This document shows positions 1 to 63,943 of a stretch of DNA of 63,943 bases, one piece after another. Both the position numbers and the translations under genes were made by a program. The notes below the pieces were generated by a model that had not been told where the DNA came from, searched no databases, and saw only the letters and a program-made list of their open reading frames with translations. Origin of the DNA: Bacteroidales bacterium (GTDB lineage Bacteria > Bacteroidota > Bacteroidia > Bacteroidales > CAIWKO01); contig JAGNBV010000003.1 in assembly GCA_018004645.1 (NCBI GenBank), forward strand, positions 1-63,943, read 5' to 3'. Numbering within the stretch: the stretch's first letter is position 1; each line of letters opens with the position of its first letter.

Positions 1-507
1 GCCGTCAGGCGTATAGCCGAAAAAATGATAGTTGCTGCCCGTACGGCCCCCAAAGCAAGGGGCGTAGATAACCTGATACTGGCTATCGCCGAAAAGGAGG
101 ATATTCAGGAAATAGCCGAAAAAATGATAGAGATTGGCCAGCGGATCAATGCAGCTTTTTTTCTGCGTGATGCGGAAAATATCCTACACGCTTCCTGCAT
201 ACTTCTGGCAGCAACGAGAATAAGTACCATGGGACTGCCTTATTGTGGTTTGTGCGGTTTTACCGATTGTGACGAAAAAAAGAAACATCCTCAGACACCC
301 TGCGTGTTCAATACCGGTGATTTGGGCATAGCCATCGGCTCGGCGGTGAGTGTGGCCGCCAACCATCGTGTGGACAACCGCGTCATGTACACCATAGGTA
401 TGGCTGTAAAAGAGCTTGGACTGCTAGGCGGCGAAGTAGCGGTTGTTTATGGCATCCCCCTCTCGGCTACCTCGAAAAACCCTTTCTTTGATAGAAAGCA
501 GGTCTAA
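1..507 (+). CDS. DUF2148-type ferredoxin-domain protein, C-terminal part (frame open to the window edge; track ORF 25..507)
   Basis: Frame 1 has no stop from nt 1. AARTAPKARGVDNL...PYCGLCGFTDC...NTGDLGIAIGSA resembles the DUF2148 core as I remember it. The true start is probably upstream of the window. Confidence 0.55.
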   Translation, partial: AVRRIAEKMIVAARTAPKARGVDNLILAIAEKEDIQEIAEKMIEIGQRINAAFFLRDAENILHASCILLAATRISTMGLPYCGLCGFTDCDEKKKHPQTPCVFNTGDLGIAIGSAVSVAANHRVDNRVMYTIGMAVKELGLLGGEVAVVYGIPLSATSKNPFFDRKQV

Positions 508-656
508 AAAATTCAACTATGTTCAAAGAATTTTTCAAAATCTTTGAATTTAGCGGGAAGTAGCAACTTGGAAATTTGTAATTTATTGCAGAAAAACCGT
601 GTCGGCGTGAACAGGAGTGCGGATTCGCTATACATTCAGTACGGGTTTTTTTCTGA

Positions 657-1397
657 ATGAATATTTGTGTACTTTTGAAGATATTTTATATATCCTGCCG
701 ATTGAAAACTTTATTGGTCCTCACAAGCCTCTTTCTATTGGGTAATATCGGCATAAGCCAGAATTGGGATACTATCTTTTTGAAAAACAGCAGCAAGATT
801 TCCTGCACATTACTCACAGTAAATGATAGCATAATTGAGTATCAGGAGGCGTCTGACAGTAAAGTGCAAAAATTTCAGATTCAACGAGTTCTGGTGGATA
901 GTATTTATTTTTATCCCATGCCGGTGGTTGATTCCTCCAAATACGGTATCCGATTCACCGCCACGGTTGCCTGCGACAGTCTGCGTACAAAAAATGCCTT
1001 GTTTGATGCTGCCTTGTTATGGGTGAACACCTACCTGCCCATAGCCGGCAAGGAGGCTGCTTTTCGGGTTAACAAAGACAGCGCAAGGATTTCCAGCGCG
1101 GCTGAGATAAATTATGATCTGAATTTCAGCAGAGGCACCATCCATTTTGTCTTTCAGATTTTCGTTGAAGAGGGCAGTTATCATTATGAATTTTCCGGTT
1201 TTTTTCAGGAAGGCAGGGATATATACAGCAGTTACGGATTGATTACCTACGCCAGCGAGTGTCCGGCCGGTATGGGCCCCTATCAGTGGGGTAGCGTACG
1301 CAAAAATCAGGCCTGGAATGAAATAAAAAATAAAATCAGGGACGTGGTGGTAGCTCTGACCGGAAGTTTGAACGATCACATGACAAAAAAACTATAG
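657..1397 (+). CDS. Secreted hypothetical protein with a DUF4468-like C-terminal domain
   Basis: ATG start and an N-terminal hydrophobic signal (LLVLTSLFLLGNIGISQ). The C-terminal pattern NALFDAALLWVNTY...GTIHFVFQIFVEEGSYHYEFSGF resembles the DUF4468 (TBP-like fold) family. Confidence 0.4.
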   Translation: MNICVLLKIFYISCRLKTLLVLTSLFLLGNIGISQNWDTIFLKNSSKISCTLLTVNDSIIEYQEASDSKVQKFQIQRVLVDSIYFYPMPVVDSSKYGIRFTATVACDSLRTKNALFDAALLWVNTYLPIAGKEAAFRVNKDSARISSAAEINYDLNFSRGTIHFVFQIFVEEGSYHYEFSGFFQEGRDIYSSYGLITYASECPAGMGPYQWGSVRKNQAWNEIKNKIRDVVVALTGSLNDHMTKKL

Positions 1398-1409
1398 GAG
1401 GCACATTGC

Positions 1410-2051
1410 ATGAAAAAAGTGATACTAAAAAATACTATACCTGCGAAAAAAATTCTGGTTCATTTTTTGTTTTTTGTGATAGCTTTTCTGATTTCGTCTT
1501 GCGGCTTTGGAAGTTCAGGAAATAGTGAGGAAAATGTTATTTCATCGGCCGGAAATGATACTATAAAAAAACAGCCACCTGCTATTGGCGATACCATTGC
1601 CGGCAAGGTAGTGGCCGTGATTGACGGCGATACTTATGATGTGCTGGTACCGGGCGATACTACCCTGAGAGTGCGCATGGAAGGTATTGATGCCCCCGAA
1701 AAAGGTATGGCATTCAACAAAGTGGCCAAAAAATATTTGTCGGACCTGTGCTTCGGCAAAAACGTCAAAGTGCTGGTTACCGGCATCGACGGCCATCGCA
1801 GGGTGCTGGGATTCACCATTGTGGATGATACATTGGAGTTAAGCCATGAAATGATTAAGGCAGGGTATGCCTGGCATTTTAAAAAATATAGCAAAGACGA
1901 AGGCCTGGCGGCACTGGAACAGGACGCCCGCAAAGCCGGTAAGGGACTGTGGGCTGACAAAAATCCAATCGCTCCATGGGAGTTCCGCAAATTGATGAGA
2001 CAAGGCAATACTGCCGAAGAAATTTACCGGGAGCATAACAAAAATCAATGA
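1410..2051 (+). CDS. Thermonuclease (staphylococcal nuclease/SNase) family lipoprotein
   Basis: Lipobox-like LISSCG. SNase-fold motifs GKVVAVIDGDTYDV, RVRMEGIDAPE and KGLWAD are present. Confidence 0.8.
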   Translation: MKKVILKNTIPAKKILVHFLFFVIAFLISSCGFGSSGNSEENVISSAGNDTIKKQPPAIGDTIAGKVVAVIDGDTYDVLVPGDTTLRVRMEGIDAPEKGMAFNKVAKKYLSDLCFGKNVKVLVTGIDGHRRVLGFTIVDDTLELSHEMIKAGYAWHFKKYSKDEGLAALEQDARKAGKGLWADKNPIAPWEFRKLMRQGNTAEEIYREHNKNQ

Positions 2052-2087
2052 AATTGCCCGGCGTTTCTCTTGTTTGTGCCTACTGAC

Positions 2088-4172
2088 TTATTTTATAATT
2101 ATTTTTTGAATATGTGACTTATTCCCGGAAAAAATCCTGCACATATAAACGCCTCCGGGTTGCTCCGACAGGTCCATTGCTGTTTTATTGCCGGTAAATT
2201 GTTCCTGAAACACTTTTTTACCAAGAATGTCAAAAATTTCAATATTGTGATCTGTGGTTTCGGAGGTGTTCATTTCAATATAGAATTTTCCATCAGAAGG
2301 ATTGGGATAAATTACAGGATTGAATTTGTTGTCCTGTTCGTTTACAAAATAAGCTCCTTCGTTGAATAAAATGCCCCAACTGTTTAGCACACCCGTATTG
2401 CCGTTGGCCAGGTCGGTGATTTTGAGCCGCCAGTTACCCTGGCTGTTTTTGCCATGAAAAATTGTAAAGTCGTCATCAGTGCCTGCTACAGGGGCGTTAT
2501 CGACAAATGTGGTGTTCAAAATTTGATCAGGAATTTCCTTAAACAAGCAAGTGATGCCTTTGGTAGGCAGGGCAACCTGATTAACCAGGACAACGGAATC
2601 GTTATCGGGCGAAATCAGCTCGATTTTAAGGTCACTGAAAGATTCATGATTGAGCGATATAAATACCTTCATGACACTCTGATTGATTGGCACTGACTGG
2701 TTGACAAGCAGGGTGTCGTAGGTGTAACCAGCCGTTCCCGTAGATGGAATGGGCGCAAAGGGATGTGTCATCATCAAACTGTCGAGCAGCGATTCGTGTG
2801 AATTGCCCGTGTGAAACATAGGTGAATATGTGTCGGTGGAATAAGTAAAACGACAGCTAAAATTCTTTAGTAAACAACCATCTCTGGTGCCTGAATATAA
2901 AGCGCCATCAAAGTTATAGGCAACCGTAATTTGAGGGGCCACCGGTTTATTATTATACAAAACGGGTGTGTGCAGATAACGCTGTATCTCAACTTGCGTC
3001 TTTGAATAGTTTGAGATGCGTACTTCATCGATAAAACCGTTAAAGTAATCCGTACCGCTGCTGCTTGTGCCAATTCTGAGTTTTCCTGTATTCAGCGTTA
3101 ACTGGTTGTAGTTATAGCCGGCATCCATAATTCCGTTTATATAGATGTAGGCAGTTTGCGATCCGCTGGATGGCGTGCCGCATATCACAGCGATATGATA
3201 CCATCTGCCGGGTGTCAGCGCCAGGACGCTGGTACCGATATTGCCTCCCATAATCCAGGCGATTTTTCCTGCGGCATTCATTGTTAATTTATAACCGCCG
3301 CCGCCCTGGGTCAAATCAACAATGGTCTGCGCGGCGCCTGTGGTCAATGGGTAAATCCATGCTTCCACGGTCATTGGCCCTGTTAAAGAGATGTCGGGAT
3401 CGTTGGCCGAAGAAGCCTCCAGATAAGAACTTCCTGTGAAATACATGCTGTTGTTATGCAAGACGGTTTTGGAGGGTCGGGTGCCGAGAATATCGCTTTG
3501 AAAAGTTCCGACAGAGCCTCCATGCGGTAAATAAAATCCGGGGCTGTACACGTCAAAATCATAGGTCTGACAATAAACCAGGTTGTTATCATAATAGGTT
3601 AATCCATACCAGCCCAGATGTATTTTGTAGTATTGTTGAATTTCGCTGGCCGAACGAACCGTTTTCCATATTCTGACTTCGTCCAGCTCACCTTGCAGGG
3701 TATCTACATAGACGTTAGCACCAACAAACAGCGTGTCGGAAGTAGCAGTGAAAGCGCCGGTAAAAGTCGATAAAGTATTATCCAGACTTCCGTTTAAATA
3801 CACCTTGATTTGGTTGTTGGTATTGCTAAACGTAACAGCAACATGTGTCCACCTGCCTGTATCCAACTCGGCGTTTGAATAGAGGAGGGTAGATCCATCC
3901 ACCTGGATGCGGATTTTTTTCGCCCCCGTCATTATTCTGAATTGGTCCTTTCCAATGATTGCATAATTCGAGGCGTAATTTGCCAGTTTAATCCAAAACT
4001 CCACTGTCATCTCTCCCGAAGTGCTGTTGAGCGCAGTGACCATTTCTTTGTGATAACAACTGCCGTTGAAAACAGCCGCAGTGTTCCAGCTATTTTGGGC
4101 CGTGGTCCGGTGATTGCCAAACAAAACACAAAAACCTGTCAGCAATAAAAATGGTATAAGTAATTTTTTCAT
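2088..4172 (-). CDS. Secreted LamG/concanavalin-like lectin-domain protein with a proprotein-convertase P-like domain and a T9SS type A C-terminal sorting domain
   Basis: Signal peptide. Two LamG-like segments (MTVEFWIKL...DEVRIW and MTVEAWIYP...IDEVRISN). P-domain-like SDLKIELISPD...GNWRLKITD. C-terminal VIYPNPSDGKFYIE...GVYMCRI...KIIIK is typical of the T9SS type A CTD. Confidence 0.7.
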   Translation of the reverse strand: MKKLLIPFLLLTGFCVLFGNHRTTAQNSWNTAAVFNGSCYHKEMVTALNSTSGEMTVEFWIKLANYASNYAIIGKDQFRIMTGAKKIRIQVDGSTLLYSNAELDTGRWTHVAVTFSNTNNQIKVYLNGSLDNTLSTFTGAFTATSDTLFVGANVYVDTLQGELDEVRIWKTVRSASEIQQYYKIHLGWYGLTYYDNNLVYCQTYDFDVYSPGFYLPHGGSVGTFQSDILGTRPSKTVLHNNSMYFTGSSYLEASSANDPDISLTGPMTVEAWIYPLTTGAAQTIVDLTQGGGGYKLTMNAAGKIAWIMGGNIGTSVLALTPGRWYHIAVICGTPSSGSQTAYIYINGIMDAGYNYNQLTLNTGKLRIGTSSSGTDYFNGFIDEVRISNYSKTQVEIQRYLHTPVLYNNKPVAPQITVAYNFDGALYSGTRDGCLLKNFSCRFTYSTDTYSPMFHTGNSHESLLDSLMMTHPFAPIPSTGTAGYTYDTLLVNQSVPINQSVMKVFISLNHESFSDLKIELISPDNDSVVLVNQVALPTKGITCLFKEIPDQILNTTFVDNAPVAGTDDDFTIFHGKNSQGNWRLKITDLANGNTGVLNSWGILFNEGAYFVNEQDNKFNPVIYPNPSDGKFYIEMNTSETTDHNIEIFDILGKKVFQEQFTGNKTAMDLSEQPGGVYMCRIFSGNKSHIQKIIIK

Positions 4173-4435
4173 TATATATATTTTTATGGGGTTGTATTGT
4201 TATTGCGAAGATACGAAATTGAGGGAGAAAAATCAAGAAATTGTTAATAATTAAAGTTATGTATGCTTGCGAGCGCTCTCAGCAGGACGGAAAAAATCAT
4301 GCCTTTGCTGATTTTCACCGCCCGCGGTTTTGACTGGCAGCACGTTGCTATTTCCGAACAATAGCACTAAAAGCACCTGCAATGATCAAGAAAAACCACA
4401 TTCTGAAAAAGCGTGAATAATGCGAGACTTACTCA

Positions 4436-5092
4436 TTAATTGTTGTTGTCAGCGTTATCGTTTTCAGCATGGATATCCAGCAAAACTTTCCCCGACTCTT
4501 TTAGTAGTCCTGCTGACCATTTGATAATTACAAAGGAACCGATGAAAGCGCCTGCGGCGTCCAGCCAGTAAATTTGCCATAGCATGGCTCCGAATAACGC
4601 AATTATGGCTATTATGCTGGTGAGGGCATCAGCCAGCACGTGAAAGTAGGCGGCTTTGATGTTGTGATCGGAATGCGTATGGTCGTGGTGCAGAATAAGG
4701 GCACTGATCAAATTGATGAATAAGCCTGCTATTGCCACAATAATGGCCTCTTTAAACTGGATTTCTACGGGGTTAAAAAAACGCTTCAGTGCCTCCACCA
4801 GGATAAATATCGCAAAGATCAGCAGCATTAATCCGCTGCTATAACCTGAAAGTGAAAGTATTTTTTTTGAATTACCCGTAAAAGTGTCTTTCTTTTCAAG
4901 CCGCCTGACTGCAATATAAGCTCCAAGGCTTAAGCCAATGGCCAGCACATGCGACCCCATGTGAATACCATCAGCCAGCAACGCCATTGATTTTGTGATA
5001 AGGCCAAAGGTTATCTCGAAAATCATTGTAACCGCTGTCAGCAAAACTACCCACATGGTTTTTCTTTCTTTAGACTGAAGATCGTTACCCAT
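4436..5092 (-). CDS. Cation diffusion facilitator (CDF) family divalent-metal efflux transporter
   Basis: Multi-TM protein with ALLADGIHMGSH and HVLADALTS motifs typical of CDF/CzcD-like transporters. I prefer the ATG at 5092 (MGNDLQSKE...) over the track start at 5179, whose extra 29 aa are not CDF-like. Confidence 0.8.
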   Translation of the reverse strand: MGNDLQSKERKTMWVVLLTAVTMIFEITFGLITKSMALLADGIHMGSHVLAIGLSLGAYIAVRRLEKKDTFTGNSKKILSLSGYSSGLMLLIFAIFILVEALKRFFNPVEIQFKEAIIVAIAGLFINLISALILHHDHTHSDHNIKAAYFHVLADALTSIIAIIALFGAMLWQIYWLDAAGAFIGSFVIIKWSAGLLKESGKVLLDIHAENDNADNNN

Positions 5093-5351
5093 ATGTTTTA
5101 TAATTTGAAATACAATTAGTTCTCTGCTATTTGTCCTCTGAATTGCATTTGCTGATTTCAGGCGGCTAAGGTATTGCAATTTTTGATTGTATAAAGCCTT
5201 GGTTTTTTTTTAAATACAATCGTTAACAAAAAAGAGCCTGCTAACTCATTGCCCTGCCGCATCATCATTTATGGTGATTTTGTCGAAGCGCAGAATTTTG
5301 GAATGCATCTATGTGCGCTTTGCTAACGTGCAAATTAAAATGCGGTTTTTT

Positions 5352-5383
5352 TTTGCTTGGATTATTATTTTGACATATTTTTG
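5352..5383 (+). promoter_or_regulatory. Candidate Bacteroidota sigma-A promoter (TTTG -33 element, 20-nt spacer, TATTTTTG -7 box)
   Basis: TTTG at 5352-5355 and TAnnTTTG at 5376-5383, 38 nt upstream of the ATG at 5421. Confidence 0.35.
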
Positions 5384-5420
5384 CTATAAAATATTATTAA
5401 GTATTTTCAATTAATGAAAA

Positions 5421-7478
5421 ATGAAAAAATTGTTTGTTACTATTTGTTTTGTTTGGTTTTGCACTATCATTATTTTTGGGCAAAACACATGGTCGCGGCT
5501 AAATCCGGCAGTGCCTCAAAATGATCCTTTACAGTCCGTGTTTTTTGTAGATAGCAATACGGGCTACTCTGTGGGGTTAGGGGGTATTATATTAAAAACA
5601 GTTAATGGCGGCGGAGTATGGAAAGTTCTAACGAGTGGGATATCGGATGATTTAAATTCGGTTTATTTTACTGCCGCTGATACCGGCTATGCTGTCGGTC
5701 AATCGGGAAGGATTTTAAAAACTTCCGATGGGGGTGATAGCTGGATCGCCCAGATAAGCGGAATATCTAATAATTTATTTTCGGCTTATTTCATAGATGA
5801 TACAACAGGATATATCTCCGGCAGTGGCGGAAAGATCCTGAAAACAACAAATGGAGGTACAACTTGGACAATTATGACCAGCGGAACAACGAATGACCTG
5901 AGGTCAATTTATTTTCCGGCAACTGATACGGGCTATGCTGTCGGTACTTACGGCATAATCCTGAAAACAAATAATGGTGGCTTGAACTGGGCCGCTCAAA
6001 CGAGTGGCATTACTGTGAATCTTAATTCGGTGTGCTTCGCGGATGCGGATACCGGCTATGCTGTTGGCTATAGCCGTATGTTTTTAAAAACAAGCGATGG
6101 CGGGATAACCTGGACATATCAGCAATTATCTGAAGATTTATTATCAGTATTTTTTATCAATGCGGATACAGGTTATGTGGCAGGAGAAGCAGGGACAATA
6201 CTGAAAACGACCAACGCGGGTGACACCTGGACGTTGAAAACAACTAATACCTCTTATGATTTATATGCTGTATATTTCACCGGCATAAGCACCGGTTATG
6301 CCGTTGGTAACAATGGAATTATAAAAAAAACAACGGATGGCGGCAATAGCTGGAATTCACAGACGGTAGAACGAGATATTTTTTTACGGTCAGTTTGTTT
6401 CCCGGTATCTGACACCGGTTATACGGTGGGTAATTATGGGGTGATCCTTAAAACAACCGATGGAGGAGCAACATGGTCAACTCAAACAAGCGGAACAACG
6501 ACGGATTTAAATTCAGTGTATTTCATCGACGCTGATACTGGTTATGCAGTAGGTAATTTAGTGGGTTTTGATGGCATGGCGATCATCCTGAAAACGATAG
6601 ATGGAGGGATGAACTGGTCAATCCAACCATGCCTGTCGGCAGCAAATTTATATTCTGTCTATTTTGTTAATTCGAGCATTGGATACGTTGTCGGCCATAC
6701 AGGACGTATACTGAAAACTGAAGATGGCGGTGCTACCTGGACACTTCAGACAAGCGGGACGCAATTTGTTTTATATTCGGTATATTTTGTGGATTCTGAT
6801 ACAGGCTTTGCAGTTGGTGATTATGGTGTGAGCCTGAAAACAACTAATGGCGGTGAATTATGGACTGGTCAGACTATCACAGCAGTCAGCTCTTTTTCCG
6901 GAGTATATTTTACGGATGCCCATACAGGTTATGCTGTTGGGACAGACGGAGCCATAATGAAAACAACAGATGGCGGTTTTAACTGGGCGTTTCAGACAAC
7001 GAATACAACATCGAATTTACATGCTGTCTGTTTCCCTGATGAAAATACCGGCTATGCTGTAGGTGCTCAGGGTATAATTCTTAAAACAACAGATGGCGGC
7101 ATAAATTGGATTTCTCAACTTCATAATAGTGAATATATTAATAATCTATGGTCGGCCAGCTTTCCTAATGCATTTATTGGCTATGCTGTTGGTGATTATG
7201 AAGCGATTATTAAATCAACCGACATTTCATATGGTATATCCTCTATTATTACTAACGATCGTATTCATATTTATCCGAATCCGGCAAACCATTTTTTGTT
7301 TATAGAAAATGATACTCACCATACCACTGTTTCTATATATGATTTAAGCGGGAGGCGGCTACTCAACAGGCAAATTACCGGTAATCAAATTGACGTTGGC
7401 AATTTACCACAAGGTACGTACCTTCTTAAAATTACCACTCCAAAAGGATCTGCAACCGCTAAATTTGTTAAAGAATAG
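5421..7478 (+). CDS. Ycf48/BNR-like multi-bladed beta-propeller protein with a T9SS type A C-terminal sorting domain
   Basis: About 14 tandem ~40-aa blades of the form DTGYAVG..G.ILKT.DGG..W. Signal peptide present. C-terminal IHIYPNPANHFLFIE...GTYLLKITT...KFVKE. Confidence 0.7.
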   Translation: MKKLFVTICFVWFCTIIIFGQNTWSRLNPAVPQNDPLQSVFFVDSNTGYSVGLGGIILKTVNGGGVWKVLTSGISDDLNSVYFTAADTGYAVGQSGRILKTSDGGDSWIAQISGISNNLFSAYFIDDTTGYISGSGGKILKTTNGGTTWTIMTSGTTNDLRSIYFPATDTGYAVGTYGIILKTNNGGLNWAAQTSGITVNLNSVCFADADTGYAVGYSRMFLKTSDGGITWTYQQLSEDLLSVFFINADTGYVAGEAGTILKTTNAGDTWTLKTTNTSYDLYAVYFTGISTGYAVGNNGIIKKTTDGGNSWNSQTVERDIFLRSVCFPVSDTGYTVGNYGVILKTTDGGATWSTQTSGTTTDLNSVYFIDADTGYAVGNLVGFDGMAIILKTIDGGMNWSIQPCLSAANLYSVYFVNSSIGYVVGHTGRILKTEDGGATWTLQTSGTQFVLYSVYFVDSDTGFAVGDYGVSLKTTNGGELWTGQTITAVSSFSGVYFTDAHTGYAVGTDGAIMKTTDGGFNWAFQTTNTTSNLHAVCFPDENTGYAVGAQGIILKTTDGGINWISQLHNSEYINNLWSASFPNAFIGYAVGDYEAIIKSTDISYGISSIITNDRIHIYPNPANHFLFIENDTHHTTVSIYDLSGRRLLNRQITGNQIDVGNLPQGTYLLKITTPKGSATAKFVKE

Positions 7479-7691
7479 CGTATTATCGCGCACGGAATTG
7501 ATGCTTGAATGTGAGAAGTTTCCGAATCCCCGCTGTCACGGAATTTCATTCCTTGTCCAATCATAATATCACTTAAACACAAACCGCATTTCCTTTGCGT
7601 TTTAATATTTTTTTCTGATACAAAACTTTAAGCTAAGGCAAATAGAGATTATACCTATCATGCAAACTCAACAAGGGATTGAGCTAAAACA

Positions 7692-8126
7692 TCAATTTTT
7701 GCCGGAAGGAGATAAGGCCGGCGTTTCCTTTTTCATATTTACAAGCCATTTGCCTTTTACCTTTACCAAATCAAGCTGCTGCTCCTTGCCATTTTCATCC
7801 TTGTATGTAACGACGGCATTTTTCCCATCAATGGCTGTTTTTACCACATTAATATTCACGTCTTTTTTATCTTTTGAGGGGTCTTTGCCTTTCTCTTTAC
7901 TTAGTTCGAGCATCATCGAAAACATATCGAGCATCTTTCCGGTGCTTTCCGTGCCAAGTTTGCGGGCTTCGTCGAATTCAAAAGCCCTGAGGTGTTTCAG
8001 AAATTTCACTGCCACAGCGGCCGGTTTATTTTCTTTTCCGGAAGTTGTTTTGCACGATAGCGGAAACACTACCAAAATCACGGTAGCAGTGAGTATAAGA
8101 TAAAATTGTGATGAGAGAAATTTCAT
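7692..8126 (-). CDS. DUF4878-like lipoprotein
   Basis: ATG at 8126 gives MKFLSS...VVFPLSC (lipobox). AVAVKFLKHLRAFEFDEARKLGTE and a C-terminal ...LDLVKVKGKWLV fit the DUF4878 pattern. The track start at 8225 would overlap the ribE start and adds non-signal sequence. Confidence 0.5.
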   Translation of the reverse strand: MKFLSSQFYLILTATVILVVFPLSCKTTSGKENKPAAVAVKFLKHLRAFEFDEARKLGTESTGKMLDMFSMMLELSKEKGKDPSKDKKDVNINVVKTAIDGKNAVVTYKDENGKEQQLDLVKVKGKWLVNMKKETPALSPSGKN

Positions 8127-8191
8127 TTTCGAAATATTTGTTTCAAAAATAGGCAAATTATCCCATCCTGATATGAAATCTTCTTTTTTGC

Positions 8192-8199
8192 TACCTTTG
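8192..8199 (+). promoter_or_regulatory. Candidate -7 box (TACCTTTG) for ribE
   Basis: TAnnTTTG match 26 nt upstream of the ATG at 8225. No clear -33 TTTG at canonical spacing. Confidence 0.3.
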
Positions 8200-8224
8200 C
8201 AGGAAACAATAAAAACCAAAAACA

Positions 8225-8836
8225 ATGTTTACAGGAATAGTCGAAACCACCGGCAAAGTCGTCAGCATCGAACGCGACCGCACCAATATTCATATTACCA
8301 TTGAAACCCCTATTGCCAAAGAGCTTAAGATAGACCAAAGCATGTGCCACGACGGGGTGTGCCTGACCGTGGTAAGCGTGGACTACGACAAATCACAGTA
8401 TGTGGTTACCGCCATACAGGAAACGCTGGATAAGACCAACCTTGGCCACTGGCAGACGGGTTACGAAGTAAACCTTGAGCGCAGCATGAGAATGGAAGCT
8501 CGTTTCGACGGACATATCGTGCAGGGGCATGTTGACCAGACGGCAGTATGCAACCGTGTTGAAGAAATGGATGGGAGCTGGAAATTCTGGTTCGACTACG
8601 ATGCGTCAAAGAAAAATATAACAGTGGAAAAAGGGTCCATTTCTGTGAACGGCGTGAGTCTCACCGTGGTTGATTCGCAGCCCGGGCAGTTCTCGGTAGC
8701 TATCATCCCTTTTACTTACCAGGTAACAAATTTTCATAATTTCAAAAAAGGAACTGTTATCAATATTGAGTTTGATGTGTTTGGAAAATACGTGGCCAAA
8801 CTTTTGCAACAATATCTTGATCAGAAAGGCCTGTAA
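8225..8836 (+). CDS. ribE: Riboflavin synthase (alpha chain)
   Basis: MFTGIVE.TGKV start, an internal duplicated lumazine-binding repeat (SMCHDGVCLTV / SISVNGVSLTV), about 200 aa. Confidence 0.9.
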   Translation: MFTGIVETTGKVVSIERDRTNIHITIETPIAKELKIDQSMCHDGVCLTVVSVDYDKSQYVVTAIQETLDKTNLGHWQTGYEVNLERSMRMEARFDGHIVQGHVDQTAVCNRVEEMDGSWKFWFDYDASKKNITVEKGSISVNGVSLTVVDSQPGQFSVAIIPFTYQVTNFHNFKKGTVINIEFDVFGKYVAKLLQQYLDQKGL

Positions 8837-8911
8837 TCTAGCCTTGCCTGTTTGTAAATGACGATTGAAATTAATGAAACTGTGTGGACACTGCGGGCAG
8901 CAGGTCGGATA

Positions 8912-9295
8912 GATTTTTGAAGTGAAGGGCCACTTTGTAAATCATCATCCGTTGATCGATGTTCGATATTAAAAGGAATTCAGTGATGTATGAATTTCGA
9001 TTGACGAGTTTCGATTTTTGAAGTACTGGAATCATCAATCGTTAATCGGTGTTCGATCTTAAAAGGGATTAAGTGATATATGAATTTCGATTAGCATTGC
9101 CTACGGCAAGCAGGGATTTTAGATTTTTGAAGTGATATGCCACTCTTAAATCATCATTCGTTAATCAATGTTCGATATTAAAAGGAATTTAATGATGTAC
9201 GAATATCGATTGAAGAATATCGATTTTTGAAGAAGAAACTTCTTAAATCATTCTTCGTTGATCGGTGTTCGATATTTGAATTGATGAACATGCTC
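8912..9295. repeat. Intergenic tandem repeat, four units of ~100-109 bp
   Basis: Units anchored on GATTTTTGAAG begin at 8912, 9013, 9122 and 9222. The shared core is AAATCATCATYCGTTRATCRRTGTTCGATMTTAAAAGGRATT...GATGTAYGAATWTCGATT. The array lies in the convergent gap between the ribE stop and the helicase stop. Confidence 0.85.
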
Positions 9296-9297
9296 TT

Positions 9298-12200
9298 TTA
9301 GTCCACCTTTATTATCAAAGGCTCTTCGTGCAAATAGATCAGGAATTTTTCGGTAGGTTTGTTGTTGATCTCGGTTAATATGGCCGCGTAATTATCAATT
9401 TGTGTTTTGTGATCGTCTTTTTGGACGCCGGTTTTAAAGTCCACCACCACATTTTTGTCTTTTTCAAACAGGATCCTGTCGGGACGGTACACCTTATTGC
9501 CCGGGGTAAGTATCTCTGCCTCGGTGAGCACCGGTAGTCCGGGTTCGAAAAAGCTCTTAAAATGCGGGTTGGCCATTAGCTGTTCAATGTATTTCGTTAT
9601 CTTTTCAGCATCGGCCTGGCTGATGATGCCTTCCAGAAGCATGCCGGTGGTAACACCAATGGCATCCTCGGCTTGTTTGATCTCCGACAGGATTTTATGA
9701 ATGATGTTACCCCAGCCGCGGGTTGTGGCCGTTTCATCATCGGCCCATAATACGGTCGAATCGTGGCGTATAAGCATCCTGGCGGCCCAATCGGAGGACA
9801 GGATATTTTCCGGAACCACTGTTTGTCCTTTGCTGGTGTGCTTCTCTTTTGTGGTAACAGCCGCAATGCTTCCAAACTCATACACATCATTTTCTTCGGA
9901 CCACAGCTCACGATGCATCAAATATTTTTTCAGCAGTGAGCCAAAACTGTGACCATTTTCTTTGTACTTTTTTGTGAGCACATAGAGCTGTTCTTCAGGA
10001 CGTGTGAGCGCTACATAACAAATGTTCATCATATCGAGGCGTGCCAGACTCTGTTCTTGTTCAAAATAATCCGAAAATGAAGATCCTTCTAATCCTTTTG
10101 CGCTGATGGCTATTGGGAATGCGGGAATTTCAGGACAATAGTCAAAAGAGTTCATCACCCATGCGCTGGCGCCTTTGCTGCCGGGCATTTCATCGGCAAA
10201 CGGGTAGATAACCACAGGAAATTCGAGTCCTTTGGCTTTGTGAATGGTCATAATCTTTACAGCATTGAGTTGCTCGGGCACTACAATGCTGCGCGTTGCG
10301 CCTTTCTCGTCCCACCATGCTATAAAATCGGGCAGGCAGGGAGTTTTTGTGCTCACAAATTCGCTGATAGCATCCAGGAAATAAACCATAAAAGGATCGG
10401 ACTGGTGATGAAACCCGAATGTCCTGACCAGCGACTCCACCAGGTCGAATAGCGGGGTGCCGGACATCTTGACACATTCGATATCTTTCTGAAAAATGGC
10501 AAAAATTTCGTTCAGAGGATACTTGCTCTTACCGGCTGATTTTACCGACTGATATTGAGCAATCAGGGCGTTCAGGTCATAGTCTGCAGGGTAATTGTGC
10601 TGCAGGAAATTAAGGATATAAGCGGCCGCCAGCTCATCGGCAGGGTTGTCGACATACCGTAGTAGCGATACGATAAAGTTGACTTTGGGTGAAGAACTCA
10701 GCAGCAGCGATTCGCTTGATACCACGTCAACGCCCTTTTGAAGCAAAAAGGAGGCAATAGCGGCTGCCTGCCTGTTTACACGGCAGATGACAGCGATGTC
10801 TTTCAGCGGGGTGTTTAAGGAGATAAGCCGGCTGATAATCTCAAAAATTTCGGCATGCTGCCTGTCCGCATAATCAGGCCCCGCCTCGAAAAATTTTAAA
10901 CGCACATACCCGCCATCATTACCCGGCCGGGGCTTTTGTATGGTGTCGAGATAGATGCTTCTTTTTTCATCGGCCAATACTTCGCCGGCTAAAAAATTAA
11001 ACAAGTTGTTATTAAAATTGATGATTTCGGCTTTCGACCTGTAATTCACATCAGGAATATGTCCTGAATACTCATCGTAGTAGATAATATTTCTGGAAAG
11101 CGCGTTTTCAATCTCGTTAAAATGTGGCAGGGCAGGTTTTTTATAGATGGCGGGCAGAGTCGCAAACTGCATCACTTCTCCATCGCGCCAGCGATAAATA
11201 GCCTGTTTGCCATCACCGACAATCAGGTTTTTGTTTCCCGAAGCCAGCGCATTTTCGATAAGCGGCAACATATTCTGAAATTGCAGCACGGAGGTGTCCT
11301 GAAACTCATCAATAAAATAATGAGCATATTTTTCGCCTGCCCGCTGGTAGATAAAAGGAACGGGTTCGCCAAGCAACTGTTCGTGAATTTTGCGGTAAAA
11401 GTCGCTGATAAAAATAAGGTTAGCATCGCTTTTCAAGGCTTCGGTTTCCTTTTCTATCTGGTTTAGCAACGACAAAGGATATAGGCTTTTAACGATTACC
11501 GCGAGGTCGCGAAATTCGCGTATCATAGGAATAATAGCGTTGTAGGCTTCGGCAATCTGGTCTTTTACGCCATCAATTTTATTCTTTTCATTTTCAGGCT
11601 GTGTTTTGGAATACCACATATCTTCCTGTATGGCGCTGTTGCAATAAGAATTGGGGGAGGAGCCGGCCAGGCCGTTTTGACTGACTTTTGTAAAAAAACC
11701 GGGTATGCCTCTCATTCCCTGGTAAAAACTCTTTGGGTTGATATCATTGTCTTCTATCAATTTTAATACGGCGCCGGCGAGTTTCCTTGCATTATTATCT
11801 GTTGCGGCTCTCCGGGCGGAGATTCCGGAAATAGCTTTTGAAAAATTGGCTAACTTAACGTCGCCAAACAGGTGGAGAAATTTTTGCGTGTCCTCTTTCA
11901 ACAGTTGTCTGGAGAATGTTTTCAGGTCCTGGCTGATGTCCCAGTTCTGGCCATCATCCATTTTTTGTTCGATAAACCCGATGAGCATCCTGGTAATCTG
12001 GTCATCGGAGCCGGCATAGGATATCAACACGTCAACAGCTTCGGACAACACCCTGTCGGAATCGAGCTCTACCTCGAAATTTTGCGAAATCTTCAGGTCG
12101 TAAGCAAACGTGCGGATTATTTTTTGTACAAAACTGTCAATAGTGCTGATGGCAAAATCAGAATAATTATGAAGAATTTTATGCAGAATACTGCCTGACC

Positions 12201-12516
12201 GGGCGGCCAGGCCTTTTTCATCCAGGCCTGAGCTTGCGCATAATTCGCTTATCAGCGCCCCATTTTTTTTTCTGACGGATTTTTTTTCGTCTTCCGTGAC
12301 GGTATCCTCACCCAGGCCTGAAAGCATTTTCAGACTTGACATAATGCGGCTTTTCATTTCATAGGCTGCTTTATTGGTAAAGGTAACAGCCAGGATATGC
12401 CTGTATTTGGAGGGATCTGTCAGCACCAGTTTAAGATATTCTTTTACCAGGGTATACGTCTTACCTGAGCCTGCAGAGGCTTTATAAATAATAAAGTTTT
12501 TTGTGGAATGGACCAT
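9298..12516 (-). CDS. UvrD/Rep-family helicase fused to a C-terminal PD-(D/E)XK nuclease (AddA-like)
   Basis: Walker A ASAGSGKTYTL, motif II DEFQDTS, and a C-terminal RPDRILFEKDKNVVVDFKTG nuclease motif. 1072 aa. Confidence 0.85.
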   Translation of the reverse strand: MVHSTKNFIIYKASAGSGKTYTLVKEYLKLVLTDPSKYRHILAVTFTNKAAYEMKSRIMSSLKMLSGLGEDTVTEDEKKSVRKKNGALISELCASSGLDEKGLAARSGSILHKILHNYSDFAISTIDSFVQKIIRTFAYDLKISQNFEVELDSDRVLSEAVDVLISYAGSDDQITRMLIGFIEQKMDDGQNWDISQDLKTFSRQLLKEDTQKFLHLFGDVKLANFSKAISGISARRAATDNNARKLAGAVLKLIEDNDINPKSFYQGMRGIPGFFTKVSQNGLAGSSPNSYCNSAIQEDMWYSKTQPENEKNKIDGVKDQIAEAYNAIIPMIREFRDLAVIVKSLYPLSLLNQIEKETEALKSDANLIFISDFYRKIHEQLLGEPVPFIYQRAGEKYAHYFIDEFQDTSVLQFQNMLPLIENALASGNKNLIVGDGKQAIYRWRDGEVMQFATLPAIYKKPALPHFNEIENALSRNIIYYDEYSGHIPDVNYRSKAEIINFNNNLFNFLAGEVLADEKRSIYLDTIQKPRPGNDGGYVRLKFFEAGPDYADRQHAEIFEIISRLISLNTPLKDIAVICRVNRQAAAIASFLLQKGVDVVSSESLLLSSSPKVNFIVSLLRYVDNPADELAAAYILNFLQHNYPADYDLNALIAQYQSVKSAGKSKYPLNEIFAIFQKDIECVKMSGTPLFDLVESLVRTFGFHHQSDPFMVYFLDAISEFVSTKTPCLPDFIAWWDEKGATRSIVVPEQLNAVKIMTIHKAKGLEFPVVIYPFADEMPGSKGASAWVMNSFDYCPEIPAFPIAISAKGLEGSSFSDYFEQEQSLARLDMMNICYVALTRPEEQLYVLTKKYKENGHSFGSLLKKYLMHRELWSEENDVYEFGSIAAVTTKEKHTSKGQTVVPENILSSDWAARMLIRHDSTVLWADDETATTRGWGNIIHKILSEIKQAEDAIGVTTGMLLEGIISQADAEKITKYIEQLMANPHFKSFFEPGLPVLTEAEILTPGNKVYRPDRILFEKDKNVVVDFKTGVQKDDHKTQIDNYAAILTEINNKPTEKFLIYLHEEPLIIKVD

Positions 12517-12757
12517 GATGAATTAAAAAGTAAAAATAACGTTTTTGCCAATACGATAAATTTTTTAACCTGAACATTTCAAAAAAATGACCTGGCAATA
12601 ATTGCAGGAATCCGCCGTATAAAAGTCCCGTTGTTGCATGTGCTGTTTTGTTTTGCATGTAGCACTAAGGAAACGCCAACTTACAATATATTCGGGTTAT
12701 ATTTAGTATTAAGAAATGTTAAAAATAAAAATTTTTTTTCATTTCATGATATTTGAG

Positions 12758-12765
12758 TATCTTTG
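12758..12765 (+). promoter_or_regulatory. Candidate -7 box (TATCTTTG) for the cold-shock gene
   Basis: TAnnTTTG match 32 nt upstream of the ATG at 12797. Confidence 0.35.
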
Positions 12766-12796
12766 CAAATATTTTAATACACAATAATTTATTACA

Positions 12797-12988
12797 ATGA
12801 AAAAAGGAACAGTAAAATTCTTCAATGAATTAAAAGGTTTTGGATTTATTAAAGATAATGAATCCGACAAGGAATACTTCGTGCATGCCTCTGGCCTTAT
12901 CGACAAGATTAAGGAAGGTGACACAGTAAGCTTTGAACTCACCGAAGGAAAAAAAGGATTAAATGCGGTAAACGTAAAACTCGTATAA
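12797..12988 (+). CDS. Cold-shock protein (CspA family, single CSD)
   Basis: 63 aa. GTVKFFNELKGFGFI (RNP1-like) and YFVHASGL (RNP2-like). Confidence 0.9.
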   Translation: MKKGTVKFFNELKGFGFIKDNESDKEYFVHASGLIDKIKEGDTVSFELTEGKKGLNAVNVKLV

Positions 12989-13019
12989 ATTATCCCGATT
13001 GAAGATTATCAAAGTTAAA

Positions 13020-13051
13020 GAGGCTGTCTCAAAAAGGCAGCCTCTTTTTTT
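13020..13051 (+). terminator. Rho-independent terminator after the cold-shock gene
   Basis: GAGGCTGTC / GGCAGCCTC stem (one G-U pair), 7-nt loop, then a T7 run. Confidence 0.7.
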
Positions 13052-13088
13052 GTAGTGAGTCGTCCTATTGTAATCCTGAAGATATAAA

Positions 13089-13124
13089 AGACTGTCGCGA
13101 TTGTGAGACAGTCTCTCTTTTTTG
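13089..13124 (+). terminator. Second, tandem hairpin terminator
   Basis: AGACTGTC / GACAGTCT 8-bp stem, 10-nt loop, followed by CTCTTTTTTG. Confidence 0.5.
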
Positions 13125-13259
13125 TGGCTTATGGTAACATAGAATTAATAAGTGGTAAGCTGCTGGTTTATAATAAAAAAATTTTGCAGTTATTGTTTTT
13201 ATGAATATTTTTATACCTAAATCAAACGATGATATAAATGTCCATATAATTACTTGATT

Positions 13260-16200
13260 ATGAAAAAACTAGTTTTTTTGTTATTCTCTATGGTCATCAG
13301 CTGCCTGGCTAATGGGCAAACCACTTTGATTTCTCCTGCCGGTGATGGTGGTTTTGAATCAGGAGGAACCCCCGCAGCCAATAACTGGTATGCTGTCAAT
13401 TCCACTACAGATGGCTGGTATGTAGGTTCTGTGCCGGTACCGGCAACGGGAACCAACTGTGCTTATATTTCTTCCGCAGCGGGCACTTCCTGGACTTACA
13501 ACGAAACCAGCGCAATACAACATATTTACTATGATGTTATTATCCCGGCAGGAGAATCCAAACTAACTCTTACGTTCAAGTGGAAAGCCTTGGGTGAAGG
13601 CTCCGGATTTAGTGACTGGGATAATATGAAAGTGTTTTTTGGGGCAGGTTCCGCTATGGGTATTCCAACGGCAAATACGGAAGTATCAGCTGCGTATCAG
13701 ATTTCCGGTGCTGGTGCAAGTTACGGCATGTATAAGCTGAGTTCTTCGGCATGGAACACAGAGACAATAAGTCTTACAGGAGTGCCGGGTGTTGTTTGCC
13801 GCCTTGTTTTCAGTTGGAAATCTGATATGTCGGATATAGCTAATCCTCCGGCCGCTATTGATGATGTTTCTTTGTTATCGATGACACCCGACCCGTTGCA
13901 TGGAATTTATACTATTGACAATACGTTGCCTACAACAAATCCCATGTTGCACAACGGGACAGATAATTTCAACAGTTTTACGGAGGCTATCAATTATCTT
14001 AACAGCGAAGGCATTGCGGCGGGCGTTACTTTTGGAGTGAGCTCCGGGCAGGTTTTTAACGAAGATTGTCCCGCGATAACTGCCACCGGTACGCTTTCCA
14101 ATCCCATAGTTTTTCAGAAATCAGGCGCCGGTGCAAATCCTGTGCTCCGGCCCACCGGCACAACGGGAGCTTATGATGCGGGCATATTGATTCATGGCGG
14201 TGATTATATCACTTTTGATGGTATTGATATTGCTATCGCACTGGGCTCTGCGGTCGAATTTGGCTATCTGGTCAGGAATGCTTCGGCTACCAACGGAGCG
14301 CAACACAATACCATTATTAATTCAAAAGTTACGCTGAACCGATACAACAATTCATCCAAAGGGATTTATCAGTATCGGGCAGCAACGGCCACGGATGTTG
14401 AAGGCACCAATTCCTACAATGTTTACCGGAAAGTTACTGTCGAAAACGCCTATATGGGTAGTTATCTTTACGGCAGTTCTGCATATCCTGACCAGGACTG
14501 TGTTATTGACTCGTGTACCTTTGGAGCTGTTACTGCCAATGATATCGGTAACGGAGCAGCCACATCGTGCGGTATCCGTGCTTCTAATCAGAGTGGAACA
14601 GTCATTGCTCACAACACAGTTAGAAATGTTACCACCACAGCCCTTGTTGCCTCCGGAATATTTGTGGAAGCAGCGCAGGGCGTCATTAATGTTTATAACA
14701 ATAATGTCTATTCAATTGGTACCACATCGGTAACGGCAACAAATTATGTTTATGGGATAAGGGTGGATGTTAATGCCGGATATACCGCCAATGTTTATAA
14801 TAACATGGTTGCCGACCTTTTTCATGGGATAAGTACGGCCTCTGCCACTATTTCAATCAGGGGGCTGGCTCTGGGCGTTTCGGGTACCGGTACCGGTAAT
14901 TTTTACTATAACTCCGTTCTGATCAGCGAAAATGCCATCCCTTCCGTTGCTGCCTTTTATTTGGCGGGAGGTAATGCCAACCTCCTGAACAATATCCTGG
15001 ACAATGCTTCTGCTGCCGGTGGTACCTCAAAAAGGTACTGCATATACAGGTCCGGAGGAACTTTGTCTTCCAATTATAATGATTTATACATCGCCACAGG
15101 AACCAATAATTTCACGGGATATTATAATGCTGATCAGGCCTCACTGGCAGTCTGGCAGACAGCTACCGGCAATCAGGACATGAACTCAATGGCTGCTGAC
15201 CCTTCCTTTGTTTCCAACCTGGATCTGCATACCAGCAACCCCTTGCTGAATGCCGCCGGATATCCTGTGGCCGGCATTTTATTTGATTTCGATGGCCAAC
15301 CACGCGACCTGAATTATCCTGATATTGGTGCTGATGAAAACCTTTCACCGCCGGTATTTACATGCACTACACCCGTCCCCGGAAATACCCTCGCCACTAC
15401 ATCTGTCTTTTGTACAGGGCAAATAGTAACACTTTCGCTGCAACATACCATCACCGGTACCGGTGTGTTGTATCAATGGCAGCAATCGTCCGACGGGGTA
15501 AATTTTGTTGATATCTCCGGAGCAGCAACCTCAACATGTAATGTAATGCCCGATGCGGATACTTATTACCGTTGTATGGTAACCTGTCAGAATGGCCCGG
15601 TATCGTCGAATTCTACGCCGGTTTTTCTTTCCCTGACCCAGAACCTGACCTCGGTAACCCCCGGTTCGCATTGCGGTCTGGGAAGTGTAACATTGTCTGC
15701 TACGGCTATTCCGGGAGCAGTAATAAAATGGTATAATGCCGCTGACTCTCTCCTGGGAACAGGCTCTCCATGGGCTACTCCCGTTATTGATACCACTACG
15801 GCCTATTATGTAAAAGCCGAAACATCTACGGCAAGCACCGCCGGCAGGCCATTACCCGCTGCATCGACAGGCGCTAACTGGAACAACTTCGGCCTGGTAT
15901 TTAACACAACCAGGAATATTATTATTAACTCTGTTAAGGTGTATCCTGTGAATTCAGCTCCGGCCTTAATGACCATCAGGTTGCTGAATAGCTATGGAGT
16001 GCAGGTCGCCGGGACCAGCGATGTTGTTTTTATGCCTAATTCAGGAACAGGGACCACTGCACAGACTGTCGTCTTAAATTATGCCGTACCTGCAGGAACA
16101 GGTTATAAACTGATTATAGTTTCCGGAATGAACAGTGCCAATAAACTGGTTCAGGAAACGACCGGCTTTACTTATCCAATAACATCGGGGGCAGTATCCA

Positions 16201-18683
16201 TTACTTCAAACTGGAACAACGGGGCTGCCAGCCCTTTGTATTACGACTGGTTTTATGATTGGGATGTTACCGAGTTATGCGCCGGAACCTTTACGGAGGT
16301 CTTGGCCACTATTGCTACACCTCCGGTATTAACGCTGACAGCTGATCAGACCTTGTGTAACAATACCCCCGGACAGATTGCCGTGAGCTCTCCTGCAGGA
16401 AACTTTGATACGTATGTGTGGACTCCCGCAAACGATTTATTTGCCGATCCGGCATGCACCATGCCATATAACAGCGGAGCCACTGCATTGACAGTGTATG
16501 TGAAAACAGCTTCCGCCGGAACTACCGTGTATTCCTGTACAGCTACGGATACGGTAAGTCAGTGTGCCGATGTGGTTGCAGCCACTGTTACGGTATTGCC
16601 TTCCTACATTACAGCATCAGCCTCGCCTTCGGTTTTTTGTGAGAGCGGGAGCGCTACCCTGACAGCCGGCCCGCTGACCGGCTTTGAGGCAGCCACACTG
16701 CAGTGGCAGAGTTCCTCCGATAACATTGTGTTTGCTGATATCCCCGGTGCTGATTCCTCGGTTTATATCACAGGGGTTATCACGGATACTACATATTATA
16801 AACTTTTAGTAAAGCTTGGGACGAGCGTATGCACAGAGACAGATGTTTTGGTTGTTACTGTCAGTCCGATACCCACCGCACCCTTCGTGGGTGTTATCAC
16901 TCAGCCAACGTGCACCCTGGCAACAGGAAGCGTGGAACTGACAGGCCTTCCAGGGGGAAGCTGGGTAATTGAACCGGGCAATCACACCGGGACAGGAGCC
17001 ACAGGCATAATAGGCGGCCTTTCCACCGGGACACATAATTTTACGGTCAGTAACGGAAATTGTATTTCCGATTGGTCTGCCGATGTGGTGATCAGTGCCC
17101 AGCCTGCTGTTCCTGTAGCCAATGCAGGCGCCGATGCCGCATTTACCGGCACCCCGGTACAGATTGGTGATGTGTCAAGCGGGCCGGGAACATTCAGCTG
17201 GTCGCCGGCAACAGGCCTCAGCAATCCTGCCGTTTCGCAGCCCCTGGCTTCACCGGCAACCACCACCACATATACACTTACGGTGGACAATGGCATATGT
17301 ACCGCTACGGACGATGTGACGATATATTTCGGATACGTCATTAGCGGCAAAACCCGCTATGCCGCCAAAGCAGTGGCAGGAGCTCCTGCTCCGAATATGC
17401 CCACTTATGAAGCTGTAAAATACAATATCAATAAAGTGGTTGTGATTTTGAAATCAATGCCTGCAGGTAATGAAGTGGCCAGGGATACCAGCGATGCCGC
17501 CGGTGCCTTTGAATTTGTTGACGTAGTGGATGGGAATTACATTCTTTCTTATGATAAATATGCTGCAGATACCATGCAGATGGGTAATTCCATTAATGCA
17601 ATAGATGTTGCGCTGATGAAATATCTGATCGGACATGACACAACGGGCGATCCGTCGAGATACTTTTCCTTGAAACACCGGAAAGCGGCCAATGTGGATA
17701 ATAACTCGTTCATTAACTCTATTGATGTGGCAAGGTTAAGGACAAAAATTGGCCAGCCATACAATCCTGCGGTGAACTTTCCGAAAGGAAATTGGGTGGC
17801 TTTTGATACTTTGATTACCGTTTCTGGAGCTAACCTGAATGTTACCCTGAAAACTATTTGTTATGGCGATTACGATGCCTCAAGCAGCAAATATCAGGAT
17901 TCGGCGACAAACTGGAGTATGACGAAAACGTTGCCTGATAGCGATATCATTATTGACGGTGAAGAGATGATAGTAAAACAAAAGCAGGGGATGCTTGAAA
18001 TACCTCTCCGGATAAGCAATAAGGTTCAGGATCTCGCAGCTTTGGGACTGGAGTTGAATTATCCTGCCACTGATTACCGGCTACGGGCGGCTTATATGCC
18101 ATCAGTTCAGAAAAAAGGCAGTGCTCTTCAGATTAATCCCTCTTTGGAAGAAGTTATTGCCAGCAATGACGACTTGCTTGTTACCGATGAAAACGGGAAA
18201 ATCAGGGTGGTTTTTGCTACAACTGATTTTTTTGATGCCCGGGCCAACGACCAGCTTATTACGTTTGTTTTTGAACCGCTGAAAGACCTGCCTGCAGGAA
18301 TACTAAATTTTGATCTGACAGGGACGGGTGTCATTGGGAATCAATATGGGACTGAGATTACGGATGCTTTTTTGTTGATGCCGAAGTTTTTTATTCAAGG
18401 AGACGACTTGCCGGAATTGGATATGAGCATCAGCGGATTCCCGAATCCCTTTAGCGACAAGGCCACCATAGTTTACCAGATTCCTGATGATGGAAAGGTG
18501 ACACTGCAGGTTTACAATGTGCTGGGAGCGCTTGTGGCTGAAATGGAAAATGGGATGCAGCAAAAAGGAAAACATACTTTAGTGTTCAATGCGGAAGATC
18601 TTCCGTCAGGGTTATACTCTTTTAAGCTGGTGTTTGATGCCGGCAAAAGCTTTGAAAGCAAAGTGTTGAAATTGGTTCATTGA
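13260..18683 (+). CDS. Giant (~1807 aa) T9SS-secreted surface protein with a beta-helix region, Ig-like repeats, a carboxypeptidase-regulatory-like domain, a dockerin-like repeat pair, a cohesin-like domain and a type A CTD
   Basis: ATG at 13260 (MKKLVFLL signal); the track start at 13254 is TTG. Parallel beta-helix-like NVYNNNVYS / VYNNMVADL / LLNNILDN. Repeated YQWQQSSDG / LQWQSSSDN Ig-like modules. Dockerin-like INAIDVALMKYLIG...ANVDNNSFINSIDVARLRTKIG. C-terminal FPNPFSDKATIVYQ...GLYSFKLV...KVLKLVH. Confidence 0.75.
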   Translation: MKKLVFLLFSMVISCLANGQTTLISPAGDGGFESGGTPAANNWYAVNSTTDGWYVGSVPVPATGTNCAYISSAAGTSWTYNETSAIQHIYYDVIIPAGESKLTLTFKWKALGEGSGFSDWDNMKVFFGAGSAMGIPTANTEVSAAYQISGAGASYGMYKLSSSAWNTETISLTGVPGVVCRLVFSWKSDMSDIANPPAAIDDVSLLSMTPDPLHGIYTIDNTLPTTNPMLHNGTDNFNSFTEAINYLNSEGIAAGVTFGVSSGQVFNEDCPAITATGTLSNPIVFQKSGAGANPVLRPTGTTGAYDAGILIHGGDYITFDGIDIAIALGSAVEFGYLVRNASATNGAQHNTIINSKVTLNRYNNSSKGIYQYRAATATDVEGTNSYNVYRKVTVENAYMGSYLYGSSAYPDQDCVIDSCTFGAVTANDIGNGAATSCGIRASNQSGTVIAHNTVRNVTTTALVASGIFVEAAQGVINVYNNNVYSIGTTSVTATNYVYGIRVDVNAGYTANVYNNMVADLFHGISTASATISIRGLALGVSGTGTGNFYYNSVLISENAIPSVAAFYLAGGNANLLNNILDNASAAGGTSKRYCIYRSGGTLSSNYNDLYIATGTNNFTGYYNADQASLAVWQTATGNQDMNSMAADPSFVSNLDLHTSNPLLNAAGYPVAGILFDFDGQPRDLNYPDIGADENLSPPVFTCTTPVPGNTLATTSVFCTGQIVTLSLQHTITGTGVLYQWQQSSDGVNFVDISGAATSTCNVMPDADTYYRCMVTCQNGPVSSNSTPVFLSLTQNLTSVTPGSHCGLGSVTLSATAIPGAVIKWYNAADSLLGTGSPWATPVIDTTTAYYVKAETSTASTAGRPLPAASTGANWNNFGLVFNTTRNIIINSVKVYPVNSAPALMTIRLLNSYGVQVAGTSDVVFMPNSGTGTTAQTVVLNYAVPAGTGYKLIIVSGMNSANKLVQETTGFTYPITSGAVSITSNWNNGAASPLYYDWFYDWDVTELCAGTFTEVLATIATPPVLTLTADQTLCNNTPGQIAVSSPAGNFDTYVWTPANDLFADPACTMPYNSGATALTVYVKTASAGTTVYSCTATDTVSQCADVVAATVTVLPSYITASASPSVFCESGSATLTAGPLTGFEAATLQWQSSSDNIVFADIPGADSSVYITGVITDTTYYKLLVKLGTSVCTETDVLVVTVSPIPTAPFVGVITQPTCTLATGSVELTGLPGGSWVIEPGNHTGTGATGIIGGLSTGTHNFTVSNGNCISDWSADVVISAQPAVPVANAGADAAFTGTPVQIGDVSSGPGTFSWSPATGLSNPAVSQPLASPATTTTYTLTVDNGICTATDDVTIYFGYVISGKTRYAAKAVAGAPAPNMPTYEAVKYNINKVVVILKSMPAGNEVARDTSDAAGAFEFVDVVDGNYILSYDKYAADTMQMGNSINAIDVALMKYLIGHDTTGDPSRYFSLKHRKAANVDNNSFINSIDVARLRTKIGQPYNPAVNFPKGNWVAFDTLITVSGANLNVTLKTICYGDYDASSSKYQDSATNWSMTKTLPDSDIIIDGEEMIVKQKQGMLEIPLRISNKVQDLAALGLELNYPATDYRLRAAYMPSVQKKGSALQINPSLEEVIASNDDLLVTDENGKIRVVFATTDFFDARANDQLITFVFEPLKDLPAGILNFDLTGTGVIGNQYGTEITDAFLLMPKFFIQGDDLPELDMSISGFPNPFSDKATIVYQIPDDGKVTLQVYNVLGALVAEMENGMQQKGKHTLVFNAEDLPSGLYSFKLVFDAGKSFESKVLKLVH

Positions 18684-18777
18684 ACCTCTTTTATACACTT
18701 ATAAATAGATTGGCCTTTTGTGCCGGAAATTTTTCTGTAATTCTCCGATAGAGCATTCGCGCCATGAAAGCTGACAG

Positions 18778-20340
18778 CTACTTCGTGGGTTTTACTTTTT
18801 CCCACGGCCCAATATCGTATTTCTTAATCATCTGCCGGTAGGTATCGGCATCCCCGATTATTTTTTTGATGTGATTATGATAGCTGGTCATGGATAGTAT
18901 ATGGGAGAATCCCATGTCGGTAGCCACTTTTTTGCGCAGGATGAGGGAAATCATGTAGTTATAAAACTTTCGCTTATATGGTTCCGGTCTAAAGGCATAC
19001 TCTTTGAATAGTTTTGCCAGCAGTCTGATCACAAAGCCGGCGCCAGGTTTCCCATCATTGTATGGCTTGCGAAAGTATCCATCGCCAAAAAGCACGCTGG
19101 CCTTTTTATACAATGATTCAAAAGAATATATTTTGGTAAGCGTTTCGAGATATTTGTCAAACAAATCAATCTGCGACATCTTATAGTAATGGATGCAGGG
19201 AAACAAACCGCCCATCATGTCGGTGTCGATATCGTACATACGGCCTTCGGCGGTAAGCCTTTTTTGCAGCTCTGAACCGTAAGGTGCACCAAGAATATTG
19301 AAGTTTACATAAGAGAGTCCTGTGCGTTGCGTAAACTCGTACAGGTGGTCAAATTCTTTCGCGGTATCATTGTCAAAACCAATTACAAAAGAGGCCGTGA
19401 TATGTATGCCATGAGAATGGATTTTTTTAATGGCGTCCTCGTAGATCAGGGCGTCGCGGTTTTGCTTCTTTTTGGTTTCGAAAAGGCTGCCTGCATTTAA
19501 TGATTCAAAACCAATAAGGATATTAAAACATCCGGCATTGTTCATCGCGGTGAGTAATTCTTCTTCGCGGGCAATTTCGATGCTCGACATACAGCCCCAT
19601 GAAATCTTCAGCGGGGCCAATGCTTTCATCAGGTCGTGGGCGTAACGTTTATTGGCGGTGAGGTTATCATCCACAAACAGCATTTTTTTTACCGGCAGGG
19701 ATTTTATTTCTTCCACCACGTTGGAAATTTCGCGGTAACGCATTTTGTGCCCAAACAGGTTGGTGACCAGGCAGAACTCGCACTTGTAAGGACAACCGCG
19801 CGAAACCTGAATGCCTACCTGAAACACCTTTTTCATATCTACCAAATCCCAGCGGGGGATGGGTATTTCTTTAAAATCAACGTATTCGCCCGAATTGTAA
19901 ATTTTTTGCAGTGCTCCCTGTTCAAAATCCTGCAGGCATTTTTGCCAGGCGCTTTCAGCTTCGCCAACCACAACAGCATCGGCATGTTTGATGGCCTCAT
20001 CGGTCATAAAGGATACGTAAGGCCCTCCGATAATTACTGTAGCGCTTTTTGACCTGTACCAGTCGCCGATTTCATAGGCTCTTTTTGCTGTGGTAGCCAG
20101 TGTGGAGATGCCTACTATTTCAGGAATTTCTTCGGGCAAAGGTTCAAGTTCTTCATCTATGATACGCACCTGGTATTCGGGGGGAGTAATGGCTGCAATC
20201 ATAGGCAAGGCTAGGGATACCATAAACTTTTTTTTGCCCATCATTTTGCAGAGTTCGGTCTGCCCGTAATAATTTACATATTTCTGTCCGGGCATGACCA
20301 GAAAAATTCTTTTTGAGCTATGTGTCTTTCCGTCGGTCAT
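18778..20340 (-). CDS. Cobalamin (B12)-binding-domain radical SAM enzyme (class B), long form
   Basis: N-terminal B12-binding-like domain (IVGISTLATT...VIIGGPYVS...VVVGEAE). Radical SAM cluster motif CPYKCEFC. ATG at 20340 preferred; the TTG at 20349 would overlap the KASIII stop by 4 nt. Confidence 0.8.
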   Translation of the reverse strand: MTDGKTHSSKRIFLVMPGQKYVNYYGQTELCKMMGKKKFMVSLALPMIAAITPPEYQVRIIDEELEPLPEEIPEIVGISTLATTAKRAYEIGDWYRSKSATVIIGGPYVSFMTDEAIKHADAVVVGEAESAWQKCLQDFEQGALQKIYNSGEYVDFKEIPIPRWDLVDMKKVFQVGIQVSRGCPYKCEFCLVTNLFGHKMRYREISNVVEEIKSLPVKKMLFVDDNLTANKRYAHDLMKALAPLKISWGCMSSIEIAREEELLTAMNNAGCFNILIGFESLNAGSLFETKKKQNRDALIYEDAIKKIHSHGIHITASFVIGFDNDTAKEFDHLYEFTQRTGLSYVNFNILGAPYGSELQKRLTAEGRMYDIDTDMMGGLFPCIHYYKMSQIDLFDKYLETLTKIYSFESLYKKASVLFGDGYFRKPYNDGKPGAGFVIRLLAKLFKEYAFRPEPYKRKFYNYMISLILRKKVATDMGFSHILSMTSYHNHIKKIIGDADTYRQMIKKYDIGPWEKVKPTK

Positions 20341-20345
20341 ATCAA

Positions 20346-21455
20346 TCAATAATAACGAAGTGTAAAACCAGCCTGCATAAATTTGCTGACTTCAGTAACA
20401 AAACTTATGATCAGGTCGTTTGGGAAAAGCTTTTCTTCCCTTAAAATCTTGTCGAGGCAGATGAAAACCATAGGAGGGCCTATATAGCCCATATCGTTCA
20501 TCCGGGTGTAGAGGGACTCTTTTTTTATTCCGAGTTGTCCGCATTCTTCGATAATCATCTCGGCTATATGTTTTGACGGGAAGTTGACCTGGAAGAATCT
20601 TAATGTGCTAAGGTCGATACCGTATTTTTCAATCATGCGTTTCAGGCCTTTGTAAAACACCGAGCCGTCGTCATCATGAAAATGCATGCGCAGTTGTTCG
20701 TTAAACATCTGTGCCAGGTGATGATCGCCGTTTTCGAACTCTTGTTTGGGGTTTTGCCAATAGGCGGGACGATGGTTGAGCATAGCCGCAGGTTTCTTAC
20801 CGCCGACAGATTCCATAAACACATTTTCAACGAATAATCCTTTATGGTCTGTGGCTTTTTGCAGTACCAGCGCTCCTGCGCCATCGCAAAGGAAATACCG
20901 CAGAAACAATTCTTCTTTTTTCAGTAAGGGCTGATTGTAATACTCCGCTATTAATTCTGAGGAGGAAATGCCCGATGAGACCACCAGCGCGTTATCGTAT
21001 CTGCCCGATTGTATGAACTCATAAGCGATCAGCAGGGCTTTGTAGGCGGAGGTGCAGTTAGCATGTATTGATACTTCAGCACAATACTCAATGCCAAGAG
21101 CTTCCTGTATCCTGACGCTGGCCGTAGGCATCTGGTGCTGATGTGCGCTGCCATAAGCGATAAATTGTATGTCTTCAGGTTTCATTCGGGCCATGTCAAG
21201 AGCCTGGCGTGCTGCCTTGACGGCCATGGTTACATTGTCTTCGGTAAACTTGCGGGTTTCGGGATCGATGGCATAATGATAATATCCGATATCAAGCATT
21301 TCTTTCATCACCGGCCTGATACGTGAAAGCCATCTGCTTACAGATGCCGGAGCGTCTGTTATTTCACCCAGGTAACGGTCGGTTTCTTCAAAAGGAACCG
21401 CCTTGCCTGGCAAAAACCTTCCCGTTCCTGTTATTTTAACCCTGTGATCTGACAT
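20346..21455 (-). CDS. KASIII (FabH)-like thiolase-fold condensing enzyme
   Basis: 369 aa. Candidate Cys-His-Asn triad (HANCTSAY; FPSKH; MNDMGYIGPP). FabH/type-III-like size and layout. Confidence 0.75.
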   Translation of the reverse strand: MSDHRVKITGTGRFLPGKAVPFEETDRYLGEITDAPASVSRWLSRIRPVMKEMLDIGYYHYAIDPETRKFTEDNVTMAVKAARQALDMARMKPEDIQFIAYGSAHQHQMPTASVRIQEALGIEYCAEVSIHANCTSAYKALLIAYEFIQSGRYDNALVVSSGISSSELIAEYYNQPLLKKEELFLRYFLCDGAGALVLQKATDHKGLFVENVFMESVGGKKPAAMLNHRPAYWQNPKQEFENGDHHLAQMFNEQLRMHFHDDDGSVFYKGLKRMIEKYGIDLSTLRFFQVNFPSKHIAEMIIEECGQLGIKKESLYTRMNDMGYIGPPMVFICLDKILREEKLFPNDLIISFVTEVSKFMQAGFTLRYY

Positions 21456-22114
21456 TATTTCGATTTTAAAAATTTCCCGACATAATAGTTTCTGAGTTCC
21501 GGGTTATAATTGTCATAAATTTGCCGGGCAAAGTTAACTGCTTTTACGATAATTTCATCTTTCCTGACCACCTTGTCGATAAGCCCCAATTGTTCAGCTT
21601 CTGATACATTCAGGTTGTTTCCTTTAAGCATCAGTTCCATCATAGTTTTTTTTCCTGTAAATTTTGAAAGATAAACAGAACCACCGCATCCGGTCATCAG
21701 GTTGAAGCTTGCTTCGGGAAAACCCAGCATAATATTTTCGGCAGCGATGCGAAAATGGCAGGCCATGGCCAGTTCCATGGCAGAGCCGATACACACACCT
21801 CTGATGGCGGCAATGACAGGTATTTTAGCTGCATGAAACCTTTTAAAGGTGAGGCTGTTTGCCATGTAAAAATCTTTAGCCTGTTGCGGATCCCTTGTGT
21901 CAAACGATAACAAATCCCTGATATCAGCTCCGGAGGAGAAATGCCTTCCTGCACCGCTTATTATGATCGCTTTCACGCGTTCATCATTCAGGATCTTATC
22001 TGTAAGTTCACGGATCTCATAGAAGAAAAGCTTGTTCATGCTGTTAGCCGGAGGGCTGTTCAGTTCAATGAACCCGATATTATCTTCAAAACGCCAGTTT
22101 ATACTTTGGTACAT
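21455..22114 (-). CDS. Enoyl-CoA hydratase/isomerase (crotonase) family protein, short (219 aa)
   Basis: Oxyanion and acid motifs ISGAGRHFSSGADI, CIGSAMELA and GFPEA. The stop overlaps the KASIII start as TAATG. Confidence 0.8.
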   Translation of the reverse strand: MYQSINWRFEDNIGFIELNSPPANSMNKLFFYEIRELTDKILNDERVKAIIISGAGRHFSSGADIRDLLSFDTRDPQQAKDFYMANSLTFKRFHAAKIPVIAAIRGVCIGSAMELAMACHFRIAAENIMLGFPEASFNLMTGCGGSVYLSKFTGKKTMMELMLKGNNLNVSEAEQLGLIDKVVRKDEIIVKAVNFARQIYDNYNPELRNYYVGKFLKSK

Positions 22115-22863
22115 TACAATGATCCGGATTTTCTTCTTGCGGCTTCTTCCTCAGCCAGTTCGCAGAACATAAGTGTTTCTTCATGCAGTGCTTCGTGCAG
22201 CGGGAGCTTATAGGCATTATGGATTGACTGCATAATAGAAGCGATCACCTTTTTAGGTTTTGACTCAAGCATACTATTCAGATATTTCAATGAATATTCC
22301 AAAACATTTTCTTCCGTCAGTTGATGTACTACATTTAATTTTAATGCTTTTTCCGCATCGAAAATTTCTCCTGATAATACATTAGCTATGGCTGCATAAG
22401 TTCCTGACTCTTTTACCATCCGCACGATGCCACCCAAACCGGGCAATAATGCGGAATTTATTTCAGGAAACGCAAAAAGAGCTTTTGCCGAAGCAAACCG
22501 TATATGGCACGACAGGGCAATTTCCAGCCCTCCGCCCCAGCAAACACCATTTATTGCCGCGATGACAGGGATTTTTAATTCTGATATTTGTTCAAGCAAT
22601 TCCGAGCCGGCTGTCATTTCTTGTTTAAGAATATCAGGATATTTTACCAGCTCAAAAAGGTTTTCCAGGTCGGCGCCGGCTGAAAAGTGACGCCCTGTGC
22701 CGGTGATGATTATCCCTTTTATTTCCTGGTCATCAGCGATATTGTACAATAGTTCTTTGCTGATAAAGGAAGGAGATTTCAGATAGTTTTGCGGGGGGCT
22801 GTTTATTTTCAACACTGAAATACAGCCTTTTTTTTCGATAAGGATATTAGCTGATTGGGACAA
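22114..22863 (-). CDS. Enoyl-CoA hydratase/isomerase (crotonase) family protein
   Basis: ITGTGRHFSAGADL, CWGGGLEIA, AFPEI. TTG start 2 nt after the thioesterase stop. Its own stop overlaps the next start as TAATG. Confidence 0.75.
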   Translation of the reverse strand: MSQSANILIEKKGCISVLKINSPPQNYLKSPSFISKELLYNIADDQEIKGIIITGTGRHFSAGADLENLFELVKYPDILKQEMTAGSELLEQISELKIPVIAAINGVCWGGGLEIALSCHIRFASAKALFAFPEINSALLPGLGGIVRMVKESGTYAAIANVLSGEIFDAEKALKLNVVHQLTEENVLEYSLKYLNSMLESKPKKVIASIMQSIHNAYKLPLHEALHEETLMFCELAEEEAARRKSGSL

Positions 22864-22865
22864 TT

Positions 22866-23258
22866 TCAGTTGTTTTTGGCGAGTAATACTTCGTATTCCT
22901 TAGCAAGGCCGCAGGGCACCCTGTCCTGATTCAGCGGGATGGTTTTAACGGTGGTGTGCGAAATCTGAATATTATCATCTTCGTTGAACATATACTGTTT
23001 AAAGACGATGTATGGCCCCGAAAATTCCACCTTGCTTTTGATGAGAATATTGTCGAACAAACGGGCTTCTTTGGAATACCTGATATTGATTTCGGTAACT
23101 ACCACCAGAATTTTTTCGTTCTGTAGTTTTTCGAGGAGGCCGGTTTCTTTCATAAGCTGCCAGCGGGCCTGTTCGTAGTAGTTCAGGTAAACGGCATTGT
23201 TAACATGGTTGTATGAATCCAATTCATAGCCACGTACCGATAATCGATATTCAAACAT
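22866..23258 (-). CDS. 4HBT/YbgC-type hotdog-fold acyl-CoA thioesterase
   Basis: 130 aa. RGYELDSYNHVNNAVYLNYYEQAR is the typical 4HBT N-terminal motif. Confidence 0.7.
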   Translation of the reverse strand: MFEYRLSVRGYELDSYNHVNNAVYLNYYEQARWQLMKETGLLEKLQNEKILVVVTEINIRYSKEARLFDNILIKSKVEFSGPYIVFKQYMFNEDDNIQISHTTVKTIPLNQDRVPCGLAKEYEVLLAKNN

Positions 23259-23296
23259 AATTTAATTTATGAATTCGGTAATGCGATTTTTCCGCA

Positions 23297-23698
23297 TCAG
23301 GATTTGCTGTTTTGTATTAAATTATCAACTTTTGCTTTTTCTATCTGGCTCCATTTTGGGTCGGTAAATTTGGAGCCGGTCCATGCAAAGTCAACCTGAA
23401 AAAAACTTTCATTTAAAAATGTCAGTTTTGATTTAGCATCCGGTGTGTGCACGATAAAAATTACCTTGTCATGGTCAATGGCAAACTCGGAGCATATTTG
23501 TGTTGCCAGGGGTGCGCAGAAATTTGTTACCGAGGTGCCGGGGTTTTCAGCGTAGAGTTCGGTGGCAATGATAATGGTTTGCCCGTTGTTTTCCACAATT
23601 TTAAGTCCGCAGCGTGAGGGGGCATCCCATTGGCCTTTGAAATCGTATACTTCAGTAAAATATTCAGAATTATTTTCGTTGTTGAAATGCTTAATCAT
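23297..23698 (-). CDS. Hypothetical 133-aa protein embedded in the cluster
   Basis: Clean ATG ORF on the same strand, 21 nt after the rSAM stop and 38 nt before the thioesterase start. I recognise no motif. Confidence 0.4.
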   Translation of the reverse strand: MIKHFNNENNSEYFTEVYDFKGQWDAPSRCGLKIVENNGQTIIIATELYAENPGTSVTNFCAPLATQICSEFAIDHDKVIFIVHTPDAKSKLTFLNESFFQVDFAWTGSKFTDPKWSQIEKAKVDNLIQNSKS

Positions 23699-23719
23699 AA
23701 TACCAGGTGAGCTTTTTGA

Positions 23720-24994
23720 TTATCTAATTACTTTTTTCCCAAAACTGCTTCTTGATAATTCTTCGCGTATGGGTTTGTAGGTGCCATTGGCGATTTCTTT
23801 CATGATGACCGAGCGGAAAAGCTTAAACATTTTTTCCGACTGGGTTTCATCTTTGTAAAAAGTATCCCATGCATAATGGTACAATTCCTGGAGTTTTTCA
23901 GGAGTCATCTGTTTAGGCTGAATGACCACTTTACCGGCGTTGTAATTATTCCAGTCCTTATCGATGATGCGGTTTTGCCTGAGCATGTCGTCGTAAGCTT
24001 TGGTGTGTGGGAAGGGCGTAAGTACGGTAAATTCGGCCAGGTCGAGGTTGACTTCGAGCAGGAAGTCGATCAGCCGTTTAATGTCGTCTTCAGTATGGTC
24101 GTCGGTTCCCAGTAGGATAGTGCCTTCTACCGCGATTCCATGGTCGTGGTAACGTTTTATTCTGTTTTTGATATAGTCCGAAGTATCGAATACGGCCTGA
24201 TATACAAACCATGCTCCGGCTTGTGCCGCCATGTCGAGTACTTCATCGTCGTCTTCAATAGGGTGGGAGCACCAGTTTTTCTTGAAGGGGATCATTTCGC
24301 GGAAGAGGTCGAGTTCCCATTGTTTATCCTGTGCCAGTGAGTTGTCCACGATAAACAGCCTGTTGTTATCGATGGTGGCCAGTTCTTCAACCACCTTGTC
24401 GATGGGGCGCGGCCTGAAGCATTTTCCTCCGAGGTAGGCTACAGCGCAAGGGTAGCAGTTGTATTTGCATCCACGCGAAGCATGGAAAAGGTCCACCATA
24501 CGCACTCCTTTGTGGTAGTATTTTTCCGTGTTCAGAATACTTCTGCGGGCAGGGCCGATGGTATTGATATCAGGGTGTACGGTGAGGTAATTATAAACTT
24601 TCTGCAATTTATTGTTGGCAAAATCCTCAAAAACTTTTTCCATACGTCCTTCGGCTTCACCAAGAAATATTGAATCGGCATATTCCAGAGTTTCCTCGGC
24701 ATGCAGCATGGTGGATATCCCGCCAAAAATCACTTTTTTGCCCCGCTTACGGTATTCGGTGGCAATTTCCCATCCGCGTTTTATCTGGCTCGTTAGCATC
24801 ATAGAAATGCCAACAAAGTCAACATCATTGTTAAAAATAACTTCGTCTACATTTTCGTCCGTAAATTCCACATCAACATAATCGGGTAAGGCGGCAGCCA
24901 TAACTACCGGGCCATGTGGTGGCAGATTAAAAGTGGTTTGTCCTTCGAGTTTTTCCCATTTAGGGTAGATAAGTTTGAATTTTATGCGTTGCAT
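23720..24994 (-). CDS. Cobalamin (B12)-binding-domain radical SAM enzyme (class B), short form
   Basis: FVGISMMLTS...VIFGGISTM...IFLGEAE B12-binding-like domain. CKYNCYPC radical SAM motif. Clearly paralogous to 18778..20340. Confidence 0.8.
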   Translation of the reverse strand: MQRIKFKLIYPKWEKLEGQTTFNLPPHGPVVMAAALPDYVDVEFTDENVDEVIFNNDVDFVGISMMLTSQIKRGWEIATEYRKRGKKVIFGGISTMLHAEETLEYADSIFLGEAEGRMEKVFEDFANNKLQKVYNYLTVHPDINTIGPARRSILNTEKYYHKGVRMVDLFHASRGCKYNCYPCAVAYLGGKCFRPRPIDKVVEELATIDNNRLFIVDNSLAQDKQWELDLFREMIPFKKNWCSHPIEDDDEVLDMAAQAGAWFVYQAVFDTSDYIKNRIKRYHDHGIAVEGTILLGTDDHTEDDIKRLIDFLLEVNLDLAEFTVLTPFPHTKAYDDMLRQNRIIDKDWNNYNAGKVVIQPKQMTPEKLQELYHYAWDTFYKDETQSEKMFKLFRSVIMKEIANGTYKPIREELSRSSFGKKVIR

Positions 24995-25073
24995 GGATTA
25001 GAATTTTTCTTAGTTTATTAATAATCTGTTTAAGTATCCAAATGATGTAGTCATCTGCTTGTAAAACGGAGTG

Positions 25074-25081
25074 CAAAGATA
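25074..25081 (-). promoter_or_regulatory. Candidate internal -7 box (TATCTTTG on the minus strand) ahead of the core sub-operon
   Basis: The plus-strand CAAAGATA is the reverse complement of TAnnTTTG. It lies 80 nt upstream of the ATG at 24994, inside the 210-nt gap. Confidence 0.25.
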
Positions 25082-25204
25082 AGTCAATTTGAAATAACTT
25101 TTGTTGCTATGCATATATTGTCATAGATAAAAAATGTTGTTTTGAAGACATTTATTTTTTGAAAGGCTTTATGTTGCCGCTGAGGACACATTCAGCAGAC
25201 ATAC

Positions 25205-26704
25205 TCAGGTGTTATTAATTTTTTCCACCAGATATTTCATTCCAAGCAGTTCGGCACAGGTAGTTACCGAGCCAATAGTAACGCCCAGTACGCCGTGGAG
25301 AATAATGCTCTGGCCGGTAAGAAAGAGGTTGGGTATTTTTGTCCTCGGCATGATGAGAGTCTTCAGAGGTTCGTGGCAATCCTTGGCCACGCCATAAATA
25401 GAGCCGTCCACTGTACCGGTATAATCCCGGAAAGTCAGCGGACTGGAGGTGTAATATTTTTTAATGGTACTGCGGAAACCGGGGAAGCGGATTTCTACGG
25501 TGTCGAGCAGTTGTTCGGCTTTTTGCTGTTTAAAGGCCTGGTAATCATCACCACGGTGTTCAATAGTGGTATGTTCCCATCTTCTGACTTCATCCATTGA
25601 CATGTACGTAAGGATGGTAGCGCAGTCGGCAAAATTTTGCTGTTGTTCGCTTGAAGGCGTGATCAGCAGGTAGTTATTGGGCCAGCCTTTTCCGCGGACA
25701 TCATGCGAATACCATACGTTGTTGTTTTTATAGTAATATACGTTATGGTTCAGGTATTCGAAGGCGTCTTTTTTAAAGACTATATACATGATGAAATTTG
25801 ACGTGGTATTTTCCAGATTTAAGATACGTTCCCTGTAGGCGCTGCGGATTTTTGTCCTGTCAACCATTTCAATGGTTTTTGCGGGGTGTATGCTGGAAAT
25901 AATATTGGTGGCAAAAAACGATTCGCCATTGGTGAGTTTTACGCCGGTGAGTTTTTTGTTGTCAAAAATAAATTCCTCTACCTTGGATTTTTTAAAAATA
26001 GTGCCGCCATTTTCAATTATGGATTCTGCAAGGATAGTAGCTATATGTGAGCTGCCTTTCACCACCCGCCACGAGCTTTCGATAAAAGAATTATTGACCA
26101 GGGCGTGGACATACAGCGGGGTTTTTTCGGGTATGCCTGCATACAACGGGTTGCTCCCGGCGAGCACATTTTGTAATTTGCGGTTATGTGTAACCGATCT
26201 GATATAATCGAAAGCATTTTCCGAAAACAACTGAAGCTCTGACACCTGAAATTCGTTTTCTCTTATGCTGTACAGCGGAAAATGATTGCAAATATCTTTC
26301 AGCTTGCCGACATATTTTTCCAGTTCCTTTCTTTCGGACGGAAAATGGTGGCAGAGGCCATCCACAAAATGCTCATGCCCCATGGCAAACTTGTATTCCA
26401 CGGGATCTCCGGCAAAATTGATGGTGTCGAAACCATTTGCATCCATGCGTTTCAGGTCCAGTTTGTCCATCAACCCGAAGTACTTAAAATAACGGTTCAG
26501 CACCTGGCCTTCGTCCAGGCCTCCGATGAAATGAACGCCGGTATCGAACACGCAATTATCGCGGGTAAAATTCTGCAAACAGCCGCCAATCTGGCTATGT
26601 TGCTCAAGTATGCAGACTTTCATTCCCTCCCTGCTCAGGATATAGCCGCATTGTAAACCGCCAAGGCCGCTGCCGATAATGATGACATCAAATTTATTAT
26701 CCAT
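25205..26704 (-). CDS. NAD(P)/FAD-dependent oxidoreductase of the phytoene-desaturase (CrtI-like) family
   Basis: N-terminal dinucleotide fold DVIIIGSGLGGLQCGYILSREGMKVCILEQHSQIGG. About 500 aa. C-terminal FLTGQS typical of this family. Confidence 0.75.
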   Translation of the reverse strand: MDNKFDVIIIGSGLGGLQCGYILSREGMKVCILEQHSQIGGCLQNFTRDNCVFDTGVHFIGGLDEGQVLNRYFKYFGLMDKLDLKRMDANGFDTINFAGDPVEYKFAMGHEHFVDGLCHHFPSERKELEKYVGKLKDICNHFPLYSIRENEFQVSELQLFSENAFDYIRSVTHNRKLQNVLAGSNPLYAGIPEKTPLYVHALVNNSFIESSWRVVKGSSHIATILAESIIENGGTIFKKSKVEEFIFDNKKLTGVKLTNGESFFATNIISSIHPAKTIEMVDRTKIRSAYRERILNLENTTSNFIMYIVFKKDAFEYLNHNVYYYKNNNVWYSHDVRGKGWPNNYLLITPSSEQQQNFADCATILTYMSMDEVRRWEHTTIEHRGDDYQAFKQQKAEQLLDTVEIRFPGFRSTIKKYYTSSPLTFRDYTGTVDGSIYGVAKDCHEPLKTLIMPRTKIPNLFLTGQSIILHGVLGVTIGSVTTCAELLGMKYLVEKINNT

Positions 26705-26810
26705 AAACGCCTGGTTCCTTTGTGTAGAATATTCTAAAAGGTTGAAACTGATGAGTCGTTAATACATGCACGAATGTGAACGATAATGACACAACATTAA
26801 AATCCGGATG

Positions 26811-26818
26811 CAAAGATA
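26811..26818 (-). promoter_or_regulatory. Candidate internal -7 box (TATCTTTG on the minus strand) ahead of the oxidoreductase gene
   Basis: The plus-strand CAAAGATA lies 107 nt upstream of the ATG at 26704, in the 199-nt gap. Confidence 0.2.
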
Positions 26819-26903
26819 CTATCGTTTCATCACAATAAAAATGAATTTGTTTCGTGTAGATGACGATAATAGCGGGCAAAGGAGTTTTTATCTTTTCGTG
26901 GGG

Positions 26904-29900
26904 TTATTTTTTTATTAAATACAGGGTGTTGGAGGTTATCCTTGGATTTTTTATTATCTGAACATTTACATTCAGTGATGCTGCAATATCCGCCAGTCTT
27001 GCTGCCGAAAAGAAATGAAGTTTGTCGTTTGCGGTTTTGTTAAACCCAAAATTTGTAGACATAAACTCTGTCCATCGTGTTTTTCTATGTTGCCGTTCAC
27101 TGTCTTTATTCGCATCCCTGATCAAAATTATTCCCCCCGCATTCAGCCTGTCAACGCATTGGTGCAGTATGCCGAACTGATTTTCGGGAGTCAGGTAATG
27201 CAGTACATCGCTCAGAATAAAAACATCGCTATTCCCAAATTCATAGCTGGTGATATCTTCGTGAGAAAACATAACATTAGGCGGTTTTGACAGGCAGTGT
27301 GAGGCTACATCAATTTTATCCCTGTCGTAATCTATGGCCACAATTTTCCTTTTGGGCGATACCCAGGCCAGCATCATAGATAAATAGCCATAGCCGCAGC
27401 CAATGTCTATTATACGGGCATCGCGCGGAATGATGTCGTTGTATTGGCTATAATTATTCTCCAATTTTGATTTTATCCGCGTGTACCATTCCAAAACCGG
27501 GCCTTTGTAAATAAAGTTTTTTATTAAAATATCGCGGTATAGTCTGGTGTCACTGTAATAGTCGTTTAAGAGCTTTTGGTGCTCCTGTCTGAAATGATGC
27601 TGAATATTTTTTGTCCGTTCGGTGTAATTGGCCCCCATGGCAGTATCGCCGGGTTTTATTCGGTCGAGAAACTTAACGGTTATCAGGCTTTTTTTGCCAA
27701 GTAAGTCATCTTTGGCAATATAGTTGCCCGTGCCGTGGCTCACAATGGGCAGGATATCCATGTGAAGCTGTTCTGCTAAATAAAAGGCGCCTTTATGAAA
27801 ACGCCCGATATGCCCGTCGGTAGAGCGGGTTCCTTCAGGAAAAATTATGACGGAATATCCTGCTTCGGCTACCGGTTTTATTTTTTGGGCTATAACGTCA
27901 TACCCCAGTGATGCAGGTAAGAAACCTCCCAGTTTCACAATGATGCCTATCAGTTTAGAATTGTAAAACGCATCGTTGGTAATCATGATGACTTTGGGCG
28001 AAAACATCAGGAATAACGGAATGTCAATGATCGACTGGTGGTTGGCGATGATAACCGCCGGCTCTTTCAGCGTGCCGGGAGTAAAGTTGATGATTTTCTT
28101 TTTGGTGAAATACATGAGATACATGGTTGACCGGCAAACCCCGTACAGGGTCTGATGATACAACAACTGTCTTTTCTTTTTTGAAACGGGCAGTACTTTA
28201 TAGATGGTAAGTCCCAGCAGGGCTGTGATGATGCATCCAAGCAGAAAGTAAGTGTAACACACCACGGCATAACTAATACCGTAAGCGGTAAGAGGAAATT
28301 TCCGGAACTTGTTTTTTTTGTAAACCAATACGCGGAATAAGGCAGGAGCAATGGTGTACGAGCAGAAAACCACGGAAAACATCCCGATAATTGTGAGCAG
28401 TGCGATAGAACGCAGGGCAGGATGTTTGGCGAATATCAATACGCCTATGCCAACAAACATGGTAAATGCCGACAGTAATACTGCTGTTTTGTAGGAGTCA
28501 AGCAGGTCGATTCCTTTTTTATACTTTTGAAGCAGGCCGTCCATGATAAATATACTGAAATCATCGCCCAGGCCGAAGATAAAAGCTGAAATGATGATAC
28601 TGAAAATATTAAATTTTATATGGAACAGGCTCATGAAGCCCAAAATCCACACCCAGCTGATCAGCATGGGGATAAATGCCGTGATGGCGAGTTCTATACG
28701 GCCATAAGAGATTAACAGGAACAAAAAAACCAGCAGAGATGAAATGAGAAGTATCGTATTAAAATCTTTTTTGATGATTTCAATAAACTGAGTCAGGATA
28801 TTTGAGGGTTCCACCACCAGGGTATTCGTAGTTTCAGGGATGGCGGCCAGCACCTGATCATACCTTTGGTTTTTTATTTTCAACGGGCTAAATACGTAGT
28901 TGTTCTTTTCATCATGATGGATATAGGGTTGGGCAAAATGTTCTTTGAGCCATCCAAAGTCTCCTGGACTAATGCATGAATAATTCTTATCGAGAAGTGA
29001 ATAAAAATCATGGAAAGCATCCTCGCTAAAGTCGTATTGGCGGGCGCTTTCGGCAAGATGGTTTTTTGTGTTTTGCCTGCGTTTATTATTCCAGAATTCC
29101 TTCCACAGACCTGCCTTAACTTGCTGCATCGAATCGGAGGGCAGGAGGGGGGAAACGCTCTGGATTTGACAAAACGCTTTGGATAGCTTCAAATCCATAA
29201 TTTTTCTGCAGGCATTTTCGTTGTGTTGCAACGCGGCGTTCAGGTTATCTCCTTTGCTGATCAGGAAAACCTGGCGTGAAGCATCTCCCGAAATATGCTG
29301 AAGAGTAGTTTCGGCCTGTCTCAGTTTTTCCGGGGTGTAGCCGAGTGTATTCATGTCGGTTTCAAAGCCGGGTTTCCCGGCCATAAAAAACAAAAACACC
29401 GTGATGACAGCCAGAGCCACTATCAGATAAGGATTCCGTTCGGGGTGGTAAGCCGATATCCTGTCGATGATATTCGTCTTTGAAGGGCCGCCTGTTTCCT
29501 CATTCTTGTGTTTTATTATGAAAGGCAAAAATATCAAGGTACACAGTACCGACCCCAGCAGGCACATCGCAGCGGCCAGGCCGAAATCGTTGAGAACTTC
29601 CGACCTGACAAACAAGAGCCCCAAAAACGCGCCTATAGTGGTTACGCTGCCAAGTGTCAGCGGCAAAGATAAGTCTTTGATGACCTGTCGGACCGAACCT
29701 GTATGACGGTAATGCGAAAAAAAATGTATGGAATAAGTCAGCGCCACGCCAAGGATTATTGATCCGGCTCCCAGAGCGATGAGCGAGATGTCATCGTTAA
29801 GCAGCGACAGGATGGCCATGGAAAACAGACCGCCAAAAACCACCGGTATCAAAACCAGGATGAAAGTGGTTTTTTTGCGAAAGAACACACTGAAAAAAAT

Positions 29901-30752
29901 GAATAATATCAGTATCGCAATACCCAGGGTAACGACCACGTCTTTCTTTAGTTGCACGGAGTTTCCCACGGAAGCCGCTACCGTTCCGTAATACTGTATG
30001 GTAAGCGATTCCCTGCCGGTATTTGCCTTATGCTCCCGGATGATATTGTCAAGTTCTTTGATGAGCTTTTTGTTATGAAAACTTTCGTTGGCGGGATAAC
30101 TGGATTGAACAAACATCAACAGGTGGCGGAGGTCCTGCGAAAAAATATGGTTTTTATAAATCCTGAAATTGCTGCCAATGCCAGGCATGCGCATTTTTTC
30201 CATTGCCAAACTGCCAATGTTGAGCGGGTCGCTGACAATTTGTTTTTTCAGGAAGGTTCCGGCAGGGGAAAGCAGTAGTTTATAGTTGCTGAGCATTACC
30301 GAGTCAATATGTTCCGGAGTCAGCATTTTCTCTATACGATCATAATCTTCTCTGTCAAGGAAAAAAGGAAGATTTCTGAGAATTAAATCATAGGTGCCGG
30401 CAAAATAATTGTCGTCAAACTTGCAGGTAATATTTTTCACCATACCCTGAACCTGCAGGTTTTCGAGGTTCCGGTTGACTTCTCCGGCATAGGAAATAAG
30501 TTTGTCGGGATCAGCTTCAGGATTGTTATCCGTAAGGATAATACCAAGGTCGTTCCCAGAATTTACCATGCGTAACACCTCATGAATATTTTCAGTAGCT
30601 TTTGTTTTGGGTAAAAAATCGGTGATGTCTTCGCTGACCCTTATTCGTGTTGCCATAAACAGAAAAAACGCAACTAAAAGAAACAAAACCACAAATAACA
30701 AAAACCTTCGTTGCCTGAAAAAATCATATATTTTAAGAAATATAAAACTCAT
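26904..30752 (-). CDS. Three-domain fusion of an MMPL/RND-like exporter, a PlsC-type acyltransferase and a class I SAM methyltransferase (1282 aa)
   Basis: About 830 N-terminal aa form two TM bundles separated by large soluble loops, which is exporter-like. HX4D motif ANHQSIIDIP (about nt 28025-28045) and FPEGTRS (about nt 27826-27845) mark the acyltransferase. IIDIGCGYGYLS (about nt 27385-27412) is methyltransferase motif I. Confidence 0.7.
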   Translation of the reverse strand: MSFIFLKIYDFFRQRRFLLFVVLFLLVAFFLFMATRIRVSEDITDFLPKTKATENIHEVLRMVNSGNDLGIILTDNNPEADPDKLISYAGEVNRNLENLQVQGMVKNITCKFDDNYFAGTYDLILRNLPFFLDREDYDRIEKMLTPEHIDSVMLSNYKLLLSPAGTFLKKQIVSDPLNIGSLAMEKMRMPGIGSNFRIYKNHIFSQDLRHLLMFVQSSYPANESFHNKKLIKELDNIIREHKANTGRESLTIQYYGTVAASVGNSVQLKKDVVVTLGIAILILFIFFSVFFRKKTTFILVLIPVVFGGLFSMAILSLLNDDISLIALGAGSIILGVALTYSIHFFSHYRHTGSVRQVIKDLSLPLTLGSVTTIGAFLGLLFVRSEVLNDFGLAAAMCLLGSVLCTLIFLPFIIKHKNEETGGPSKTNIIDRISAYHPERNPYLIVALAVITVFLFFMAGKPGFETDMNTLGYTPEKLRQAETTLQHISGDASRQVFLISKGDNLNAALQHNENACRKIMDLKLSKAFCQIQSVSPLLPSDSMQQVKAGLWKEFWNNKRRQNTKNHLAESARQYDFSEDAFHDFYSLLDKNYSCISPGDFGWLKEHFAQPYIHHDEKNNYVFSPLKIKNQRYDQVLAAIPETTNTLVVEPSNILTQFIEIIKKDFNTILLISSLLVFLFLLISYGRIELAITAFIPMLISWVWILGFMSLFHIKFNIFSIIISAFIFGLGDDFSIFIMDGLLQKYKKGIDLLDSYKTAVLLSAFTMFVGIGVLIFAKHPALRSIALLTIIGMFSVVFCSYTIAPALFRVLVYKKNKFRKFPLTAYGISYAVVCYTYFLLGCIITALLGLTIYKVLPVSKKKRQLLYHQTLYGVCRSTMYLMYFTKKKIINFTPGTLKEPAVIIANHQSIIDIPLFLMFSPKVIMITNDAFYNSKLIGIIVKLGGFLPASLGYDVIAQKIKPVAEAGYSVIIFPEGTRSTDGHIGRFHKGAFYLAEQLHMDILPIVSHGTGNYIAKDDLLGKKSLITVKFLDRIKPGDTAMGANYTERTKNIQHHFRQEHQKLLNDYYSDTRLYRDILIKNFIYKGPVLEWYTRIKSKLENNYSQYNDIIPRDARIIDIGCGYGYLSMMLAWVSPKRKIVAIDYDRDKIDVASHCLSKPPNVMFSHEDITSYEFGNSDVFILSDVLHYLTPENQFGILHQCVDRLNAGGIILIRDANKDSERQHRKTRWTEFMSTNFGFNKTANDKLHFFSAARLADIAASLNVNVQIIKNPRITSNTLYLIKK

Positions 30753-30758
30753 GCTGCG

Positions 30759-31586
30759 CTAAGGTTGGTTATTGGTGGGATTTTTTGCAGTTTTTTTTTG
30801 CCGGGTAGCAACATCGAACGTCATTTTTTTCTTTATAAATTTCAGCAGTGCTAAAGGTTTAATAATAAAGAAAGCTAAAAAAACCAGTATCGTGTTTAAA
30901 ACGCTTATTCTGAAAAAATCGCTGAACGGCCTGAAGTGCGAAACACGTTCACCGGCCGGTGGATAATAGACACTCACAGGGATGGGTATGGTCCTGATGC
31001 CACTCCAGGCCGAACGTACCAGCACTTCCACTTCAAATTCATATTTCCGGCCAAAAAATCTTTTTTTGTGTAACAGGTACAAGGGATAGGCCCTGAAGCC
31101 TGATTGCGTGTCGGGCAGTTTACGGCCGGTTTCAATATAAAACCAGAAGTTCGAAAACTTATTGCCAAAACTGTTTTTTGCCGGCATGTTTTCCGTTTGC
31201 AGGTTCCTTGACCCGATGATGATTGCTCCAGGCACTTCCATTATTTTCTTCAGAAAAGCAGGCAGGTCGGATGCGAAATGCTGTCCGTCGGCATCTATGC
31301 TTATCCCATACCGAAAACCCATGCTATGTGCATACCTGATGGCTTTTCGCAGCGCATAGCCCTTGCCTTTGTTTTTTTTATTATCCAAAATATGAATGCC
31401 GGAAAAGCTTTCCAGAATCTTCCCTGTTTTATCGGTCGATCCGTCGTTAACAACGATGATGTTGCCCGTGTATTCAAGCACCTCCGACAATACCTTGCCG
31501 ATGGTGCCGGCGTTGTTATACGTCGGCATAATCACACAACAGTGCAGTTCATCGAAAACAGCTTTTATGTCAGCCAGGTCATCCAT
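30759..31586 (-). CDS. Family 2 glycosyltransferase (polyprenol-phosphate glycosyltransferase-like, C-terminal TM helix)
   Basis: VIMPTYNNAGTI, VVNDGSTDKT, SIDADGQH (DxD). The ATG at 31586 gives an 8-nt overlap with the upstream gene. The track TTG start at 31619 would overlap by 41 nt. Confidence 0.75.
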   Translation of the reverse strand: MDDLADIKAVFDELHCCVIMPTYNNAGTIGKVLSEVLEYTGNIIVVNDGSTDKTGKILESFSGIHILDNKKNKGKGYALRKAIRYAHSMGFRYGISIDADGQHFASDLPAFLKKIMEVPGAIIIGSRNLQTENMPAKNSFGNKFSNFWFYIETGRKLPDTQSGFRAYPLYLLHKKRFFGRKYEFEVEVLVRSAWSGIRTIPIPVSVYYPPAGERVSHFRPFSDFFRISVLNTILVFLAFFIIKPLALLKFIKKKMTFDVATRQKKTAKNPTNNQP

Positions 31587-33252
31587 CGGTTGCGCAGGTT
31601 TTTTTTTCACAAAGATCAAGGTGTTTGCGGATTTCCTCTTTCTCCTTTTTGGTAGGGATTTCTTTTTGGAGGGCTATACGATAATAAGAAGTTGCATGTG
31701 TATAGTCTTTTCTCCTACGGAGGTAATCGCCGGCGGTGCTGTAGGATAAAAAGTATTCAGGGTTAAGGCCAATCATTTCTTCAATCAAAGCATTCACTAT
31801 GCCTTGATTTTCATGAGTTGCGAGCAACTCTTTCCTAATTTGCTTGAATCTTTCAAATTTCTCAAATTCTCCGTTGGTCAGCATGGGATCGCCCGGTATT
31901 ACAAGGGTTTCTGTGATTATATTACAGGTATCCTTGATGGATGAGGGCTTCCCGAATACCGTATTCAGGTCATAACATAAGAATTCTCCAAGGTTGAACG
32001 GCCCTGATGAAACCCACATTTTTAATTCGCCGGGCTTGAAAATGATGGCGTGATGGGCCAGCAGCTGGTTAAGGGTGTATTCGTTGCCGTTACCTATCGG
32101 CTTATCCTCCAACCCTAGGCGATTTCTTAGTATCCCTACGGCTTTTTCAACTGTAATTTGCCCGCTTCGTTCAAACAACTCACGGGTTCTTTGGTACCGG
32201 TACATTGAGGCCGTATCGTTGATCTGCCGTATGTTCATCGGGTCTTTTTTAAGGGCCTCCGACTGAAAGTGGTTGGTGCAGATAATCTGGCCGTTGTCCG
32301 GTTCAAAAATTTCGGTCCGGTAAGGAGTTTTTTCGATAATCAGTGCTTTGTTATCCCTGCCGGAGCTTACCAGAAAAGATTCGGATACTGAAATTCTGCG
32401 CTTGCGGGCAATTGCCACGGCCTCTTCGATAGTGCCGGCATATTGCAGCATTTCCCTGACCAGTATGGTAACCGGTGTGGAGATACTGCGGGGCATTTTT
32501 GATTTGGCTGCATTTACCGTAATGGCCAGACCTTGCATATTCATGCCCGAAACTGTTCCTACCAGGCCGCCCCAGGTGATCATGGCGAATTTGTTGCCCC
32601 GGTCGGGCGCGTAAAAAGAAATAATTTTCTCTTTGCAAAACTCATCACCGGCGTAAAAATCAAAATTCCGTGCATGTAACAGGTTGCCGTCGGGCGTGTG
32701 TTTTCCTGAAGCAACAAATGCTGTGCACCCGACCAGGTTGATATTCACCAGGGCGTGGGCTATATCGTGAGCCGCATGGTAATTGAGTATGCGCAAATAA
32801 GCAGGGCCTATCATCCGGAACCTGGCTGATGCCGAAAGAGAAACCCCGTAAATTTCAAGATCGTATTCCTTGCTGATATTTCCCTTTAACTTGCGGTTCA
32901 TCCATAAAGAAACAATTTTAAGAAACTGAAGGTAAAAGTTGTTGGGTATCCTTCTTTTTATCTCTTCAATAAAAAGGTTTTCCTGAGTATAGATCAGCTT
33001 TTCGGTCAGCCGGCCATTAATGATGCCGCGCTCATAAGGCGCTCCTTCAATGTACATTTCATAAAGCCCTCTCGAATTGAGGTGGCACCAATTATTGCCC
33101 AATTGAAGCATACGGTCGGATTTTTGCACGGGCTGATAATCGGTCAGGTCTGTGGCAGGAACCGCCGGATGCCTTTTGTAAGCACGTAAAAAATAAATTA
33201 GAATCACAGCAACAGTCAGCAGTAACAGGCCAATAAGTATATTCAATACCAT
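31579..33252 (-). CDS. C45-family (acyl-CoA:6-aminopenicillanic-acid acyltransferase-like) Ntn-hydrolase-fold protein with an N-terminal TM anchor and a C-terminal TPR-like tail
   Basis: N-terminal TM helix. LVG-CTAFVASGKHTPDGNLLHARNFDF fits the Gly-Cys autoprocessing/nucleophile site of C45/Ntn enzymes. The C-terminal YLRRRKDYTHATSYYRIALQ is TPR-like. Confidence 0.55.
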   Translation of the reverse strand: MVLNILIGLLLLTVAVILIYFLRAYKRHPAVPATDLTDYQPVQKSDRMLQLGNNWCHLNSRGLYEMYIEGAPYERGIINGRLTEKLIYTQENLFIEEIKRRIPNNFYLQFLKIVSLWMNRKLKGNISKEYDLEIYGVSLSASARFRMIGPAYLRILNYHAAHDIAHALVNINLVGCTAFVASGKHTPDGNLLHARNFDFYAGDEFCKEKIISFYAPDRGNKFAMITWGGLVGTVSGMNMQGLAITVNAAKSKMPRSISTPVTILVREMLQYAGTIEEAVAIARKRRISVSESFLVSSGRDNKALIIEKTPYRTEIFEPDNGQIICTNHFQSEALKKDPMNIRQINDTASMYRYQRTRELFERSGQITVEKAVGILRNRLGLEDKPIGNGNEYTLNQLLAHHAIIFKPGELKMWVSSGPFNLGEFLCYDLNTVFGKPSSIKDTCNIITETLVIPGDPMLTNGEFEKFERFKQIRKELLATHENQGIVNALIEEMIGLNPEYFLSYSTAGDYLRRRKDYTHATSYYRIALQKEIPTKKEKEEIRKHLDLCEKKTCATDG

Positions 33253-33300
33253 TCCATTATCTTTAGCTTACAAAATTATCTTTTTTTGGATTGCCGCTGT

Positions 33301-34062
33301 TCAAAAATCACCTTGATGGTACTGTGCGCTGAGCTGTTTGAATTCAGTACGCATTAGCCGCATGACATTATCAGTGAGTTCCTGGTAAGTGGCGCCATAT
33401 CCGGGACTTTCCACGGTTACCGGATCAAGAAATTTTACTAAGACATCACCGTGCTTGAGGTAAAACCAGCTTTTTTTCAGTATTTGCGGCGAATAAAATA
33501 TCACTACGGGCTGTATGTCCATCCTGAGTTTTTCTGCAACAAAAAATCCTCCTTTGTGAAAACGCGATATCGTTCCGTCTTTATTCATTTTACCTTCGGG
33601 AAATATCAGTAACGGACATCCCATTTTTACAGGTGTCCTGAGCTCTTCAACCAGCAGTTTTTTTTCTTTGTAAATAGAAAACAGGTTTATATATTTTGTA
33701 AGGAAAAACCTGGCCCAGACATTATCATGCCAGTTGTTGTTGAGTACACAAACTTTTGAATCGAAAGCCGTAGTAACCACTACATCGGTAAACGACTGAT
33801 GGTTGCATACTATCATTACCGGCTTATCAAAGGTATTTTTCTTTTTATTGATATATCGTACCCGGATATTAAAATGCGTTTTAATCACAAAGCGTGCATA
33901 CCCTACTAACAGCCGGGTGTAAAAATCATCAGCTTTCTTTTTTTTGTGTGTAAAAGGCGCAGGAATCAATAAGGTAAATACCTGTGAAGTGATGATGAAA
34001 ATTATAAACGAAACCAGTCCTTTGAAGAGTATCAATAGTTTTTTTAGTTCTTGTGTTGCCAT
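33301..34062 (-). CDS. PlsC/LPLAT-family lysophospholipid (1-acyl-glycerol-3-phosphate-type) acyltransferase
   Basis: TM anchor, HX4D motif CNHQSFTDV, and the FPEGKMN motif. Confidence 0.75.
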   Translation of the reverse strand: MATQELKKLLILFKGLVSFIIFIITSQVFTLLIPAPFTHKKKKADDFYTRLLVGYARFVIKTHFNIRVRYINKKKNTFDKPVMIVCNHQSFTDVVVTTAFDSKVCVLNNNWHDNVWARFFLTKYINLFSIYKEKKLLVEELRTPVKMGCPLLIFPEGKMNKDGTISRFHKGGFFVAEKLRMDIQPVVIFYSPQILKKSWFYLKHGDVLVKFLDPVTVESPGYGATYQELTDNVMRLMRTEFKQLSAQYHQGDF

Positions 34063-34128
34063 TTAAAATCTGGAGAGTCAATCTTTTTGTGTAAATGAAC
34101 CGATTTCTTTTCAACGGATATTTTCCTG

Positions 34129-34138
34129 TTGTGCACAA
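34129..34138. promoter_or_regulatory. Perfect 10-bp palindrome TTGTGCACAA upstream of the first cluster gene (possible operator)
   Basis: Self-complementary decamer 67 nt upstream of the ATG at 34062. Function is purely hypothetical. Confidence 0.15.
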
Positions 34139-34221
34139 AACAATGTCGCCGTTGTGCCGGCAAAGGTAAACAAAATCATTCCCTGAAAAATCTACCTGAA
34201 CATTTTATGAAAAATCAAGCC

Positions 34222-35382
34222 TTACATTTTGATGAATTTTTGAGTAACTTTCTGACCATTTTCACCAATCATGGTTACCCAATATATGCCCTGGCAGAAG
34301 TGGCTGATATCAATACATACCTGCCGGCCTTTATGACAGGAACTAAACAGTTTGTTTCCGGTAATACCCGTAATTTCAATACGTACCTCTTTATCCTCTG
34401 CAAAGCTAATATTCAGTTGGCCTGAGGCAGGGTTGGGGAATAAGGTCATAGCAGGCAGCGAGCATTCATTGGTGTTTATCGCTGATGGATTGATGGTGCA
34501 ACTGTGGATGCGGGTAACTTTCGTGGAGTTGTTTAATGAATCAAGGAAGTTGTTCCATGAAGCGTTGTTTCCTTTTAAAAAGTAATCCAGATAAGGCATA
34601 ACAAAATTCATGGCCGTAAGCTGCTGTTCGGCCCGCGACAAGGGTACACCGCCGGGATGACAGCTTTCTTCACCTGTAGTGCATATAAAATTGTAGTCGG
34701 CAAAGTTACAGTGTCCGCCGTTTTTGATGCTGATAAAGGTTTTACATGGTGAAGAAAGCGAATCGAACATGGGTGTCTGGTGTTCATCGGGTGGCGCCAC
34801 ACAATCCATTTCGCCTGCTATTACCATGGCCGGGATGCTAACATTGGTGGCCGCATGAATTGACGATGGGTTGGTATTGGCAGCGGCAAAGGTAACCATC
34901 ACGTTAGGTACGGAATTGTTTTCGCAGGCCAGGAATGCAGCACCGCCACCCATCGAATGCCCCATAATGGCGGAGGTGGCGCTGACTTTCTGATAAAAAG
35001 GCGACGAGCTGTTTGTCCCTTCTGATTTTAATTGATTGATAAGGAAAGCAAGGTCACGACCAAATTCCAAATGATCTGGTGTTCCGCTTTCTGTTTTAGG
35101 CAGGGCCACGATATATCCCATGGGAACGAGGACCGTCCATACATTTTCATATGCCGATACACCCATCAGGAAGCCATGGCCATAAACAACTATGGGGAAT
35201 TGTCCGTTGGCAAGGGCAGCATTGTCGCCCGCCGTGGTTCCCGGATAATAAACTTCTGTTTCGATATTGCGGTTGCTACGCGCCGGATCCTGGAAAGTGA
35301 TGGTGCGGTGGCCAACCTGAAATTGTGCAAAAGAACCTGAAAAATAAGATAACAGGGCAAGAACAAATAAAATTCTTTTCAT
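34222..35382 (-). CDS. Secreted alpha/beta-hydrolase of the dienelactone-hydrolase/cutinase (PETase-like) type with a T9SS type A CTD
   Basis: Signal peptide. Nucleophile elbow GHSMGGG preceded by NSSSPFYQKVS. Candidate acid and His residues in GEMDCVAPP and NGGHCNF. C-terminal LFPNPASGQLNISF...GIYWVTM...KFIKM. Confidence 0.7.
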   Translation of the reverse strand: MKRILFVLALLSYFSGSFAQFQVGHRTITFQDPARSNRNIETEVYYPGTTAGDNAALANGQFPIVVYGHGFLMGVSAYENVWTVLVPMGYIVALPKTESGTPDHLEFGRDLAFLINQLKSEGTNSSSPFYQKVSATSAIMGHSMGGGAAFLACENNSVPNVMVTFAAANTNPSSIHAATNVSIPAMVIAGEMDCVAPPDEHQTPMFDSLSSPCKTFISIKNGGHCNFADYNFICTTGEESCHPGGVPLSRAEQQLTAMNFVMPYLDYFLKGNNASWNNFLDSLNNSTKVTRIHSCTINPSAINTNECSLPAMTLFPNPASGQLNISFAEDKEVRIEITGITGNKLFSSCHKGRQVCIDISHFCQGIYWVTMIGENGQKVTQKFIKM

Positions 35383-35412
35383 TGTTTTGATATTTTCGGG
35401 TTTAGGAATTAA

Positions 35413-35444
35413 TAAAAAAAAAAGAGGCCGTTAAGCCTCTTTTG
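35413..35444 (-). terminator. Rho-independent terminator after the POT transporter gene
   Basis: AGAGGC / GCCTCT stem with a 6-nt loop. On the minus strand the stem is followed by a T11 run (plus-strand A run 35413-35423). It lies 6 nt beyond the stop at 35450. Confidence 0.6.
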
Positions 35445-35449
35445 GAATT

Positions 35450-36979
35450 TTATTTGGCAACTCTTTCCAGCCATCGTAGCATGAAGAACATTGTCCCCAT
35501 CGAAATACAGCAGGCCACGATGAAAACGGTCCATACGCCGGAAATAGGAATAATGTCGTACAATACAGCTCCGATAAACAGCAGCGAGTTTCCGACAGCA
35601 GTGGCACAAAGCCATAATCCCTGCATCATACCCTGATATTTGGGAGGAGCCACTTTCGAAACGAAGGATATTCCCAACGGCGAAATGAAGAGTTCGGCCA
35701 CAGTCAGGATAAAATAAGTGCCTAACAGCAGGAAGGGTGTGATACGCTGAGCATCGGGCAATCCTCCCATTTCTGTAAGTTCGCTTTTTGTAGGAATTCC
35801 CATTGAACCCAGTGCCATTAACAGATAGGCACTTGCAGCGATACCCATTCCGATGGCAATCTTTTTAGGAGTTGAAGGTTCTTTTCCTCTGGCCCGTAAA
35901 GCGCCGAAAACAGCTAAAATCACCGGTGTAAGGAATACAACAAAAAATGGATTAATTGACTGGAACAATTCTGCACCTTTTATTTCGGTAAACCCAAGGT
36001 TAATACTGATTTTGCTCAGGTCTGTGTAGTCTTTTGCAAAATAAGTAAGTGTTAACCCATTCTGATGGAATGAGAACCAGAAGAAAATAACCACGGCAAA
36101 AACTGCAAACAATGCATAAAGGCGCTGCTTGACTTCTTTAGCATCCATTTCTTTAATATTGGCATTGGCAACTTCTTCCTTGGTTTTAGGATTCGGGAAT
36201 TTCTTTTTGTTGGCAATGTAGATAATCAGTGAAATTAACATAGCACAGATTGCTACTGCAAAAGCATAATGAAAACCTGTAGCAAACACGTTAAGGTATT
36301 TATTGGCGAAAGTTGTTATGTCGGTTCCGGCATAATTAAATTGTGCGGCGAATTCCTGAAGTTTGGTTAGGCCTTCTGCGCTGATTGTGTTATTCAGTTG
36401 TGAATGGCACAATTCCGGCATTGCAGAGTTGTATTCAAATCCATGAGACGTTACCCACCAGTTCCTTACGCCTACAGCTGCAAGTGGCGCAAAGATGGCA
36501 CCCACATTGATAAACATATAAAATATGGAAAATCCAGAATCACGTAATTTCCCATATTTTTCGTTGTCGTACATCTGACCGACAAGAGCCTGCAGGTTGC
36601 CTTTGAACAAACCGTTACCGAAGGCAATAACAAACAATCCGCCGCAGGTCATCCCAAGTAAAAGATTAAAAGAATTTTCAGGAACCGGAGTTGATGTAGG
36701 GATAGCAATCAGAAAATACCCGACAGCCATCATAATTAAGCCTATAAGGATAGTGCCTTTAAAGTTCTTGGTTTTATCAGCAATGAGTCCGCCAACAAAG
36801 GCAAGAATGTAAATCGAAAAGTAAAAAATGGAATAAATGATTCCGGCATTGGGGCCTGAAAGACCGAATTTTGCCTGAAGAAACAGCACGAGGATGGCCA
36901 TCATGGTGTAAAACCCGAAACGCTCTCCCATATTAGCCAACGCTGCCGACAATAAACCCTTAGGATGATTTTTAAACAT
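35450..36979 (-). CDS. Proton-dependent oligopeptide transporter (POT/PTR2 family, DtpT-like)
   Basis: N-terminal HPKGLLSAALANMGERFGFYTMMAILVLFL is the POT signature. About 14 TM segments, 509 aa. Confidence 0.85.
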   Translation of the reverse strand: MFKNHPKGLLSAALANMGERFGFYTMMAILVLFLQAKFGLSGPNAGIIYSIFYFSIYILAFVGGLIADKTKNFKGTILIGLIMMAVGYFLIAIPTSTPVPENSFNLLLGMTCGGLFVIAFGNGLFKGNLQALVGQMYDNEKYGKLRDSGFSIFYMFINVGAIFAPLAAVGVRNWWVTSHGFEYNSAMPELCHSQLNNTISAEGLTKLQEFAAQFNYAGTDITTFANKYLNVFATGFHYAFAVAICAMLISLIIYIANKKKFPNPKTKEEVANANIKEMDAKEVKQRLYALFAVFAVVIFFWFSFHQNGLTLTYFAKDYTDLSKISINLGFTEIKGAELFQSINPFFVVFLTPVILAVFGALRARGKEPSTPKKIAIGMGIAASAYLLMALGSMGIPTKSELTEMGGLPDAQRITPFLLLGTYFILTVAELFISPLGISFVSKVAPPKYQGMMQGLWLCATAVGNSLLFIGAVLYDIIPISGVWTVFIVACCISMGTMFFMLRWLERVAK

Positions 36980-37306
36980 AGTTTTTTAGTTTTAAATTAT
37001 AAGGTGCAAACATAGTCAAATTTTTTAATTAGACAAGCATAAATTTTATGTTTCCTTGAAATATGTGGTTTATAAATGTTTATTGATTACGACAATACTG
37101 TAATCCCTTAACCTGAAAAATTCATAAGAATTTTTCACCCTTCGAGCAGACAAAAGAAAATAGGGTAACCCTGCAATGATTGGCTTCTTTATATATTTTC
37201 TTTGTCGGGATTTACCTAACCTGCTGCCCACATCGACCTCCCAAATAAACAAATTTCACTTCTTTCATTTGTGAAAAGGTCTGGTTAAAAATGCAATTTT
37301 TCCAAA

Positions 37307-38611
37307 TTAATTAATATCATGTGGTAATCCCGGGAGTATGCCTTTATTAACGTATATAGGGCGCACATACTTCCTGAGCGCTTTGAGGTTTACCCAAAGC
37401 CATACGCCTGATAAAATCGTTATGGTTCCTGAAATCAGCAATGTGTAAGGTATACCAATCCCACTGGCCAGCGTTCCTGAAAGGAGATTGCCAATGGGTG
37501 TCGTTCCCATCAGCGCCATAGCATAAAAACTCATCACCCGCCCCCGTTTATCTTCATCGGCAATGGTCTGAAGCATCGTGTTTATTGAAGATAATGAAAG
37601 AACCATAGTGAGCCCGGCGAAGAAAAAAATCATCATTGAAAGATAGGCTATGTGCGAAAATGATGCTAACGTTAAAGCCAGGCCATAAATTCCGATGCTT
37701 ACAGAAATTATTCTTCCCAGCCCCAGCACTGTTTTGCGTGATGCCATATACAGCGCACCGCACAGTGCGCCGGCGCCCAGGGCGGACATAAGGTATCCAA
37801 GAGTATCAGCATTTCCATGAAGGATTTCTTTGGCATATGCCGGTAAAAGAACTACCACCGGAAGGCCGATCAGGCTTAAAACAGCCAACATGGTAATCAA
37901 AGTGCGTATCGGCATGGAATGGAAGGTATAATGGAACCCCTCCGAGAAACTCTTTTTAAATTTTCCGGGAATGATGGACTGTTGTCTAGCCGGAATCTTA
38001 ATCTGCATCAGTGCGGCAATAACCGCGACAAAACTCAGGGCATTCAACAGAAAACAGATGCCCTCACCAACTATGGCAATGGTAATACCTGCAATAGCCG
38101 GGCCTATTAAACGCCCGGCGTTGAAAATTGCTGAATTCAATGCGATGGCGTTCCCCAGGTCTTTGGGGTTATCAATCAGATCGATGACCAGTGATTGCCG
38201 GGCCGGTGCGTCAAAAGCGTTGATAATACCAAAAACAATACTTAAGGTTACGATATGCCATACCTGTATGGCGCCGGTCAGTACCAAAACAGCCATAGCC
38301 AGTGCATGAAGCATGAAAAAAATCTGTGCAAGTTTCATTAATTTAAGCCGGTTATACCTGTCACTGATCACCCCTGAAAAAGGTGAAAGAATAAAACTGG
38401 GTATCTGACTGGTAAATCCCACCAGACCTAAAAGAAATACCGATCCCGAAAGCCTGTAAACCAGCCAGCTTAATGCAATATTCTGCATCCATGTTCCAAT
38501 CAGGGAAACACCTTGGCCTATGAAATAAAGCCGGTAGTTTCGCGAATGCAGCGATGAGAAAATGTGCTTTATCGCCGTAAAACCTTTCGGAATATATTTG
38601 TTGAGCCCCAT
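37307..38611 (-). CDS. MFS transporter (DUF894/EntS-like subgroup)
   Basis: 12-TM layout. FSGVISDRYNRLKLM is the loop 2-3 MFS motif. 434 aa. Confidence 0.7.
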   Translation of the reverse strand: MGLNKYIPKGFTAIKHIFSSLHSRNYRLYFIGQGVSLIGTWMQNIALSWLVYRLSGSVFLLGLVGFTSQIPSFILSPFSGVISDRYNRLKLMKLAQIFFMLHALAMAVLVLTGAIQVWHIVTLSIVFGIINAFDAPARQSLVIDLIDNPKDLGNAIALNSAIFNAGRLIGPAIAGITIAIVGEGICFLLNALSFVAVIAALMQIKIPARQQSIIPGKFKKSFSEGFHYTFHSMPIRTLITMLAVLSLIGLPVVVLLPAYAKEILHGNADTLGYLMSALGAGALCGALYMASRKTVLGLGRIISVSIGIYGLALTLASFSHIAYLSMMIFFFAGLTMVLSLSSINTMLQTIADEDKRGRVMSFYAMALMGTTPIGNLLSGTLASGIGIPYTLLISGTITILSGVWLWVNLKALRKYVRPIYVNKGILPGLPHDIN

Positions 38612-38769
38612 GGCCGGTAATAATTAATGTAAGTGTGTTATGAACCGCATACATTTTTGTATGACAAAGTTCCGAATAAATCTTTAGTTGATAGGAATTA
38701 TATCAGACAATTATCTAATGCTAGTGCCTATAAGAAAACTCGTGTTTGTACAACAAAACGTCAAGTTTG

Positions 38770-38803
38770 AGGCCTGCCTGACTGAAGTCATTCAGGCAGG
38801 CCT
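38770..38803 (-). terminator. Perfect 12-bp GC-rich hairpin between two minus-strand genes (terminator-like, no U tract)
   Basis: AGGCCTGCCTGA / TCAGGCAGGCCT with a 10-nt loop, about 105 nt downstream of the stop at 38910. Confidence 0.35.
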
Positions 38804-38909
38804 GCGAAGCGACAAAAAGCGGAGTATACTGGTGCAAATGAGCATTTTTGTCGCAAGCGTAACCCTGCCCGATGCAGGCGGGGAAAAAATTGACGTTTTC
38901 CTACAAACA

Positions 38910-39203
38910 CTATCTAAGCATGTGCCGGAGCGCTACCAACGGGTGATACAAGATCATCCTGGGCCCTGAATAACGCATTACCTGCCTTATTTTCTCCCGT
39001 TTATCTTTTTGGTAGCAATGAGTTGTGCACTTGCTGCATTTTGGCTTTTTAGGGTTGTATCGGCATTGATCAATTTTTTCATAAGCATAAAGTGTGAGTT
39101 GCCGGCATTCTTCGCACATTTCCGCATGATGGCGTTGTTTTTTACAATACATCCCAATCATGAGATACACTGTTTTTTTTTCCCGTTCGGAACTTGTCAT
39201 CAT
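38910..39203 (-). CDS. Nitrous-oxide-stimulated promoter family (YgbA-like) Cys-rich small protein
   Basis: MYCKK.H....CEEC..L..YA...ID.C......KP.CSKC..HCY pattern. ATG at 39203 preferred over the GTG at 39209. Confidence 0.55.
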   Translation of the reverse strand: MMTSSEREKKTVYLMIGMYCKKQRHHAEMCEECRQLTLYAYEKIDQCRYNPKKPKCSKCTTHCYQKDKREKIRQVMRYSGPRMILYHPLVALRHMLR

Positions 39204-39214
39204 AAACACACGAT

Positions 39215-41227
39215 TTATTTTTTACAATGTTTGAACAAGAGGTTATAGGATTCTTTTAGCCCCAATTCTCCGGCTTTACTGATATCCTCGCATCCTTTTT
39301 CAATATTGCCGGTAAATAGATATAACAACCCACGGCTAAAGTAGGCTTCGGCAAATGAGGTGTTGTAAAAAATACTTACGGAATAATCGAGTATGGCCCC
39401 ACTGTAATCGTTCAGCATGGTCTTGACATAGGCACGGTTGAAATACGCAAATGTAAATTTGTTATTCTTTTCTATGGCTGCCGTATAGTCTTCCAGGGCC
39501 TTATAATAATAGTCGTTTCTGTCTTTAGTGTCATTACCGGAAATCAGATCCATATTTTTCTGGTCCTGTTCCAGGTTTTGTCCCAGGTCATAATGAATAT
39601 TGCCCCTGATAAACCATGCCAGGTAAGAAAATCCGGATGAGTCGCTGATGCCGGTCAACAGGTTCAGAGCTTCGCTGTAATTAAACAACGAGGCAGATAA
39701 AATACTGCTCCAGATCAGAAGCGCCTCGTTGTGGTTTTCCTTAAGGGCAATTTCCTGCAGCCGGTCACGCTCTTTAATGATTTTTTCTTTGCCTGCTTGT
39801 TGGTCGTTATGGATGAATTCAAGGTGCAGTAGGATTTCACTTAACGAGTTAAGTTCGGCAAGCTGCGCATTATAGTTCTTAGGCGTGAGCGGTAAGGCGG
39901 TCTGTTGCGCCGGATCGGCAACCGTCAGGTAATAAAGCGGCTTAATGGAAATCTCATAAGATTTGTATTGAATTTTTCCGCTGGAGGTGTCAGCGTTTTC
40001 AACCTCGGTGCGTAGCTCAAACAAACTTTTAAACGAGTTGAGCTGGGTTTCGTTGTACAAGGTGGTATCCGTGCTGTTCATCAGGTGCTCGGCCATCATC
40101 TTGTCGCGGTGGTATCCATCATAATCATTAATCTGACGGTAAAGCATAGAGCGCATATAATACGCATGATAGAATGCGGGGTACAGGCTGATGACTTTTG
40201 AGTAATCATCAATTGCGCCTATCAGGTCGTTCTGTTGCTGTCTTATTTCGGCACGGTAAAAATAGGCAAGCAGGTTTTGGGGGTTGATGCTGATCACATG
40301 GGTATAGTCCGATATAGCCTCCTGGTATTGCTCATTTTCGGCATAAAGAGCGGCCCGGTTAAAATAGCATTCGGAATTGTAGGGATTGAGGGCGATAACC
40401 TTGCTGTAGTGCCGCATAGCGTTTTGATAGTCTTTCGTGTGGTGATAATACAGGGCAAGGTTGTAATAAGCGGCAATGTTGCCTGAGTCCCGGGAAAGCA
40501 CATATTCAAAGTCCTTATAGGCGGAGAGGGAATCCTCCATACACAGCCTGATGTGCCCTCTCAACAGAAATAATTCGTCGAAGGCCGGGTTTATCCCGAT
40601 GGCTTTGTTGCAGTCGGCCAGGGCTTTTTCGTACTTTTTGCTGTTAAGCCATAACACGCTCCTGTTGTACCAGGCGTTTACGTTGGCATTGTTCAGGAGG
40701 ATACTTTGGTTAAGATCTTCTTCCGCTGCCAGGGTATCCCATATCATTGTCTTGACATAGCCGCGGGCATTGAAATAATCGGTGTTGGTGCAATTTAATT
40801 CAATGGCCCTGTCAAAATTTTTCAGGGCATCAAAATAGTCTTTTTTTTCTGCTTTGATGATGCCAAGGTAATAGTATCCTCCACTATAACCCCGGTGTAT
40901 CATGGTGGTTCGTTCAAAATCGCTTTCGGCGCCAATCAAATCTCCCAATTGCATTTTTGCAAAACCCCGGTAAAAATAGGCGAGATGGTTTTCTTTTTTT
41001 TCTTCGATAACTTTGTTAAACAACGCAATGGCGCCGGTGAAATTATTTTTTTGCAGTTCCTCCTGGCCTTTGCCCATATAATAGTCCGTATTTTTTTGTC
41101 CCTGCGTTACGGCTATATTTAATAGCATCATAAATGACAACAGGGAAAAATAATATTTGAAGAAAAATGTCACGGAGCTTATGTAATATTTTTCGTGTGG
41201 TAACGACGATTTATTTTTTACTGACAT
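39215..41227 (-). CDS. Tetratricopeptide (TPR) repeat protein, 670 aa
   Basis: Many 34-aa repeats of the form A..D....I.LNP....AYFNRG/A. N-terminal hydrophobic segment. Confidence 0.7.
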   Translation of the reverse strand: MSVKNKSSLPHEKYYISSVTFFFKYYFSLLSFMMLLNIAVTQGQKNTDYYMGKGQEELQKNNFTGAIALFNKVIEEKKENHLAYFYRGFAKMQLGDLIGAESDFERTTMIHRGYSGGYYYLGIIKAEKKDYFDALKNFDRAIELNCTNTDYFNARGYVKTMIWDTLAAEEDLNQSILLNNANVNAWYNRSVLWLNSKKYEKALADCNKAIGINPAFDELFLLRGHIRLCMEDSLSAYKDFEYVLSRDSGNIAAYYNLALYYHHTKDYQNAMRHYSKVIALNPYNSECYFNRAALYAENEQYQEAISDYTHVISINPQNLLAYFYRAEIRQQQNDLIGAIDDYSKVISLYPAFYHAYYMRSMLYRQINDYDGYHRDKMMAEHLMNSTDTTLYNETQLNSFKSLFELRTEVENADTSSGKIQYKSYEISIKPLYYLTVADPAQQTALPLTPKNYNAQLAELNSLSEILLHLEFIHNDQQAGKEKIIKERDRLQEIALKENHNEALLIWSSILSASLFNYSEALNLLTGISDSSGFSYLAWFIRGNIHYDLGQNLEQDQKNMDLISGNDTKDRNDYYYKALEDYTAAIEKNNKFTFAYFNRAYVKTMLNDYSGAILDYSVSIFYNTSFAEAYFSRGLLYLFTGNIEKGCEDISKAGELGLKESYNLLFKHCKK

Positions 41228-41332
41228 TATTAACCGAAAAAAACGAAAAATATTTTATCTTCATTGACATGCTATTACTGACCAGATGTGTGAAACACCT
41301 GTCACGGGCAGTGTAACCACCGCATTGGACCA

Positions 41333-43438
41333 TTAAAATTTAAACCTTACCTGAGCTTTGATTTCGGATTTTTTGTTGCTGTTGATTTCGTCCCAGCCTG
41401 AGCCTATCACATTTCTATCGTTATAAAATGTCTGGGCAAAACGCAACCAGATATCGATATGCCGGCCAAGTTTATACTTCAACATAAGGTAATAACGTAT
41501 CCCTTTGCCATAAAAACTGGGGATGGAATACGCATACAACACATCGTTTTCGTAGGCGTACATCCTGGTGTCGTACGATTTGGTGTCGAACAGGGCAAAA
41601 CGAAACGAGGCGGCCAGCGGGAATTTGTTGGATTTGTACCGTATGTCCTGATAAATCATATATCCGTATTCGGGGTCTGCCGTATGATTTTTATAGCGCG
41701 ATACTTCCACACGGTTGCCCATATTCAGTGATGCAGATACGGGATAAGTCACCTGGAAACGGTAGTTTTGACGGGTATAAGGAACGGGATAATCAATAGC
41801 GGCGTCTTCATCATCGCTGTTGGTTTGCTTATTTTCATATTTATAGCGAAGCACTATGTTAATCTTTTTTGTAGGCTTGTACTGAAGTTGGAGGTTGCAG
41901 TCGAAGCCTTTGGATGGGCTGTTGACCAGATACCTCAGCCAGGGGAAGGAGTAAAAATCAGCATAGGCGTTGATCATTACCCTGTAGTGGGGACGGATGC
42001 TCAATCCGGTATAAAACCCGCTTTCGTTGTATGCGTTGCCACTTTCCAGAAAAGGGGAGGCAAACATTGATTGGTAGTTGCGCTGGTAATGACGGTAGGC
42101 AACAACAAGTGATACATAACGGTCGAGGCTTACCATAAGTCCGTTGATAGTGGCCCATCCGCCTTTGGGATTGTATTTGTTACGGCTGTACGAGGTTTCG
42201 CCAAACAGGTTGAAATTTCTGAAAATATAACTGTAATCGATGCCGATATTGAAATTGTTTTTTCCTTTAAAATCAAACATATTGTAAGGCTGCTGTTCTT
42301 TCAGCAGTTCTGCCGCCAGATGCATACCGTAGGCGGTAACACCGATGTTGATTTTTCTTGTTTTATAGGCCAGGTGGCCGCCATAGACCTGTTGGTTCAG
42401 AGTGTTTTTTTTGTCGGCCAGCGATTGGGTGTAGTGGTAACCGCTTTCGGTTATCGAGGTGATATAAAACTCGTCATTGTCCAGGGTGTCGCTTCCATTC
42501 AGCGAGGCGTCGATATTTTTTTTGGAGTAAAAAGCGGAAAGCTCAAAATTTTTAAAACCTATGGTAAATCCGGTACCACGCATAAATCCTGATTCGTAAG
42601 AGGAGGAATAGGGGCTGATGCCGCGTCCGAGTTTTTTGATGTTCACGGGTTCGCTTCCTTTTCCAAAACTAAGCCCTGTCCATAAAGTGAGTCCCTGCCC
42701 AAACTGCACATTGAAGTCGCCGACGAGGATACTCTTGATGATGCCAATATTCCTGACATTGACAAAACCGGAATAATAGTCGAATCCGTATTTGTTTATT
42801 CCTTTGAAAAACTGTTCTCCGGCATCTTTTTCGGCCGTAAATCCGCACAAGACCTTGTTGATATAGTTATAACGGTATTTTACATAAAGCTTGTCGGGAC
42901 TGCCGAGGTAATGCGGTTCGGTAGTATCCGATTTCTCGTATCCCTTCGATTTTTCAAGCCCGCGCTGGTAGCGGATGAATACATCGTTTTTCCCGTATCT
43001 CAATAGGTCCTTGAAGTTAAATGTCTGCCTTTCATTTTCAGGACCTATGGTGATGTATGGCAGCAGGCGGCTGATAAGGTCCACGTCGAAGCCCTGAACG
43101 GATTGTAATTCATATACCGATAATAACTTGCCATTTTTTTGAATGTGATCAATCAGGTTGTTGATTTGAATTTCGTTCAATATTTTCAGGGCGGTCAATT
43201 CTTCATAATCGGCCCTGTTGAGGTTCACGGGATGTTTCAGAAAATACTCCAGATCGGCCAGCATGTCCACGTAATCTATTTCGGCTTCGGTTTGTTCGCT
43301 GTAGTTTTCAATCTGTTGCTGCACCTGTTCGTCTATGGTGCTGTCTGGCTCTATTTCCTGGCAAAAGGCCGGTAGGCCGGCCAATGAAAGTGTTAACGCT
43401 GCAACAAGAAAAAACAATATTTTCAACGGTGGTTTCAT
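41333..43438 (-). CDS. Secreted helix-hairpin-helix (ComEA-like) domain protein with a large beta-rich C-terminal region (putative outer-membrane barrel)
   Basis: Signal peptide. Two HhH-like segments (VNLNRADYEELTALKILNEIQINNLIDHI; LLSVYELQSVQGFD). The C-terminal ~500 aa are rich in alternating aromatic/polar beta-strand patterns and end in ...AQVRFKF. Confidence 0.55.
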   Translation of the reverse strand: MKPPLKILFFLVAALTLSLAGLPAFCQEIEPDSTIDEQVQQQIENYSEQTEAEIDYVDMLADLEYFLKHPVNLNRADYEELTALKILNEIQINNLIDHIQKNGKLLSVYELQSVQGFDVDLISRLLPYITIGPENERQTFNFKDLLRYGKNDVFIRYQRGLEKSKGYEKSDTTEPHYLGSPDKLYVKYRYNYINKVLCGFTAEKDAGEQFFKGINKYGFDYYSGFVNVRNIGIIKSILVGDFNVQFGQGLTLWTGLSFGKGSEPVNIKKLGRGISPYSSSYESGFMRGTGFTIGFKNFELSAFYSKKNIDASLNGSDTLDNDEFYITSITESGYHYTQSLADKKNTLNQQVYGGHLAYKTRKINIGVTAYGMHLAAELLKEQQPYNMFDFKGKNNFNIGIDYSYIFRNFNLFGETSYSRNKYNPKGGWATINGLMVSLDRYVSLVVAYRHYQRNYQSMFASPFLESGNAYNESGFYTGLSIRPHYRVMINAYADFYSFPWLRYLVNSPSKGFDCNLQLQYKPTKKINIVLRYKYENKQTNSDDEDAAIDYPVPYTRQNYRFQVTYPVSASLNMGNRVEVSRYKNHTADPEYGYMIYQDIRYKSNKFPLAASFRFALFDTKSYDTRMYAYENDVLYAYSIPSFYGKGIRYYLMLKYKLGRHIDIWLRFAQTFYNDRNVIGSGWDEINSNKKSEIKAQVRFKF

Positions 43439-43443
43439 CAGTA

Positions 43444-44295
43444 CTATTTGCTAATGTTTTTCTTCGAAATTATCGGGTGTATGTCGTAAACCAGCGATGC
43501 TTGCGGTGTAAATCCCAGCACGGGATGGCGCGAAGCAGAAATGTCAAGTTTGAAATGATAAAATTCAAAACCCGCTCCGAACGAATAAACAAAAGGTGTT
43601 GTGGCAACACCAATTCTTACAAAAACCGGCTTGGCAACATGGTATTCCAGTCCGGTTTTGAACACCGGCTTAAAATTATTGTCTTTTTCTACTTCCACAG
43701 CCAAAACTGCCTTATCAGAAAATGTGTACGACAAGCCGATTTTAAAAATCAGGGGCAGCCGTTCGTCGTTGTATGAGGCAAGTTTTACCTGTATGGGATT
43801 GAAGATGTGGGCGCCTATCACCAGATTTTTGATGAGGACAGCCCTGATGCCTGCTTCAAAGGTGACTGCGCCCTTGTTGCCATAGTTTTCGCCAATATGG
43901 GTATAGATATAATCAAGCTGCACTCCGGCCGAGATATTTTTCCCGAAAGACATACCGTAGGCCAGGCCAATTTTTGATTCGTTATACAGACGATAACCCA
44001 GGCTGGATACGTTAACACCGAAAACTCCGGCCTTGTTTACAGGCACCACCAGCGAGAAACATTTTAATCCCAGTTCTTTAGTGATAAAACGGTTTTCATA
44101 ATAGATTCCGGCAGCTATCTTATCGTAATAAGCCATGCCCGCCTGGTTGTTTTGTACCGACCAGAAATCAGTGAAGGTTACCGATGCATGGCCCATGGCT
44201 CCGGAGCGACTGCCGAAAGGTGCATTTTCCTTTTGCGAAAAAAGAGAGAAAGAAACGATAAAAAGAAAGGAATATAATAGTATTTTTTTTGTCAT
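43444..44295 (-). CDS. Putative outer-membrane beta-barrel protein (PorQ/FadL-like; family uncertain)
   Basis: Signal peptide. GSRSGAMGHASVTFTDFWSVQNNQAGMA N-terminal motif. Alternating beta-strand pattern. Sits 5 nt downstream of the HhH gene. Confidence 0.4.
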   Translation of the reverse strand: MTKKILLYSFLFIVSFSLFSQKENAPFGSRSGAMGHASVTFTDFWSVQNNQAGMAYYDKIAAGIYYENRFITKELGLKCFSLVVPVNKAGVFGVNVSSLGYRLYNESKIGLAYGMSFGKNISAGVQLDYIYTHIGENYGNKGAVTFEAGIRAVLIKNLVIGAHIFNPIQVKLASYNDERLPLIFKIGLSYTFSDKAVLAVEVEKDNNFKPVFKTGLEYHVAKPVFVRIGVATTPFVYSFGAGFEFYHFKLDISASRHPVLGFTPQASLVYDIHPIISKKNISK

Positions 44296-44299
44296 CGGA

Positions 44300-44803
44300 T
44301 CATACTTTATATGAATACTTTAATTGGCTGAGTTCTTCGTTGGCCTTGACAATTTTTGCTTTCAGATTTTCTTTGTAGGCAATGTTTTTTTTCATCAGCT
44401 CTTCATTATCCAATGCAAGAATTTGTAAAGCAAGTATGGCAGCGTTGAGGGCGCCGTTTATGGCTACCGTGGCCACAGGAATTCCCGGGGGCATTTGCAA
44501 AATGGCCAACACGGAATCTAATCCTTCCAAGGACGATTTTATAGGCACGCCAATCACCGGCAAGGGCGTCATGGCTGCGATAACTCCAGGCAAATGTGCC
44601 GCCATACCCGCTCCGGCAATAATTACTTTTATGCCCCGCGCATGGGCATTTTTTGCAAAAACGGCTACTTCATCTGGAGTCCGGTGGGCCGAAAGCGCAT
44701 TTATCTCGAAAGGTATCTGCATGTCCTCGAAAAACTTTGCTGCAGCTTCCATCACCGGAAGGTCTGACGTGCTGCCCATTATAATGCTTACTAGTGCTTT
44801 CAT
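44300..44803 (-). CDS. purE: 5-(carboxyamino)imidazole ribonucleotide mutase
   Basis: [14 protein letters not shown]...SAHRTP...[13 protein letters not shown]... are canonical PurE motifs. 167 aa. Confidence 0.9.
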
Positions 44804-44819
44804 AAGAAAATTATCTACA

Positions 44820-44827
44820 CAAAGATA
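44820..44827 (-). promoter_or_regulatory. Candidate -7 box (TATCTTTG on the minus strand) for purE
   Basis: Plus-strand CAAAGATA 17 nt upstream of the ATG at 44803. Confidence 0.35.
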
Positions 44828-44890
44828 AAATATTTATAAGATTGTCGGGAAAATTATTGAAATTTGTACTTTAGCCATGAAAATAATTTT

Positions 44891-45427
44891 ATGAAAAGAG
44901 TAACCCTTCACGACAAGACTTTTGAACTGTCTATTCCGGAAAGAGACATCCTGCAGGCAGTGGATCATGTGGCTGCACAAATAAATAAAGACTACGCAGG
45001 CTGCGAACCAGTATTTCTGATTATCCTCAACGGCTCTTTTATGTTTGCCGCTGACTTGCTGAAAAAAATTGACTTTAACTGCGAAACAAGTTTTGTGAAA
45101 CTCTCATCCTATGCAGGCACTGAGTCCACTCACTGTGTCAGGGAGCTTATTGGCATCGAAGAAAACCTGAAAGGCAGGAGAATAATTGTTGTGGAAGATA
45201 TCATAGATTCAGGCCTGACCATGGAATACCTGCTGGGTGAACTTAAAAAGGTGCAGCCTGCCGATGTGAGTATAGCTACTTTTTTGCTGAAACCCGATGC
45301 CTTGACCAGAGACATCAGGATTGATTATGTTGGAATAAAAATACCTAATGACTTTATTGTGGGTTATGGCCTGGACTATGACGGACAAGGGCGAAACCTG
45401 CCTGATATTTATAAAATTTTACCTTAA
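44891..45427 (+). CDS. hpt: Hypoxanthine(-guanine) phosphoribosyltransferase
   Basis: PRPP-binding loop IIVVEDIIDSGLTM and C-terminal FIVGYGLDY. ATG at 44891 (MKRVTLHDKTF) preferred over the track start at 44864. Confidence 0.85.
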   Translation: MKRVTLHDKTFELSIPERDILQAVDHVAAQINKDYAGCEPVFLIILNGSFMFAADLLKKIDFNCETSFVKLSSYAGTESTHCVRELIGIEENLKGRRIIVVEDIIDSGLTMEYLLGELKKVQPADVSIATFLLKPDALTRDIRIDYVGIKIPNDFIVGYGLDYDGQGRNLPDIYKILP

Positions 45428-45437
45428 AACCTTGACT

Positions 45438-46010
45438 ATGTTTAACATTATACTATTTGGAGCACCGGGAACCGGAAAAGGAACACAATCCGAAAATATC
45501 ATTAACAAATACCATCTGGAACACCTGTCCACCGGTGACATCATGAGGGAGGAAATCCGCAAAGGCACCCAGATCGGGGTTCTGGCAAAATCGTATATTG
45601 ATAAAGGCCTGCTGGTTCCCGACAGCGTGATATTTAAAAACCTCTATTATAAAGCTTCGGCCATCAAAAACCCAAAAGGTTTTATCTTTGATGGATTTCC
45701 CCGTACCATCAACCAGGCCGATGTGCTTGACAAGGTACTGATAAAAAAACAATGTCCCATTGCTTTGGTGTTGTATCTCGACGTTACAGAAAAAGAGTCC
45801 TTCAATCGTATAATGTACCGTAGTCAGCGCTCAAACCGTGCTGACGATAATGAAGAAATAATCTGGAAACGTATTGCTGTGTATCACGAACAAACCAAAC
45901 CATTGCTTCAATACTACATTGGTCAAAACAAACTGGTAACTATTGATGGTATGGGAAGCATCGAAGATGTCTTCGGTCTCATTTCAAAGGAAATTGATAA
46001 ATTTATTTAA
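45438..46010 (+). CDS. adk: Adenylate kinase
   Basis: P-loop at the N-terminus (MFNIILFGAPGTGKGTQ), LSTGD, GFPRT. The track ORF start at 45348 overlaps hpt and is rejected. Confidence 0.9.
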   Translation: MFNIILFGAPGTGKGTQSENIINKYHLEHLSTGDIMREEIRKGTQIGVLAKSYIDKGLLVPDSVIFKNLYYKASAIKNPKGFIFDGFPRTINQADVLDKVLIKKQCPIALVLYLDVTEKESFNRIMYRSQRSNRADDNEEIIWKRIAVYHEQTKPLLQYYIGQNKLVTIDGMGSIEDVFGLISKEIDKFI

Positions 46011-46045
46011 AAAAACCTCACTCACACACTCAACCACTGACCAAT

Positions 46046-46276
46046 GAACAATTAACAATTAACAATTAACAATTGGTAATGAACAATGAACAATGACCAG
46101 TGACTAATGACTAATGACTACTTTCAACTTTCCACTTTTTACTTTCTACTATCAACTTTCCAATGAACGATGACTACTGACTACTGACTATTGACTAATG
46201 GCTAATGACTAATGGCTAATGACTAATGGCTAATGGCTAATAACTAATGACTAATGGCTAATGACTAAAAACTAAT
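46046..46276. repeat. Phased array of 33 degenerate heptanucleotides (GACTAAT/GGCTAAT/GAACAAT/TAACAAT/TTNNACT)
   Basis: Reading 7-mers from 46046 keeps one register for 231 nt. Every unit ends in T, almost all in A(A/C)T. There is no ORF in the interval, and the array ends 100 nt upstream of the obg ATG. Confidence 0.85.
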
Positions 46277-46375
46277 AACATAATAACCCAATAACTCCTT
46301 ATCCCTCCACCTAATAACCTAACTAACTATTTCCCAAAATTTCTAACACCTTATAATAAATAACTACTACTTCCC

Positions 46376-47365
46376 ATGTCTGGTTCAAATTTCGTTGATT
46401 ACATTAAAATTCATTGTCGATCAGGCAATGGGGGCAACGGCTCAGCACATCTCCGGCGCGAAAAATACAAACCCAAAGGCGGCCCCGACGGTGGCGATGG
46501 CGGCAGGGGTGGGCACATCATTCTCAAAGGCAATAAACACCTATGGACATTATTGCACCTGCGATACACCAGGCATCTGAAGGCTGCCGATGGCGTTAGC
46601 GGGAGCAGCAACCAGTGTACAGGCGCTTCTGGCGAAGATACCATTATTGAAGTGCCTCTCGGAACTATTGCACGCGATGCAGAAACGGGCGAAATAGATT
46701 TTGAGATAACTCAGGATGGCGAAACAAAAATTTTGCTGGAAGGAGGCCGTGGCGGCTTAGGGAACCAGCACTTCAAATCAGCCACCTTCCAAACCCCACG
46801 TTTTGCACAGCCCGGAGAACCAGGATTGGATCGCGACAAGATTCTGGAACTGAAACTTCTGGCGGATGTGGGATTGGTAGGATTTCCCAATGCCGGTAAA
46901 TCTACTCTCTTGTCGGTGGTTTCTGCTGCGAAACCCAAAATTGCCGACTATCCCTTTACTACCATAGTTCCCAATCTTGGTATTGTCGGTTACCATGAAA
47001 ATAAATCCTTTGTCATGGCCGATATACCGGGAATTATTGAAGGTGCTCACGAAGGCAAGGGACTCGGCTTAAGGTTTTTAAGACATATTGAGCGCAATTC
47101 GGTGCTTTTGTTTATGGTGCCTGTGGATGCCGTTAATATTGCAAAAGAATATAAAATACTATTAAACGAACTCAAACAGTATAATCCTGAATTGCTCGAT
47201 AAAAAAAGGTTGCTGGCAGTGACCAAATGCGATATGGTGGATGAAGAGCAAATAAAAAAACTTCATAAAAAACTCCCTGATGTGCCATTTGTTTTCATTT
47301 CATCGGTAAGTTTATATGGTATTGCGCAACTCAAAGATAAGTTGTGGGAATTACTCAATGAATAG
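46376..47365 (+). CDS. obg: GTPase Obg/CgtA
   Basis: Glycine-rich Obg fold ([26 protein letters not shown]). G1 [10 protein letters not shown]3 DIPG and G4 TKCD motifs. Confidence 0.9.
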
Positions 47366-47378
47366 ATTGTTATAGATT

Positions 47379-47975
47379 ATGATTGAAAAGCTAATCGGTT
47401 TTGATGTTAGTTTGTTTTTGTTTTTAAACGACCAGCGCAATCCATTTTTTGATTTTGTTTTTTGGTGGGCCTCGGCTCCTTTGGCATGGGTGCCGGTTTA
47501 TGTCATATTGCTGTATCTCGTGATTAAGATATACCGGTGGCAATCAATTTTTGTAGTGATTTTTACCATTATTCTGATAAGCCTTACCGACCAGATTTCG
47601 GTTCATTTTTTTAAGGATATGTTTATGAGGCTTCGTCCTTGTCATAATCCAGAGATACAGGCACAGGTAGATACGCTTAACGGCTATTGCGGAGGCCAGT
47701 ATGGTTTTGTGTCTTCCCATGCCGCCAATTACTTTGGCATAGCTACGTTTTTATCCGTTTTGTTTTTCAGGAAGATTAGGTTTTTTATTCCTTTAATAAT
47801 GTTTTGGGCCGCACTTATTGCATATAGCCGTATTTATCTTGGCGTGCATTATCCTGCTGATATATGCTGCGGTGCCATCCTGGGTATAATCCTGGGATTG
47901 ATCGTTGGGTGGGCTTTTAAGCTATTGTCAAATAAATTGTGGAGCAGACACCCCTTCTTCCGCATGGGAGGTTAA
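47379..47975 (+). CDS. PAP2-family (type 2 phosphatidic acid/undecaprenyl-diphosphate) phosphatase
   Basis: KDMFMRLRP, SSHAAN and SRIYLGVHYPAD fit the tripartite PAP2 signature. Multi-TM protein. Confidence 0.75.
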   Translation: MIEKLIGFDVSLFLFLNDQRNPFFDFVFWWASAPLAWVPVYVILLYLVIKIYRWQSIFVVIFTIILISLTDQISVHFFKDMFMRLRPCHNPEIQAQVDTLNGYCGGQYGFVSSHAANYFGIATFLSVLFFRKIRFFIPLIMFWAALIAYSRIYLGVHYPADICCGAILGIILGLIVGWAFKLLSNKLWSRHPFFRMGG

Positions 47976-48055
47976 GCATTATTCCCACGTCTTTTTGCTG
48001 GTGCAAAACAAAACTTTATTAGAGAAACAGGCGCTTAAGCCGATTATGGCGGATA

Positions 48056-48520
48056 TCAATAGCCGTATTCTTTCCCAAAAATCTTATCAACCACCACTTT
48101 ATACACTGCTACTTCTTTGATGGATGGCATGCCGTATTTAAAATCCCTGCCGGTATATTTTTGCATAATGATGTTCAAAGCCTTCATCTTTTCTTCAGCG
48201 TCTTCAATAAATTCTACGTGCCCGAAAGCCTGAACACTGCGATAGCGTAAAAGATAGCTGCAAGCCACATCGGGATGTTGCCAGCCTAACTGGTGGTCGG
48301 TGCTGAACGAAACACACACCTTGTTGTTCTTTCGCAGGATGTCAATTTTTTTTCCGTTTTGGCCGGAATGCAGATAGATGCACTTATCTTTAAATCCGAA
48401 ATTAAAGGGCACCACATAAGGCTGGTTATTTTCATCGGCCATCCCCACAAAACAGGCATCGCATTTTTCCAGAATTTTTTCTATCTTATCGAGGTCTTCG
48501 TAAAGAACTTTTGTTCGCAT
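48056..48520 (-). CDS. Pyridoxamine 5'-phosphate oxidase-family (FMN-binding split barrel) protein
   Basis: 154 aa. The pattern CFVGMADENNQPYVVPFNFGF...IYLHSG..G.K fits the Pyridox_ox_2-type family. Confidence 0.6.
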   Translation of the reverse strand: MRTKVLYEDLDKIEKILEKCDACFVGMADENNQPYVVPFNFGFKDKCIYLHSGQNGKKIDILRKNNKVCVSFSTDHQLGWQHPDVACSYLLRYRSVQAFGHVEFIEDAEEKMKALNIIMQKYTGRDFKYGMPSIKEVAVYKVVVDKIFGKEYGY

Positions 48521-48581
48521 AAAAAATCATTCAAATTAATATTTCTGTGGCGGATCTTATCTTGCCACGTGTAGTATTCCT

Positions 48582-50996
48582 TTACCGCATCAAGGTTACC
48601 GTGCCGTTATACCTTATTTCTTTGCCGTCAAATTTTCCCACAGCAGTATAGATATAAAAATATACGCCATCGGCATTTTTGGTTCCGTCCCATTCGCCGC
48701 CTATTTCATTCCATGAAAATATTTTTTTGCCCCAGCGGTTATATATCACCATTTCTTCACTCAACAGACTTTCGGCCCTAACGTCGGCTTTAAAAGTTTC
48801 ATTAATTCCATCGCCGTTGGGAGTGAAAATGTTGGGAATTTTTATTTCGGGAGGCAGAAACACCCATACTGTCATCTGCATAGAATCTTTGCAGTCGTCA
48901 GGGTTGCCGGTGCTTACCACAAGCCATACCGTATATTCTCCTTCCGCAGTGTATTGATGGGTGGGGTTGGCAAGAGTGGAGGTGCTGTTGTCGCCGAAAT
49001 TCCATAAATATTCAAAAGCTCCGTTCCCGGTAAAAGTAAAATTGAAGGTGTTGTCAATTAAAATTGAATCGTTCGGGCTAACCTCAAAAGCTGCATGAAT
49101 AGGCGATTCCGTAATAATGGGAATGTTGGCTGTCCATGTGCAGTTGTTCGAATCGCTTACAGTAACGGAATAATTGCCGGCCGGAAGGTTGGTGAGGTCC
49201 GCAGTGGTTTGCGATGAACCGGTCCAAACATACTGATAGGGTGGGATGCCGCCGCTGACGGCAAGGCTTATGGTTCCGTCGTTATTGTAAAGGCAGCTTT
49301 CATTTTCAAAAGTTACTACCACTGACAGGGAGTCGGGTTCGTTTATCATGATGGTATCGTAGGTAATGCAGCCCACATTATCGGTCACCGTTACAAAGTA
49401 AGCCCCGGGAGACAGGTTGCTGGCTGTTTGTGTGTTCTGTGGAGGGATGCTGCTCCATAAATAGGAGTAGGGTGCCGACCCGTCAACAGGATTGACCGTT
49501 GCGGTGCCATTGGCCTCGCCGTAACATATCACATCGCTGTATTCAGGAGGATCAGTGCCAATGTCGCTGACCATGGCATTGTTTAGCGTAAGCGTTGACG
49601 CACAGTTGTTTTCGGTAACGGTAAGGGTGATATTATAATTTCCTGGCGAAGACCAACTTACTTGATGTGGGCCTTGTCCTGCGCCCGGTGTGGCGTTACC
49701 GCTGGAAAAATTCCAGGCATAGTTTGCATTGGGTGAGGCTGTGCCTGTATAGGTAACCGTAGCGGTATTGTCGTTGCAGTTTGGCGATGAAACAGTAAAG
49801 TCTGACGTCGGGTAAGGGTTTACAGTGATGGTTACTTCATCGGAGGTAGGGCAGTTGTTGTTGGTACTGGTGCCGTTTACCGTATAGGTGGTGGTAACTG
49901 TTGGTGTAGCAACAGGGTTGGCGATGGTGGTGTCGCTGAGTCCGGTGGAAGGTGTCCAGGCATAGGTTGCGCCTCCGGTTCCCTGCAGGGTGATGCTTTG
50001 TCCGATGCAAATGGAGGTATCCGGCCCGGCATTGATGGCTGAAGAAACACCGGCACCTGCAGAAATAATATAATCGCACACGCAGCCGGCATTGCCGTCG
50101 ATCATAAGGTAGTAGGTCTGGCCAACGACAAGGCCTGTGGAAGTAACCGTGCCGCTGACCACGGAAGCCGGATTCCAGCAATTGGAAACAGCCGTAAAAT
50201 TGTAGCAGTCAGTCGTAGTATATACCTGCATTTGTATTCCGGCAGTAGTGGAGCAATTCGACACAAAGACATTTAATACCGAAGTGGTGGAATCAGCCAC
50301 AAAAGACAGCCAGGAATTGTTTTCGATAGATCCGCAGAAAACATTGCCAAGAGGTGTATTGTCTTCATCAGTGGGGTTGGTTGGGCTGACTACCGGAGTG
50401 TATGAGGCGCTGGTGTTGCCGCAATAGCCGTTGAGGTTGCAGATAGGCGTAGCCGTAGAACAATAGTCCCCGGCAATGGGGTTGGCGGCGCAGGCCGGCG
50501 GTCCGGTTACAGTGTACACACATAGTCCGAAAGTGCCATAGGTGCCCCCGCCATATTCCCAGAACCTGATAAAGATCGTTTCACCCGGCGTGAGTCCCCA
50601 TTTGTAAATCATAGGCATAGAGCCATTCGGACTGTCATTGTCATCACATTCGATCAGGTTTAATGCCCCGCAGGAGCCATTGTATATAGCCATCCCGCCA
50701 TTGGTGATATTGCCTGTTTGTGTATCGAAACACAGGGCTCCCGTAGAAGGAACTATCACCTTGAACCAGACATCGGCGGCCGCTGTGGTGTAACTGGCAC
50801 AGCCCGGCAAGGGAGTGGTGGACGAATAGGTGGCTCCGGTATTGGTGTAAGTGGTGTAAGAACACGAGGTCCCGGCCGTAATGCCTATAGCACCGCTGCA
50901 TTCGTCATTGGCAGGCTGTGCAATAGCCATGCCGGTAAAGAAAATCAAAGAGACAAACAGAAAAATTATCCGAAACTTTTTGGCAGCCTTGTTCAT
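48582..50996 (-). CDS. Large secreted protein with PKD/SprB-like repeats and a T9SS type B (gliding-motility-associated, CHU_C) C-terminal domain
   Basis: Signal peptide. AQPANDECSGAI N-terminal module. SprB-like repeats (VICYGEANGTATV; ESCLYNNDGTISL). PKD-like F.F.G.G...YLWNFGD. C-terminal IPNIFTPNGDGINETF...NRWG..IF. Confidence 0.75.
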   Translation of the reverse strand: MNKAAKKFRIIFLFVSLIFFTGMAIAQPANDECSGAIGITAGTSCSYTTYTNTGATYSSTTPLPGCASYTTAAADVWFKVIVPSTGALCFDTQTGNITNGGMAIYNGSCGALNLIECDDNDSPNGSMPMIYKWGLTPGETIFIRFWEYGGGTYGTFGLCVYTVTGPPACAANPIAGDYCSTATPICNLNGYCGNTSASYTPVVSPTNPTDEDNTPLGNVFCGSIENNSWLSFVADSTTSVLNVFVSNCSTTAGIQMQVYTTTDCYNFTAVSNCWNPASVVSGTVTSTGLVVGQTYYLMIDGNAGCVCDYIISAGAGVSSAINAGPDTSICIGQSITLQGTGGATYAWTPSTGLSDTTIANPVATPTVTTTYTVNGTSTNNNCPTSDEVTITVNPYPTSDFTVSSPNCNDNTATVTYTGTASPNANYAWNFSSGNATPGAGQGPHQVSWSSPGNYNITLTVTENNCASTLTLNNAMVSDIGTDPPEYSDVICYGEANGTATVNPVDGSAPYSYLWSSIPPQNTQTASNLSPGAYFVTVTDNVGCITYDTIMINEPDSLSVVVTFENESCLYNNDGTISLAVSGGIPPYQYVWTGSSQTTADLTNLPAGNYSVTVSDSNNCTWTANIPIITESPIHAAFEVSPNDSILIDNTFNFTFTGNGAFEYLWNFGDNSTSTLANPTHQYTAEGEYTVWLVVSTGNPDDCKDSMQMTVWVFLPPEIKIPNIFTPNGDGINETFKADVRAESLLSEEMVIYNRWGKKIFSWNEIGGEWDGTKNADGVYFYIYTAVGKFDGKEIRYNGTVTLMR

Positions 50997-51031
50997 GTGG
51001 TTTTTACTTTTAGTATTAAACTTTTATTGTA

Positions 51032-51397
51032 TTATTTATCTTCCGCGGGGTCTAAGGTTTCCACAAATAACTCGTGTCCAAGTTGTGTCCAGGCCGTTCG
51101 GATATGTTCATTAATTTTGTCAATATCTTTGATGTCCTTTAGTTCCACCTTGCAGATTCCGGTGGCAATGTTGGTCTGTGACGATATAACCAAACCTGTT
51201 TTCATCAATATTCCATCAATCAGCAAGGCATCTTCCTGAGTGCTAAGACCGGTGATTTTATAATACACCGTAACGGGTTCTTGTAGGTTGGATGCAAAAA
51301 GCTGATCTTCATAAAAAGTATTCCCGGCCTTAGCGAAACCAGGGCTGACAAATAATGAGAGGAAAATAATAAGTATTCCTGAAAATAAATGTTTCAT
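51032..51397 (-). CDS. Small secreted hypothetical protein (121 aa)
   Basis: Signal peptide MKHLFSGILIIFLSLFVSPGFA. A beta-alpha-beta-like pattern without metal-binding Cys motifs. Lies between the two type B cargo genes. Confidence 0.4.
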   Translation of the reverse strand: MKHLFSGILIIFLSLFVSPGFAKAGNTFYEDQLFASNLQEPVTVYYKITGLSTQEDALLIDGILMKTGLVISSQTNIATGICKVELKDIKDIDKINEHIRTAWTQLGHELFVETLDPAEDK

Positions 51398-51589
51398 AAT
51401 AAAACTGCTTGGTTCTTAAAAGTTATATAGTTTAGACAATAAAACCATTGAGGAAGTTGCTTTAGGCAAAAATAATTGTATATTATTTTTGTACAAAAGT
51501 ACCAATTTTTCCTGTTATACAGGGCACAAAATCCCAAAGCTTTTGTTAAAAAAATATTAAAAATTGAGTTGACAGAATCGTTGGCGTAA

Positions 51590-54500
51590 CTACCTGACCA
51601 GGGTTACTATGCCTTTAAGTTTAAATTCCTTACCTGCCAGATTTTGATAATTGATCAGGTACAAATATACTCCGAGTTCGCAGTTTTTTCCTTTGTTTTT
51701 GCCATCCCAGCCTTGCTCGTAATCTGTGGTATAAAACTGTTCCCTACCCCAGCGGTCAAAGATATACAAACTGTAATTATCTTTATCTATGCCCGTAATT
51801 ACAGGCTTCCAGATATCATTCCAGATGTCATTGTCAGGGGTAAAAGCATTAGGGACATATATGACAACCTGAGGCTTTATCGTCAGCGGTTTTTCCGTGG
51901 TATCCGAACAGTTATGGCTGCTGGTTACAATAAGTTGCACCATGTAATCTCCTGAATCGCTGAAGATGTGATAAGGGTTTTGCAGATCTGAGGTGTTTTC
52001 GCTATACGAAGCAGGATCGCCAAAATTCCATGACCAGAAATTGGCACCCATCGACAGGTCAACAAAATTTACCAAAGGATCATCGGTCCAGGCAGTAAGC
52101 GGTGTGTAATAAAAATCAGCATGCGGCGAAATGTATACATCCACCGGGATATAATCTTCAACATGACAGCCGTTGATGTCTTCTGCAGTGAAAAGTACCA
52201 CATAGTTTCCTTCATGCTGATAAAAATGGCTTGGAAATTTTTCTGATGAAGTATTGTCGTTACTGTAAAAATCACCGAAATCCCAGTGGCAGGTCGAATC
52301 GTTTATGATGTTCTCAGGAGAATAACTCAAGGCGACGTTCACAGGGTTGCATCCCCATGGCGGTATAGCCACTATATCCACAAGCGAGGTGTTGTAAAGA
52401 TTTATCGTAGAGGTGGTGGAGCCGCTGCAGCCGTTGTCGTTGGTGCCTGTTACCGTATAAATGATGCTTGTCGGCGGGTCGGCAACCACCACAGGCCCTG
52501 AAGTTACATTGATGCCGAGCGGCGGTGCCCAGGAATAAAAATAATTTGCACCGCTGGCTGTGATGGTGATGTTATCTTCAGGACAAATGGTCATGAATGA
52601 AGGATCCACACTGATGAATATACCCGGGTCGATAGTGATAGTCTGGGTGATAGAGTCGGTGCAGGTAGTGCCGGGATCAGTATAAATATATTTTATGACA
52701 TGCGTGCCGACGCCTGCAATAGCGGGATCCAGGCTGTCGTTGGTAACTCCCGGCCCATAATAGGTTCCCCCGGCTGGTGTTGCCTGGGTTAATGGCAGGA
52801 TTGGCGAACTGGGACAAATCAGGGGCAAGGGGTCAAATTGTAGTACCGGCAAGGCATTCACCGTGATCTGGTAAGTTGACGGAATCCCTGTGCAGTTGTT
52901 GGCTGACGGAGTAACCGTGATAGTGGATGTCAGTGGTGTGGTGCCTGTATTGGTGGAAGTGAAGGCAGGAATGTCGCCCATGCCGCTACCGGCCAGTCCT
53001 ATGGCAGTATTGGAATTGGTCCACGAATAAGTTGCTCCGGCAGTGGTACTGGTAAAAGCTGTGGCAGGAATCGTATTCATAGGACATACCGTGATATCGG
53101 CAGGAACAACAACAATAGGTGAAGGGTTTACCGTTATGATATAGGTAGAAGCAGTGCCCGTGCAGGTGTTGGCGGTAGGTGTTACGGTGATGGTAGCTGT
53201 TATCGGGCCGCTTCCGGTGTCCGTGGCGGTAAAGGCAGCTATGTCGCCAACACCACTGGCAGCCAGGCCAATAGCAGGGTTGGAATTAGTCCAGGCATAT
53301 GTAGCGCCTGCCGTTGGACTGGTGAATGAAGTGGCCGGAACCACAAACCCGTTGCATATCACCACATCAGCGGGTACAACAACCGTAGGTGTCGGATTCA
53401 CGGTGATGGTAAACGACGATGCAGTGCCTGGGCAGTTGTTGGCAGTTGGTGTAACGGTTATGGTTGCCGTAATGGGACTGGTACCGGTATTCGTGGCCGT
53501 GAAAGAAGCAATATCACCCGCACCGGAGACGGCCAGGCCAATAGCAGGGTTTGAATTGGTCCAGGCATAGGTAGCGCCGGGTGTCGGGCTGGTGAATGTG
53601 ATAGCAGGGACAGCGGCGTTGTTGCATAAGGTAATATTGGAAGGAACATTTACTGTAGGTATCGGATTGATTGCGATGGTGTAAGGTGTAGGAGCGCTGA
53701 CACAGTTGGCAACGGTGGCGGTAACAGTGATCGTTGAATACGTTGTGAAAACCCCGTTATTTATGGCAGTAAACGAAGGGACATCGCCTGTTCCGCTGCC
53801 TGTCAGGCCTATAGATGTATTGGAGTTCGTCCACGAAAAAGTGCCTCCTGCAGGGGTGCTCACAAAGTTGGTGGCAGGGATGATGGCGCCGTTGCAAACC
53901 ACTATATTGGCAGGTACAGTCACTGTTGGAACAGGGCTGGTGGTAACAGTGTATGATCCGGTAGCCTGGCAGTTATTGGCATCGGTAACCGTTACGCTGT
54001 AGCTGCCTGATGCCAGGCCTGTCAGGTTTTGGGTGGTTTGTCCGCTGCTCCAGTTAAAAGTTACCGGGTTAGAGGCGTTACTTACTGTTAAAGTGATGGA
54101 TCCATCGTTCTGGCCGGCGCAGGTCTCGTTTTGCACATTAGAAGTAAGGGAAATGGCATTATAGGAGGTGGACGAAATAACTACCCATTCAGTTACTGTT
54201 GACGATGTGCAACATTCCCAGGGAGTGCAGGAACACGAGCCGTATTCGTCGCAATAGTGTACACAACAGGGGTCGGAAATATAACTTGTGGGGCATGACG
54301 AAGCACCGGGAACATTATTGCAACACCAGGCATAGCTGCTGCCCGAACAGGTAGTATAGATAGGACCTGTGCCCTGATATAGTCTCTCTTCCCATTGACA
54401 GCAATCCCCGAAGAAACTTTGTGTCTGAGCAGTGGCTATATAGCCAGAAGGCGGTGTGCCTATGGAAGGACAGGCCACTTTTACGCCCTTATGCAAGGCT

Positions 54501-55051
54501 TTAATATCTTCAGGGGTATTGTCGATAATTATGGGGTTGCTGTTGGTTGTAATAACTTTTTGTCCATCGTCGTCAGAATGTATTACTTGAGAAATGTACG
54601 TGGCTCCCGTAAACGTAACCATCCTGATCCGGTACCATCTGGAATGAATGGCCACCGGATCCATTATCACATCATTGTAAATAAATCTGATGTTGCCGTG
54701 CTCCGATGACATTAAAACCTGTTTGTTATAGTCTATTTCCTTTGGATAATTGTATAAATGAATATCTATCAGATTGGTAATGGTAGCGCCAGAAATCACA
54801 GAAAAATTATTGCCATCATAGCTCGATTCTACAAACACCTGGGCGATGTTGTTTGCATCATGGTTTTCCCAAACCATGTGCACGATGCTGTCACGCCAGA
54901 TGCCGCAGTTGAAAAAAACATTTACCTGTACGGATGACCCTCCCGAAAACGTTTCAGGCTCCTGCACCGCAGCAATGTGTTGGCCGGGGCAGGTGAAAAC
55001 AATAAGCAGGAGTAATAGCGAGAGCAGGAGTAATTTTTTATAATGTAACAT
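51590..55051 (-). CDS. Large secreted protein with a Cys-rich region, a SprB-like repeat, four 90-aa Ig/PKD-like tandem repeats, PKD domains and a T9SS type B C-terminal domain
   Basis: Signal peptide. NETCAGQNDGSITL (SprB-like). Repeated ...VPA.IVVCNG..VPAT.F.S...GATY.WTNSN.AIGL..SG.GDI..FTA.N.G. PKD-like WDFGD / WNFGD. C-terminal VPNAFTPDNDIWNDIW...DRWG. Coordinates are taken from the ORF track. Confidence 0.75.
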   Translation of the reverse strand: MLHYKKLLLLSLLLLLIVFTCPGQHIAAVQEPETFSGGSSVQVNVFFNCGIWRDSIVHMVWENHDANNIAQVFVESSYDGNNFSVISGATITNLIDIHLYNYPKEIDYNKQVLMSSEHGNIRFIYNDVIMDPVAIHSRWYRIRMVTFTGATYISQVIHSDDDGQKVITTNSNPIIIDNTPEDIKALHKGVKVACPSIGTPPSGYIATAQTQSFFGDCCQWEERLYQGTGPIYTTCSGSSYAWCCNNVPGASSCPTSYISDPCCVHYCDEYGSCSCTPWECCTSSTVTEWVVISSTSYNAISLTSNVQNETCAGQNDGSITLTVSNASNPVTFNWSSGQTTQNLTGLASGSYSVTVTDANNCQATGSYTVTTSPVPTVTVPANIVVCNGAIIPATNFVSTPAGGTFSWTNSNTSIGLTGSGTGDVPSFTAINNGVFTTYSTITVTATVANCVSAPTPYTIAINPIPTVNVPSNITLCNNAAVPAITFTSPTPGATYAWTNSNPAIGLAVSGAGDIASFTATNTGTSPITATITVTPTANNCPGTASSFTITVNPTPTVVVPADVVICNGFVVPATSFTSPTAGATYAWTNSNPAIGLAASGVGDIAAFTATDTGSGPITATITVTPTANTCTGTASTYIITVNPSPIVVVPADITVCPMNTIPATAFTSTTAGATYSWTNSNTAIGLAGSGMGDIPAFTSTNTGTTPLTSTITVTPSANNCTGIPSTYQITVNALPVLQFDPLPLICPSSPILPLTQATPAGGTYYGPGVTNDSLDPAIAGVGTHVIKYIYTDPGTTCTDSITQTITIDPGIFISVDPSFMTICPEDNITITASGANYFYSWAPPLGINVTSGPVVVADPPTSIIYTVTGTNDNGCSGSTTSTINLYNTSLVDIVAIPPWGCNPVNVALSYSPENIINDSTCHWDFGDFYSNDNTSSEKFPSHFYQHEGNYVVLFTAEDINGCHVEDYIPVDVYISPHADFYYTPLTAWTDDPLVNFVDLSMGANFWSWNFGDPASYSENTSDLQNPYHIFSDSGDYMVQLIVTSSHNCSDTTEKPLTIKPQVVIYVPNAFTPDNDIWNDIWKPVITGIDKDNYSLYIFDRWGREQFYTTDYEQGWDGKNKGKNCELGVYLYLINYQNLAGKEFKLKGIVTLVR
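52865..53945 (-). repeat. Intragenic tandem repeat, four units of ~270 nt (90 aa), inside 51590..55051
   Basis: Successive units start at the peptides SPVPTVTVPANIVVCNG, NPIPTVNVPSNITLCNN, NPTPTVVVPADVVICNG and NPSPIVVVPADITVCPM. A fifth, degenerate unit follows. DNA-level similarity is visible (CCAGGCCAATAGCAGGGTT.GAATT.GTCCAGGCATA). Confidence 0.8.
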
Positions 55052-55203
55052 AATTTCTTATGATTTTATCATACCATATTATATAACGGCAAAAAAATAT
55101 TTATACTTGTTAGTAGCACATATTTTTATTCGAATGTTTTTTTTATAGAAGTAATTTGTAAAAATAATAAATAAATTTGTTCGTTTTTTATCTTTTCATA
55201 AAA

Positions 55204-55860
55204 ATGATTAACACAATTATTACTTTTTTAGAAAATTTGTCGGCAAATAATAATCGTGAGTGGTTTGAAAAACATAAATCATCTTATGAAATTGCCCGTA
55301 ACAATTTTTATTCTATAATAACTGCCTTGCACAAGGAAATCTCAGTGTTTGATGAAGGTGTGAGGATGCTGAACCCCAAAGACTGTATCTTCAGAATATA
55401 CCGCGATATGAGGTTTTCAAAGGACAAAACTCCTTATAAGACCAATTTTGGCGCTTACATGAATCTGTTTGGAAAAAAGGTCAATAATGCCGGATATTAT
55501 TTTCATCTGGAGCCTGGCAATTGTTTCCTTTGCGGAGGCATTTACATGCCGCAGGCACCCGTTCTGAAATTGGTGCGCAGCGAAATTTACTATAATTTCG
55601 ACGAATTCAAAAAAATCATCTCTGAAAAGAAATTCAGGGAGTTCTTTGGTGATGTATCAGGCGATAGGTTGCAAAAGATACCGGCGGGTTATCCACGCGA
55701 CTTTGCGGGAGCCAATTATCTCCTGTTGAAAGATTTTTTAGCCCTGCACCAATACAACCCGCTGCAACTTGGCGAAAAGGAACTGGTGCCTTATGTTATC
55801 AACGTTTTTAAGGCTATGAAACCTTTGAACGATTTTCTGAACAAGGCATTGGAAAATTGA
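55204..55860 (+). CDS. DUF2461 (TIGR02453) family protein
   Basis: L..L..NN.REWFE.HK..Y N-terminus and IYRD.RFSKDKTPYKT core. ATG at 55204 preferred over the TTG at 55177. Confidence 0.65.
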   Translation: MINTIITFLENLSANNNREWFEKHKSSYEIARNNFYSIITALHKEISVFDEGVRMLNPKDCIFRIYRDMRFSKDKTPYKTNFGAYMNLFGKKVNNAGYYFHLEPGNCFLCGGIYMPQAPVLKLVRSEIYYNFDEFKKIISEKKFREFFGDVSGDRLQKIPAGYPRDFAGANYLLLKDFLALHQYNPLQLGEKELVPYVINVFKAMKPLNDFLNKALEN

Positions 55861-55896
55861 AAAATTATTAGCGGGAAAATATTAAAATAATTAATT

Positions 55897-56676
55897 ATGC
55901 ACCAGGGAATATGTGTGTTAAGTGTAGTGCCAGTGCGAGCCGAACCTTCCGATACTTCCGAAATAGTTTCGCAGCTATTGTTTGGAGAATTATTCCGGCT
56001 CACCGAAACCCGCCGTTCGTGGGTTAAAATCTGCATGACTTATGATAATTATGAAGGCTGGATTGACAAAAAACAATGCTGCCTGCTTACGGATGAAGAG
56101 TTTCAAAGACTCCATAACGATGTCAAAGCGGTGGCTACTGATACTATTTCCATTATTCGTGATGTGACTCTTGGATTGGATTATCCCATAGTGTCAGGTA
56201 GCAGTTTGCCCGGCTTAGATGAAAAAAAGCTTTATATCGCTGGACATGAATATTTTTTTGATGCCGTGTATAGGGATGTTTCGGTAAAGGCGGATAGGGG
56301 ATTTGCCAGTGATCTTGCTTTCACCTATCTTAATGCTCCTTATCTATGGGGTGGCAGATCTCCTCTGGGCATCGACTGTTCGGGCTTTACACAGGTAGTG
56401 ATGAAAATGTGCGGGATTGCATTGCCTCGCGATGCTGCGCAACAGGCCATGGAAGGAGTTCCTGTGGATTTTGTTGAACAGGCGCTGCCCGGCGACCTCG
56501 CTTTCTTTGAAAACGCCGAAAACAGGATTATTCACACAGGAATTATACTTTCAGGCCAGAGAATTATTCATGCTTCGGGCAAGGTGCGCCTTGATGATAT
56601 CGACCATGAGGGAATCTTTAACAGGGACCTTGGGGCCTATTCCCATAAACTACGATGTATAAGGCGTGTTTTTTAA
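55897..56676 (+). CDS. NlpC/P60 (C40) cell-wall peptidase with an N-terminal SH3-like domain
   Basis: YLWGGRSPLGIDCSGFTQ (catalytic Cys) and HTGI...IIHAS (His). N-terminal SH3b-like VVPVRAEPS...GE.F. Confidence 0.8.
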   Translation: MHQGICVLSVVPVRAEPSDTSEIVSQLLFGELFRLTETRRSWVKICMTYDNYEGWIDKKQCCLLTDEEFQRLHNDVKAVATDTISIIRDVTLGLDYPIVSGSSLPGLDEKKLYIAGHEYFFDAVYRDVSVKADRGFASDLAFTYLNAPYLWGGRSPLGIDCSGFTQVVMKMCGIALPRDAAQQAMEGVPVDFVEQALPGDLAFFENAENRIIHTGIILSGQRIIHASGKVRLDDIDHEGIFNRDLGAYSHKLRCIRRVF

Positions 56677-56726
56677 TTCCGTATGACTGGCATAAAAATT
56701 GTCAGTAAATACTGTATATTGCAGCC

Positions 56727-57314
56727 ATGAAAAAACTAGTAATTCTGATATTGTTTGTTCTTGCTTTTACTGCTCAGGACATTTATTCGCAGGACACCAA
56801 CAGTGTGGTAACCCGTGCCATAGTCATCAACGGCGATACGCTGCCGGTGCTCGCCCTCGAAGAAGTGAAAATCTTTGGCCCGGTAGTCTTTGCCAGCAAA
56901 TACGAAGCCCTGCGTTTTTCCAAATTGGTGTACCACGTCAAGAAGGTTTATCCTTATGCTAAAATTGTTACGGTCAAGGTGCAGGAGTTCAATTACCTTA
57001 TCAGCAAAGCAGACAGCAAAAGAGAGAAAAAACGCCTGATGAAGCAGGCCGAGGATGAGCTGAAGGCCCAGTTTGAAGATGATGTAAAAAATATGACGTC
57101 CACACAGGGCGAGATACTCATCAAACTTATCGACCGTGAAACAGGCTCTTCTTCGTTTGATATCATTAAGGAATTCCGGGGTGGTATCGTGGCTACCTTT
57201 TATCAGACCTTTGGACGTTTTTTTGGCTACAACCTCAAATCCACCTACGATCCTTTCGGTGCTGATAAAGATATTGAGCAAATTATGGTAATGATCGAAA
57301 ACGGGGAGTTGTAA
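56727..57314 (+). CDS. DUF4294 family protein
   Basis: Signal peptide. LPVLALEEVKIFGP...KYEALRFSKLVYHVKKVYPYAK matches my recollection of the DUF4294 pattern. Confidence 0.5.
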   Translation: MKKLVILILFVLAFTAQDIYSQDTNSVVTRAIVINGDTLPVLALEEVKIFGPVVFASKYEALRFSKLVYHVKKVYPYAKIVTVKVQEFNYLISKADSKREKKRLMKQAEDELKAQFEDDVKNMTSTQGEILIKLIDRETGSSSFDIIKEFRGGIVATFYQTFGRFFGYNLKSTYDPFGADKDIEQIMVMIENGEL

Positions 57315-58739
57315 TTATTTTCCCCGTCCCTGCAGAATGATGAGAGCTGTATAAATCAGTATCTTAAAATCTACAGCCAGCGACATGTTTTCTATATACA
57401 ACACGTCAAATTTTAAACGGTCTATCATCTGGTCAACCGTTTCTGCGTAACCGTATTTTACCTGCCCCCACGAAGTGATACCGGGCTTTACCTTGTGCAA
57501 CAGCTTGTAATGCGGGGCTTTTTGAACAATCTGATTGATGTAGTAAAGCCGTTCAGGGCGCGGGCCTACTATCGACATATCGCCTTTCAGCACATTATAA
57601 AACTGGGGGATTTCATCCAGACGCACTTTTCTCATAAAGCGGCCAAAAGGAGTGATTCTTTGGTCGTTTTTGCTTGATAGCTGCGGGCCGTTTTTTTCGG
57701 CATCAACATACATCGACCTGAACTTAAACATGGTGAACGGTTTGCCGTGGAGGCCTATGCGTTCATGCGAATAAAACACCGGTCCCCTGGAGGACAGTTT
57801 AACGCCCAGGGCTACCAGCAGATACACCGGCATCAGCAATGTCATTGCAAACAGCGAACCCGCCACATCGATAAATCGTTTGAGGTAACACTGCCAGGCG
57901 GGCATTAGTTCGGGGGAAATCTGTATCAGCGGAGCATGAAAGATAGAGGTCATTTTTACGCTGCCCAGCAAAAAGTCTTTCAGGTCGGGAATGATTTTTA
58001 TTACCACATGGGTGTCTTCCAGCAGCGAAATAATTTGTTCTACAAACGAACGTTCAGTTTTATCTATGGCGATGATAACCTCTTCTATACCATATTCAAG
58101 GATGATGTTTTTCAGGTTTTTATAGCTGCCCAAGTGGGGTAAAAATGCCTCCATGGGATGGTGGTCGCCATTGTGCACATCCACAAAACCAACAAATTTG
58201 TTGCCCGATGACTTCCATTGATTCTCTATTTCATTATATATCGCGGTGGCATTGCCGTTGCTGCCTATCAGCAGCGTGTTAAACCCGATGATCTTATGGT
58301 GCACCTTGTAGGCGGTCTGCGACGATAATATCAGGCGCCCGATGTAGGTAAAAGTAAAATGCAGGCCAAAAATAATGCCGAAATACAGGTAATAGTTTTT
58401 GTAGGAAACCACCTGGTCGTCGAGTATGAAAAGGAAAAAAATCACCACCATGCCAATGATAGAGATGGTGAAAGTTTGCCCGAGTTCTTTTAAACGTGAT
58501 TTTCTGAAAATCTTGTGATAAGTGCCAATGATAGTATATAACATTATCCAGAAAAAGATAATAAAAAGCAGTCCGATGTAAAGGTTCTTATCCCCGAAAA
58601 TCATTTCGGGCTGGTTGAAAACATCGTGATTAATATGGTATTTCCGAAAAATAAAAAACAATACCCAGGCTGAGGCAGCCGATAGGACATCTGAAACGAC
58701 ATATTTAATTACCTGTAGTTTTTTATTCATTACGTTCAT
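57315..58739 (-). CDS. Polyprenyl-phosphate sugar-phosphate transferase (WbaP/WcaJ-type initiating glycosyltransferase)
   Basis: N-terminal TM bundle. C-terminal KRFIDV..S......P........KL.S.GPVFY..ERIG..GK.F...KFRSM...DERIT..G...R...LDE.PQ..NVL.GDMS.VGPRP. Confidence 0.85.
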   Translation of the reverse strand: MNVMNKKLQVIKYVVSDVLSAASAWVLFFIFRKYHINHDVFNQPEMIFGDKNLYIGLLFIIFFWIMLYTIIGTYHKIFRKSRLKELGQTFTISIIGMVVIFFLFILDDQVVSYKNYYLYFGIIFGLHFTFTYIGRLILSSQTAYKVHHKIIGFNTLLIGSNGNATAIYNEIENQWKSSGNKFVGFVDVHNGDHHPMEAFLPHLGSYKNLKNIILEYGIEEVIIAIDKTERSFVEQIISLLEDTHVVIKIIPDLKDFLLGSVKMTSIFHAPLIQISPELMPAWQCYLKRFIDVAGSLFAMTLLMPVYLLVALGVKLSSRGPVFYSHERIGLHGKPFTMFKFRSMYVDAEKNGPQLSSKNDQRITPFGRFMRKVRLDEIPQFYNVLKGDMSIVGPRPERLYYINQIVQKAPHYKLLHKVKPGITSWGQVKYGYAETVDQMIDRLKFDVLYIENMSLAVDFKILIYTALIILQGRGK

Positions 58740-59617
58740 TCGGTGTAAAGCAATTTTATGTTATCCAGCAAAACCTCAGCCGATGCCTGATTTTCGGGTT
58801 TGTAACTTTCGAAAAACACTTTATACCCTGTCACATTCGATGATACATTGGCAGCAGGCGTGAGATTTATAAAAATTTTATTCCAGGTAGTATTAGGGTT
58901 AATTACCATCACATCTATACGGTTGTTCAAGCCGGTGTTTAAAACGGCAAAAAGGCCTATGGCCAGGGGGGCGCTGGTTTTGTAATTGAGTTCAAGAAAC
59001 ACCGGCGACTGGTTTTGCGGAATTTCATATATCTGATCCGAAACACTTAACAGATAAGGGGCGGAGGCGTCCATATATGCGACCCCCGAACTGGCGCCTT
59101 CAAATACCAGGGCGCTGTCCTGTGTTTGTATAAAATTAGTATCGCTGTTGGTAAATTTCAGCAGTGTCATACCGGCCGTTTCAAAATCTTCTTTCCATCG
59201 TATTTTGTTCTCATAATAGGTAACCACGGGATGCAGGGTGTCGGTCTGTTCGGCAGTCAGTTCCACAGCGGTTTCCCAGGGCTGATAAAAGGAATAGTAT
59301 GCCCTCGACATGGCTATGCCGTTAAGTTTTATTCCCGCCCTGACCATAACGGTGTGTTGTCCTTTGGCCAGCACCGGAAAAGTGGCCGGCAGTTCATAAA
59401 TACCTTGCAGATCACCGTCAATATATACCCAGGCATCGGTTATTTTGCTGGAGTTTGTGCCGTCAAATTCGTAAGTGGTGTTGAGATCTATTTTATCAAT
59501 GTGGATATACGAAGGGACCAGGTCTGTTTTTTTACACGAGGGGAAGGAGAGGAGCATGGCATACCCGGCAACAACCATAAAAATTATGCGAAATCCGGCA
59601 GCGTATTTTTTCCCCAT
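58736..59617 (-). CDS. Hypothetical lipoprotein (293 aa)
   Basis: Lipobox LLSFPSC. Its stop overlaps the sugar-transferase start by 4 nt. No recognised motif. Confidence 0.45.
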   Translation of the reverse strand: MGKKYAAGFRIIFMVVAGYAMLLSFPSCKKTDLVPSYIHIDKIDLNTTYEFDGTNSSKITDAWVYIDGDLQGIYELPATFPVLAKGQHTVMVRAGIKLNGIAMSRAYYSFYQPWETAVELTAEQTDTLHPVVTYYENKIRWKEDFETAGMTLLKFTNSDTNFIQTQDSALVFEGASSGVAYMDASAPYLLSVSDQIYEIPQNQSPVFLELNYKTSAPLAIGLFAVLNTGLNNRIDVMVINPNTTWNKIFINLTPAANVSSNVTGYKVFFESYKPENQASAEVLLDNIKLLYTE

Positions 59618-59680
59618 TATCGGTAATGAAATTTATTGGGTTAACGGTAGTAAAATAAAATTATTGTATCTCAGGAAAAT

Positions 59681-60661
59681 TTAATCCGGAATATTGATTT
59701 TTTCGATGACTTTGTATGCAATGTCCAGCGCCTTGTACCCGTCAATGATACTGACGGGGGTTTCCGTATTGTTTTCAATCGAGTGGAAAAATGTTTCCAG
59801 TTCGGTTTTGATGGCGTTGATGGGTACAATTTCGGGCTTTTCAAACAATATTTGTTTTTTGCTTTTGCCTTCGCCGAGATCGATGATCATGTCTAAAGGA
59901 CCTATGCTGTTCTCGTCCTCTATATTTTTGAGCCGGATTATTTCGGAATATTGTTTCAGGAAATCAACGGATATATAGGCATCCGCCTGAAATATGCGCG
60001 TTTTACGCATGTTTTTCATCGAGATACGGCTTGCTGTCAGGTTGGCCACACAACCATTGTCGAATTCCAGACGTGCATTGGCAATATCGGGAGTTTCACT
60101 AACTATTGACACCCCGCTGGCGTTGATTTTTTTGATGTTTGATTTTACCAGGCTCATAACGATGTCTATGTCGTGTATCATCAGGTCGAGTATCACGGGC
60201 ACATCGGTTCCGCGCGGGTTAAATTGTGCCAGGCGGTGGGTTTCAATAAACATGGGCTGCTGGATAAAAGGAAATGCCGCAATAAAGGCTGGATTGAACC
60301 GTTCCACGTGGCCAACCTGCACCTTTACCCTGGCCTCGCCGGCTATGGAGATAAGCACTTTGGCTTCCTCCAGCGTGGTAACCAGAGGCTTCTCGATAAA
60401 CACATGTTTGGCCGACTTCATGGCCCGCGAAGCGCAATCAAAATGCGACAGCGTGGGTGTAACAATATCTACAACATCAACCCGGTCAATAAGCTCTTCC
60501 ACCGAAGCAAAGGCCTTGATGCCGTATTCGGCTTCCACCTGCCTGGAAACACCTGGGTCCTGGTCGTAAAATCCAAGAATATTAATCTGTTCGATCTGCT
60601 TCAGGCATTTGATATGAATCTTTCCAAGGTGCCCGGCTCCTAATACGCCTACTGTTAACAT
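59681..60661 (-). CDS. Gfo/Idh/MocA-family NAD(P)-dependent oxidoreductase
   Basis: N-terminal Rossmann VGVLGAGHLGKIH and the EKP motif (VFIEKPL). 326 aa. Confidence 0.8.
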   Translation of the reverse strand: MLTVGVLGAGHLGKIHIKCLKQIEQINILGFYDQDPGVSRQVEAEYGIKAFASVEELIDRVDVVDIVTPTLSHFDCASRAMKSAKHVFIEKPLVTTLEEAKVLISIAGEARVKVQVGHVERFNPAFIAAFPFIQQPMFIETHRLAQFNPRGTDVPVILDLMIHDIDIVMSLVKSNIKKINASGVSIVSETPDIANARLEFDNGCVANLTASRISMKNMRKTRIFQADAYISVDFLKQYSEIIRLKNIEDENSIGPLDMIIDLGEGKSKKQILFEKPEIVPINAIKTELETFFHSIENNTETPVSIIDGYKALDIAYKVIEKINIPD

Positions 60662-60793
60662 GTGAGTTGGTATTTTTTAGCAAAATTAAATTTTTTATAA
60701 GTGGTATTTGATTATTTTCGCAAGAGAAATTAACAGGTAGAAAGATTGGTGGTGTGTGTGGTAACTATCTGAATAACATTAATATGGATATCG

Positions 60794-61444
60794 ATGATAG
60801 ACTCTTATAAACATAAAGGACTGCGAAAACAGCTGGTAGAAACCGTCAGGGCAAAGGGTATTACGGATGAACGTATTCTGGATGCTATCGAAAAAATTCC
60901 CCGACATTTTTTTCTTGATTCCACATTTCAAAACTTTGCCTACGAAGACAAACCTTTTCCCATTGGTGCGGGGCAAACCATTTCGCAACCCTATACAGTT
61001 GCTTTTCAAACACAGTTGTTGCAGGTAAAAAAACGCGATAAGGTACTTGAAATAGGTACCGGATCGGGATACCAGGCCTGCGTGCTGCTCGAACTGGGGG
61101 CCACGGTCTTTACCATCGAACGGCAGAAAAGCCTCTATCAGAAAACCAAATTATTTTTACCTTCCATAGGATACAACCCGAAATTCTTTTATGGCGATGG
61201 TTACAAGGGCTTGCCCGCTTTTGCTCCATTCGACAAAATCATTGTTACTGCCGGTGCGCCTTATATTCCCGAAATGCTGCTCGACCAACTGAAAAATGGC
61301 GGTATCATGGTGATTCCGGTGGGCGAGGGCGATGTGCAAAAAATGATTACTGTCGAAAAAAGCGCTACAGGTGAGGTAACCATACATGAGCACGGCGCTT
61401 TTCGTTTTGTACCCCTGCTTGGCGACAAAGCTAATGATAAATAG
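60794..61444 (+). CDS. pcm: Protein-L-isoaspartate O-methyltransferase
   Basis: IPRHFF, QTISQPY, VLEIGTGSGYQ (SAM motif I), ...DKIIVTAG...P..L..QL..GG.MVIPVG. Confidence 0.85.
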   Translation: MIDSYKHKGLRKQLVETVRAKGITDERILDAIEKIPRHFFLDSTFQNFAYEDKPFPIGAGQTISQPYTVAFQTQLLQVKKRDKVLEIGTGSGYQACVLLELGATVFTIERQKSLYQKTKLFLPSIGYNPKFFYGDGYKGLPAFAPFDKIIVTAGAPYIPEMLLDQLKNGGIMVIPVGEGDVQKMITVEKSATGEVTIHEHGAFRFVPLLGDKANDK

Positions 61445-61452
61445 TTGTTTTT

Positions 61453-63468
61453 ATGTGCGGTATTGCTGGCATACTGAAAAAAGACCCTTCGGTAACTGAT
61501 GTCGCCAACATGCTGCACAGGATGTGTCAATCGCTTCGGCACCGCGGCCCCGATGATGAAGGGTATGTGTGTTTTGCACGCGAGGAAGTGTATGCCTGCG
61601 GTGGCAACGACACCCCTGCTGGCTCGCGCGAAATCAACCTGCCTTATGCCGCGCAACACCATATCTCCGCTATGCCCGGCGAAATATTCCTTGGCCTGGC
61701 ACACCGCCGCCTTGCAGTCATCGACCTGTCTCCGGCAGGACATCAGCCGATGTGCAACGCCGATCAGTCGATATGGGTGGTGTTTAATGGCGAAATATAC
61801 AATTATTGGGAGATTCGTGAAGAGCTGGAAACAAAATCCGTGACCTTTGTCTCCAATACCGATGTGGAGGTGATGCTAAAAGCATACGAATACTGGGGGA
61901 TGGACTTTACGGCCAGACTTAACGGCATGTGGTCTTTTGTGCTCTACGACCGCCGCAGCAATTGTTTGATTGGTTGCCGCGACCGTTTTGGGGTGAAACC
62001 ATTTTACTACTATAACTCTCCGCAGTTTTTTGCCTTTGCATCCGAACAAAAAGCCCTTATGCAACTACCGGTCGATACAGGCATCAACCCTGAAGCCGTG
62101 GGCGATTACCTGGTCAACAGCCGGATTGAAGCCGGAGAACAAGGCATTTACCGTAATATTAAGGAGTTGATGCCTTCCCATTACCTGGTGTGTCATCTGG
62201 ACGATAACACCCTGGAGATAAAAAGATATTACACCCTCCCATATAACAAAAACAAGGAGAAATTTGCTCCCGAAGAGTTTAAAAAGGCGGTACATCAGGT
62301 AAACGAAAAGCTCAATAAGGCTATCACGCTTCGCCTGCGTTCTGACGTCAATGTGGGCTTTTGCCTGAGCGGAGGCATCGACAGCAGCAGCATTATCGGC
62401 TTGTCGCACCAGGTCAATGCCAGGCATACGTTACGGCAGTTAGGCAGCCAGCTGCATGCGTTCACGGCCGTGTCCGACGATCCATCGGTGGACGAAAGCC
62501 CGTGGGCGGCTTTAGTAGCCAATAAATACGGCCTCTCCTGGCATAAACAGGACTGCACTGCCGACTTACTGTTCGAACAATTGGAAGACATCATTTATTA
62601 TCAGGATTCTCCTTTGTTTTCGGCCAGCACTTATGCCCAGAGCGCCGTGATGAAACTGGCCCGCGAAAAAGGCATAACCATTTTGCTCGACGGGCAGGGC
62701 GGCGATGAGCTGTTTGCCGGGTACGTGCCCTTTTATATTTCGTATTATCTCGAACTGCTGCGCCGCTTCAGGCTGAAAGCCTTTGCTGCCGAAATGTCCA
62801 GCCTTAGTCACGCCCCGCTTAACCATAATATTATTGTCCGTTCCATGGCAAAAATATTTATCAGCGAAGTATTTCCATCATCAGTGCAAGACTGTATTTT
62901 TAAGAGAAACCATAAAGAAATTTCTTTTATCAGCCGGGAGTTTTTCGGCGGGGATAGCAAATTTGTCAGGACTAATAACGGATACAGCAGCAAAGACCTT
63001 AACACGGCACTGTTTGGTTTTTTTACAGGGGGATACCTGCGGAATCTTTTGCGATGGGAAGACCGTTGTTCCATGCAGTATTCGGTGGAATCACGCACTC
63101 CTTTTGCCGATGATGTAGAGCTGATAGAATATGTTTTTTCGCTTGCTTCTGTGTATAAGATTCATCAGGGGCGCAGCAAATATTTGTTGCGCGAAGCCAT
63201 GGGCAGCCTGCTTCCCGAAGACATTTACAGTCGTACCGACAAATTGGGTTTTGCCACTCCCCAGTCCTTATGGCTCAAACAGTCGCAACAGCGGATGAAA
63301 CAAATCATCAGCGATCTGTCGGGCTTAGACAGCGAAAAGTTTGGCGATGCTGCTGCGCTGTTAAAAAATTGGGATGCAATTTTCATGAAACCCGAAAACA
63401 GCAAAATGATGGATTTTGTTTGGCGGTACATGAATTTTCTGATGTGGAGAAAGATCAATAAATTATAA
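61453..63468 (+). CDS. asnB: Asparagine synthase (glutamine-hydrolysing) family protein
   Basis: MCGIAG N-terminal nucleophile. HRGPDD, VFNGEIYN. SGGIDSS PP-loop in the synthetase domain. 671 aa. Confidence 0.8.
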   Translation: MCGIAGILKKDPSVTDVANMLHRMCQSLRHRGPDDEGYVCFAREEVYACGGNDTPAGSREINLPYAAQHHISAMPGEIFLGLAHRRLAVIDLSPAGHQPMCNADQSIWVVFNGEIYNYWEIREELETKSVTFVSNTDVEVMLKAYEYWGMDFTARLNGMWSFVLYDRRSNCLIGCRDRFGVKPFYYYNSPQFFAFASEQKALMQLPVDTGINPEAVGDYLVNSRIEAGEQGIYRNIKELMPSHYLVCHLDDNTLEIKRYYTLPYNKNKEKFAPEEFKKAVHQVNEKLNKAITLRLRSDVNVGFCLSGGIDSSSIIGLSHQVNARHTLRQLGSQLHAFTAVSDDPSVDESPWAALVANKYGLSWHKQDCTADLLFEQLEDIIYYQDSPLFSASTYAQSAVMKLAREKGITILLDGQGGDELFAGYVPFYISYYLELLRRFRLKAFAAEMSSLSHAPLNHNIIVRSMAKIFISEVFPSSVQDCIFKRNHKEISFISREFFGGDSKFVRTNNGYSSKDLNTALFGFFTGGYLRNLLRWEDRCSMQYSVESRTPFADDVELIEYVFSLASVYKIHQGRSKYLLREAMGSLLPEDIYSRTDKLGFATPQSLWLKQSQQRMKQIISDLSGLDSEKFGDAAALLKNWDAIFMKPENSKMMDFVWRYMNFLMWRKINKL

Positions 63469-63511
63469 AAGTTGGTTATAGTCGGGGGCTGAGGCTTTCA
63501 AAGTCCCAGGG

Positions 63512-63943
63512 GATGATTTGCTCTCTACTACCATTACTTAATCAAAATGAGCCCTAATGCGAAATTTGGATTTAGTAATGGTAATGCCGGTAGAGTAGCT
63601 GTTATCGTTTATAGCGCGAATGCGCTAATGAACGAATACAGATACCGTATCGGTATAATTCTTATCCCTGCCTACCTGTTGAGCCAGCCATGTTTGAAGT
63701 ATTGATAATCCGCCAACCGGCGGATGATTTGCTCTCTACTACCATTACTTAATCAAAATGAGCCCTAATGCGAAATTTGGATATAGTAATGGTAATGCCG
63801 GTAGAGTAGCTGTTGGCGTTTATAGCGCGAATGCGCTAATGAACGAATACAGATACCGTATCGGTATAATTCTTATCCCTGCCTACCTGTTGAGCCAGCC
63901 ATGTTTGAAGTATTGATAATCCGCCAACCGGCGGATGATTTGC
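63512..63943. repeat. Tandem repeat with a 211-bp unit, 2.05 copies visible, running off the window end
   Basis: Unit starts at 63512, 63723 and 63934. I count 3 mismatches between copies 1 and 2 (63572 T/A, 63604 A/G, 63605 T/G). There is no ORF of 60 aa or more, and the unit is rich in internal hairpins. Confidence 0.9.

Follow-up and report, generated by a model that had tools for sequence, protein, structure and literature searches.

Positions 18778–34062 of the window (the whole 63,943-nt stretch of DNA analysed here, which comes from an anaerobic, uncultured member of the Bacteroidales) carry a twelve-gene cluster that, judging from its sequence, probably makes and exports a membrane lipid. 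In our best reading, which we hold with belief and doubt in about equal measure, the block would be a single cluster that both makes and exports a specialised lipid of the cell envelope, a modular, polyene-less relative of the flexirubin and aryl-polyene (APE) clusters with a DarB-like core. The cluster is real and conserved and not a chance arrangement, because at least 16 further genomes at species level keep its gene order. As the preliminary description had anticipated, no characterised pathway can be assigned, since neither the literature nor the characterised pathways yielded a match to the system.

Organization and conservation of the block

All twelve genes (g1 to g12 in order of transcription) are in place on the minus strand and co-directional. 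Successive junctions measure +48, −8, +6, +199, +210, +21, +38, +2, −1, −1 and −4 nt, in agreement with the range given earlier; the −8 overlap between g2 and g3 was computed with the ATG at 31586 as the start of g3. The remaining open reading frames in the window encode T9SS cargo, transporters and housekeeping proteins unrelated to the block. Pfam and NCBIfam profiles recovered the domains that the preliminary description had named for the twelve proteins, with g7 belonging to no family, and all seven motifs that it had quoted are present in the translations.

The modules of the block recur in hundreds of genomes of uncultured anaerobic Bacteroidales and Spirochaetota. The window-type order, met again in 16 species-level loci, is FADox-C45-rSAMa-g7-4HBT-ECH-ECH-KS3-(rSAMb); an MMPL fusion precedes it in some loci and is missing from others. 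In two of the loci (L038 and L070), the reading frame upstream of the flavoenzyme gene best matches the window acyltransferase g1.

All three long gaps between genes hold a single minus-strand match to the −7 promoter box of the Bacteroidetes type (TAnnTTTG), at 34161–34168 ahead of g1, at 26811–26818 before g5 and at 25074–25081 before g6. The window-wide count of this motif is at chance level, and it is the placement of the boxes that is suggestive of promoters. Since the 199- and 210-nt gaps each have a box at plausible spacing to the next start, the block could be read as two or three adjacent independent operons, g1–g4 (for acylating and exporting an envelope lipid), g5 and g6–g12, and not as one pathway. 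The finding of modules X and Y (defined below) apart in other genomes would fit such a division, as would the many window-type relatives with no MMPL gene within 10 kb. However, the FADox-C45-rSAMa-g7-cassette adjacency is kept in 16 species, the flavoenzyme gene of L009, L011, L090 and L091 comes immediately after an MMPL-AT(-MT) gene, and GT2 and MMPL-AT-MT genes are tied to the cassette in relatives. Several promoters are in any case compatible with one pathway, and we regard a block made up of independent pathways as very improbable.

Acylation, glycosylation and export genes

The first four genes encode putative anchoring and export functions. g1 (33301–34062) is a PlsC-type (lysophospholipid) acyltransferase of 253 residues with an N-terminal membrane segment (Pfam Acyltransferase, 53.6 bits); its translation contains both the HX4D motif NHQSFTD and FPEGK, and NCBIfam AGP acyltransferases were matched below threshold only. 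g2 (31579–33252; 557 residues) belongs to the C45/Ntn-type autoproteolytic acyl-CoA acyltransferases or hydrolases, with 210.5 bits on NCBIfam C45_proenzyme (cutoff 85), a Pfam AAT match, an N-terminal membrane segment and the sequence GCTAF. Its top solved structure is isopenicillin-N acyltransferase (2x1d), and it resembles acyl-CoA:6-APA acyltransferase; its cysteine nucleophile, Cys 176, is unchanged across 10 aligned orthologues.

g3 (30759–31619, the likely start being the ATG at 31586) is a GT2 glycosyltransferase of the polyprenyl-phosphate-sugar synthase type (Pfam Glycos_transf_2, 82 bits) containing DGSTD and DADGQH; its top NCBIfam matches, AglJ and PpgS, are both under cutoff. g4 (26904–30752) encodes a protein of 1282 residues in which an MMPL/RND (HAE3-like) exporter is fused to a PlsC acyltransferase and to a class-I SAM methyltransferase, as seen by Pfam matches to MMPL, Acyltransferase and Methyltransf_25/31/23 and by sub-threshold NCBIfam matches to HAE3/HpnN-like and UbiG-like families. 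Its orthologues in L009, L011 and L012 are 57–65% identical.

The earlier view that this half of the block is APE/flexirubin-like is borne out by comparison with other loci. In the flexirubin-type locus L003, a GT2-DUF2062 protein is 55% identical to g3, and the same three-part fusion as g4 is found in L001 and L002. Proteins of L003 also exceed the NCBIfam models LolA2_flexi (217 bits, cutoff 125) and LolB2_flexi (103 bits, cutoff 60), while none of the window's anchoring proteins reaches the cutoff of an NCBIfam flexirubin model.

The thioesterase-hydratase-ketosynthase cassette

Module Y is a cassette of a 4HBT thioesterase (g8), two enoyl-CoA hydratases (g9 and g10) and a StlD/DarB-like ketosynthase (g11). 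A relative of g11 is encoded in 252 species genomes, and the cassette is complete in 67 of the 69 loci with enough flanking sequence. g8 (22866–23258; 130 residues) is a hotdog-fold 4HBT/YbgC-type acyl-CoA thioesterase (Pfam 4HBT_2, 54.8 bits) that scores 67.9 bits on NCBIfam YbgC/FadM (cutoff 68.7). The two enoyl-CoA hydratases/isomerases, g9 (22114–22863; 249 residues; Pfam ECH_1, 123 bits) and g10 (21455–22114; 219 residues; 127 bits), both retain the two catalytic glutamates (GGGLE and FPE in g9, GSAME and FPE in g10). g10 has a short C terminus, covering ECH_1 profile positions 2–193 of 251, and its top solved structures are ordinary enoyl-CoA hydratases.

g11 (20346–21455; 369 residues), a thiolase-fold condensing-enzyme homologue designated KS3, had been called KASIII-like. 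Its ACP_syn_III-like condensing-enzyme fold holds, but it is nearer to StlD/DarB than this name implies: the NCBIfam StlD/DarB family is matched at 118 bits (cutoff 450), resorcinol_DarB at 91 (cutoff 550) and FabH at 83, StlD (5gk0) is the top solved structure, and hhalign aligns the two over 339 columns with 99.2% probability. Although the StlD/DarB head-to-head ketosynthases are its closest relatives overall and Cys 134 is retained, Asn 291 and Tyr 324 replace the catalytic His and Asn of StlD/FabH, a substitution unchanged in six orthologues. From its sequence, g11 is thus not a DarB orthologue. Given its distance from the DarB cutoff and these replacements, its chemistry may differ from that of DarB, simple acyl transfer being one option. 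NCBIfam profiles revealed no DarA/StlC-type aromatase in the twelve proteins.

In the β-branching pathways of curacin, bacillaene and mupirocin, an HMG-CoA synthase (HCS) cassette likewise combines a thiolase-fold enzyme with two crotonase-fold proteins, and g9–g11 superficially resemble this triad. The KS-like enzyme would then act with an ECH1 dehydratase and an ECH2 decarboxylase to install a β-methyl branch. The sequence features of g9–g11 already largely refute this, making it scarcely credible: g11 has no HMG_CoA_synt Pfam match and only weak, N-terminal matches to NCBIfam HMG-CoA synthases, and both hydratases keep their glutamates and are ordinary-hydratase-like, unlike ECH2 decarboxylases. 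Nor was an ACP or KS0 partner found in the window.

Module X and the radical SAM enzymes

Across loci, module X consists of a GT2, an MMPL-acyltransferase exporter, a CrtD-like flavoenzyme, a g6-type B12 radical SAM enzyme and a partner of ~130 residues, the last three being g5, g6 and g7 here. g5 (25205–26704; 499 residues; Pfam NAD_binding_8 and Amino_oxidase) is an FAD-dependent oxidoreductase of the CrtD/CrtI/carotenoid-isomerase type, with 127 bits on NCBIfam CrtD (cutoff 550). g6 (23720–24994; 424 residues), or rSAMa, is a B12-binding radical SAM enzyme (Pfam B12-binding, 37 bits, and a weak Radical_SAM match). No other gene of the block is as conserved; its mean column identity over 11 orthologues is 85%. 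The CX3CX2C cysteines Cys 176, Cys 180 and Cys 183, within CKYNCYPC, are unchanged in all 11, and every one of its best 120 database clusters is at least 73% identical.

The 133-residue g7 (23297–23698), earlier termed an orphan, is indeed without a recognisable family or fold: Pfam and NCBIfam give no match, and the named members among the 56 homologues from a word-based search are all labelled ‘hypothetical’. Its AlphaFold2 model (pLDDT 86.6) is α/β, not a four-helix ACP, and a Foldseek search of the PDB returned nothing at E ≤ 0.001 (top TM 0.3). It is not isolated, however, as it belongs to a conserved module with g5 and g6, accompanying g6 in 16 of 16 loci and always following it. In L090 and L091, g5, g6 and g7 homologues (47%, 74% and 42% identical; 47% for g5 against the flexirubin-type locus L090) come after an MMPL-AT gene, and the g7-like gene of L090 aligns to g7 with an hhalign E-value of 8e-40. 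Module X also occurs in clusters that are flexirubin-type by NCBI's own models, with ACP-KS-CLF in cis; the L090 ligase exceeds FlxY_rubin at 717 bits (cutoff 520). Since module X is found without the g8–g11 cassette too, it is not specific to the cassette product.

g12 (18778–20349; 523 residues), or rSAMb, is a second B12-binding radical SAM enzyme (Radical_SAM, 53 bits; B12-binding, 30 bits) with a DUF4070 domain and the motif CPYKCEFC. Its NCBIfam matches (HpnJ, PhpK, BchE and rSAM_ladder_B12) are all far under cutoff, and it has more than 1200 homologues. Several of these form one protein with KS3 (P0073) or with a 3-hydroxyacyl-CoA dehydrogenase (P0099, P0109 and P0117), which couples g12 to the cassette.

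Clusters in Kuenenia, Desulfotalea and Geobacter combine a phytoene-desaturase-like enzyme, B12 radical SAM enzymes, a glycosyltransferase and membrane proteins (PMC2649909; PMC13459092), and those of anammox bacteria and Desulfotalea join radical SAM, phytoene-dehydrogenase-like and FabF genes, for which chain cross-linking, cyclisation or methylation has been proposed. The window shares the gene combination of the former clusters, and by analogy g5 could desaturate an ordinary fatty acyl chain that the radical SAM enzymes cross-link, cyclise or methylate, as in ladderane or PUFA-style chemistry, with the cassette merely supplying or recycling acyl-CoAs. A radical SAM enzyme of L003 reaches 306 bits on TIGR04072 rSAM_ladder_B12 (cutoff 360), but the two in the window score 53 and 74. 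As the window also holds no FabF paralogue, ACP or FabZ, and the reference clusters themselves lack an assigned product, we consider this improbable.

Core genes in the window and in relatives

The block is kin to flexirubin and APE clusters but has two B12 radical SAM enzymes and not their polyene-building genes. In L001 and L003, the cassette has ApeI-like/LolA/deacetylase/KS-CLF genes on one side and KS-ACP-MAT on the other, with GT2 and the MMPL-AT-MT fusion coming next. Flexirubin-type loci, which require a resorcinol part, contain no DarB-like gene within 10 kb other than the g11 type. The cassette appears to correspond to the DarB (dialkylresorcinol) sub-pathway, and the aryl-polyene sub-pathway (tyrosine ammonia-lyase, FlxY ligase, KS/CLF, ACP, KR/DH and LolA) is absent from the block. 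Re-annotation likewise placed no ACP/KS core inside it. The proposal that the carbon-skeleton half had been replaced is therefore only partly upheld: KS/CLF and ACP are missing, but the same 4HBT-ECH-ECH-KS cassette also lies inside complete flexirubin-type clusters that have them.

A tblastn search with KS, CLF, ACP, MAT, LolA, ApeI-like, 3-hydroxyacyl-CoA dehydrogenase (3HCDH) and related proteins of one relative's cluster found no ACP, KS/CLF, MAT, LolA, ApeI-type dehydratase or 3HCDH in the 64-kb window. The earlier statement that ACP and KS/CLF are absent holds for the window but may not extend to the pathway. Most relatives have a FabF-like KS (468 bits on NCBIfam FabF), an ACP and 3HCDH beside module Y; the KS adjoins the cassette in 34 of 46 well-flanked relatives, often with an ACP and MAT. 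OY782882.1, a complete genome, has no KS, ACP or MAT in its window-type cluster L070, and L089, ~67 kb away, has a g12-like radical SAM enzyme, MAT, a phosphopantetheinyl transferase, a cluster-type ACP, a FabF-like KS and 3HCDH. The pathway may thus not be truly ACP-free, and ‘no ACP’ may mean merely ‘not in cis’.

These relatives also lend some weight to a different, rather unlikely role for g11 as a priming transacylase, in which Cys 134 takes an acyl group from CoA and passes it on without condensation. The cassette and g12 would then produce an unusual short acyl-CoA (methylated, unsaturated or cyclised) for elongation by KS, ACP, MAT and 3HCDH from elsewhere in the genome, as in OY782882.1, and g1–g4 would couple the modified fatty acid to a lipid and export it. 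This agrees with the loss in g11 of the FabH-type His/Asn pair for malonyl decarboxylation while the acyl-accepting cysteine is kept. However, g11 is globally nearer to the non-elongating StlD/DarB enzymes than to FabH, none of the 16 window-type loci has a KS or ACP within 10 kb, and the window gives no sign of such an elongation set for this genome.

Degradation pathways, too, typically include hydratases, a thiolase-fold enzyme and a thioesterase, and a β-oxidation-like route for an unusual substrate activated by the radical SAM enzymes was considered. It is hardly tenable, as the block encodes neither an acyl-CoA dehydrogenase nor a CoA ligase nor a true thiolase, and relatives consistently link the cassette to ACP, MAT, KS/CLF, LolA2/LolB2_flexi, GT2 and the MMPL-acyltransferase-methyltransferase fusion.

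Proposed pathway

For the polyene-less, DarB-like reading, CoA-level chemistry is suggested by the ordinary-hydratase character of g9 and g10, the YbgC type of g8 and the likeness of g2 to acyl-CoA acyltransferases. g9 and g10 may interconvert 3-hydroxyacyl- and 2-enoyl-CoA intermediates drawn from fatty-acid metabolism, supplying, together with a 3HCDH, the substrates for condensation. g11 would load an acyl unit on Cys 134 and join a second unit head-to-head, without malonyl decarboxylation, to give a cyclohexanedione/resorcinol-like or otherwise branched core, while g8 may free or proofread the CoA thioester. The ACP and FabF-like KS would not be needed in cis and may come from primary metabolism or a distant locus. 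That no DarA/StlC-type aromatase was detected in the twelve proteins, and no 3HCDH in the window, was counted against this reading.

Tailoring of this core would use no oxygen. The fusions of g12 homologues to g11 or 3HCDH elsewhere suggest that it works on the same CoA-bound intermediates, with C-methylation or oxygen-independent oxidation/cyclisation as the likely reaction. Module X (g5, g6 and g7) would provide tailoring common to several cluster types, for example desaturation/aromatisation and radical modification. Anchoring and export are modelled on ApeD, ApeJ, ApeK, ApeM and ApeB of APE clusters (PMC8253772): g1, g2, g3 and the PlsC domain of g4 would join the product to an anchor, either lipid or glycolipid, with acylation and perhaps glycosylation and methylation, the g4 methyltransferase domain would O-methylate it, and the MMPL domain would export it.

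DarB-like condensation is favored by the top family and structure matches of g11 to StlD/DarB and by DarB-type clusters on record without their own ACP, namely bartoloside and a putative microcarbonin cluster (PMC6836626). It is further consistent with a divergent COMT-type O-methyltransferase, an enzyme type that usually acts on phenols, which adjoins the cassette in 18 relatives.

Organization of the block

Open reading frame calling of the window places all twelve minus-strand genes reported in the preliminary description, from 34062 down to 18778 (g1–g12, numbered in the order of transcription). The junctions, recomputed from the coordinates, span the described range, from −8 nt at g2/g3 (ATG at 31586) to +210 nt at g5/g6. 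Pfam and NCBIfam scans of the twelve proteins agree with the domains assigned earlier from sequence motifs, and all the quoted motifs are found in the translations. The first gene encodes a PlsC acyltransferase, followed by a C45/AAT acyltransferase (g2), a GT2 (g3), a 1282-aa fusion of an MMPL exporter, a PlsC acyltransferase and a methyltransferase (g4), a CrtD-like FAD oxidoreductase (g5) and a B12-binding radical SAM enzyme (g6; rSAMa). The next protein, g7 (23297–23698), consists of 133 residues and belongs to no Pfam or NCBIfam family. It precedes a YbgC-type 4HBT thioesterase (g8), two ECH_1 proteins (g9 and g10), an ACP_syn_III-like condensing enzyme (g11; KS3) and a second radical SAM enzyme with B12-binding and DUF4070 domains (g12; rSAMb). 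None of the twelve reaches an NCBIfam equivalog cutoff, and only g2 exceeds any NCBIfam cutoff at all, that of the subfamily model C45_proenzyme.

Relatives and cluster architectures

A search with an alignment of g11 orthologues finds relatives in 252 species genomes. The best 80 of these records are all MAGs or uncultured isolates, from Bacteroidales with some Spirochaetota and Leptospirales, and come from anoxic habitats that, judging by the names of these genome records, comprise sediments, lakes, peat, digesters and the subsurface. Homologues of g12 number more than 1200, and nearly all that carry an organism name are from uncultured Bacteroidales. A relative with 98% identity (P0001) comes from a JGI metagenome. 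In a tblastn synteny table, the order 4HBT-ECH-ECH-KS3 (g8–g11, hereafter the cassette) is invariant and complete in 67 of the 69 loci with enough flanking sequence. The gene order of the window recurs in 16 species-level loci and is not scattered.

Four architectures can be distinguished. Architecture A, the window type, is made up of the FAD oxidoreductase, the C45 enzyme, rSAMa, g7, the cassette and then usually rSAMb, with the MMPL fusion upstream in some loci; none of its 16 loci has a FabF-like KS or an acyl carrier protein (ACP) within 10 kb. Architecture B is a full flexirubin/APE-like cluster with two KS/CLF (polyene-building) pairs, a deacetylase, LolA, an ApeI-like dehydratase, the cassette and an rSAMb that is sometimes fused to a 3-hydroxyacyl-CoA dehydrogenase (3HCDH), together with a FabF-like KS, an ACP, a MAT, more B12 radical SAM enzymes, a GT2 and the MMPL-AT-MT fusion. 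Architecture C is minimal and lacks a radical SAM enzyme, comprising a divergent COMT-type O-methyltransferase, the cassette, a 216-aa protein, 3HCDH and a FabF-like KS. The O-methyltransferase (PF00891 plus dimerisation domain) is divergent from the cassette in 18 relatives (L041:6602-7702 and 17 others), and the 216-aa protein, conserved and without a family, follows KS3 in 20. Architecture D, found through g6, has no cassette; it contains an ACP, KS, CLF, LolA, an ApeI-like protein, a GT2, an MMPL-AT, the FAD oxidoreductase, rSAMa, a g7-like gene, an esterase and an AMP ligase. One related flexirubin-type cluster (L091) is interrupted between the FAD oxidoreductase and the g6-like gene by a restriction-modification cassette (5817-9940) that encodes two N6_N4 methyltransferases, a MjaI-type endonuclease and a DUF6996/6997 protein.

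The ligase of the D-type locus L090, a relative of module X (g3–g7, or in the narrower sense g5–g7), scores 717 bits against FlxY_rubin (cutoff 520), and the B-type locus L003 scores 217 bits against LolA2_flexi (cutoff 125) and 103 bits against LolB2_flexi (cutoff 60). Since these cutoffs are passed, the relatives of the window are flexirubin-type by NCBI's criteria. The window itself is a combination of module X and the cassette with g12, g2 and g1, from which the aryl-polyene module is missing.

Carrier proteins and supply in trans

The early observation that the block has no ACP or KS/CLF is true for these 64 kb, as judged by tblastn, Pfam scans and inspection of the gaps. When the whole window was searched by tblastn with the KS, CLF, ACP, MAT, LolA, ApeI-like dehydratase, 3HCDH and further proteins of L003, the only queries with a counterpart were the 4HBT thioesterase, the two ECHs, KS3, the GT2 and the radical SAM enzymes. 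A second ACP query, the cluster-type protein of another related locus (L089), and LolA/LolB-like carriers (LolA2_flexi, LolB2_flexi; ApeL/N) likewise gave no tblastn match in the window. Among the scanned window ORFs there is no PP-binding or ketoacyl-synt gene and no AMP-binding or ammonia-lyase domain (TAL/XanB2, FlxY/ApeH), and the remaining large ORFs of the window show no lipid genes in Pfam scans. A small ACP gene hidden in the 199- or 210-nt gap was rejected, as 26697–26903, when translated, does not resemble coding sequence and cluster-type ACPs gave no tblastn match.

Flanks of 7 kb or more upstream and 5 kb or more downstream are available for 46 loci; a FabF-like KS adjoins the cassette in 34 of them, 11 are window-type loci without one, and a single locus is neither. 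A complete MAG chromosome, OY782882.1, carries both a window-type cluster without g12, ACP or KS (L070) and, with its near edge ~67 kb away by record coordinates, the locus L089. The latter encodes a g12-like radical SAM enzyme (58% identity), a MAT, a phosphopantetheinyl transferase, an ACP with 60–71% identity to those of B-type loci, a FabF-like KS and 3HCDH. As this arrangement in OY782882.1 indicates, partners of the FAS type can be encoded in trans, which may also be so in the source genome of the window. ACP-less DarB-type clusters are also on record, namely the bartoloside cluster and the putative microcarbonin cluster (PMC6836626). The lesson is that ACPs should be sought genome-wide before a pathway is called ACP-independent on cluster content.

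The condensing enzyme

The closest solved structure to g11 is StlD, and hhalign aligns the g11 family with it over 339 columns at 99.2% probability and 24% identity. Its top NCBIfam matches are PRK06816 StlD/DarB (118 bits, cutoff 450) and resorcinol_DarB (91 bits, cutoff 550), and its FabH score of 83 bits is also below cutoff. Because the scores lie far under the cutoffs and identity to StlD is only 24%, g11 is best regarded as a homologue and not as a member of the DarB family. The active site leads to the same distinction. Cys 134 is retained (HANCTSAYK), whereas the position of the catalytic His of StlD and FabH is occupied by Asn 291 (FQVNFPSKH) and that of the catalytic Asn by Tyr 324 (MGYxGPPM), both invariant in six orthologues, so that g11 lacks the Cys-His-Asn triad of the DarB/StlD family. 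Across phyla, identity of the protein is 64–89%. Judged from these residues, the chemistry of g11 may differ from that of DarB. None of the twelve proteins has a DarA-type NCBIfam match that would indicate a DarA/StlC aromatase, and different chemistry has been suspected for ‘DarA-less’ DarB homologues (PMC6836626).

Hydratases, thioesterase and C45 enzyme

Both crotonase-fold proteins keep the two catalytic glutamates (GGGLE/FPE in g9, GSAME/FPE in g10), and their best matches are ordinary enoyl-CoA hydratases. g10 (21455–22114) is short, at 219 aa, with a Pfam match that stops at profile position 193 of 251, and so is without the usual C-terminal helices; its orthologues are equally long. 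We considered an HMGS beta-branching (HCS) cassette, in which an HMGS-type enzyme and an ECH2 decarboxylase without the hydratase glutamates work on ACP-bound chains. This was rejected given the glutamates of g9 and g10; in addition, g11 has no HMG_CoA_synt Pfam match and an ACP is absent.

g2 falls within the C45 (Ntn) family of autoproteolytic acyltransferases/hydrolases, at 210.5 bits against a cutoff of 85. At its Gly-Cys cleavage/nucleophile site, Cys 176 is invariant and Gly 175 nearly so in ten orthologues, and the nearest structure is that of acyl-CoA:isopenicillin-N acyltransferase. Taken together, the hydratase-like g9 and g10, the YbgC-type acyl-CoA thioesterase g8 and the C45 enzyme g2 point to CoA thioesters as the predicted working intermediates.

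Radical SAM enzymes and the small partner

Both g6 and g12 combine a B12-binding domain with the CX3CX2C motif of class B radical SAM enzymes and are predicted to use cobalamin. In g6 (23720–24994), the B12-binding domain scores 37 bits (cutoff 32.1) and C176, C180 and C183 are invariant; g12 has a Radical_SAM match of 53 bits, a B12-binding match of 30 bits, just under the cutoff, and the motif CPYKCEFC. Neither approaches any NCBIfam cutoff. Assignment to the ladderane-type family rSAM_ladder_B12 (TIGR04072) was rejected, with 52.8 bits for g6 and 74 bits for g12 against a cutoff of 360. For either enzyme, AprD4 is the sole PDB sequence match of note.

Natural fusions among relatives of g12 connect it to the cassette. 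One 901-aa protein (P0073) joins KS3 to rSAMb, and three of 858–882 aa (P0099, P0109 and P0117) join rSAMb to 3HCDH, with P0099 present on 49 contigs. These fusions suggest that g12 acts with the intermediates of the cassette. g6 is exceptionally conserved, far more so than its neighbors, with at least 73% identity in the best 120 database clusters as compared with 40–70% for adjacent genes, and a mean column identity of 85% over 11 orthologues.

g7 follows g6 in all 16 window-type loci, and a g7-like gene follows it in D-type loci too. The AlphaFold2 model of g7 is confident (pLDDT 86.6) and has an α/β fold for which Foldseek returns no significant structural match in the PDB. g7 and proteins P0297–P0444 fall into a large, unannotated superfamily, for which a profile search collects 1446 representative clusters at a threshold of E ≤ 1e-3 and 383 at the stricter E ≤ 1e-10. 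A few of its members are C-terminal domains of 296–380-aa proteins whose N-terminal or middle part is DUF6166, the only fusion partner found for distant g7 homologues and an uninformative one. Two identities for g7 were rejected. An ApeI-type dehydratase, which the relatives have at this place, is at odds with a BLASTP E-value of 0.08 to the ApeI-like protein of L003, the lack of a hotdog fold and the blank Foldseek search. A hidden carrier protein is at odds with the α/β fold, the lack of a PP-binding match and the normal ACP that coexists with the g7 homologue in L090.

Comparison with known systems

No account of a cluster of this type emerged from full-text literature searches. The flexirubin clusters of Chitinophaga pinensis (flxA-Y plus darAB) and Flavobacterium johnsoniae (Fjoh_1073–1110) come from the same phylum as the window. 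They share with it a phospholipid/glycerol acyltransferase, a glycosyltransferase, an exporter, a thioesterase and a DarB-like head-to-head ketosynthase, with the reservation that g11 is far under the DarB cutoff and has Asn/Tyr for His/Asn. The APE/flexirubin-like anchoring and export set recognized at the outset is borne out by the domains of g1, g3, g4 and g8, and both a g3 orthologue, at 55% identity, and a fusion built like g4 are found in flexirubin-type loci. The window lacks TAL, FlxY, KS/CLF, ACP, KR, DH, LolA, the deacetylase and DarA, and instead adds the B12 radical SAM enzymes g6 and g12, the CrtD-like flavoenzyme g5, the C45 acyltransferase g2 and the enoyl-CoA hydratases g9 and g10. 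By word search, the paper on the Chitinophaga flexirubin cluster does not mention radical SAM, phytoene or oxidoreductase genes (PMC3992019).

In the late steps proposed for APE biosynthesis in E. coli and Xenorhabdus, the product is attached to a membrane lipid and moved outward by ApeD (lysophospholipid acyltransferase), ApeJ (glycosyl/acyltransferase), ApeK (thioesterase), ApeB (methyltransferase) and ApeM (RND/MMPL exporter) (PMC8253772). Compared with the APE cluster (apeA-R), the window is missing the ApeC/O/R KS-CLF, the ApeE/F ACP, the ApeQ KR, the ApeI/P DH, the ApeH ligase and ApeL/N, and its exporter, acyltransferase and methyltransferase are one fused protein.

The window would share with DarAB/StlCD the logic of joining two fatty-acid-derived thioesters, which in DarB are a beta-keto and a 2-enoyl thioester (PMC6836626). 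It differs in having no DarA/StlC aromatase and in not keeping the catalytic His and Asn, and the two ECHs, the 4HBT and the B12 radical SAM enzymes set it apart from the described Dar systems. Dar-type clusters such as bartoloside brt offer a precedent, as they rely on the acyl carriers of primary metabolism and include glycosyltransferases and exporters (PMC6836626).

The ‘ladderane-type’ clusters of Kuenenia, Desulfotalea and Geobacter resemble the window in combining a B12 radical SAM enzyme with a phytoene-desaturase-like flavoenzyme, a GT and membrane proteins in strict anaerobes (PMC2649909; PMC13459092). In Kuenenia and Desulfotalea, radical SAM, phytoene-dehydrogenase-like, GT and ligase genes occur together and the product is unknown (PMC2649909). 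The window has no FabF paralogues, amxACP or FabZ, and its radical SAM enzymes fall outside TIGR04072. The ECH-ECH-KS3 cassette, in turn, is not reported in those clusters, and ‘enoyl-CoA hydratase’ is absent from the text of PMC2649909.

A thiolase-fold condensing enzyme with two crotonase-fold proteins is also found in DpgA/B/D, which convert CoA thioesters to the aromatic ring of 3,5-dihydroxyphenylacetyl-CoA. g9 and g10 score ~101–103 bits against the DpgD model (cutoff 400), less than against generic hydratases. DpgA is a type III PKS that uses malonyl-CoA and has a Cys-His-Asn triad, whereas g11 does not belong to the type III PKSs and has no such His/Asn pair. We classify the block as a real, conserved member of the flexirubin/APE/‘ladderane-type’ superfamily of lipid clusters.

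Proposed pathway

A pathway can be outlined in which the homologies are observed and every chemical step is inferred from them. The cassette would join two fatty-acid-derived CoA units in a non-decarboxylative DarB-like reaction, giving a cyclohexanedione/resorcinol-like or branched core; the beta-keto and 2-enoyl thioesters for this step would come from hydratases and a 3HCDH. The core would then be tailored without oxygen by g12 and module X. In the last stage, modeled on ApeD/J/K/B/M, g2, g1, g3 and g4 would attach the core to a lipid anchor, add an O-methyl group and export the product. Genomic context counts in favor of this scheme: a resorcinol part is required in flexirubin-type relatives, whose only DarB-like gene within 10 kb is KS3, and C-type loci have a phenol-type O-methyltransferase. 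In the main rival model, g11 would not condense but act as a priming transacylase for a FabF/ACP system encoded in trans, partners of which are present in L089.

It is possible, if rather doubtful, that the cluster makes a new class of envelope lipid in uncultured anaerobic Bacteroidales and some Spirochaetota. Its resorcinol/cyclohexanedione-like or head-to-head fatty core would be assembled on CoA, not on ACP, by a DarB fold with a Cys-Asn-Tyr site and remodeled without oxygen by two cobalamin radical SAM enzymes, one of them with a small partner that has no detectable similarity to solved structures. A 2026 review lists ladderanes and Jaw5 alone as fatty-type lipids proposed to be modified by radical SAM enzymes (PMC13459092). 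If correct, the present lipid would be a third case of such modification of a fatty-acid-type (non-isoprenoid) lipid and an anaerobic counterpart of flexirubin-type pigments, and the cluster family would be a widespread new case in anoxic environments. The cassette is present in 252 species genomes, and their best 80 records are all MAGs or uncultured isolates, so that its product could account for a lipid or biomarker that is abundant in the environment but as yet unassigned. The system offers tractable enzymology in a DarB fold with Asn/Tyr for His/Asn, the roles of g6 and g7, and flexirubin-like chemistry without oxygen.

Transcription signals and flanking genes

A terminator scan finds no intergenic minus-strand terminator inside the block, and sigma-70 promoter and terminator counts over the block are at the level of shuffled sequence. 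A single minus-strand TAnnTTTG box occurs in every one of the three long gaps, 80–107 nt ahead of the next start codon; the frequency of this box across the whole window is at chance level. The block may comprise three transcription units, g1–g4, g5 and g6–g12.

The flanks are unrelated to the block. The downstream neighbor is a convergent T9SS cargo gene (1809 aa), and on the upstream side lie genes for a PETase-like T9SS hydrolase and for POT and MFS transporters. Between the POT transporter gene and the PETase-like gene, at 35420–35443, is a strong hairpin terminator that is bidirectional, with a 9–10-bp stem and T runs on both strands. Type IX C-terminal sorting domains (Por_Secre_tail or CHU_C) occur on six large window proteins (2088–4172, 5421–7478, 13254–18683, 34222–35382, 48582–50996 and 51590–55051), among them the 1809-aa protein and the PETase-like hydrolase directly upstream of the cluster. 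These T9SS signals assign the window to Bacteroidota. The window maxima of G+C (0.507) and GC skew (0.19) coincide at 52001–54000, within the gene for a 1153-aa CHU_C/PKD protein, which is likely a repetitive or compositionally biased coding region.

Follow-up and report, generated by a model that had tools for sequence, protein, structure and literature searches.

Two related radical SAM enzymes flank a set of acyl-CoA genes in this Bacteroidales genome, raising the question of whether they are a duplicated pair that acts in successive steps on one scaffold, as an initial annotation proposed. We examined the 63,943-nucleotide stretch of DNA in which they lie (the window). The enzymes, here called rSAM-A and rSAM-B, are the first and last genes of a seven-gene unit on the minus strand (24994 to 18778). 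The annotated coordinates of both ORFs proved exact, and the two peptides it quoted are found in the translations. rSAM-A (424 aa, ATG start; 23720..24994) is followed, in the 5' to 3' direction of the minus strand, by a conserved 133-aa protein (23297..23698), a hotdog (4HBT, YbgC/FadM-type) acyl-CoA thioesterase that opens the acyl-CoA cassette (22866..23258), an enoyl-CoA hydratase/crotonase of 249 aa (22114..22863), a short enoyl-CoA hydratase of 219 aa that lacks the C-terminal helices (21455..22114), a KAS-III-like protein of 369 aa (20346..21455) and rSAM-B (523 aa, TTG start, with an alternative ATG three codons into the ORF; 18778..20349). Gene order thus confirms that the two enzymes bracket the acyl-CoA genes, and the short gaps make the unit operon-like.

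The Bacteroidetes -7 promoter consensus is TAnnTTTG. A candidate element of this type, TATCTTTGCA (25072..25081, minus strand), lies about 77 nt upstream of the rSAM-A start, and the same 10-mer also precedes a FAD-oxidoreductase gene further upstream (26809-26818). Five of the seven -7-type matches in the window are intergenic and correctly oriented; their total is not enriched over shuffles. Judged from its sequence, TATCTTTGCA is a possible promoter element of rSAM-A.

We used Pfam, NCBIfam and sequence alignment to assess the two enzymes. Both have the plan of class B enzymes, an N-terminal B12-binding-type domain combined with a CxxxCxxC radical SAM motif, as annotated. rSAM-A matches PF02310 (B12-binding) at 37.0 bits (cut-off 32.1) and PF04055 weakly (19 bits), and rSAM-B matches PF04055 at 53 bits and, at its C terminus, PF13282 (DUF4070) at 29.9 bits (cut-off 22), with PF02310 slightly under its cut-off at 30.2 bits. 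The cluster motifs are CKYNCYPC (residues 176-183) in rSAM-A and CPYKCEFC (residues 186-193) in rSAM-B, and a joint alignment of 29 sequences leaves the ligands intact, all three cysteines being invariant. The resemblance previously seen by eye is well founded: BLASTP aligns the enzymes over 398 columns with 27% identity and 46% positives (E 3e-41), far beyond chance. rSAM-B is also the longer protein, but its 99 additional residues are not all C-terminal as had been described; about 71 form the DUF4070 helices at the C terminus, 20 lie at the N terminus and 8 are a net internal difference. rSAM-A has a deletion of about 15 residues after beta-strand 4 relative to rSAM-B.

The two enzymes score 135-165 bits against each other versus 30-95 bits against the other two rSAM families of related clusters; no other B12-domain rSAM of these clusters is closer to either of them. 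They are, however, old sister families and not recent duplicates. All 120 rSAM-A orthologues listed are at least 73% identical, whereas those of rSAM-B are 50-60% identical, and this unlike conservation, together with an unlike distribution, argues against a pair duplicated within one operon. Neither enzyme belongs to a characterised orthologous group: the best NCBIfam scores are 63 (cut-off 251) for rSAM-A and 92 (cut-off 578) for rSAM-B, placing both outside every curated family. rSAM-A has 6116 relatives at E<=1e-10. Both families are widespread yet uncharacterised; our literature search found neither a paper on these families nor a product for any of their members.

The constant partner of rSAM-A is the 133-aa protein, which is encoded directly downstream of it in all eight distinct loci examined. 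This protein has no Pfam or NCBIfam match, carries the invariant motif G.W...S.CG.K ... NPG.S.T and retrieves 1461 cluster representatives in a profile search; its AF2 model (pLDDT 86) has no fold match in the PDB (best E 0.015, TM at most 0.33). Three loci (L087, L172 and L174) have the pair but not the cassette. L087 and L172 hold FlxY_rubin (717 bits, cut-off 520) and LolA2_flexi (161 bits, cut-off 125), and L174 holds an aromatic lyase, KS, KR, ACPs, PPTase and MAT. In genomes other than this one the pair lies among ACP, ketosynthase, tyrosine-ammonia-lyase-like and FlxY-type CoA-ligase genes, beside a CrtD-like flavoprotein. In the window the upstream neighbour of rSAM-A is likewise a CrtD/phytoene-desaturase-like FAD oxidoreductase (25205..26704, minus strand; PF01593, PF13450), which scores 128 bits against TIGR02733 (cut-off 550); synteny places such a gene beside rSAM-A also in L005, L007, L087 and L172.

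The five remaining genes form a second module. The thioesterase matches PF13279 and PF03061, falls just below the TIGR00051 cut-off (67.9 versus 68.7 bits) and accompanies the other cassette genes even in L175, where these occur wholly by themselves. The 249-aa crotonase matches PF00378 (E 1.5e-35), has genuine enoyl-CoA hydratases as its best PDB matches and shows both catalytic Glu motifs in its translation (GLEIAL, FPEIN). The 219-aa hydratase, the start of which overlaps the stop of the upstream hydratase gene by 1 nt, matches PF00378 (E 1.1e-36) over profile positions 2-193 of 251 only and has the Glu motifs AMELAM and FPEAS. Judged by these motifs and matches, the two crotonases seem competent for catalysis and are similar to true hydratases.

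The gene annotated as condensing does encode a KAS-III-like protein, which is nearer to StlD/DarB than to FabH: it scores 118 bits against NF005293 (StlD/DarB; cut-off 450) versus 83 bits against FabH, and its best PDB match is StlD (5gk0, full-length alignment, E 6e-18). However, only one of its three catalytic residues is retained. The family alignment conserves the active-site Cys (HANCTSAYK), but the catalytic His and Asn, which StlD and FabH both keep, are replaced in the segments VNFPSKH and MGYxGPPM. Because of these losses and the low score, the protein may be an acyltransferase or have a different chemistry. Its gene adjoins rSAM-B in 11 distinct loci, overlaps it by 4 nt here and is fused to it in protein P0073. 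A second fusion, P0099, joins rSAM-B to a 3-hydroxyacyl-CoA dehydrogenase (3HCDH), and a 3HCDH gene lies next to rSAM-B in L171 and L173. The cassette occurs with rSAM-B but without rSAM-A in L003/L004, L171, L173 and L175.

Because each rSAM has its own gene module, and the modules are found separately in other genomes, rSAM-A and rSAM-B are probably not a pair carrying out consecutive steps; this separability is a property of loci, and genomes with a single-module locus may carry the other module elsewhere. Two successive reactions on one scaffold also do not follow from the bracketing that had suggested them.

Beyond the FAD-oxidoreductase gene, Pfam and NCBIfam identify four further minus-strand genes: a fusion of an MMPL exporter, an LPLAT and a methyltransferase (26904-30752), a GT2 glycosyltransferase (30759-31619), a C45-family acyltransferase (31579-33252) and an LPLAT acyltransferase (33301-34062). 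This anchoring and export set recurs beside rSAM modules in L003, L087, L172 and at the place of protein P0023, and the same set has been proposed to serve pigment export in the flexirubin cluster (PMC3992019). One related cluster has a desulfoferrodoxin gene beside it. The surroundings are lipid/polyketide-like, in agreement with the initial annotation. By tblastn and Pfam, the window contains no 3HCDH, ACP, KS/CLF, LolA, FlxY or aromatic lyase gene, so a polyene branch, if there is one, is encoded elsewhere. The relatives are MAGs of Bacteroidales, Lentimicrobiaceae and Rikenellaceae, and the host is an uncultured and probably anaerobic member of the Bacteroidota; the earlier hint of an anaerobic lifestyle fits these relatives and the desulfoferrodoxin gene but is circumstantial.

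Our preferred reading, which we hold tentatively, is that the seven genes are two independent conserved modules side by side in a flexirubin/aryl-polyene-type lipid-pigment cluster making an outer-membrane lipid. We infer the following chemistry, with or without cobalamin. Module 1 would carry out one radical tailoring step on a carrier-bound aryl/polyene or lipid branch. Module 2, a self-contained set of thioesterase, two crotonases, KAS-III-like protein and rSAM-B that is joined by 3HCDH in many genomes, would take beta-oxidation-type intermediates as CoA thioesters, with its crotonases and the dehydrogenase interconverting 3-hydroxy-, 2-enoyl- and 3-oxo-acyl-CoA, of which the enoyl and 3-oxo types are what DarB/StlD accept as substrates. 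The StlD/DarB-like protein may join two chains head-to-head to give a dialkyl-cyclohexanedione/resorcinol-like or related product. rSAM-B, physically coupled to this protein, could perform an oxygen-independent radical step on its substrate or product, the likeliest being oxidative aromatisation (the job of DarA in aerobes) or else C-methylation, although nothing in the evidence distinguishes aromatase, methylase and other radical chemistry. The thioesterase would then release the product, and the upstream LPLAT, C45, GT2 and MMPL proteins would attach and export it.

The same genes could be read as encoding two cobalamin-dependent class B methylases or cyclases that act sequentially on one acyl scaffold, by double C-methylation or by methylation and cyclisation. 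The shared operon-like unit, the sister relationship of the families and the B12-type domain in both would fit such a pathway, as would weak HMM matches to PhpK, HpnR and MCR methylase. The AF2 model of rSAM-B (pLDDT 88) has AprD4 as its top fold match, and the cobalamin enzymes OxsB, CysS, MgmA, TokK and TsrM rank next; the last four of these are cobalamin-bound methylases. However, the two genes are found independently of each other in further genomes, rSAM-A keeps company with the 133-aa protein and not with the cassette, the top HMM matches include the non-methylases HpnJ and BchE, and the window has no cobalamin riboswitch or cobalamin gene. AprD4 itself performs no methylation and is grouped with enzymes that do not bind cobalamin (2026 review, PMC12931638), so the cobalamin requirement assumed in the initial annotation is not established. 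We regard this sequential scheme as unlikely.

We also doubt that the cassette is a beta-oxidation-like system for CoA-dependent chain extension or trimming that provides or remodels acyl or polyenoyl precursors, with the KAS-III-like protein serving as thiolase or acyl carrier and rSAM-B using radical chemistry to desaturate, dehydrate or C-C cross-link the chain bound to the enzyme. A KS-like protein, 3HCDH and hydratases would make up three of the four beta-oxidation activities, the rSAM-B-3HCDH fusion and the radical dehydratase AprD4 as closest solved relative point the same way, and a KS-like protein with only its Cys would suit an acyl-enzyme carrier. Yet both the Cys-His-Cys set of thiolases and the Cys-His-Asn set of KAS enzymes are missing from that protein, which is more like the head-to-head enzymes StlD/DarB than thiolases, and 3HCDH is absent from the window by tblastn. 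A ladderane-type cluster of the anammox/Desulfotalea kind, with FASII genes and both rSAMs in the ladderane B12-rSAM family, is highly improbable. Those clusters share the mix of B12-rSAM, phytoene-desaturase-like (FAD amine-oxidase-type) flavoprotein, glycosyltransferase and exporter (PMC2649909), and related Bacteroidota clusters carry a near-threshold TIGR04072 protein (L003, 480 aa, 308 bits versus 360). However, TIGR04072 gives rSAM-A 53 and rSAM-B 74 bits, BLASTP of both with TIGR04072-like proteins from related loci gives only 29-62 bits, and tblastn finds no FASII genes in the window. Ladderanes are known from anammox bacteria only (PMC2649909); the anammox/Desulfotalea-type clusters, which have no known or proven product (PMC2649909, PMC13459092), belong to another phylum with other rSAM families, and no CoA-type cassette has been described for them.

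Among characterised enzymes, AprD4, a radical SAM 1,2-diol dehydratase (6fd2), is the best PDB sequence match of both rSAMs (E 1.2e-11 and 1e-3) and the best fold match of rSAM-B (E 8e-20, TM 0.64/0.73), sharing the plan of a Rossmann-like N-domain and an rSAM barrel. However, the two enzymes share just 18-19% identity with AprD4 and reach 52 and 29 bits against its NCBIfam model (cut-off 500), AprD4 acts on an aminoglycoside and rSAM-B has the additional DUF4070 helical domain. The class B enzymes BchE, HpnJ and PhpK (COG1032) share with both rSAMs the order of B12-binding domain and rSAM core, followed in rSAM-B by DUF4070, and their VxxGG, GEAE and SRGCxxxCxxC motifs are conserved here. Enzymes of this type are the best HMM matches of rSAM-B (76-92 bits), but all of these scores fall short of the family cut-offs by a factor of 5-8, and their substrates (tetrapyrrole, hopanoid, phosphinate) and gene context differ.

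Two further close systems are DarAB/StlCD and the flexirubin clusters. DarAB/StlCD, which makes dialkylresorcinols and stilbenes, pairs a KAS-III-type ketosynthase (DarB/StlD) with an aromatase (DarA/StlC). StlD/DarB is the best family and full-length structure match of the KAS-III-like protein, DarB uses enoyl and 3-oxoacyl thioesters (PMC6836626), and the nearby crotonases and the 3HCDH of relatives can make such thioesters. The surroundings of the KAS-III-like gene are flexirubin-like, and in flexirubin a dialkylresorcinol makes up the second half of the pigment (PMC3992019). The differences are the low score and the missing His and Asn, accessory enzymes that are CoA-type and not ACP-type, and the coupling or fusion of the KAS-III-like gene to a B12-domain rSAM in a cluster that, judged alone, has no DarA-like gene; DarB homologues without DarA exist, their products not being known (PMC6836626). 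The flexirubin/aryl-polyene clusters of Chitinophaga and Flavobacterium, for which PMC3992019 never mentions radical SAM, have KS/CLF, ACP, KR, DH, LolA, lyase and ligase genes that tblastn does not find in the window. They share with it the MMPL exporter, phospholipid-type acyltransferases, GT2, thioesterase and methyltransferase domain, related rSAM-A loci carry FlxY and LolA2_flexi above threshold, and the cluster here has in addition a C45-family acyltransferase and a CrtD-like flavoprotein.

The segment at 18778-24994 is delimited exactly by two minus-strand ORFs, from the stop codon of the one to the start codon of the other. The unit opens with rSAM-A, a 424-residue radical SAM protein (23720-24994, minus strand), followed on the same strand by a 133-residue protein (23297-23698), a 130-residue hotdog thioesterase (22866-23258), two crotonases (ECH249, 249 residues, 22114-22863, and a 219-residue protein, 21455-22114), a 369-residue KAS-III-like protein (20346-21455) and, as the last gene, rSAM-B, a 523-residue radical SAM protein (18778-20349). 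The last four genes are near-abutting or overlapping (gaps of +2, -1, -1 and -4 nt); earlier gaps in the unit are 21 and 38 nt, and a 210-nt gap lies ahead of rSAM-A. This gap contains a 10-mer, TATCTTTGCA (25072-25081, minus strand), about 77 nt before the start codon, and an identical copy (26809-26818, minus strand) lies upstream of the neighbouring gene for a CrtD-like flavoprotein; both copies sit in intergenic gaps of about 200 nt. Matches of this type are intergenic and correctly oriented in five of seven cases in the window, with a total count not above chance. The Bacteroidetes -7 promoter consensus is TAnnTTTG, which the 10-mer fits, and it may mark a separate promoter for the rSAM-A unit. 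A scan of the window for sigma-70 promoters and terminators gave counts equal to those in shuffled sequences and is uninformative for Bacteroidota, and a tRNA search of the window found none.

Pfam assigns both radical SAM proteins a B12-binding-type N-terminal domain and a radical SAM core, with DUF4070 additionally present in rSAM-B. The N-terminal domain, which the initial annotation had proposed for both, is borne out by PF02310 scores of 37.0 bits for rSAM-A (cut-off 32.1) and 30.2 bits, just under the cut-off, for rSAM-B, and by superposition of the rSAM-B model on cobalamin-bound OxsB, CysS, MgmA, TokK and TsrM. These are its next fold matches after AprD4, which also ranks first by sequence for each of the two proteins. 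The B12-type domain is real in both, with cobalamin binding putative; the window holds neither a cobalamin riboswitch or other RNA at Rfam gathering thresholds nor a cobalamin gene in Pfam searches of the large ORFs. The CxxxCxxC motif is likewise present in both proteins as had been claimed (CKYNCYPC in rSAM-A, CPYKCEFC in rSAM-B), and its three cysteines are conserved without exception in an alignment of 29 homologues. The VxxGG and GEAE motifs, too, do not vary within either family. rSAM-A has a weak PF04055 score and, relative to rSAM-B, a deletion of about 15 residues after beta-strand 4, the strand itself being retained (FVYQAVFDT versus FNILIGFES in rSAM-B).

The two proteins do align convincingly, at 27% identity over about 400 residues (E = 3e-41), and both peptides quoted in the initial annotation are real. 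Related Bacteroidota clusters contain four distinct families of B12-domain radical SAM proteins, namely A, B, a TIGR04072-like family and an HpnR/BchE-like family. Scores between families A and B are 135-165 bits, whereas either family reaches no more than 30-95 bits with the remaining two, which makes A and B sister families. rSAM-A and rSAM-B are not recent duplicates. The listed orthologues of rSAM-A share 73-100% identity with the window copy, and those of rSAM-B soon drop to 50-60%. Scoring against known class B families put neither protein inside a curated NCBIfam family: no cut-off was reached among the equivalogs tested (HpnJ, BchE, HpnR, PhpK, MCR Gln-methylase, AprD4, BzaD and TIGR04072). 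The scores (bits/cut-off) were HpnJ 92/578, PhpK 92/600, BchE 76/481, TIGR04072 74/360 and AprD4 52/500 for rSAM-B, and TIGR04013 63/251, TIGR04072 53/360 and BchE 45/481 for rSAM-A. Searches turned up thousands of related sequences, marking very widespread Bacteroidota families whose members carry generic public names ("radical SAM protein", "YgiQ family" or "hypothetical protein"). Scans of genomic and metagenomic contigs with the rSAM-B alignment pattern gave, among the matches listed, mostly paralogues of 27-39% identity from many phyla, with useful loci L007-L009, L091, L092 and L116.

We used exact-protein look-ups and tblastn mapping to compare locus architectures in related genomes (L-numbers denote loci, P-numbers homologous proteins). 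Both modules occur together, as in the window, in L091, L007, L005 and at the P0023 place. By contrast, L087, L172 and L174 have rSAM-A and the 133-residue protein without the cassette, that is, the genes from the thioesterase to rSAM-B; L003/L004, L171, L173 and L175 have the cassette with rSAM-B and no rSAM-A orthologue. The clusters of L087 and L172 contain ACP, KS/CLF, LolA, an ApeI-like protein, GT2, an MMPL-acyltransferase and the CrtD-like flavoprotein, with a CoA ligase and a LolA that score above threshold as FlxY (717 versus 520) and LolA2_flexi (161 versus 125). In L174 the rSAM-A pair lies between ACP genes, with an aromatic amino-acid lyase, KS, KR, PPTase and MAT nearby. The cassette-only loci L003/L004, L171 and L173 are aryl-polyene-like clusters, and L175 is the five-gene cassette standing alone. 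Because the modules are found separately in these loci, the bracketing seen in the window is that of two modules side by side. Separability is read here locus by locus, and genomes with a single module might carry the other elsewhere.

Each radical SAM protein has its own partners. The 133-residue protein directly follows rSAM-A in all eight distinct loci, and in 11 distinct loci rSAM-B comes after the KAS-III-like gene; this arrangement fails in L001 (57% identity, KS absent) and in L008 and L009, which are more distant. Coupling of rSAM-B is also physical: P0073 (901 residues) fuses the KAS-III-like protein to rSAM-B, P0099 (867 residues) fuses rSAM-B to a 3-hydroxyacyl-CoA dehydrogenase, and this dehydrogenase is the next gene in L171 and L173.

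Several of these loci have features of their own. In L005 (8413-11581, MAG GCA_037133915.1) the KAS-III-like gene is followed by two rSAM-B copies in tandem (524 and 526 residues, with 54% and 62% identity to the window protein); here, unlike in the A/B pair, rSAM-B has truly been duplicated locally. The rSAM-B-like gene of L001 (10001-11593) lies between genes for a 243-residue hypothetical protein and an amidohydrolase, 8 kb from a TetR-KAS-III fusion gene. L172 is syntenic around an inserted restriction-modification set (5817-9940; two N6_N4 methylases and a MjaI-type endonuclease), which separates the CrtD-like gene from rSAM-A. A Haem_bd-domain protein of about 130 residues, absent from the window, follows rSAM-B and the dehydrogenase in the cassette-only clusters L003, L171 and L173 (for example L171 12927-13319).

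The 133-residue protein has no Pfam or NCBIfam match. Its family has two invariant signatures, W-x3-S-x-CG-x-K and NPG-x-S-x-T, and a fold search of its confident AF2 model (pLDDT 86) against the PDB gave no significant match. A profile search found 1,461 cluster representatives, mostly stand-alone and of 110-150 residues; among the longer relatives, DUF6166 is the only additional domain, present as a fusion in a few distant members, and no fusion to a radical SAM protein occurs among the best 150 profile matches.

The best-scoring families for the KAS-III-like protein are StlD/DarB (NF005293, 118 bits against a cut-off of 450) and DarB (NF053539, 91 against 550), with FabH at 83 bits, and its best PDB match is StlD 5gk0 over the full length (E = 6e-18). 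In an alignment of seven family members with StlD and E. coli FabH, the active-site Cys is kept (HANCTSAYK). The catalytic His is replaced in all seven (VNFPSKH; Asn or Ser depending on register), as is the catalytic Asn, by Tyr (MGYxGPPM). The protein is therefore not a canonical condensing enzyme by its residues, and may not condense in the canonical way. Both crotonases retain the two Glu motifs, which we take to be the catalytic residues of true enoyl-CoA hydratases. Of the condensing and hydratase genes described between the two radical SAM genes, the hydratases stand and the condensing assignment is weakened. All 60 PDB matches listed for ECH249 are named hydratases, isomerases, dehydratases or multifunctional fatty-acid-oxidation enzymes, and the thioesterase is YbgC/FadM-like.

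Two other readings of this gene set were rejected. HMG-CoA-synthase-type beta-branching (HCS, ECH1 and ECH2) is ruled out as a polyketide cassette because the crotonases keep both Glu residues and ECH249 resembles genuine hydratases; nor is the KS-like protein HMGS-like, since HMGS models match only about 95 residues around its Cys (25-46 bits against cut-offs of 244-360). DpgA-D comprise a type III PKS and two crotonases that make a dihydroxyphenyl ring, and His and Asn are needed for malonyl decarboxylation; this reading was set aside because the KS-like protein lacks both residues and chalcone-synthase matches are weak.

DarB/StlD enzymes condense a beta-ketoacyl thioester with an alpha,beta-unsaturated acyl thioester to give a carboxy-cyclohexanedione, which DarA then aromatises; DarA-less DarB homologues exist, with products unknown (PMC6836626). 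No DarA-named NCBIfam match appeared among the 12 cluster proteins, the presence of a DarA model in the library being uncertain. The crotonases and dehydrogenase would interconvert 3-hydroxy-, enoyl- and 3-oxo-acyl-CoA, and this enzyme set, together with the DarB-like protein and the coupled rSAM-B, leads us to favour a CoA-based head-to-head condensation module that includes the thioesterase. rSAM-B would supply the radical step of this module, either an O2-independent aromatisation or dehydrogenation or else a C-methylation. rSAM-A and its 133-residue partner, near the CrtD-like flavoprotein, would form a separate tailoring pair for a carrier-bound aryl/polyene or lipid branch. We hold this overall picture tentatively, as somewhat short of probable. 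That rSAM-B replaces the DarA aromatase without oxygen is unlikely, and so is the joint reading in which it does so while rSAM-A and the 133-residue protein form a new two-component radical SAM system that tailors aryl-polyene lipids. If true, there would be a radical route to dialkylresorcinol/flexirubin-type outer-membrane pigments in strictly anaerobic Bacteroidota, run by a KS-rSAM(-dehydrogenase) complex that acts on CoA thioesters.

Three main rivals compete with the head-to-head module. The first is the tandem-methylase model of the initial annotation, which suggested a radical SAM pair duplicated within one operon and acting in two successive steps, for example double C-methylation or methylation plus cyclisation. 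The shared domains and motif and the sister relationship of the two families agree with such a pair, but what appeared to be one pair proves to be two separable modules, each present by itself in other loci. A beta-oxidation-like extension or trimming unit would use the same crotonases and dehydrogenase; the closer similarity of the KAS-III-like protein to StlD/DarB than to thiolases favours head-to-head condensation instead. The third rival, a ladderane-type cluster, could draw on the TIGR04072-like family in related clusters, yet we rejected membership of either protein in this "ladderane" family, at 53 and 74 bits against 360, the families being distinct by BLASTP.

Five same-strand genes lie upstream of rSAM-A, encoding the CrtD-like FAD oxidoreductase (25205-26704), an MMPL-LPLAT-methyltransferase fusion, GT2, a C45-family acyltransferase and a second LPLAT. 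The fusion (26904-30752, minus strand) is a single 1,282-residue ORF joining an MMPL/RND-type exporter, LPLAT and a SAM-dependent methyltransferase; it also occurs in L003 and at the P0023 place, and the L087 and L172 version is without the methyltransferase. The listed TTG start of GT2 (30759-31619, minus strand) overlaps the acyltransferase gene (31579-33252, minus strand) by 41 nt; the GT2 product called on identical contigs has 275 residues, which probably places the true start 11 codons further downstream. Type IX secretion cargo genes, recognised by Pfam sorting domains (Por_Secre_tail or CHU_C), are unusually dense in the window (2088-4172, 5421-7478, 13254-18683, 34222-35382, 48582-50996 and 51590-55051) and identify the host as a Bacteroidota. 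Among them are the gene for a 1,809-residue protein, convergent with the operon, and, immediately upstream of the cluster, one for a PETase/chlorophyllase-like esterase. Within the gene for a 1,153-residue CHU_C/PKD protein, 52001-54000 has a GC content of 0.51 (versus about 0.43) and a GC skew of 0.19, with no tandem repeat detected.

Few biosynthetic clusters of Gram-negative bacteria are as common as those of aryl-polyene and flexirubin type. To our knowledge, no function has been assigned to the radical SAM accessories of these clusters. Literature searches found no paper on rSAM-A, rSAM-B and their partner families, and the two specific families, the rSAM-A/133-residue pairing, the KS-like protein without catalytic His and Asn, and the KS-rSAM-dehydrogenase coupling appear to be undescribed. 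B12-domain radical SAM proteins in unusual lipid clusters, and flexirubin/aryl-polyene clusters, are already known as kinds (PMC2649909, PMC13459092, PMC3992019). Because the two families are separable and each is tied to defined partners (the 133-residue protein for rSAM-A; the Cys-only DarB-like protein and the 3-hydroxyacyl-CoA dehydrogenase for rSAM-B), the question is testable with concrete reconstitution constructs. Should rSAM-B work as an aromatase in anaerobes, or turn out to be a novel C-C or C-methyl enzyme of lipids, it would represent a new reaction type for class B-like radical SAM enzymes and explain resorcinol-type lipids in anaerobes.

The MMPL, LPLAT, GT2, thioesterase and methyltransferase set of the window matches the export and anchoring set proposed for flexirubin (PMC3992019). 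Flexirubin and aryl-polyene clusters also have type II KS/CLF, ACP, KR, DH, a starter lyase or ligase and LolA, whereas Pfam on all large ORFs of the window found none of these domains, and tblastn of the window (E <= 1e-3; queries from L087, L171, L174 and L003) found none of these genes, nor FlxY, MAT or the 3-hydroxyacyl-CoA dehydrogenase. Related loci with rSAM-A or rSAM-B do contain such genes. StlD and DarB have an intact Cys-His-Asn set, whereas the KAS-III-like protein keeps the Cys alone. AprD4 shares the domain plan of both radical SAM proteins but does not bind cobalamin despite its Rossmann-like domain (2026 review, PMC12931638); if rSAM-A and rSAM-B are cobalamin-free in the same way, they would be a useful warning against inferring B12 dependence from domain annotation.

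Follow-up and report, generated by a model that had tools for sequence, protein, structure and literature searches.

A four-gene cassette lies on the minus strand at positions 20346-23258 of the window, by which we mean the whole 63,943-nucleotide (64-kb) stretch of Bacteroidales DNA that was analysed. The genes encode, in cassette order, a thioesterase, a 249-aa crotonase, a 219-aa crotonase, and a KASIII-fold enzyme (Table 1), with Pfam and NCBIfam calls of 4HBT_2/YbgC-FadM-like, ECH_1, ECH_1, and ACP_syn_III, respectively. The junction between the thioesterase and the 249-aa crotonase is TGAAATTG (TGA-AA-TTG), and the crotonase/crotonase and crotonase/KASIII junctions are TAATG overlaps. 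The downstream open reading frame has two possible starts, either a TTG that overlaps the stop of the KASIII gene (20349) or an ATG 5 nt past that stop (20340). The coordinates of the open reading frames bear out the packing described in the original prediction, including the start of the next gene within 5 nt.

Table 1. Coordinates of the cassette genes and of the features around them
Feature	Position	Strand	Basis
B12-binding radical SAM enzyme with DUF4070, 523 aa, start overlaps stop of KASIII gene	18778-20349	-	Pfam
KASIII-fold enzyme, 369 aa, StlD/DarB-sister clade, Cys134-Asn291-Tyr324	20346-21455	-	Profiles, alignment, tree, fold
Short crotonase, 219 aa, without C-terminal helices, TAATG overlap at both ends	21455-22114	-	ECH_1
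Full-length crotonase/enoyl-CoA hydratase, 249 aa, TTG start 2 nt past thioesterase stop	22114-22863	-	ECH_1
Hotdog-fold acyl-CoA thioesterase, 130 aa, YbgC/FadM-like	22866-23258	-	4HBT_2, TIGR00051, PDB match 1njk
Orphan protein, 133 aa, between radical SAM gene and thioesterase	23297-23698	-	No Pfam/NCBIfam match
Second B12-binding radical SAM enzyme, 424 aa	23720-24994	-	Pfam B12-binding
CrtD/phytoene-desaturase-like FAD enzyme, 499 aa	25205-26704	-	NAD_binding_8, Amino_oxidase
Flexirubin/aryl-polyene-style export and attachment genes	26904-34062	-	Pfam/NCBIfam

The protein encoded next to the KASIII gene has B12-binding, Radical_SAM, and DUF4070 domains in Pfam; its NCBIfam matches all fall below their cut-offs, the best being HpnJ and PhpK at about 92 bits. 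In Bacteroidales loci, orthologues of this protein (50-94% identity) come directly after the KASIII gene, which is not the case in Spirochaetota. On the other side of the cassette, the orphan protein has counterparts in this position in the close lineage alone (loci L001-L009, 66-77% identity). The second radical SAM enzyme matches Pfam B12-binding at 37 bits, with weak matches to radical SAM families, and its 85-91% identity in the same lineage is above the conservation of the KASIII-fold enzyme there. Metatranscriptome contigs with 100% identity cover two parts of its gene (23993-24148 and 24491-24707). Both radical SAM proteins of the window score 53-74 bits on TIGR04072.

The only flavoprotein near the cassette is the CrtD-like FAD enzyme, three genes upstream of the thioesterase (CrtD model, 128 bits, below the cut-off), and homologues of it occur in related clusters. 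A neighbouring FAD oxidoreductase had been put forward as a candidate aromatase or desaturase; that assignment does not hold for the adjacent gene, which encodes the B12-radical SAM enzyme with DUF4070 and no flavoprotein. The export and attachment genes comprise a 1282-aa fusion of an MMPL exporter, a PlsC acyltransferase, and a methyltransferase, as well as a GT2, a separate PlsC acyltransferase, and a protein of the C45/AAT family. The fusion and the GT2 also flank the cassette-bearing clusters of L012, L021, L023, L026, and L040.

Thioesterase and crotonases

The thioesterase matches Pfam 4HBT_2 (PF13279) with 54.8 bits against 25.5 and TIGR00051 with 67.9 bits, just below the cut-off of 68.7. 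Its best match in the PDB is E. coli YbaW/FadM, and an N-terminal ELDSYNHVNN motif with Asp14 can be read off its sequence. Over 20 loci have an orthologue at the corresponding place (39-84% identity).

Both crotonases lie far above the ECH_1 (PF00378) cut-off of 27 bits. The long crotonase scores 123 bits, and its best PDB matches are ordinary short-chain enoyl-CoA hydratases. The short crotonase scores 127 bits over profile positions 2-193 of 251, and its whole length aligns with the N-terminal hydratase domain of FadB/FadJ. Its unusual shortness, remarked on in the original prediction, is itself conserved, as most intact orthologues have about 210-235 aa. The two acidic catalytic positions noted earlier in both enzymes are E114 (GGGLE/GSAME, the long crotonase having GGGLE) and E134 (FPE), and both glutamates are kept in all of the roughly 28 orthologues of each crotonase (27 for the long one). 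In the NCBIfam search of the cassette, the DpgD model reached about 101 bits, far short of its cut-off (400).

Family placement and active site of the KASIII-fold enzyme

No curated model covers the family of the KASIII-fold enzyme, for which 1559 database clusters were matched at E <= 1e-5, with an identity to the query of 67% or more in each of the best 120. On existing profiles, it scores 118 bits with the StlD/DarB model (NF005293, cut-off 450) and 91 bits with the DarB model (NF053539, cut-off 550), on a scale where genuine StlD/DarB members reach 400-606 bits. HMG-CoA synthase models give 31-46 bits and match only the N-terminal third. The phylogeny places the enzyme in an unnamed clade, apart from FabH and sister to the StlD/DarB clade (joint node 100/99; StlD clade itself 100/100). 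The AF2 model (pLDDT 94) has StlD as its top fold match (TM 0.86-0.88), and StlD is the top sequence match as well. The kinship with DarB that had been suggested is therefore retained, in that sequence, tree, and fold all point to StlD/DarB as the closest characterised enzymes.

Three named assignments were rejected. The enzyme is not a member of StlD/DarB proper, since both cut-offs are missed and it falls outside that clade as a sister, not nested within it. It is not an OleA, as the OleA residue set (Cys-His-Asn and the partner-subunit Glu) is not kept and OleA structures come no higher than 36th among the fold matches; in the annotated contexts of the window and the related loci, there are no OleBCD-type genes. 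Finally, it is not FabH, because it scores 82.7 bits on TIGR00747 (cut-off 292.1), lacks Cys-His-Asn, and belongs to a separate clade, and because the canonical FabH of the genome (362 bits) sits on another contig, C141.

These data also bear on whether the cassette could serve primary metabolism or catabolism, either with a housekeeping FabH or as a degradative operon resembling beta-oxidation. All four protein families are indeed used in fatty-acid metabolism. However, acpP-fabF is encoded elsewhere in the genome in addition to FabH, just 9 genomes out of 151 in the order encode the KASIII-fold enzyme, against none of 400 others sampled across the phylum, and the cassette sits among exporter, glycosyltransferase, and radical SAM genes. 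A role of this kind is hardly credible.

The active site was examined through a HMMER alignment to StlD and a MAFFT alignment with FabH, StlD, and 60 relatives. The candidate Cys-His-Asn triad of the original prediction is absent. The sole catalytic-residue match is Cys134, which aligns with Cys126 of StlD; Asn291 stands at the position of the catalytic His and Tyr324 at that of the catalytic Asn, and all three residues are invariant in 121 family members. The roles of the StlD residues, with Glu154 as the base catalyst, were reportedly worked out by Mori and co-workers in 2016; we take Glu154 to be that base, and His302, Asn337, and Ser340 to be important as well. In the KASIII-fold enzyme, these four residues are replaced by Gly162, Asn291, Tyr324, and Pro327, respectively, and the position of Glu154 is occupied by Ser, Gly, Asn, or Gln across the clade. 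Since all of these StlD residues are replaced and just the Cys is kept, the chemistry of the enzyme may differ from that of StlD/DarB.

On the other hand, the clade has invariant polar residues of its own, namely Glu127, His131, Asn133, His245, and His246. Together with the invariant Cys134, their conservation argues for a working enzyme. With neither the His nor the Asn, malonyl-ACP decarboxylation would not be expected. Clustering with FabH and loss of the catalytic Cys had been named in advance as counting against the original prediction; neither was found, as FabH is encoded elsewhere, the enzyme stands apart from it, and the Cys is present.

Partner genes in relatives and in the same genome

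The order thioesterase-crotonase-crotonase-KASIII recurs across two phyla, in over 25 loci from Bacteroidales, Prolixibacteraceae, Spirochaetota, and Leptospirales, which is more than chance would give. The KASIII-fold enzyme is the best conserved member, with 63-72% identity between Bacteroidales and Spirochaetota, compared with 38-47% for the crotonases and the thioesterase. Outside the lineage of the window, a 3HCDH and a FabF-like KS adjoin the cassette in every locus with enough flank, an ACP and FabD do so in most, and two or three B12-radical SAM genes lie nearby. The Cys-His-His triad of the FabF-like KS is intact, and the ACP carries its DSL serine. The full module is thus composed of the thioesterase, both crotonases, the KASIII-fold enzyme, sometimes the DUF4070 radical SAM enzyme, 3HCDH, the FabF-like KS, ACP, FabD, and two more B12-radical SAM enzymes. 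Neither an enoyl reductase nor a DarA homologue was found in the module loci or in the genome of the window.

In this genome, the module is split. The cassette lies with the exporter, acyltransferase, and glycosyltransferase genes, and the 3HCDH-KS-ACP trio (contig C55, 3501-6115) and FabD are on other contigs. Compared with the copies in L040, the trio is 44-71% identical, with about 70% for the KS and the ACP and 44% for the 3HCDH. Flexirubin/aryl-polyene-type genes are spread over contigs C4 and C16, and DarAB is absent.

The surroundings of the module differ between the phyla. Bacteroidales modules usually lie inside a flexirubin/aryl-polyene-like cluster, whereas those of Spirochaetota have no visible aryl-polyene genes. 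For instance, KS/CLF, ACPs, LolA/LolB2, an ApeI-type dehydratase, exporter, acyltransferase, and GT2 occur together in L012, L021, and L040; in L040, the neighbours include LolB2_flexi (above the cut-off), LolA, an ApeI-like protein, KS/CLF, GT2, and the MMPL-acyltransferase-methyltransferase fusion, and one radical SAM enzyme of the module reaches 296 bits on TIGR04072 (cut-off 360). The hosts belong to strict-anaerobe lineages, and the habitats are anaerobic digesters and wastewater.

Among the 151 genomes of the order, 9 encode the KASIII-fold enzyme, 15 encode DarB, and 2 encode both, against about 0.9 expected by chance; the family does not act as a complementary stand-in for DarB in this set. 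One complete genome has a bona fide DarB with its flavodoxin-like partner at a locus separate from the module. The 306-aa flavodoxin-like protein adjacent to DarB in genome G503 has no tblastn match in the genome of the window or in any module locus.

The original prediction had the four genes alone carry out an ACP-free, CoA-level condensation like that of DarB or OleA, with the neighbouring flavoprotein aromatising the ring. In keeping with this, no ACP gene lies within the 64-kb window, the crotonases and the thioesterase are of CoA type, and the CrtD-like enzyme belongs to the same block. However, "ACP-independent" is unsupported, because the FabF-like KS and, mostly, ACP and FabD adjoin the cassette in relatives and orthologues of the trio are found on C55. 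In addition, the cassettes of L026 and L042 are interrupted between the crotonase genes by an ACPS-like gene, the gene next to the cassette encodes a radical SAM enzyme, and the Glu and His of OleA are missing. As for the predicted supply of enoyl and ketoacyl partners, the 3HCDH of related loci could provide both together with the crotonases, but the four genes alone include no enzyme that makes a 3-oxoacyl thioester. We consider the ACP-free scheme decidedly unlikely.

The gene content, with its thiolase-fold enzyme and pair of crotonases alongside a discrete ACP, a KS, and an acyltransferase, also resembles that of HCS cassettes. By analogy, the KASIII-fold enzyme would act in beta-branching like PksG/CurD and add acetyl to a 3-oxoacyl-ACP, with the crotonases as ECH1 dehydratase and ECH2 decarboxylase. 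ECH2 decarboxylases are not known to keep both Glu residues, yet both crotonases of the cassette do. Moreover, the low scores on HMG-CoA synthase models are accompanied by absence of the Glu-Cys-His set, the partner KS keeps its Cys and does not have the Ser of a decarboxylating KS0, and the tree places the KASIII-fold enzyme with StlD/DarB. Beta-branching is therefore very improbable.

Proposed function and comparison with known systems

We tentatively propose that the cassette is the core of a conserved, uncharacterised lipid-biosynthetic module, in which the rewired KASIII-fold enzyme would catalyse a non-decarboxylative condensation like that of StlD/DarB. FabD, ACP, and the FabF-like KS would make a 3-oxoacyl thioester, and 3HCDH and the two crotonases, which are of true-hydratase type, would interconvert 3-oxo, 3-hydroxy, and 2-enoyl thioesters with no enoyl reductase involved. 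The KASIII-fold enzyme could then load one partner on Cys134 and join it to a second one, in a head-to-head or ring-forming manner; a DarB-like joining or ring-forming role of this kind is our best guess for the enzyme. In its rewired site, Asn291 and Tyr324 are candidate hydrogen-bond donors, and Glu127, His131, Asn133, His245, and His246 are possible acid/base groups. The thioesterase would free or edit the product, and the B12-radical SAM enzymes would tailor it without oxygen. In strict anaerobes, such a product might serve a flexirubin-like pigment or lipid as its non-polyene lipid partner. In favour of this scheme are the conserved gene order, the high conservation and invariant residues of the KASIII-fold enzyme, its kinship with StlD/DarB, and the 3HCDH, KS, ACP, and FabD genes that adjoin the cassette in relatives. 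Against it weigh the replacement of the StlD residues, the lack of a complementary distribution with DarB, and the Spirochaetota modules that have no visible aryl-polyene genes.

Alternatively, the KASIII-fold enzyme could be an acyl-transfer or priming enzyme like the KASIII-like acyltransferases CerJ, DpsC, and MupB, which performs no condensation but moves an acyl group between CoA and a dedicated ACP, or onto a hydroxyl as an ester. The FabF-like KS, 3HCDH, and the crotonases would then extend the chain without a reductase into an unsaturated or hydroxylated one, which the B12-radical SAM enzymes would methylate or cross-link. The loss of the residues for malonyl decarboxylation is consistent with this, as is the complete elongating set of KS, ACP, and FabD that travels with the cassette. 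In addition, the enzymes of the cassette (crotonases, FadM-like thioesterase) are of CoA type and their partners of ACP type, so that a hand-over from CoA to ACP is needed at some step, and flexirubin-like products also require ester bond formation. To our knowledge, however, KASIII-like acyltransferases keep a His as base, and it is missing here. The nearest kin by tree and fold are cyclases that form C-C bonds, and so strong a conservation, along with the additional invariant Glu and His residues, looks beyond the needs of a simple transferase. Acyl transfer thus appears rather doubtful.

Returning to condensation by the KASIII-fold enzyme, a more specific version would have the module of strict anaerobes build lipid rings of the resorcinol or cyclohexanedione type without oxygen. 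The rewired enzyme (Cys134 with Asn291/Tyr324, and possibly with Glu127 and His245/His246) would condense a pair of 3-oxoacyl thioesters from the private FabF/ACP/FabD set and 3HCDH. Aromatisation would fall to the crotonases, which would dehydrate the ring in the manner of DpgB and DpgD, so that no oxidative aromatase of the DarA type would be needed. The B12-radical SAM enzymes would alkylate the ring or its chains. We regard this extended route as unlikely.

Of the catalytic residues known from its nearest relatives, this thiolase-fold enzyme has kept just the Cys, and it has gained invariant polar residues of its own; a new condensing or transfer chemistry is thus predicted. Its family is large and extremely conserved across two phyla, and a literature search found no paper on it or on the module. 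B12-radical SAM enzymes always accompany the module in digester and sediment anaerobes, and its product may therefore belong to a new class of membrane lipids or pigments.

Among characterised enzymes, FabH resembles the KASIII-fold enzyme in its thiolase/KASIII fold, in the elbow that holds its nucleophilic Cys, and in its DGAGA motif. StlD/DarB, known from the Photorhabdus stilbene pathway and from dialkylresorcinols of Pseudomonas, Chitinophaga, and Flavobacterium flexirubin (PDB 5gk0), have the same KASIII-derived fold, including the StlD-type insertion, and the catalytic Cys, and both kinds of enzyme often occur in flexirubin-like clusters. The KASIII-fold enzyme, in contrast, has no partner of the DarA/StlC type, but two crotonases, a thioesterase, 3HCDH, and B12-radical SAM enzymes instead, and it coexists with a true DarB in 2 of the 9 genomes that bear it. 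The crotonases recall two other systems. In the FadBA beta-oxidation complex, the hydratase domain of FadB corresponds to the short crotonase and the rest of FadB to the separate 3HCDH, next to a thiolase-fold partner; DpgA/B/D likewise pair a small condensing enzyme with two crotonases. However, the thiolase-fold partner in the module is of KASIII type, neither FadA nor a type III PKS.

At the level of gene clusters, the window shares the MMPL-type exporter, PlsC-type acyltransferase, methyltransferase, and GT2 with the flexirubin/aryl-polyene clusters of Flavobacterium johnsoniae and Chitinophaga pinensis (flx/darAB; PMC3992019), and its relatives and contig C16 share KS/CLF pairs, LolA, LolB2_flexi, and an ApeI-like dehydratase with them. 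The canonical clusters contain DarA/DarB and no crotonase, 3HCDH, or B12-radical SAM genes (PMC3992019), whereas the present locus lacks DarAB, contains the cassette and radical SAM genes, and belongs to a strict-anaerobe host. The 'ladderane-like' lipid clusters of non-anammox bacteria (TIGR04072) have in common with the module B12-radical SAM enzymes beside FabF/ACP and a phytoene-desaturase-like flavoprotein (Rattray 2009, PMC2649909; PMC9902471). The clusters described in Kuenenia, on the other hand, have no crotonase, 3HCDH, or KASIII-like gene (Rattray 2009, PMC2649909; PMC9902471). Genome-mining rules based on DarB or TIGR04072 could plausibly label such clusters 'resorcinol', 'arylpolyene', or 'ladderane'; the comparison sets the module apart from all three.

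Family, fold and active site of the condensing enzyme

The KASIII-fold enzyme encoded by the cassette (hereafter the KS) is a sister of StlD/DarB with a rewired active site. Its best NCBIfam match is the StlD/DarB model, at 118 bits against a cut-off of 450; the DarB and FabH models give 91 bits (cut-off 550) and 83 bits (cut-off 292), respectively. In a maximum-likelihood tree, the clade of the KS is sister to StlD/DarB (joint node support 100/99), and the remaining KASIII groups, FabH among them, are separate from these two. The NCBIfam scores agree with the tree labels, as clade members score 100–133 bits vs. 400–606 bits for true DarB/StlD members. An AlphaFold model of the KS, built from a 52-sequence alignment (pLDDT 94), has StlD chains as its best Foldseek matches (TM 0.86–0.88), and AbyA1, FabH, CorB, PqsD, and OleA rank behind them. 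A housekeeping FabH identity was rejected on the family scores, the tree, and the presence of a separate FabH in the genome (93% complete): a true FabH (362 bits) lies on contig C141, and an acpP-fabF pair on contig C102.

Active-site positions were read from two alignments, one with StlD (PDB 5gk0), the best solved relative (E 6e-18), and one made with MAFFT that includes FabH, StlD, and some 60 representatives. The tagged PDB chain served to verify the StlD numbering. The Cys-His-Asn triad of the original prediction is absent: Cys126, His302, and Asn337 of StlD align with Cys134, Asn291, and Tyr324 of the KS, and Glu154 and Ser340 with Gly162 and Pro327. Cys134, Asn291, and Tyr324 are invariant in 121 family members. 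Among 20 representatives of the wider clade, down to 31% identity, the Cys and Tyr are always present and the His, Asn, and Glu never; invariant polar residues specific to this clade are E127, H131, N133, K139, H245, H246, and K358. The five StlD residues in this comparison are those reported to be important in that enzyme. The main rival to a condensing role is that an enzyme with this site, which keeps the cysteine, acts as a Cys-only acyl transferase or primer. The KS family is large and tight, with 1559 clusters matching at E ≤ 1e-5; each of the best 120 shares 67% or more identity with the query, and only 34 representatives fall below 1e-30 at 50% clustering.

The cassette and its setting in this genome

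The four minus-strand ORFs originally described are present, joined by TGA-AA-TTG, TAATG, and TAATG junctions. The ORF after the KS has two possible start codons, a TTG that overlaps the stop codon of the KS and an ATG located 5 nt past it; this directly downstream gene encodes a B12-binding radical SAM protein with DUF4070 rather than the predicted FAD oxidoreductase, and the sole flavoprotein is CrtD-like. As originally described, both crotonases keep the catalytic glutamate pair (E114 and E134), likewise in all orthologues, and the reduced length of the second is conserved among orthologues. The best matches of both are ordinary enoyl-CoA hydratases. The short crotonase is the counterpart of the FadB/FadJ N-terminal domain, the module's separate 3HCDH matches the remainder of FadB, and FadM/YbaW is closest to the thioesterase. 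By these matches, the cassette and 3HCDH consist of components of the beta-oxidation (CoA) type, and these are combined with components of the ACP type.

Locations of the features discussed (window positions unless a contig or locus of another sequence is named)
Feature	Location	Strand	Assignment
Thioesterase, 130 aa	23258-22866	minus	4HBT_2/YbgC-FadM by domain searches
Long crotonase, 249 aa, TTG start	22863-22114	minus	ECH_1 by domain searches
Short crotonase, 219 aa	22114-21455	minus	ECH_1 by domain searches
KS, 369 aa	21455-20346	minus	ACP_syn_III by domain searches
Directly downstream gene	18778-20349		B12-binding radical SAM with DUF4070
Lipid block	34062 to 18778		holds the fusion ORF, the cassette, and the DUF4070 radical SAM
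Flavoprotein	25205-26704		CrtD-like
424-aa protein, then 133-aa orphan	23297-24994		B12-radical SAM; orphan
Fusion ORF, 1282 aa	26904-30752		MMPL/RND-type exporter, PlsC-type acyltransferase, class I methyltransferase
Hydrolase	34222-35382		PETase/cutinase-like alpha/beta hydrolase, T9SS C-terminal sorting domain
T9SS-tailed large protein	13254-18683
T9SS-tailed large protein	C55:8912-14971
3HCDH-KS-ACP trio	C55:3501-6115
ACPS-like gene, 115 aa	L026:8987-9334
ACPS-like gene, 115 aa	L042:8999-9346

The cassette lies within a lipid block that also holds the exporter-acyltransferase-methyltransferase fusion, a GT2, a C45/AAT protein, a PlsC acyltransferase, the CrtD-like flavoprotein, the DUF4070 radical SAM gene, and another radical SAM gene, which is specific to the lineage and accompanied by the orphan. 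The fusion, a single ORF here, also occurs at loci L004, L026, and L040 of other genomes. The 424-aa radical SAM protein and the orphan are 85–91% and 66–77% identical, respectively, in the close lineage (L001–L009), where conservation of the former exceeds that of the KS, and both are missing from more distant module loci. The hydrolase gene is directly upstream of the block.

Other contigs of the same genome carry further parts of the module. The 3HCDH-KS-ACP trio is in the middle of contig C55 with unrelated genes on either side; compared with the L040 copies, identity is about 70% for its KS and ACP and 44% for its 3HCDH. FabD and PNPOx are on C59, KS/CLF, LolA, and ApeI on C16, and the remaining two radical SAM orthologues on C66 and C123. 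Hence this is a split system rather than, as had been proposed, one without an ACP. No DarB or DarA homologue was found in this genome. Two large T9SS-tailed proteins, 61% identical over 645 aa, adjoin the two halves, one after the DUF4070 radical SAM gene of the window and the other near the trio; an ancestral contiguous cluster may have been split by recombination between these paralogues. Genes that recur near module parts, on C127 and C123 of this genome and at loci L028 and L041, encode BtrH_N/DUF4872 proteins, additional ACPs, a FabG-like SDR, a PMT_2 glycosyltransferase, and more B12-radical SAM enzymes. The genome has at least 7 PP-binding matches and about eight B12-radical SAM genes.

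Conservation, partners, and distribution

The cassette is conserved: its gene order is found at more than 25 loci in Bacteroidales, Prolixibacteraceae (including MAGs labelled Draconibacterium), Spirochaetota, and Leptospirales. Across syntenic loci the KS is 63–72% identical, vs. only 38–47% for the crotonases and thioesterase. At loci outside the lineage of this genome that have enough flanking sequence, the genomic partnership of the cassette with FabF, ACP, FabD, 3HCDH, and B12-radical SAM genes is obligate, with ACP and FabD adjacent in most. The Bacteroidales-type order, drawn from L012, L020, L021, L023, L014, and L040, is as follows: KS/CLF (twice), deacetylase, LolA, LolB2_flexi (above cut-off), ApeI-like dehydratase, thioesterase, ECH, ECH, the KS, DUF4070 radical SAM, 3HCDH, (Haem_bd protein), FabF-like KS, ACP, FabD, (PNPOx protein), TIGR04072-like radical SAM, HpnR-like radical SAM, GT2, and the MMPL-AT-MT fusion. 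Spirochaetota loci keep the cassette with 3HCDH, FabF-like KS, ACP, FabD, and two radical SAM genes, and lack aryl-polyene genes. A 39%-identical clade member lies in a KS-ACP-ACPS-KSIII-ECH arrangement followed by FabD and a B12-radical SAM gene; the surroundings of four distant Cys-x-Tyr clade members (P0135, P0136, P0144, and P0151) are short contigs or unrelated. At L026 and L042, a gene with weak ACPS (PRK14660, 36 bits) and AASDHPPT_N matches is inserted between the two crotonases. The module ACP retains its DSL serine. HMGS-type beta-branching was mostly rejected, given both glutamates in both crotonases and the intact Cys-His-His triad of the partner KS.

Within the order, the KS was found in 9 of 151 sampled genomes and DarB/StlD in 15, and the two together in 2, about what independence predicts; no mutual exclusion was seen. 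None of 400 other genomes sampled across the phylum carries the KS. One complete 4.6-Mb genome of the order (G503; L045–L048) has both: a bona fide DarB (606 bits), next to which a flavodoxin-like protein of 306 aa is encoded, and, about 480 kb away, a TE-ECH-ECH-KS-3HCDH-KS module. Since co-occurrence is about as independence predicts and one complete genome has both, replacement of DarAB by the KS is unsupported by distribution. Metagenomes that contain near-identical DNA come from at least 7 studies and represent anaerobic digester, biogas, and wastewater habitats. In one activated-sludge metatranscriptome, four short contigs map to the block (KS 97% and 424-aa radical SAM 100% identity, the flavoprotein gene also being covered), indicating at most transcription of these genes in relatives.

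Proposed chemistry and comparison with known clusters

The proposed role of the KS is non-decarboxylative joining or ring formation on 3-oxo and enoyl thioesters. These thioesters would be supplied by the private KS/ACP/FabD set together with 3HCDH and the crotonases; the thioesterase would release the product, which the radical SAM enzymes may tailor in an oxygen-independent manner. No description of the module was found in the literature. A direct link to the ladderane clusters of Kuenenia was rejected, as those contain neither a crotonase nor a KASIII (Rattray 2009, PMC2649909; PMC9902471). The setting of the module in Bacteroidales is flexirubin-like; however, canonical flexirubin clusters contain no crotonase, 3HCDH, or radical SAM genes (PMC3992019), whereas the module has all three.
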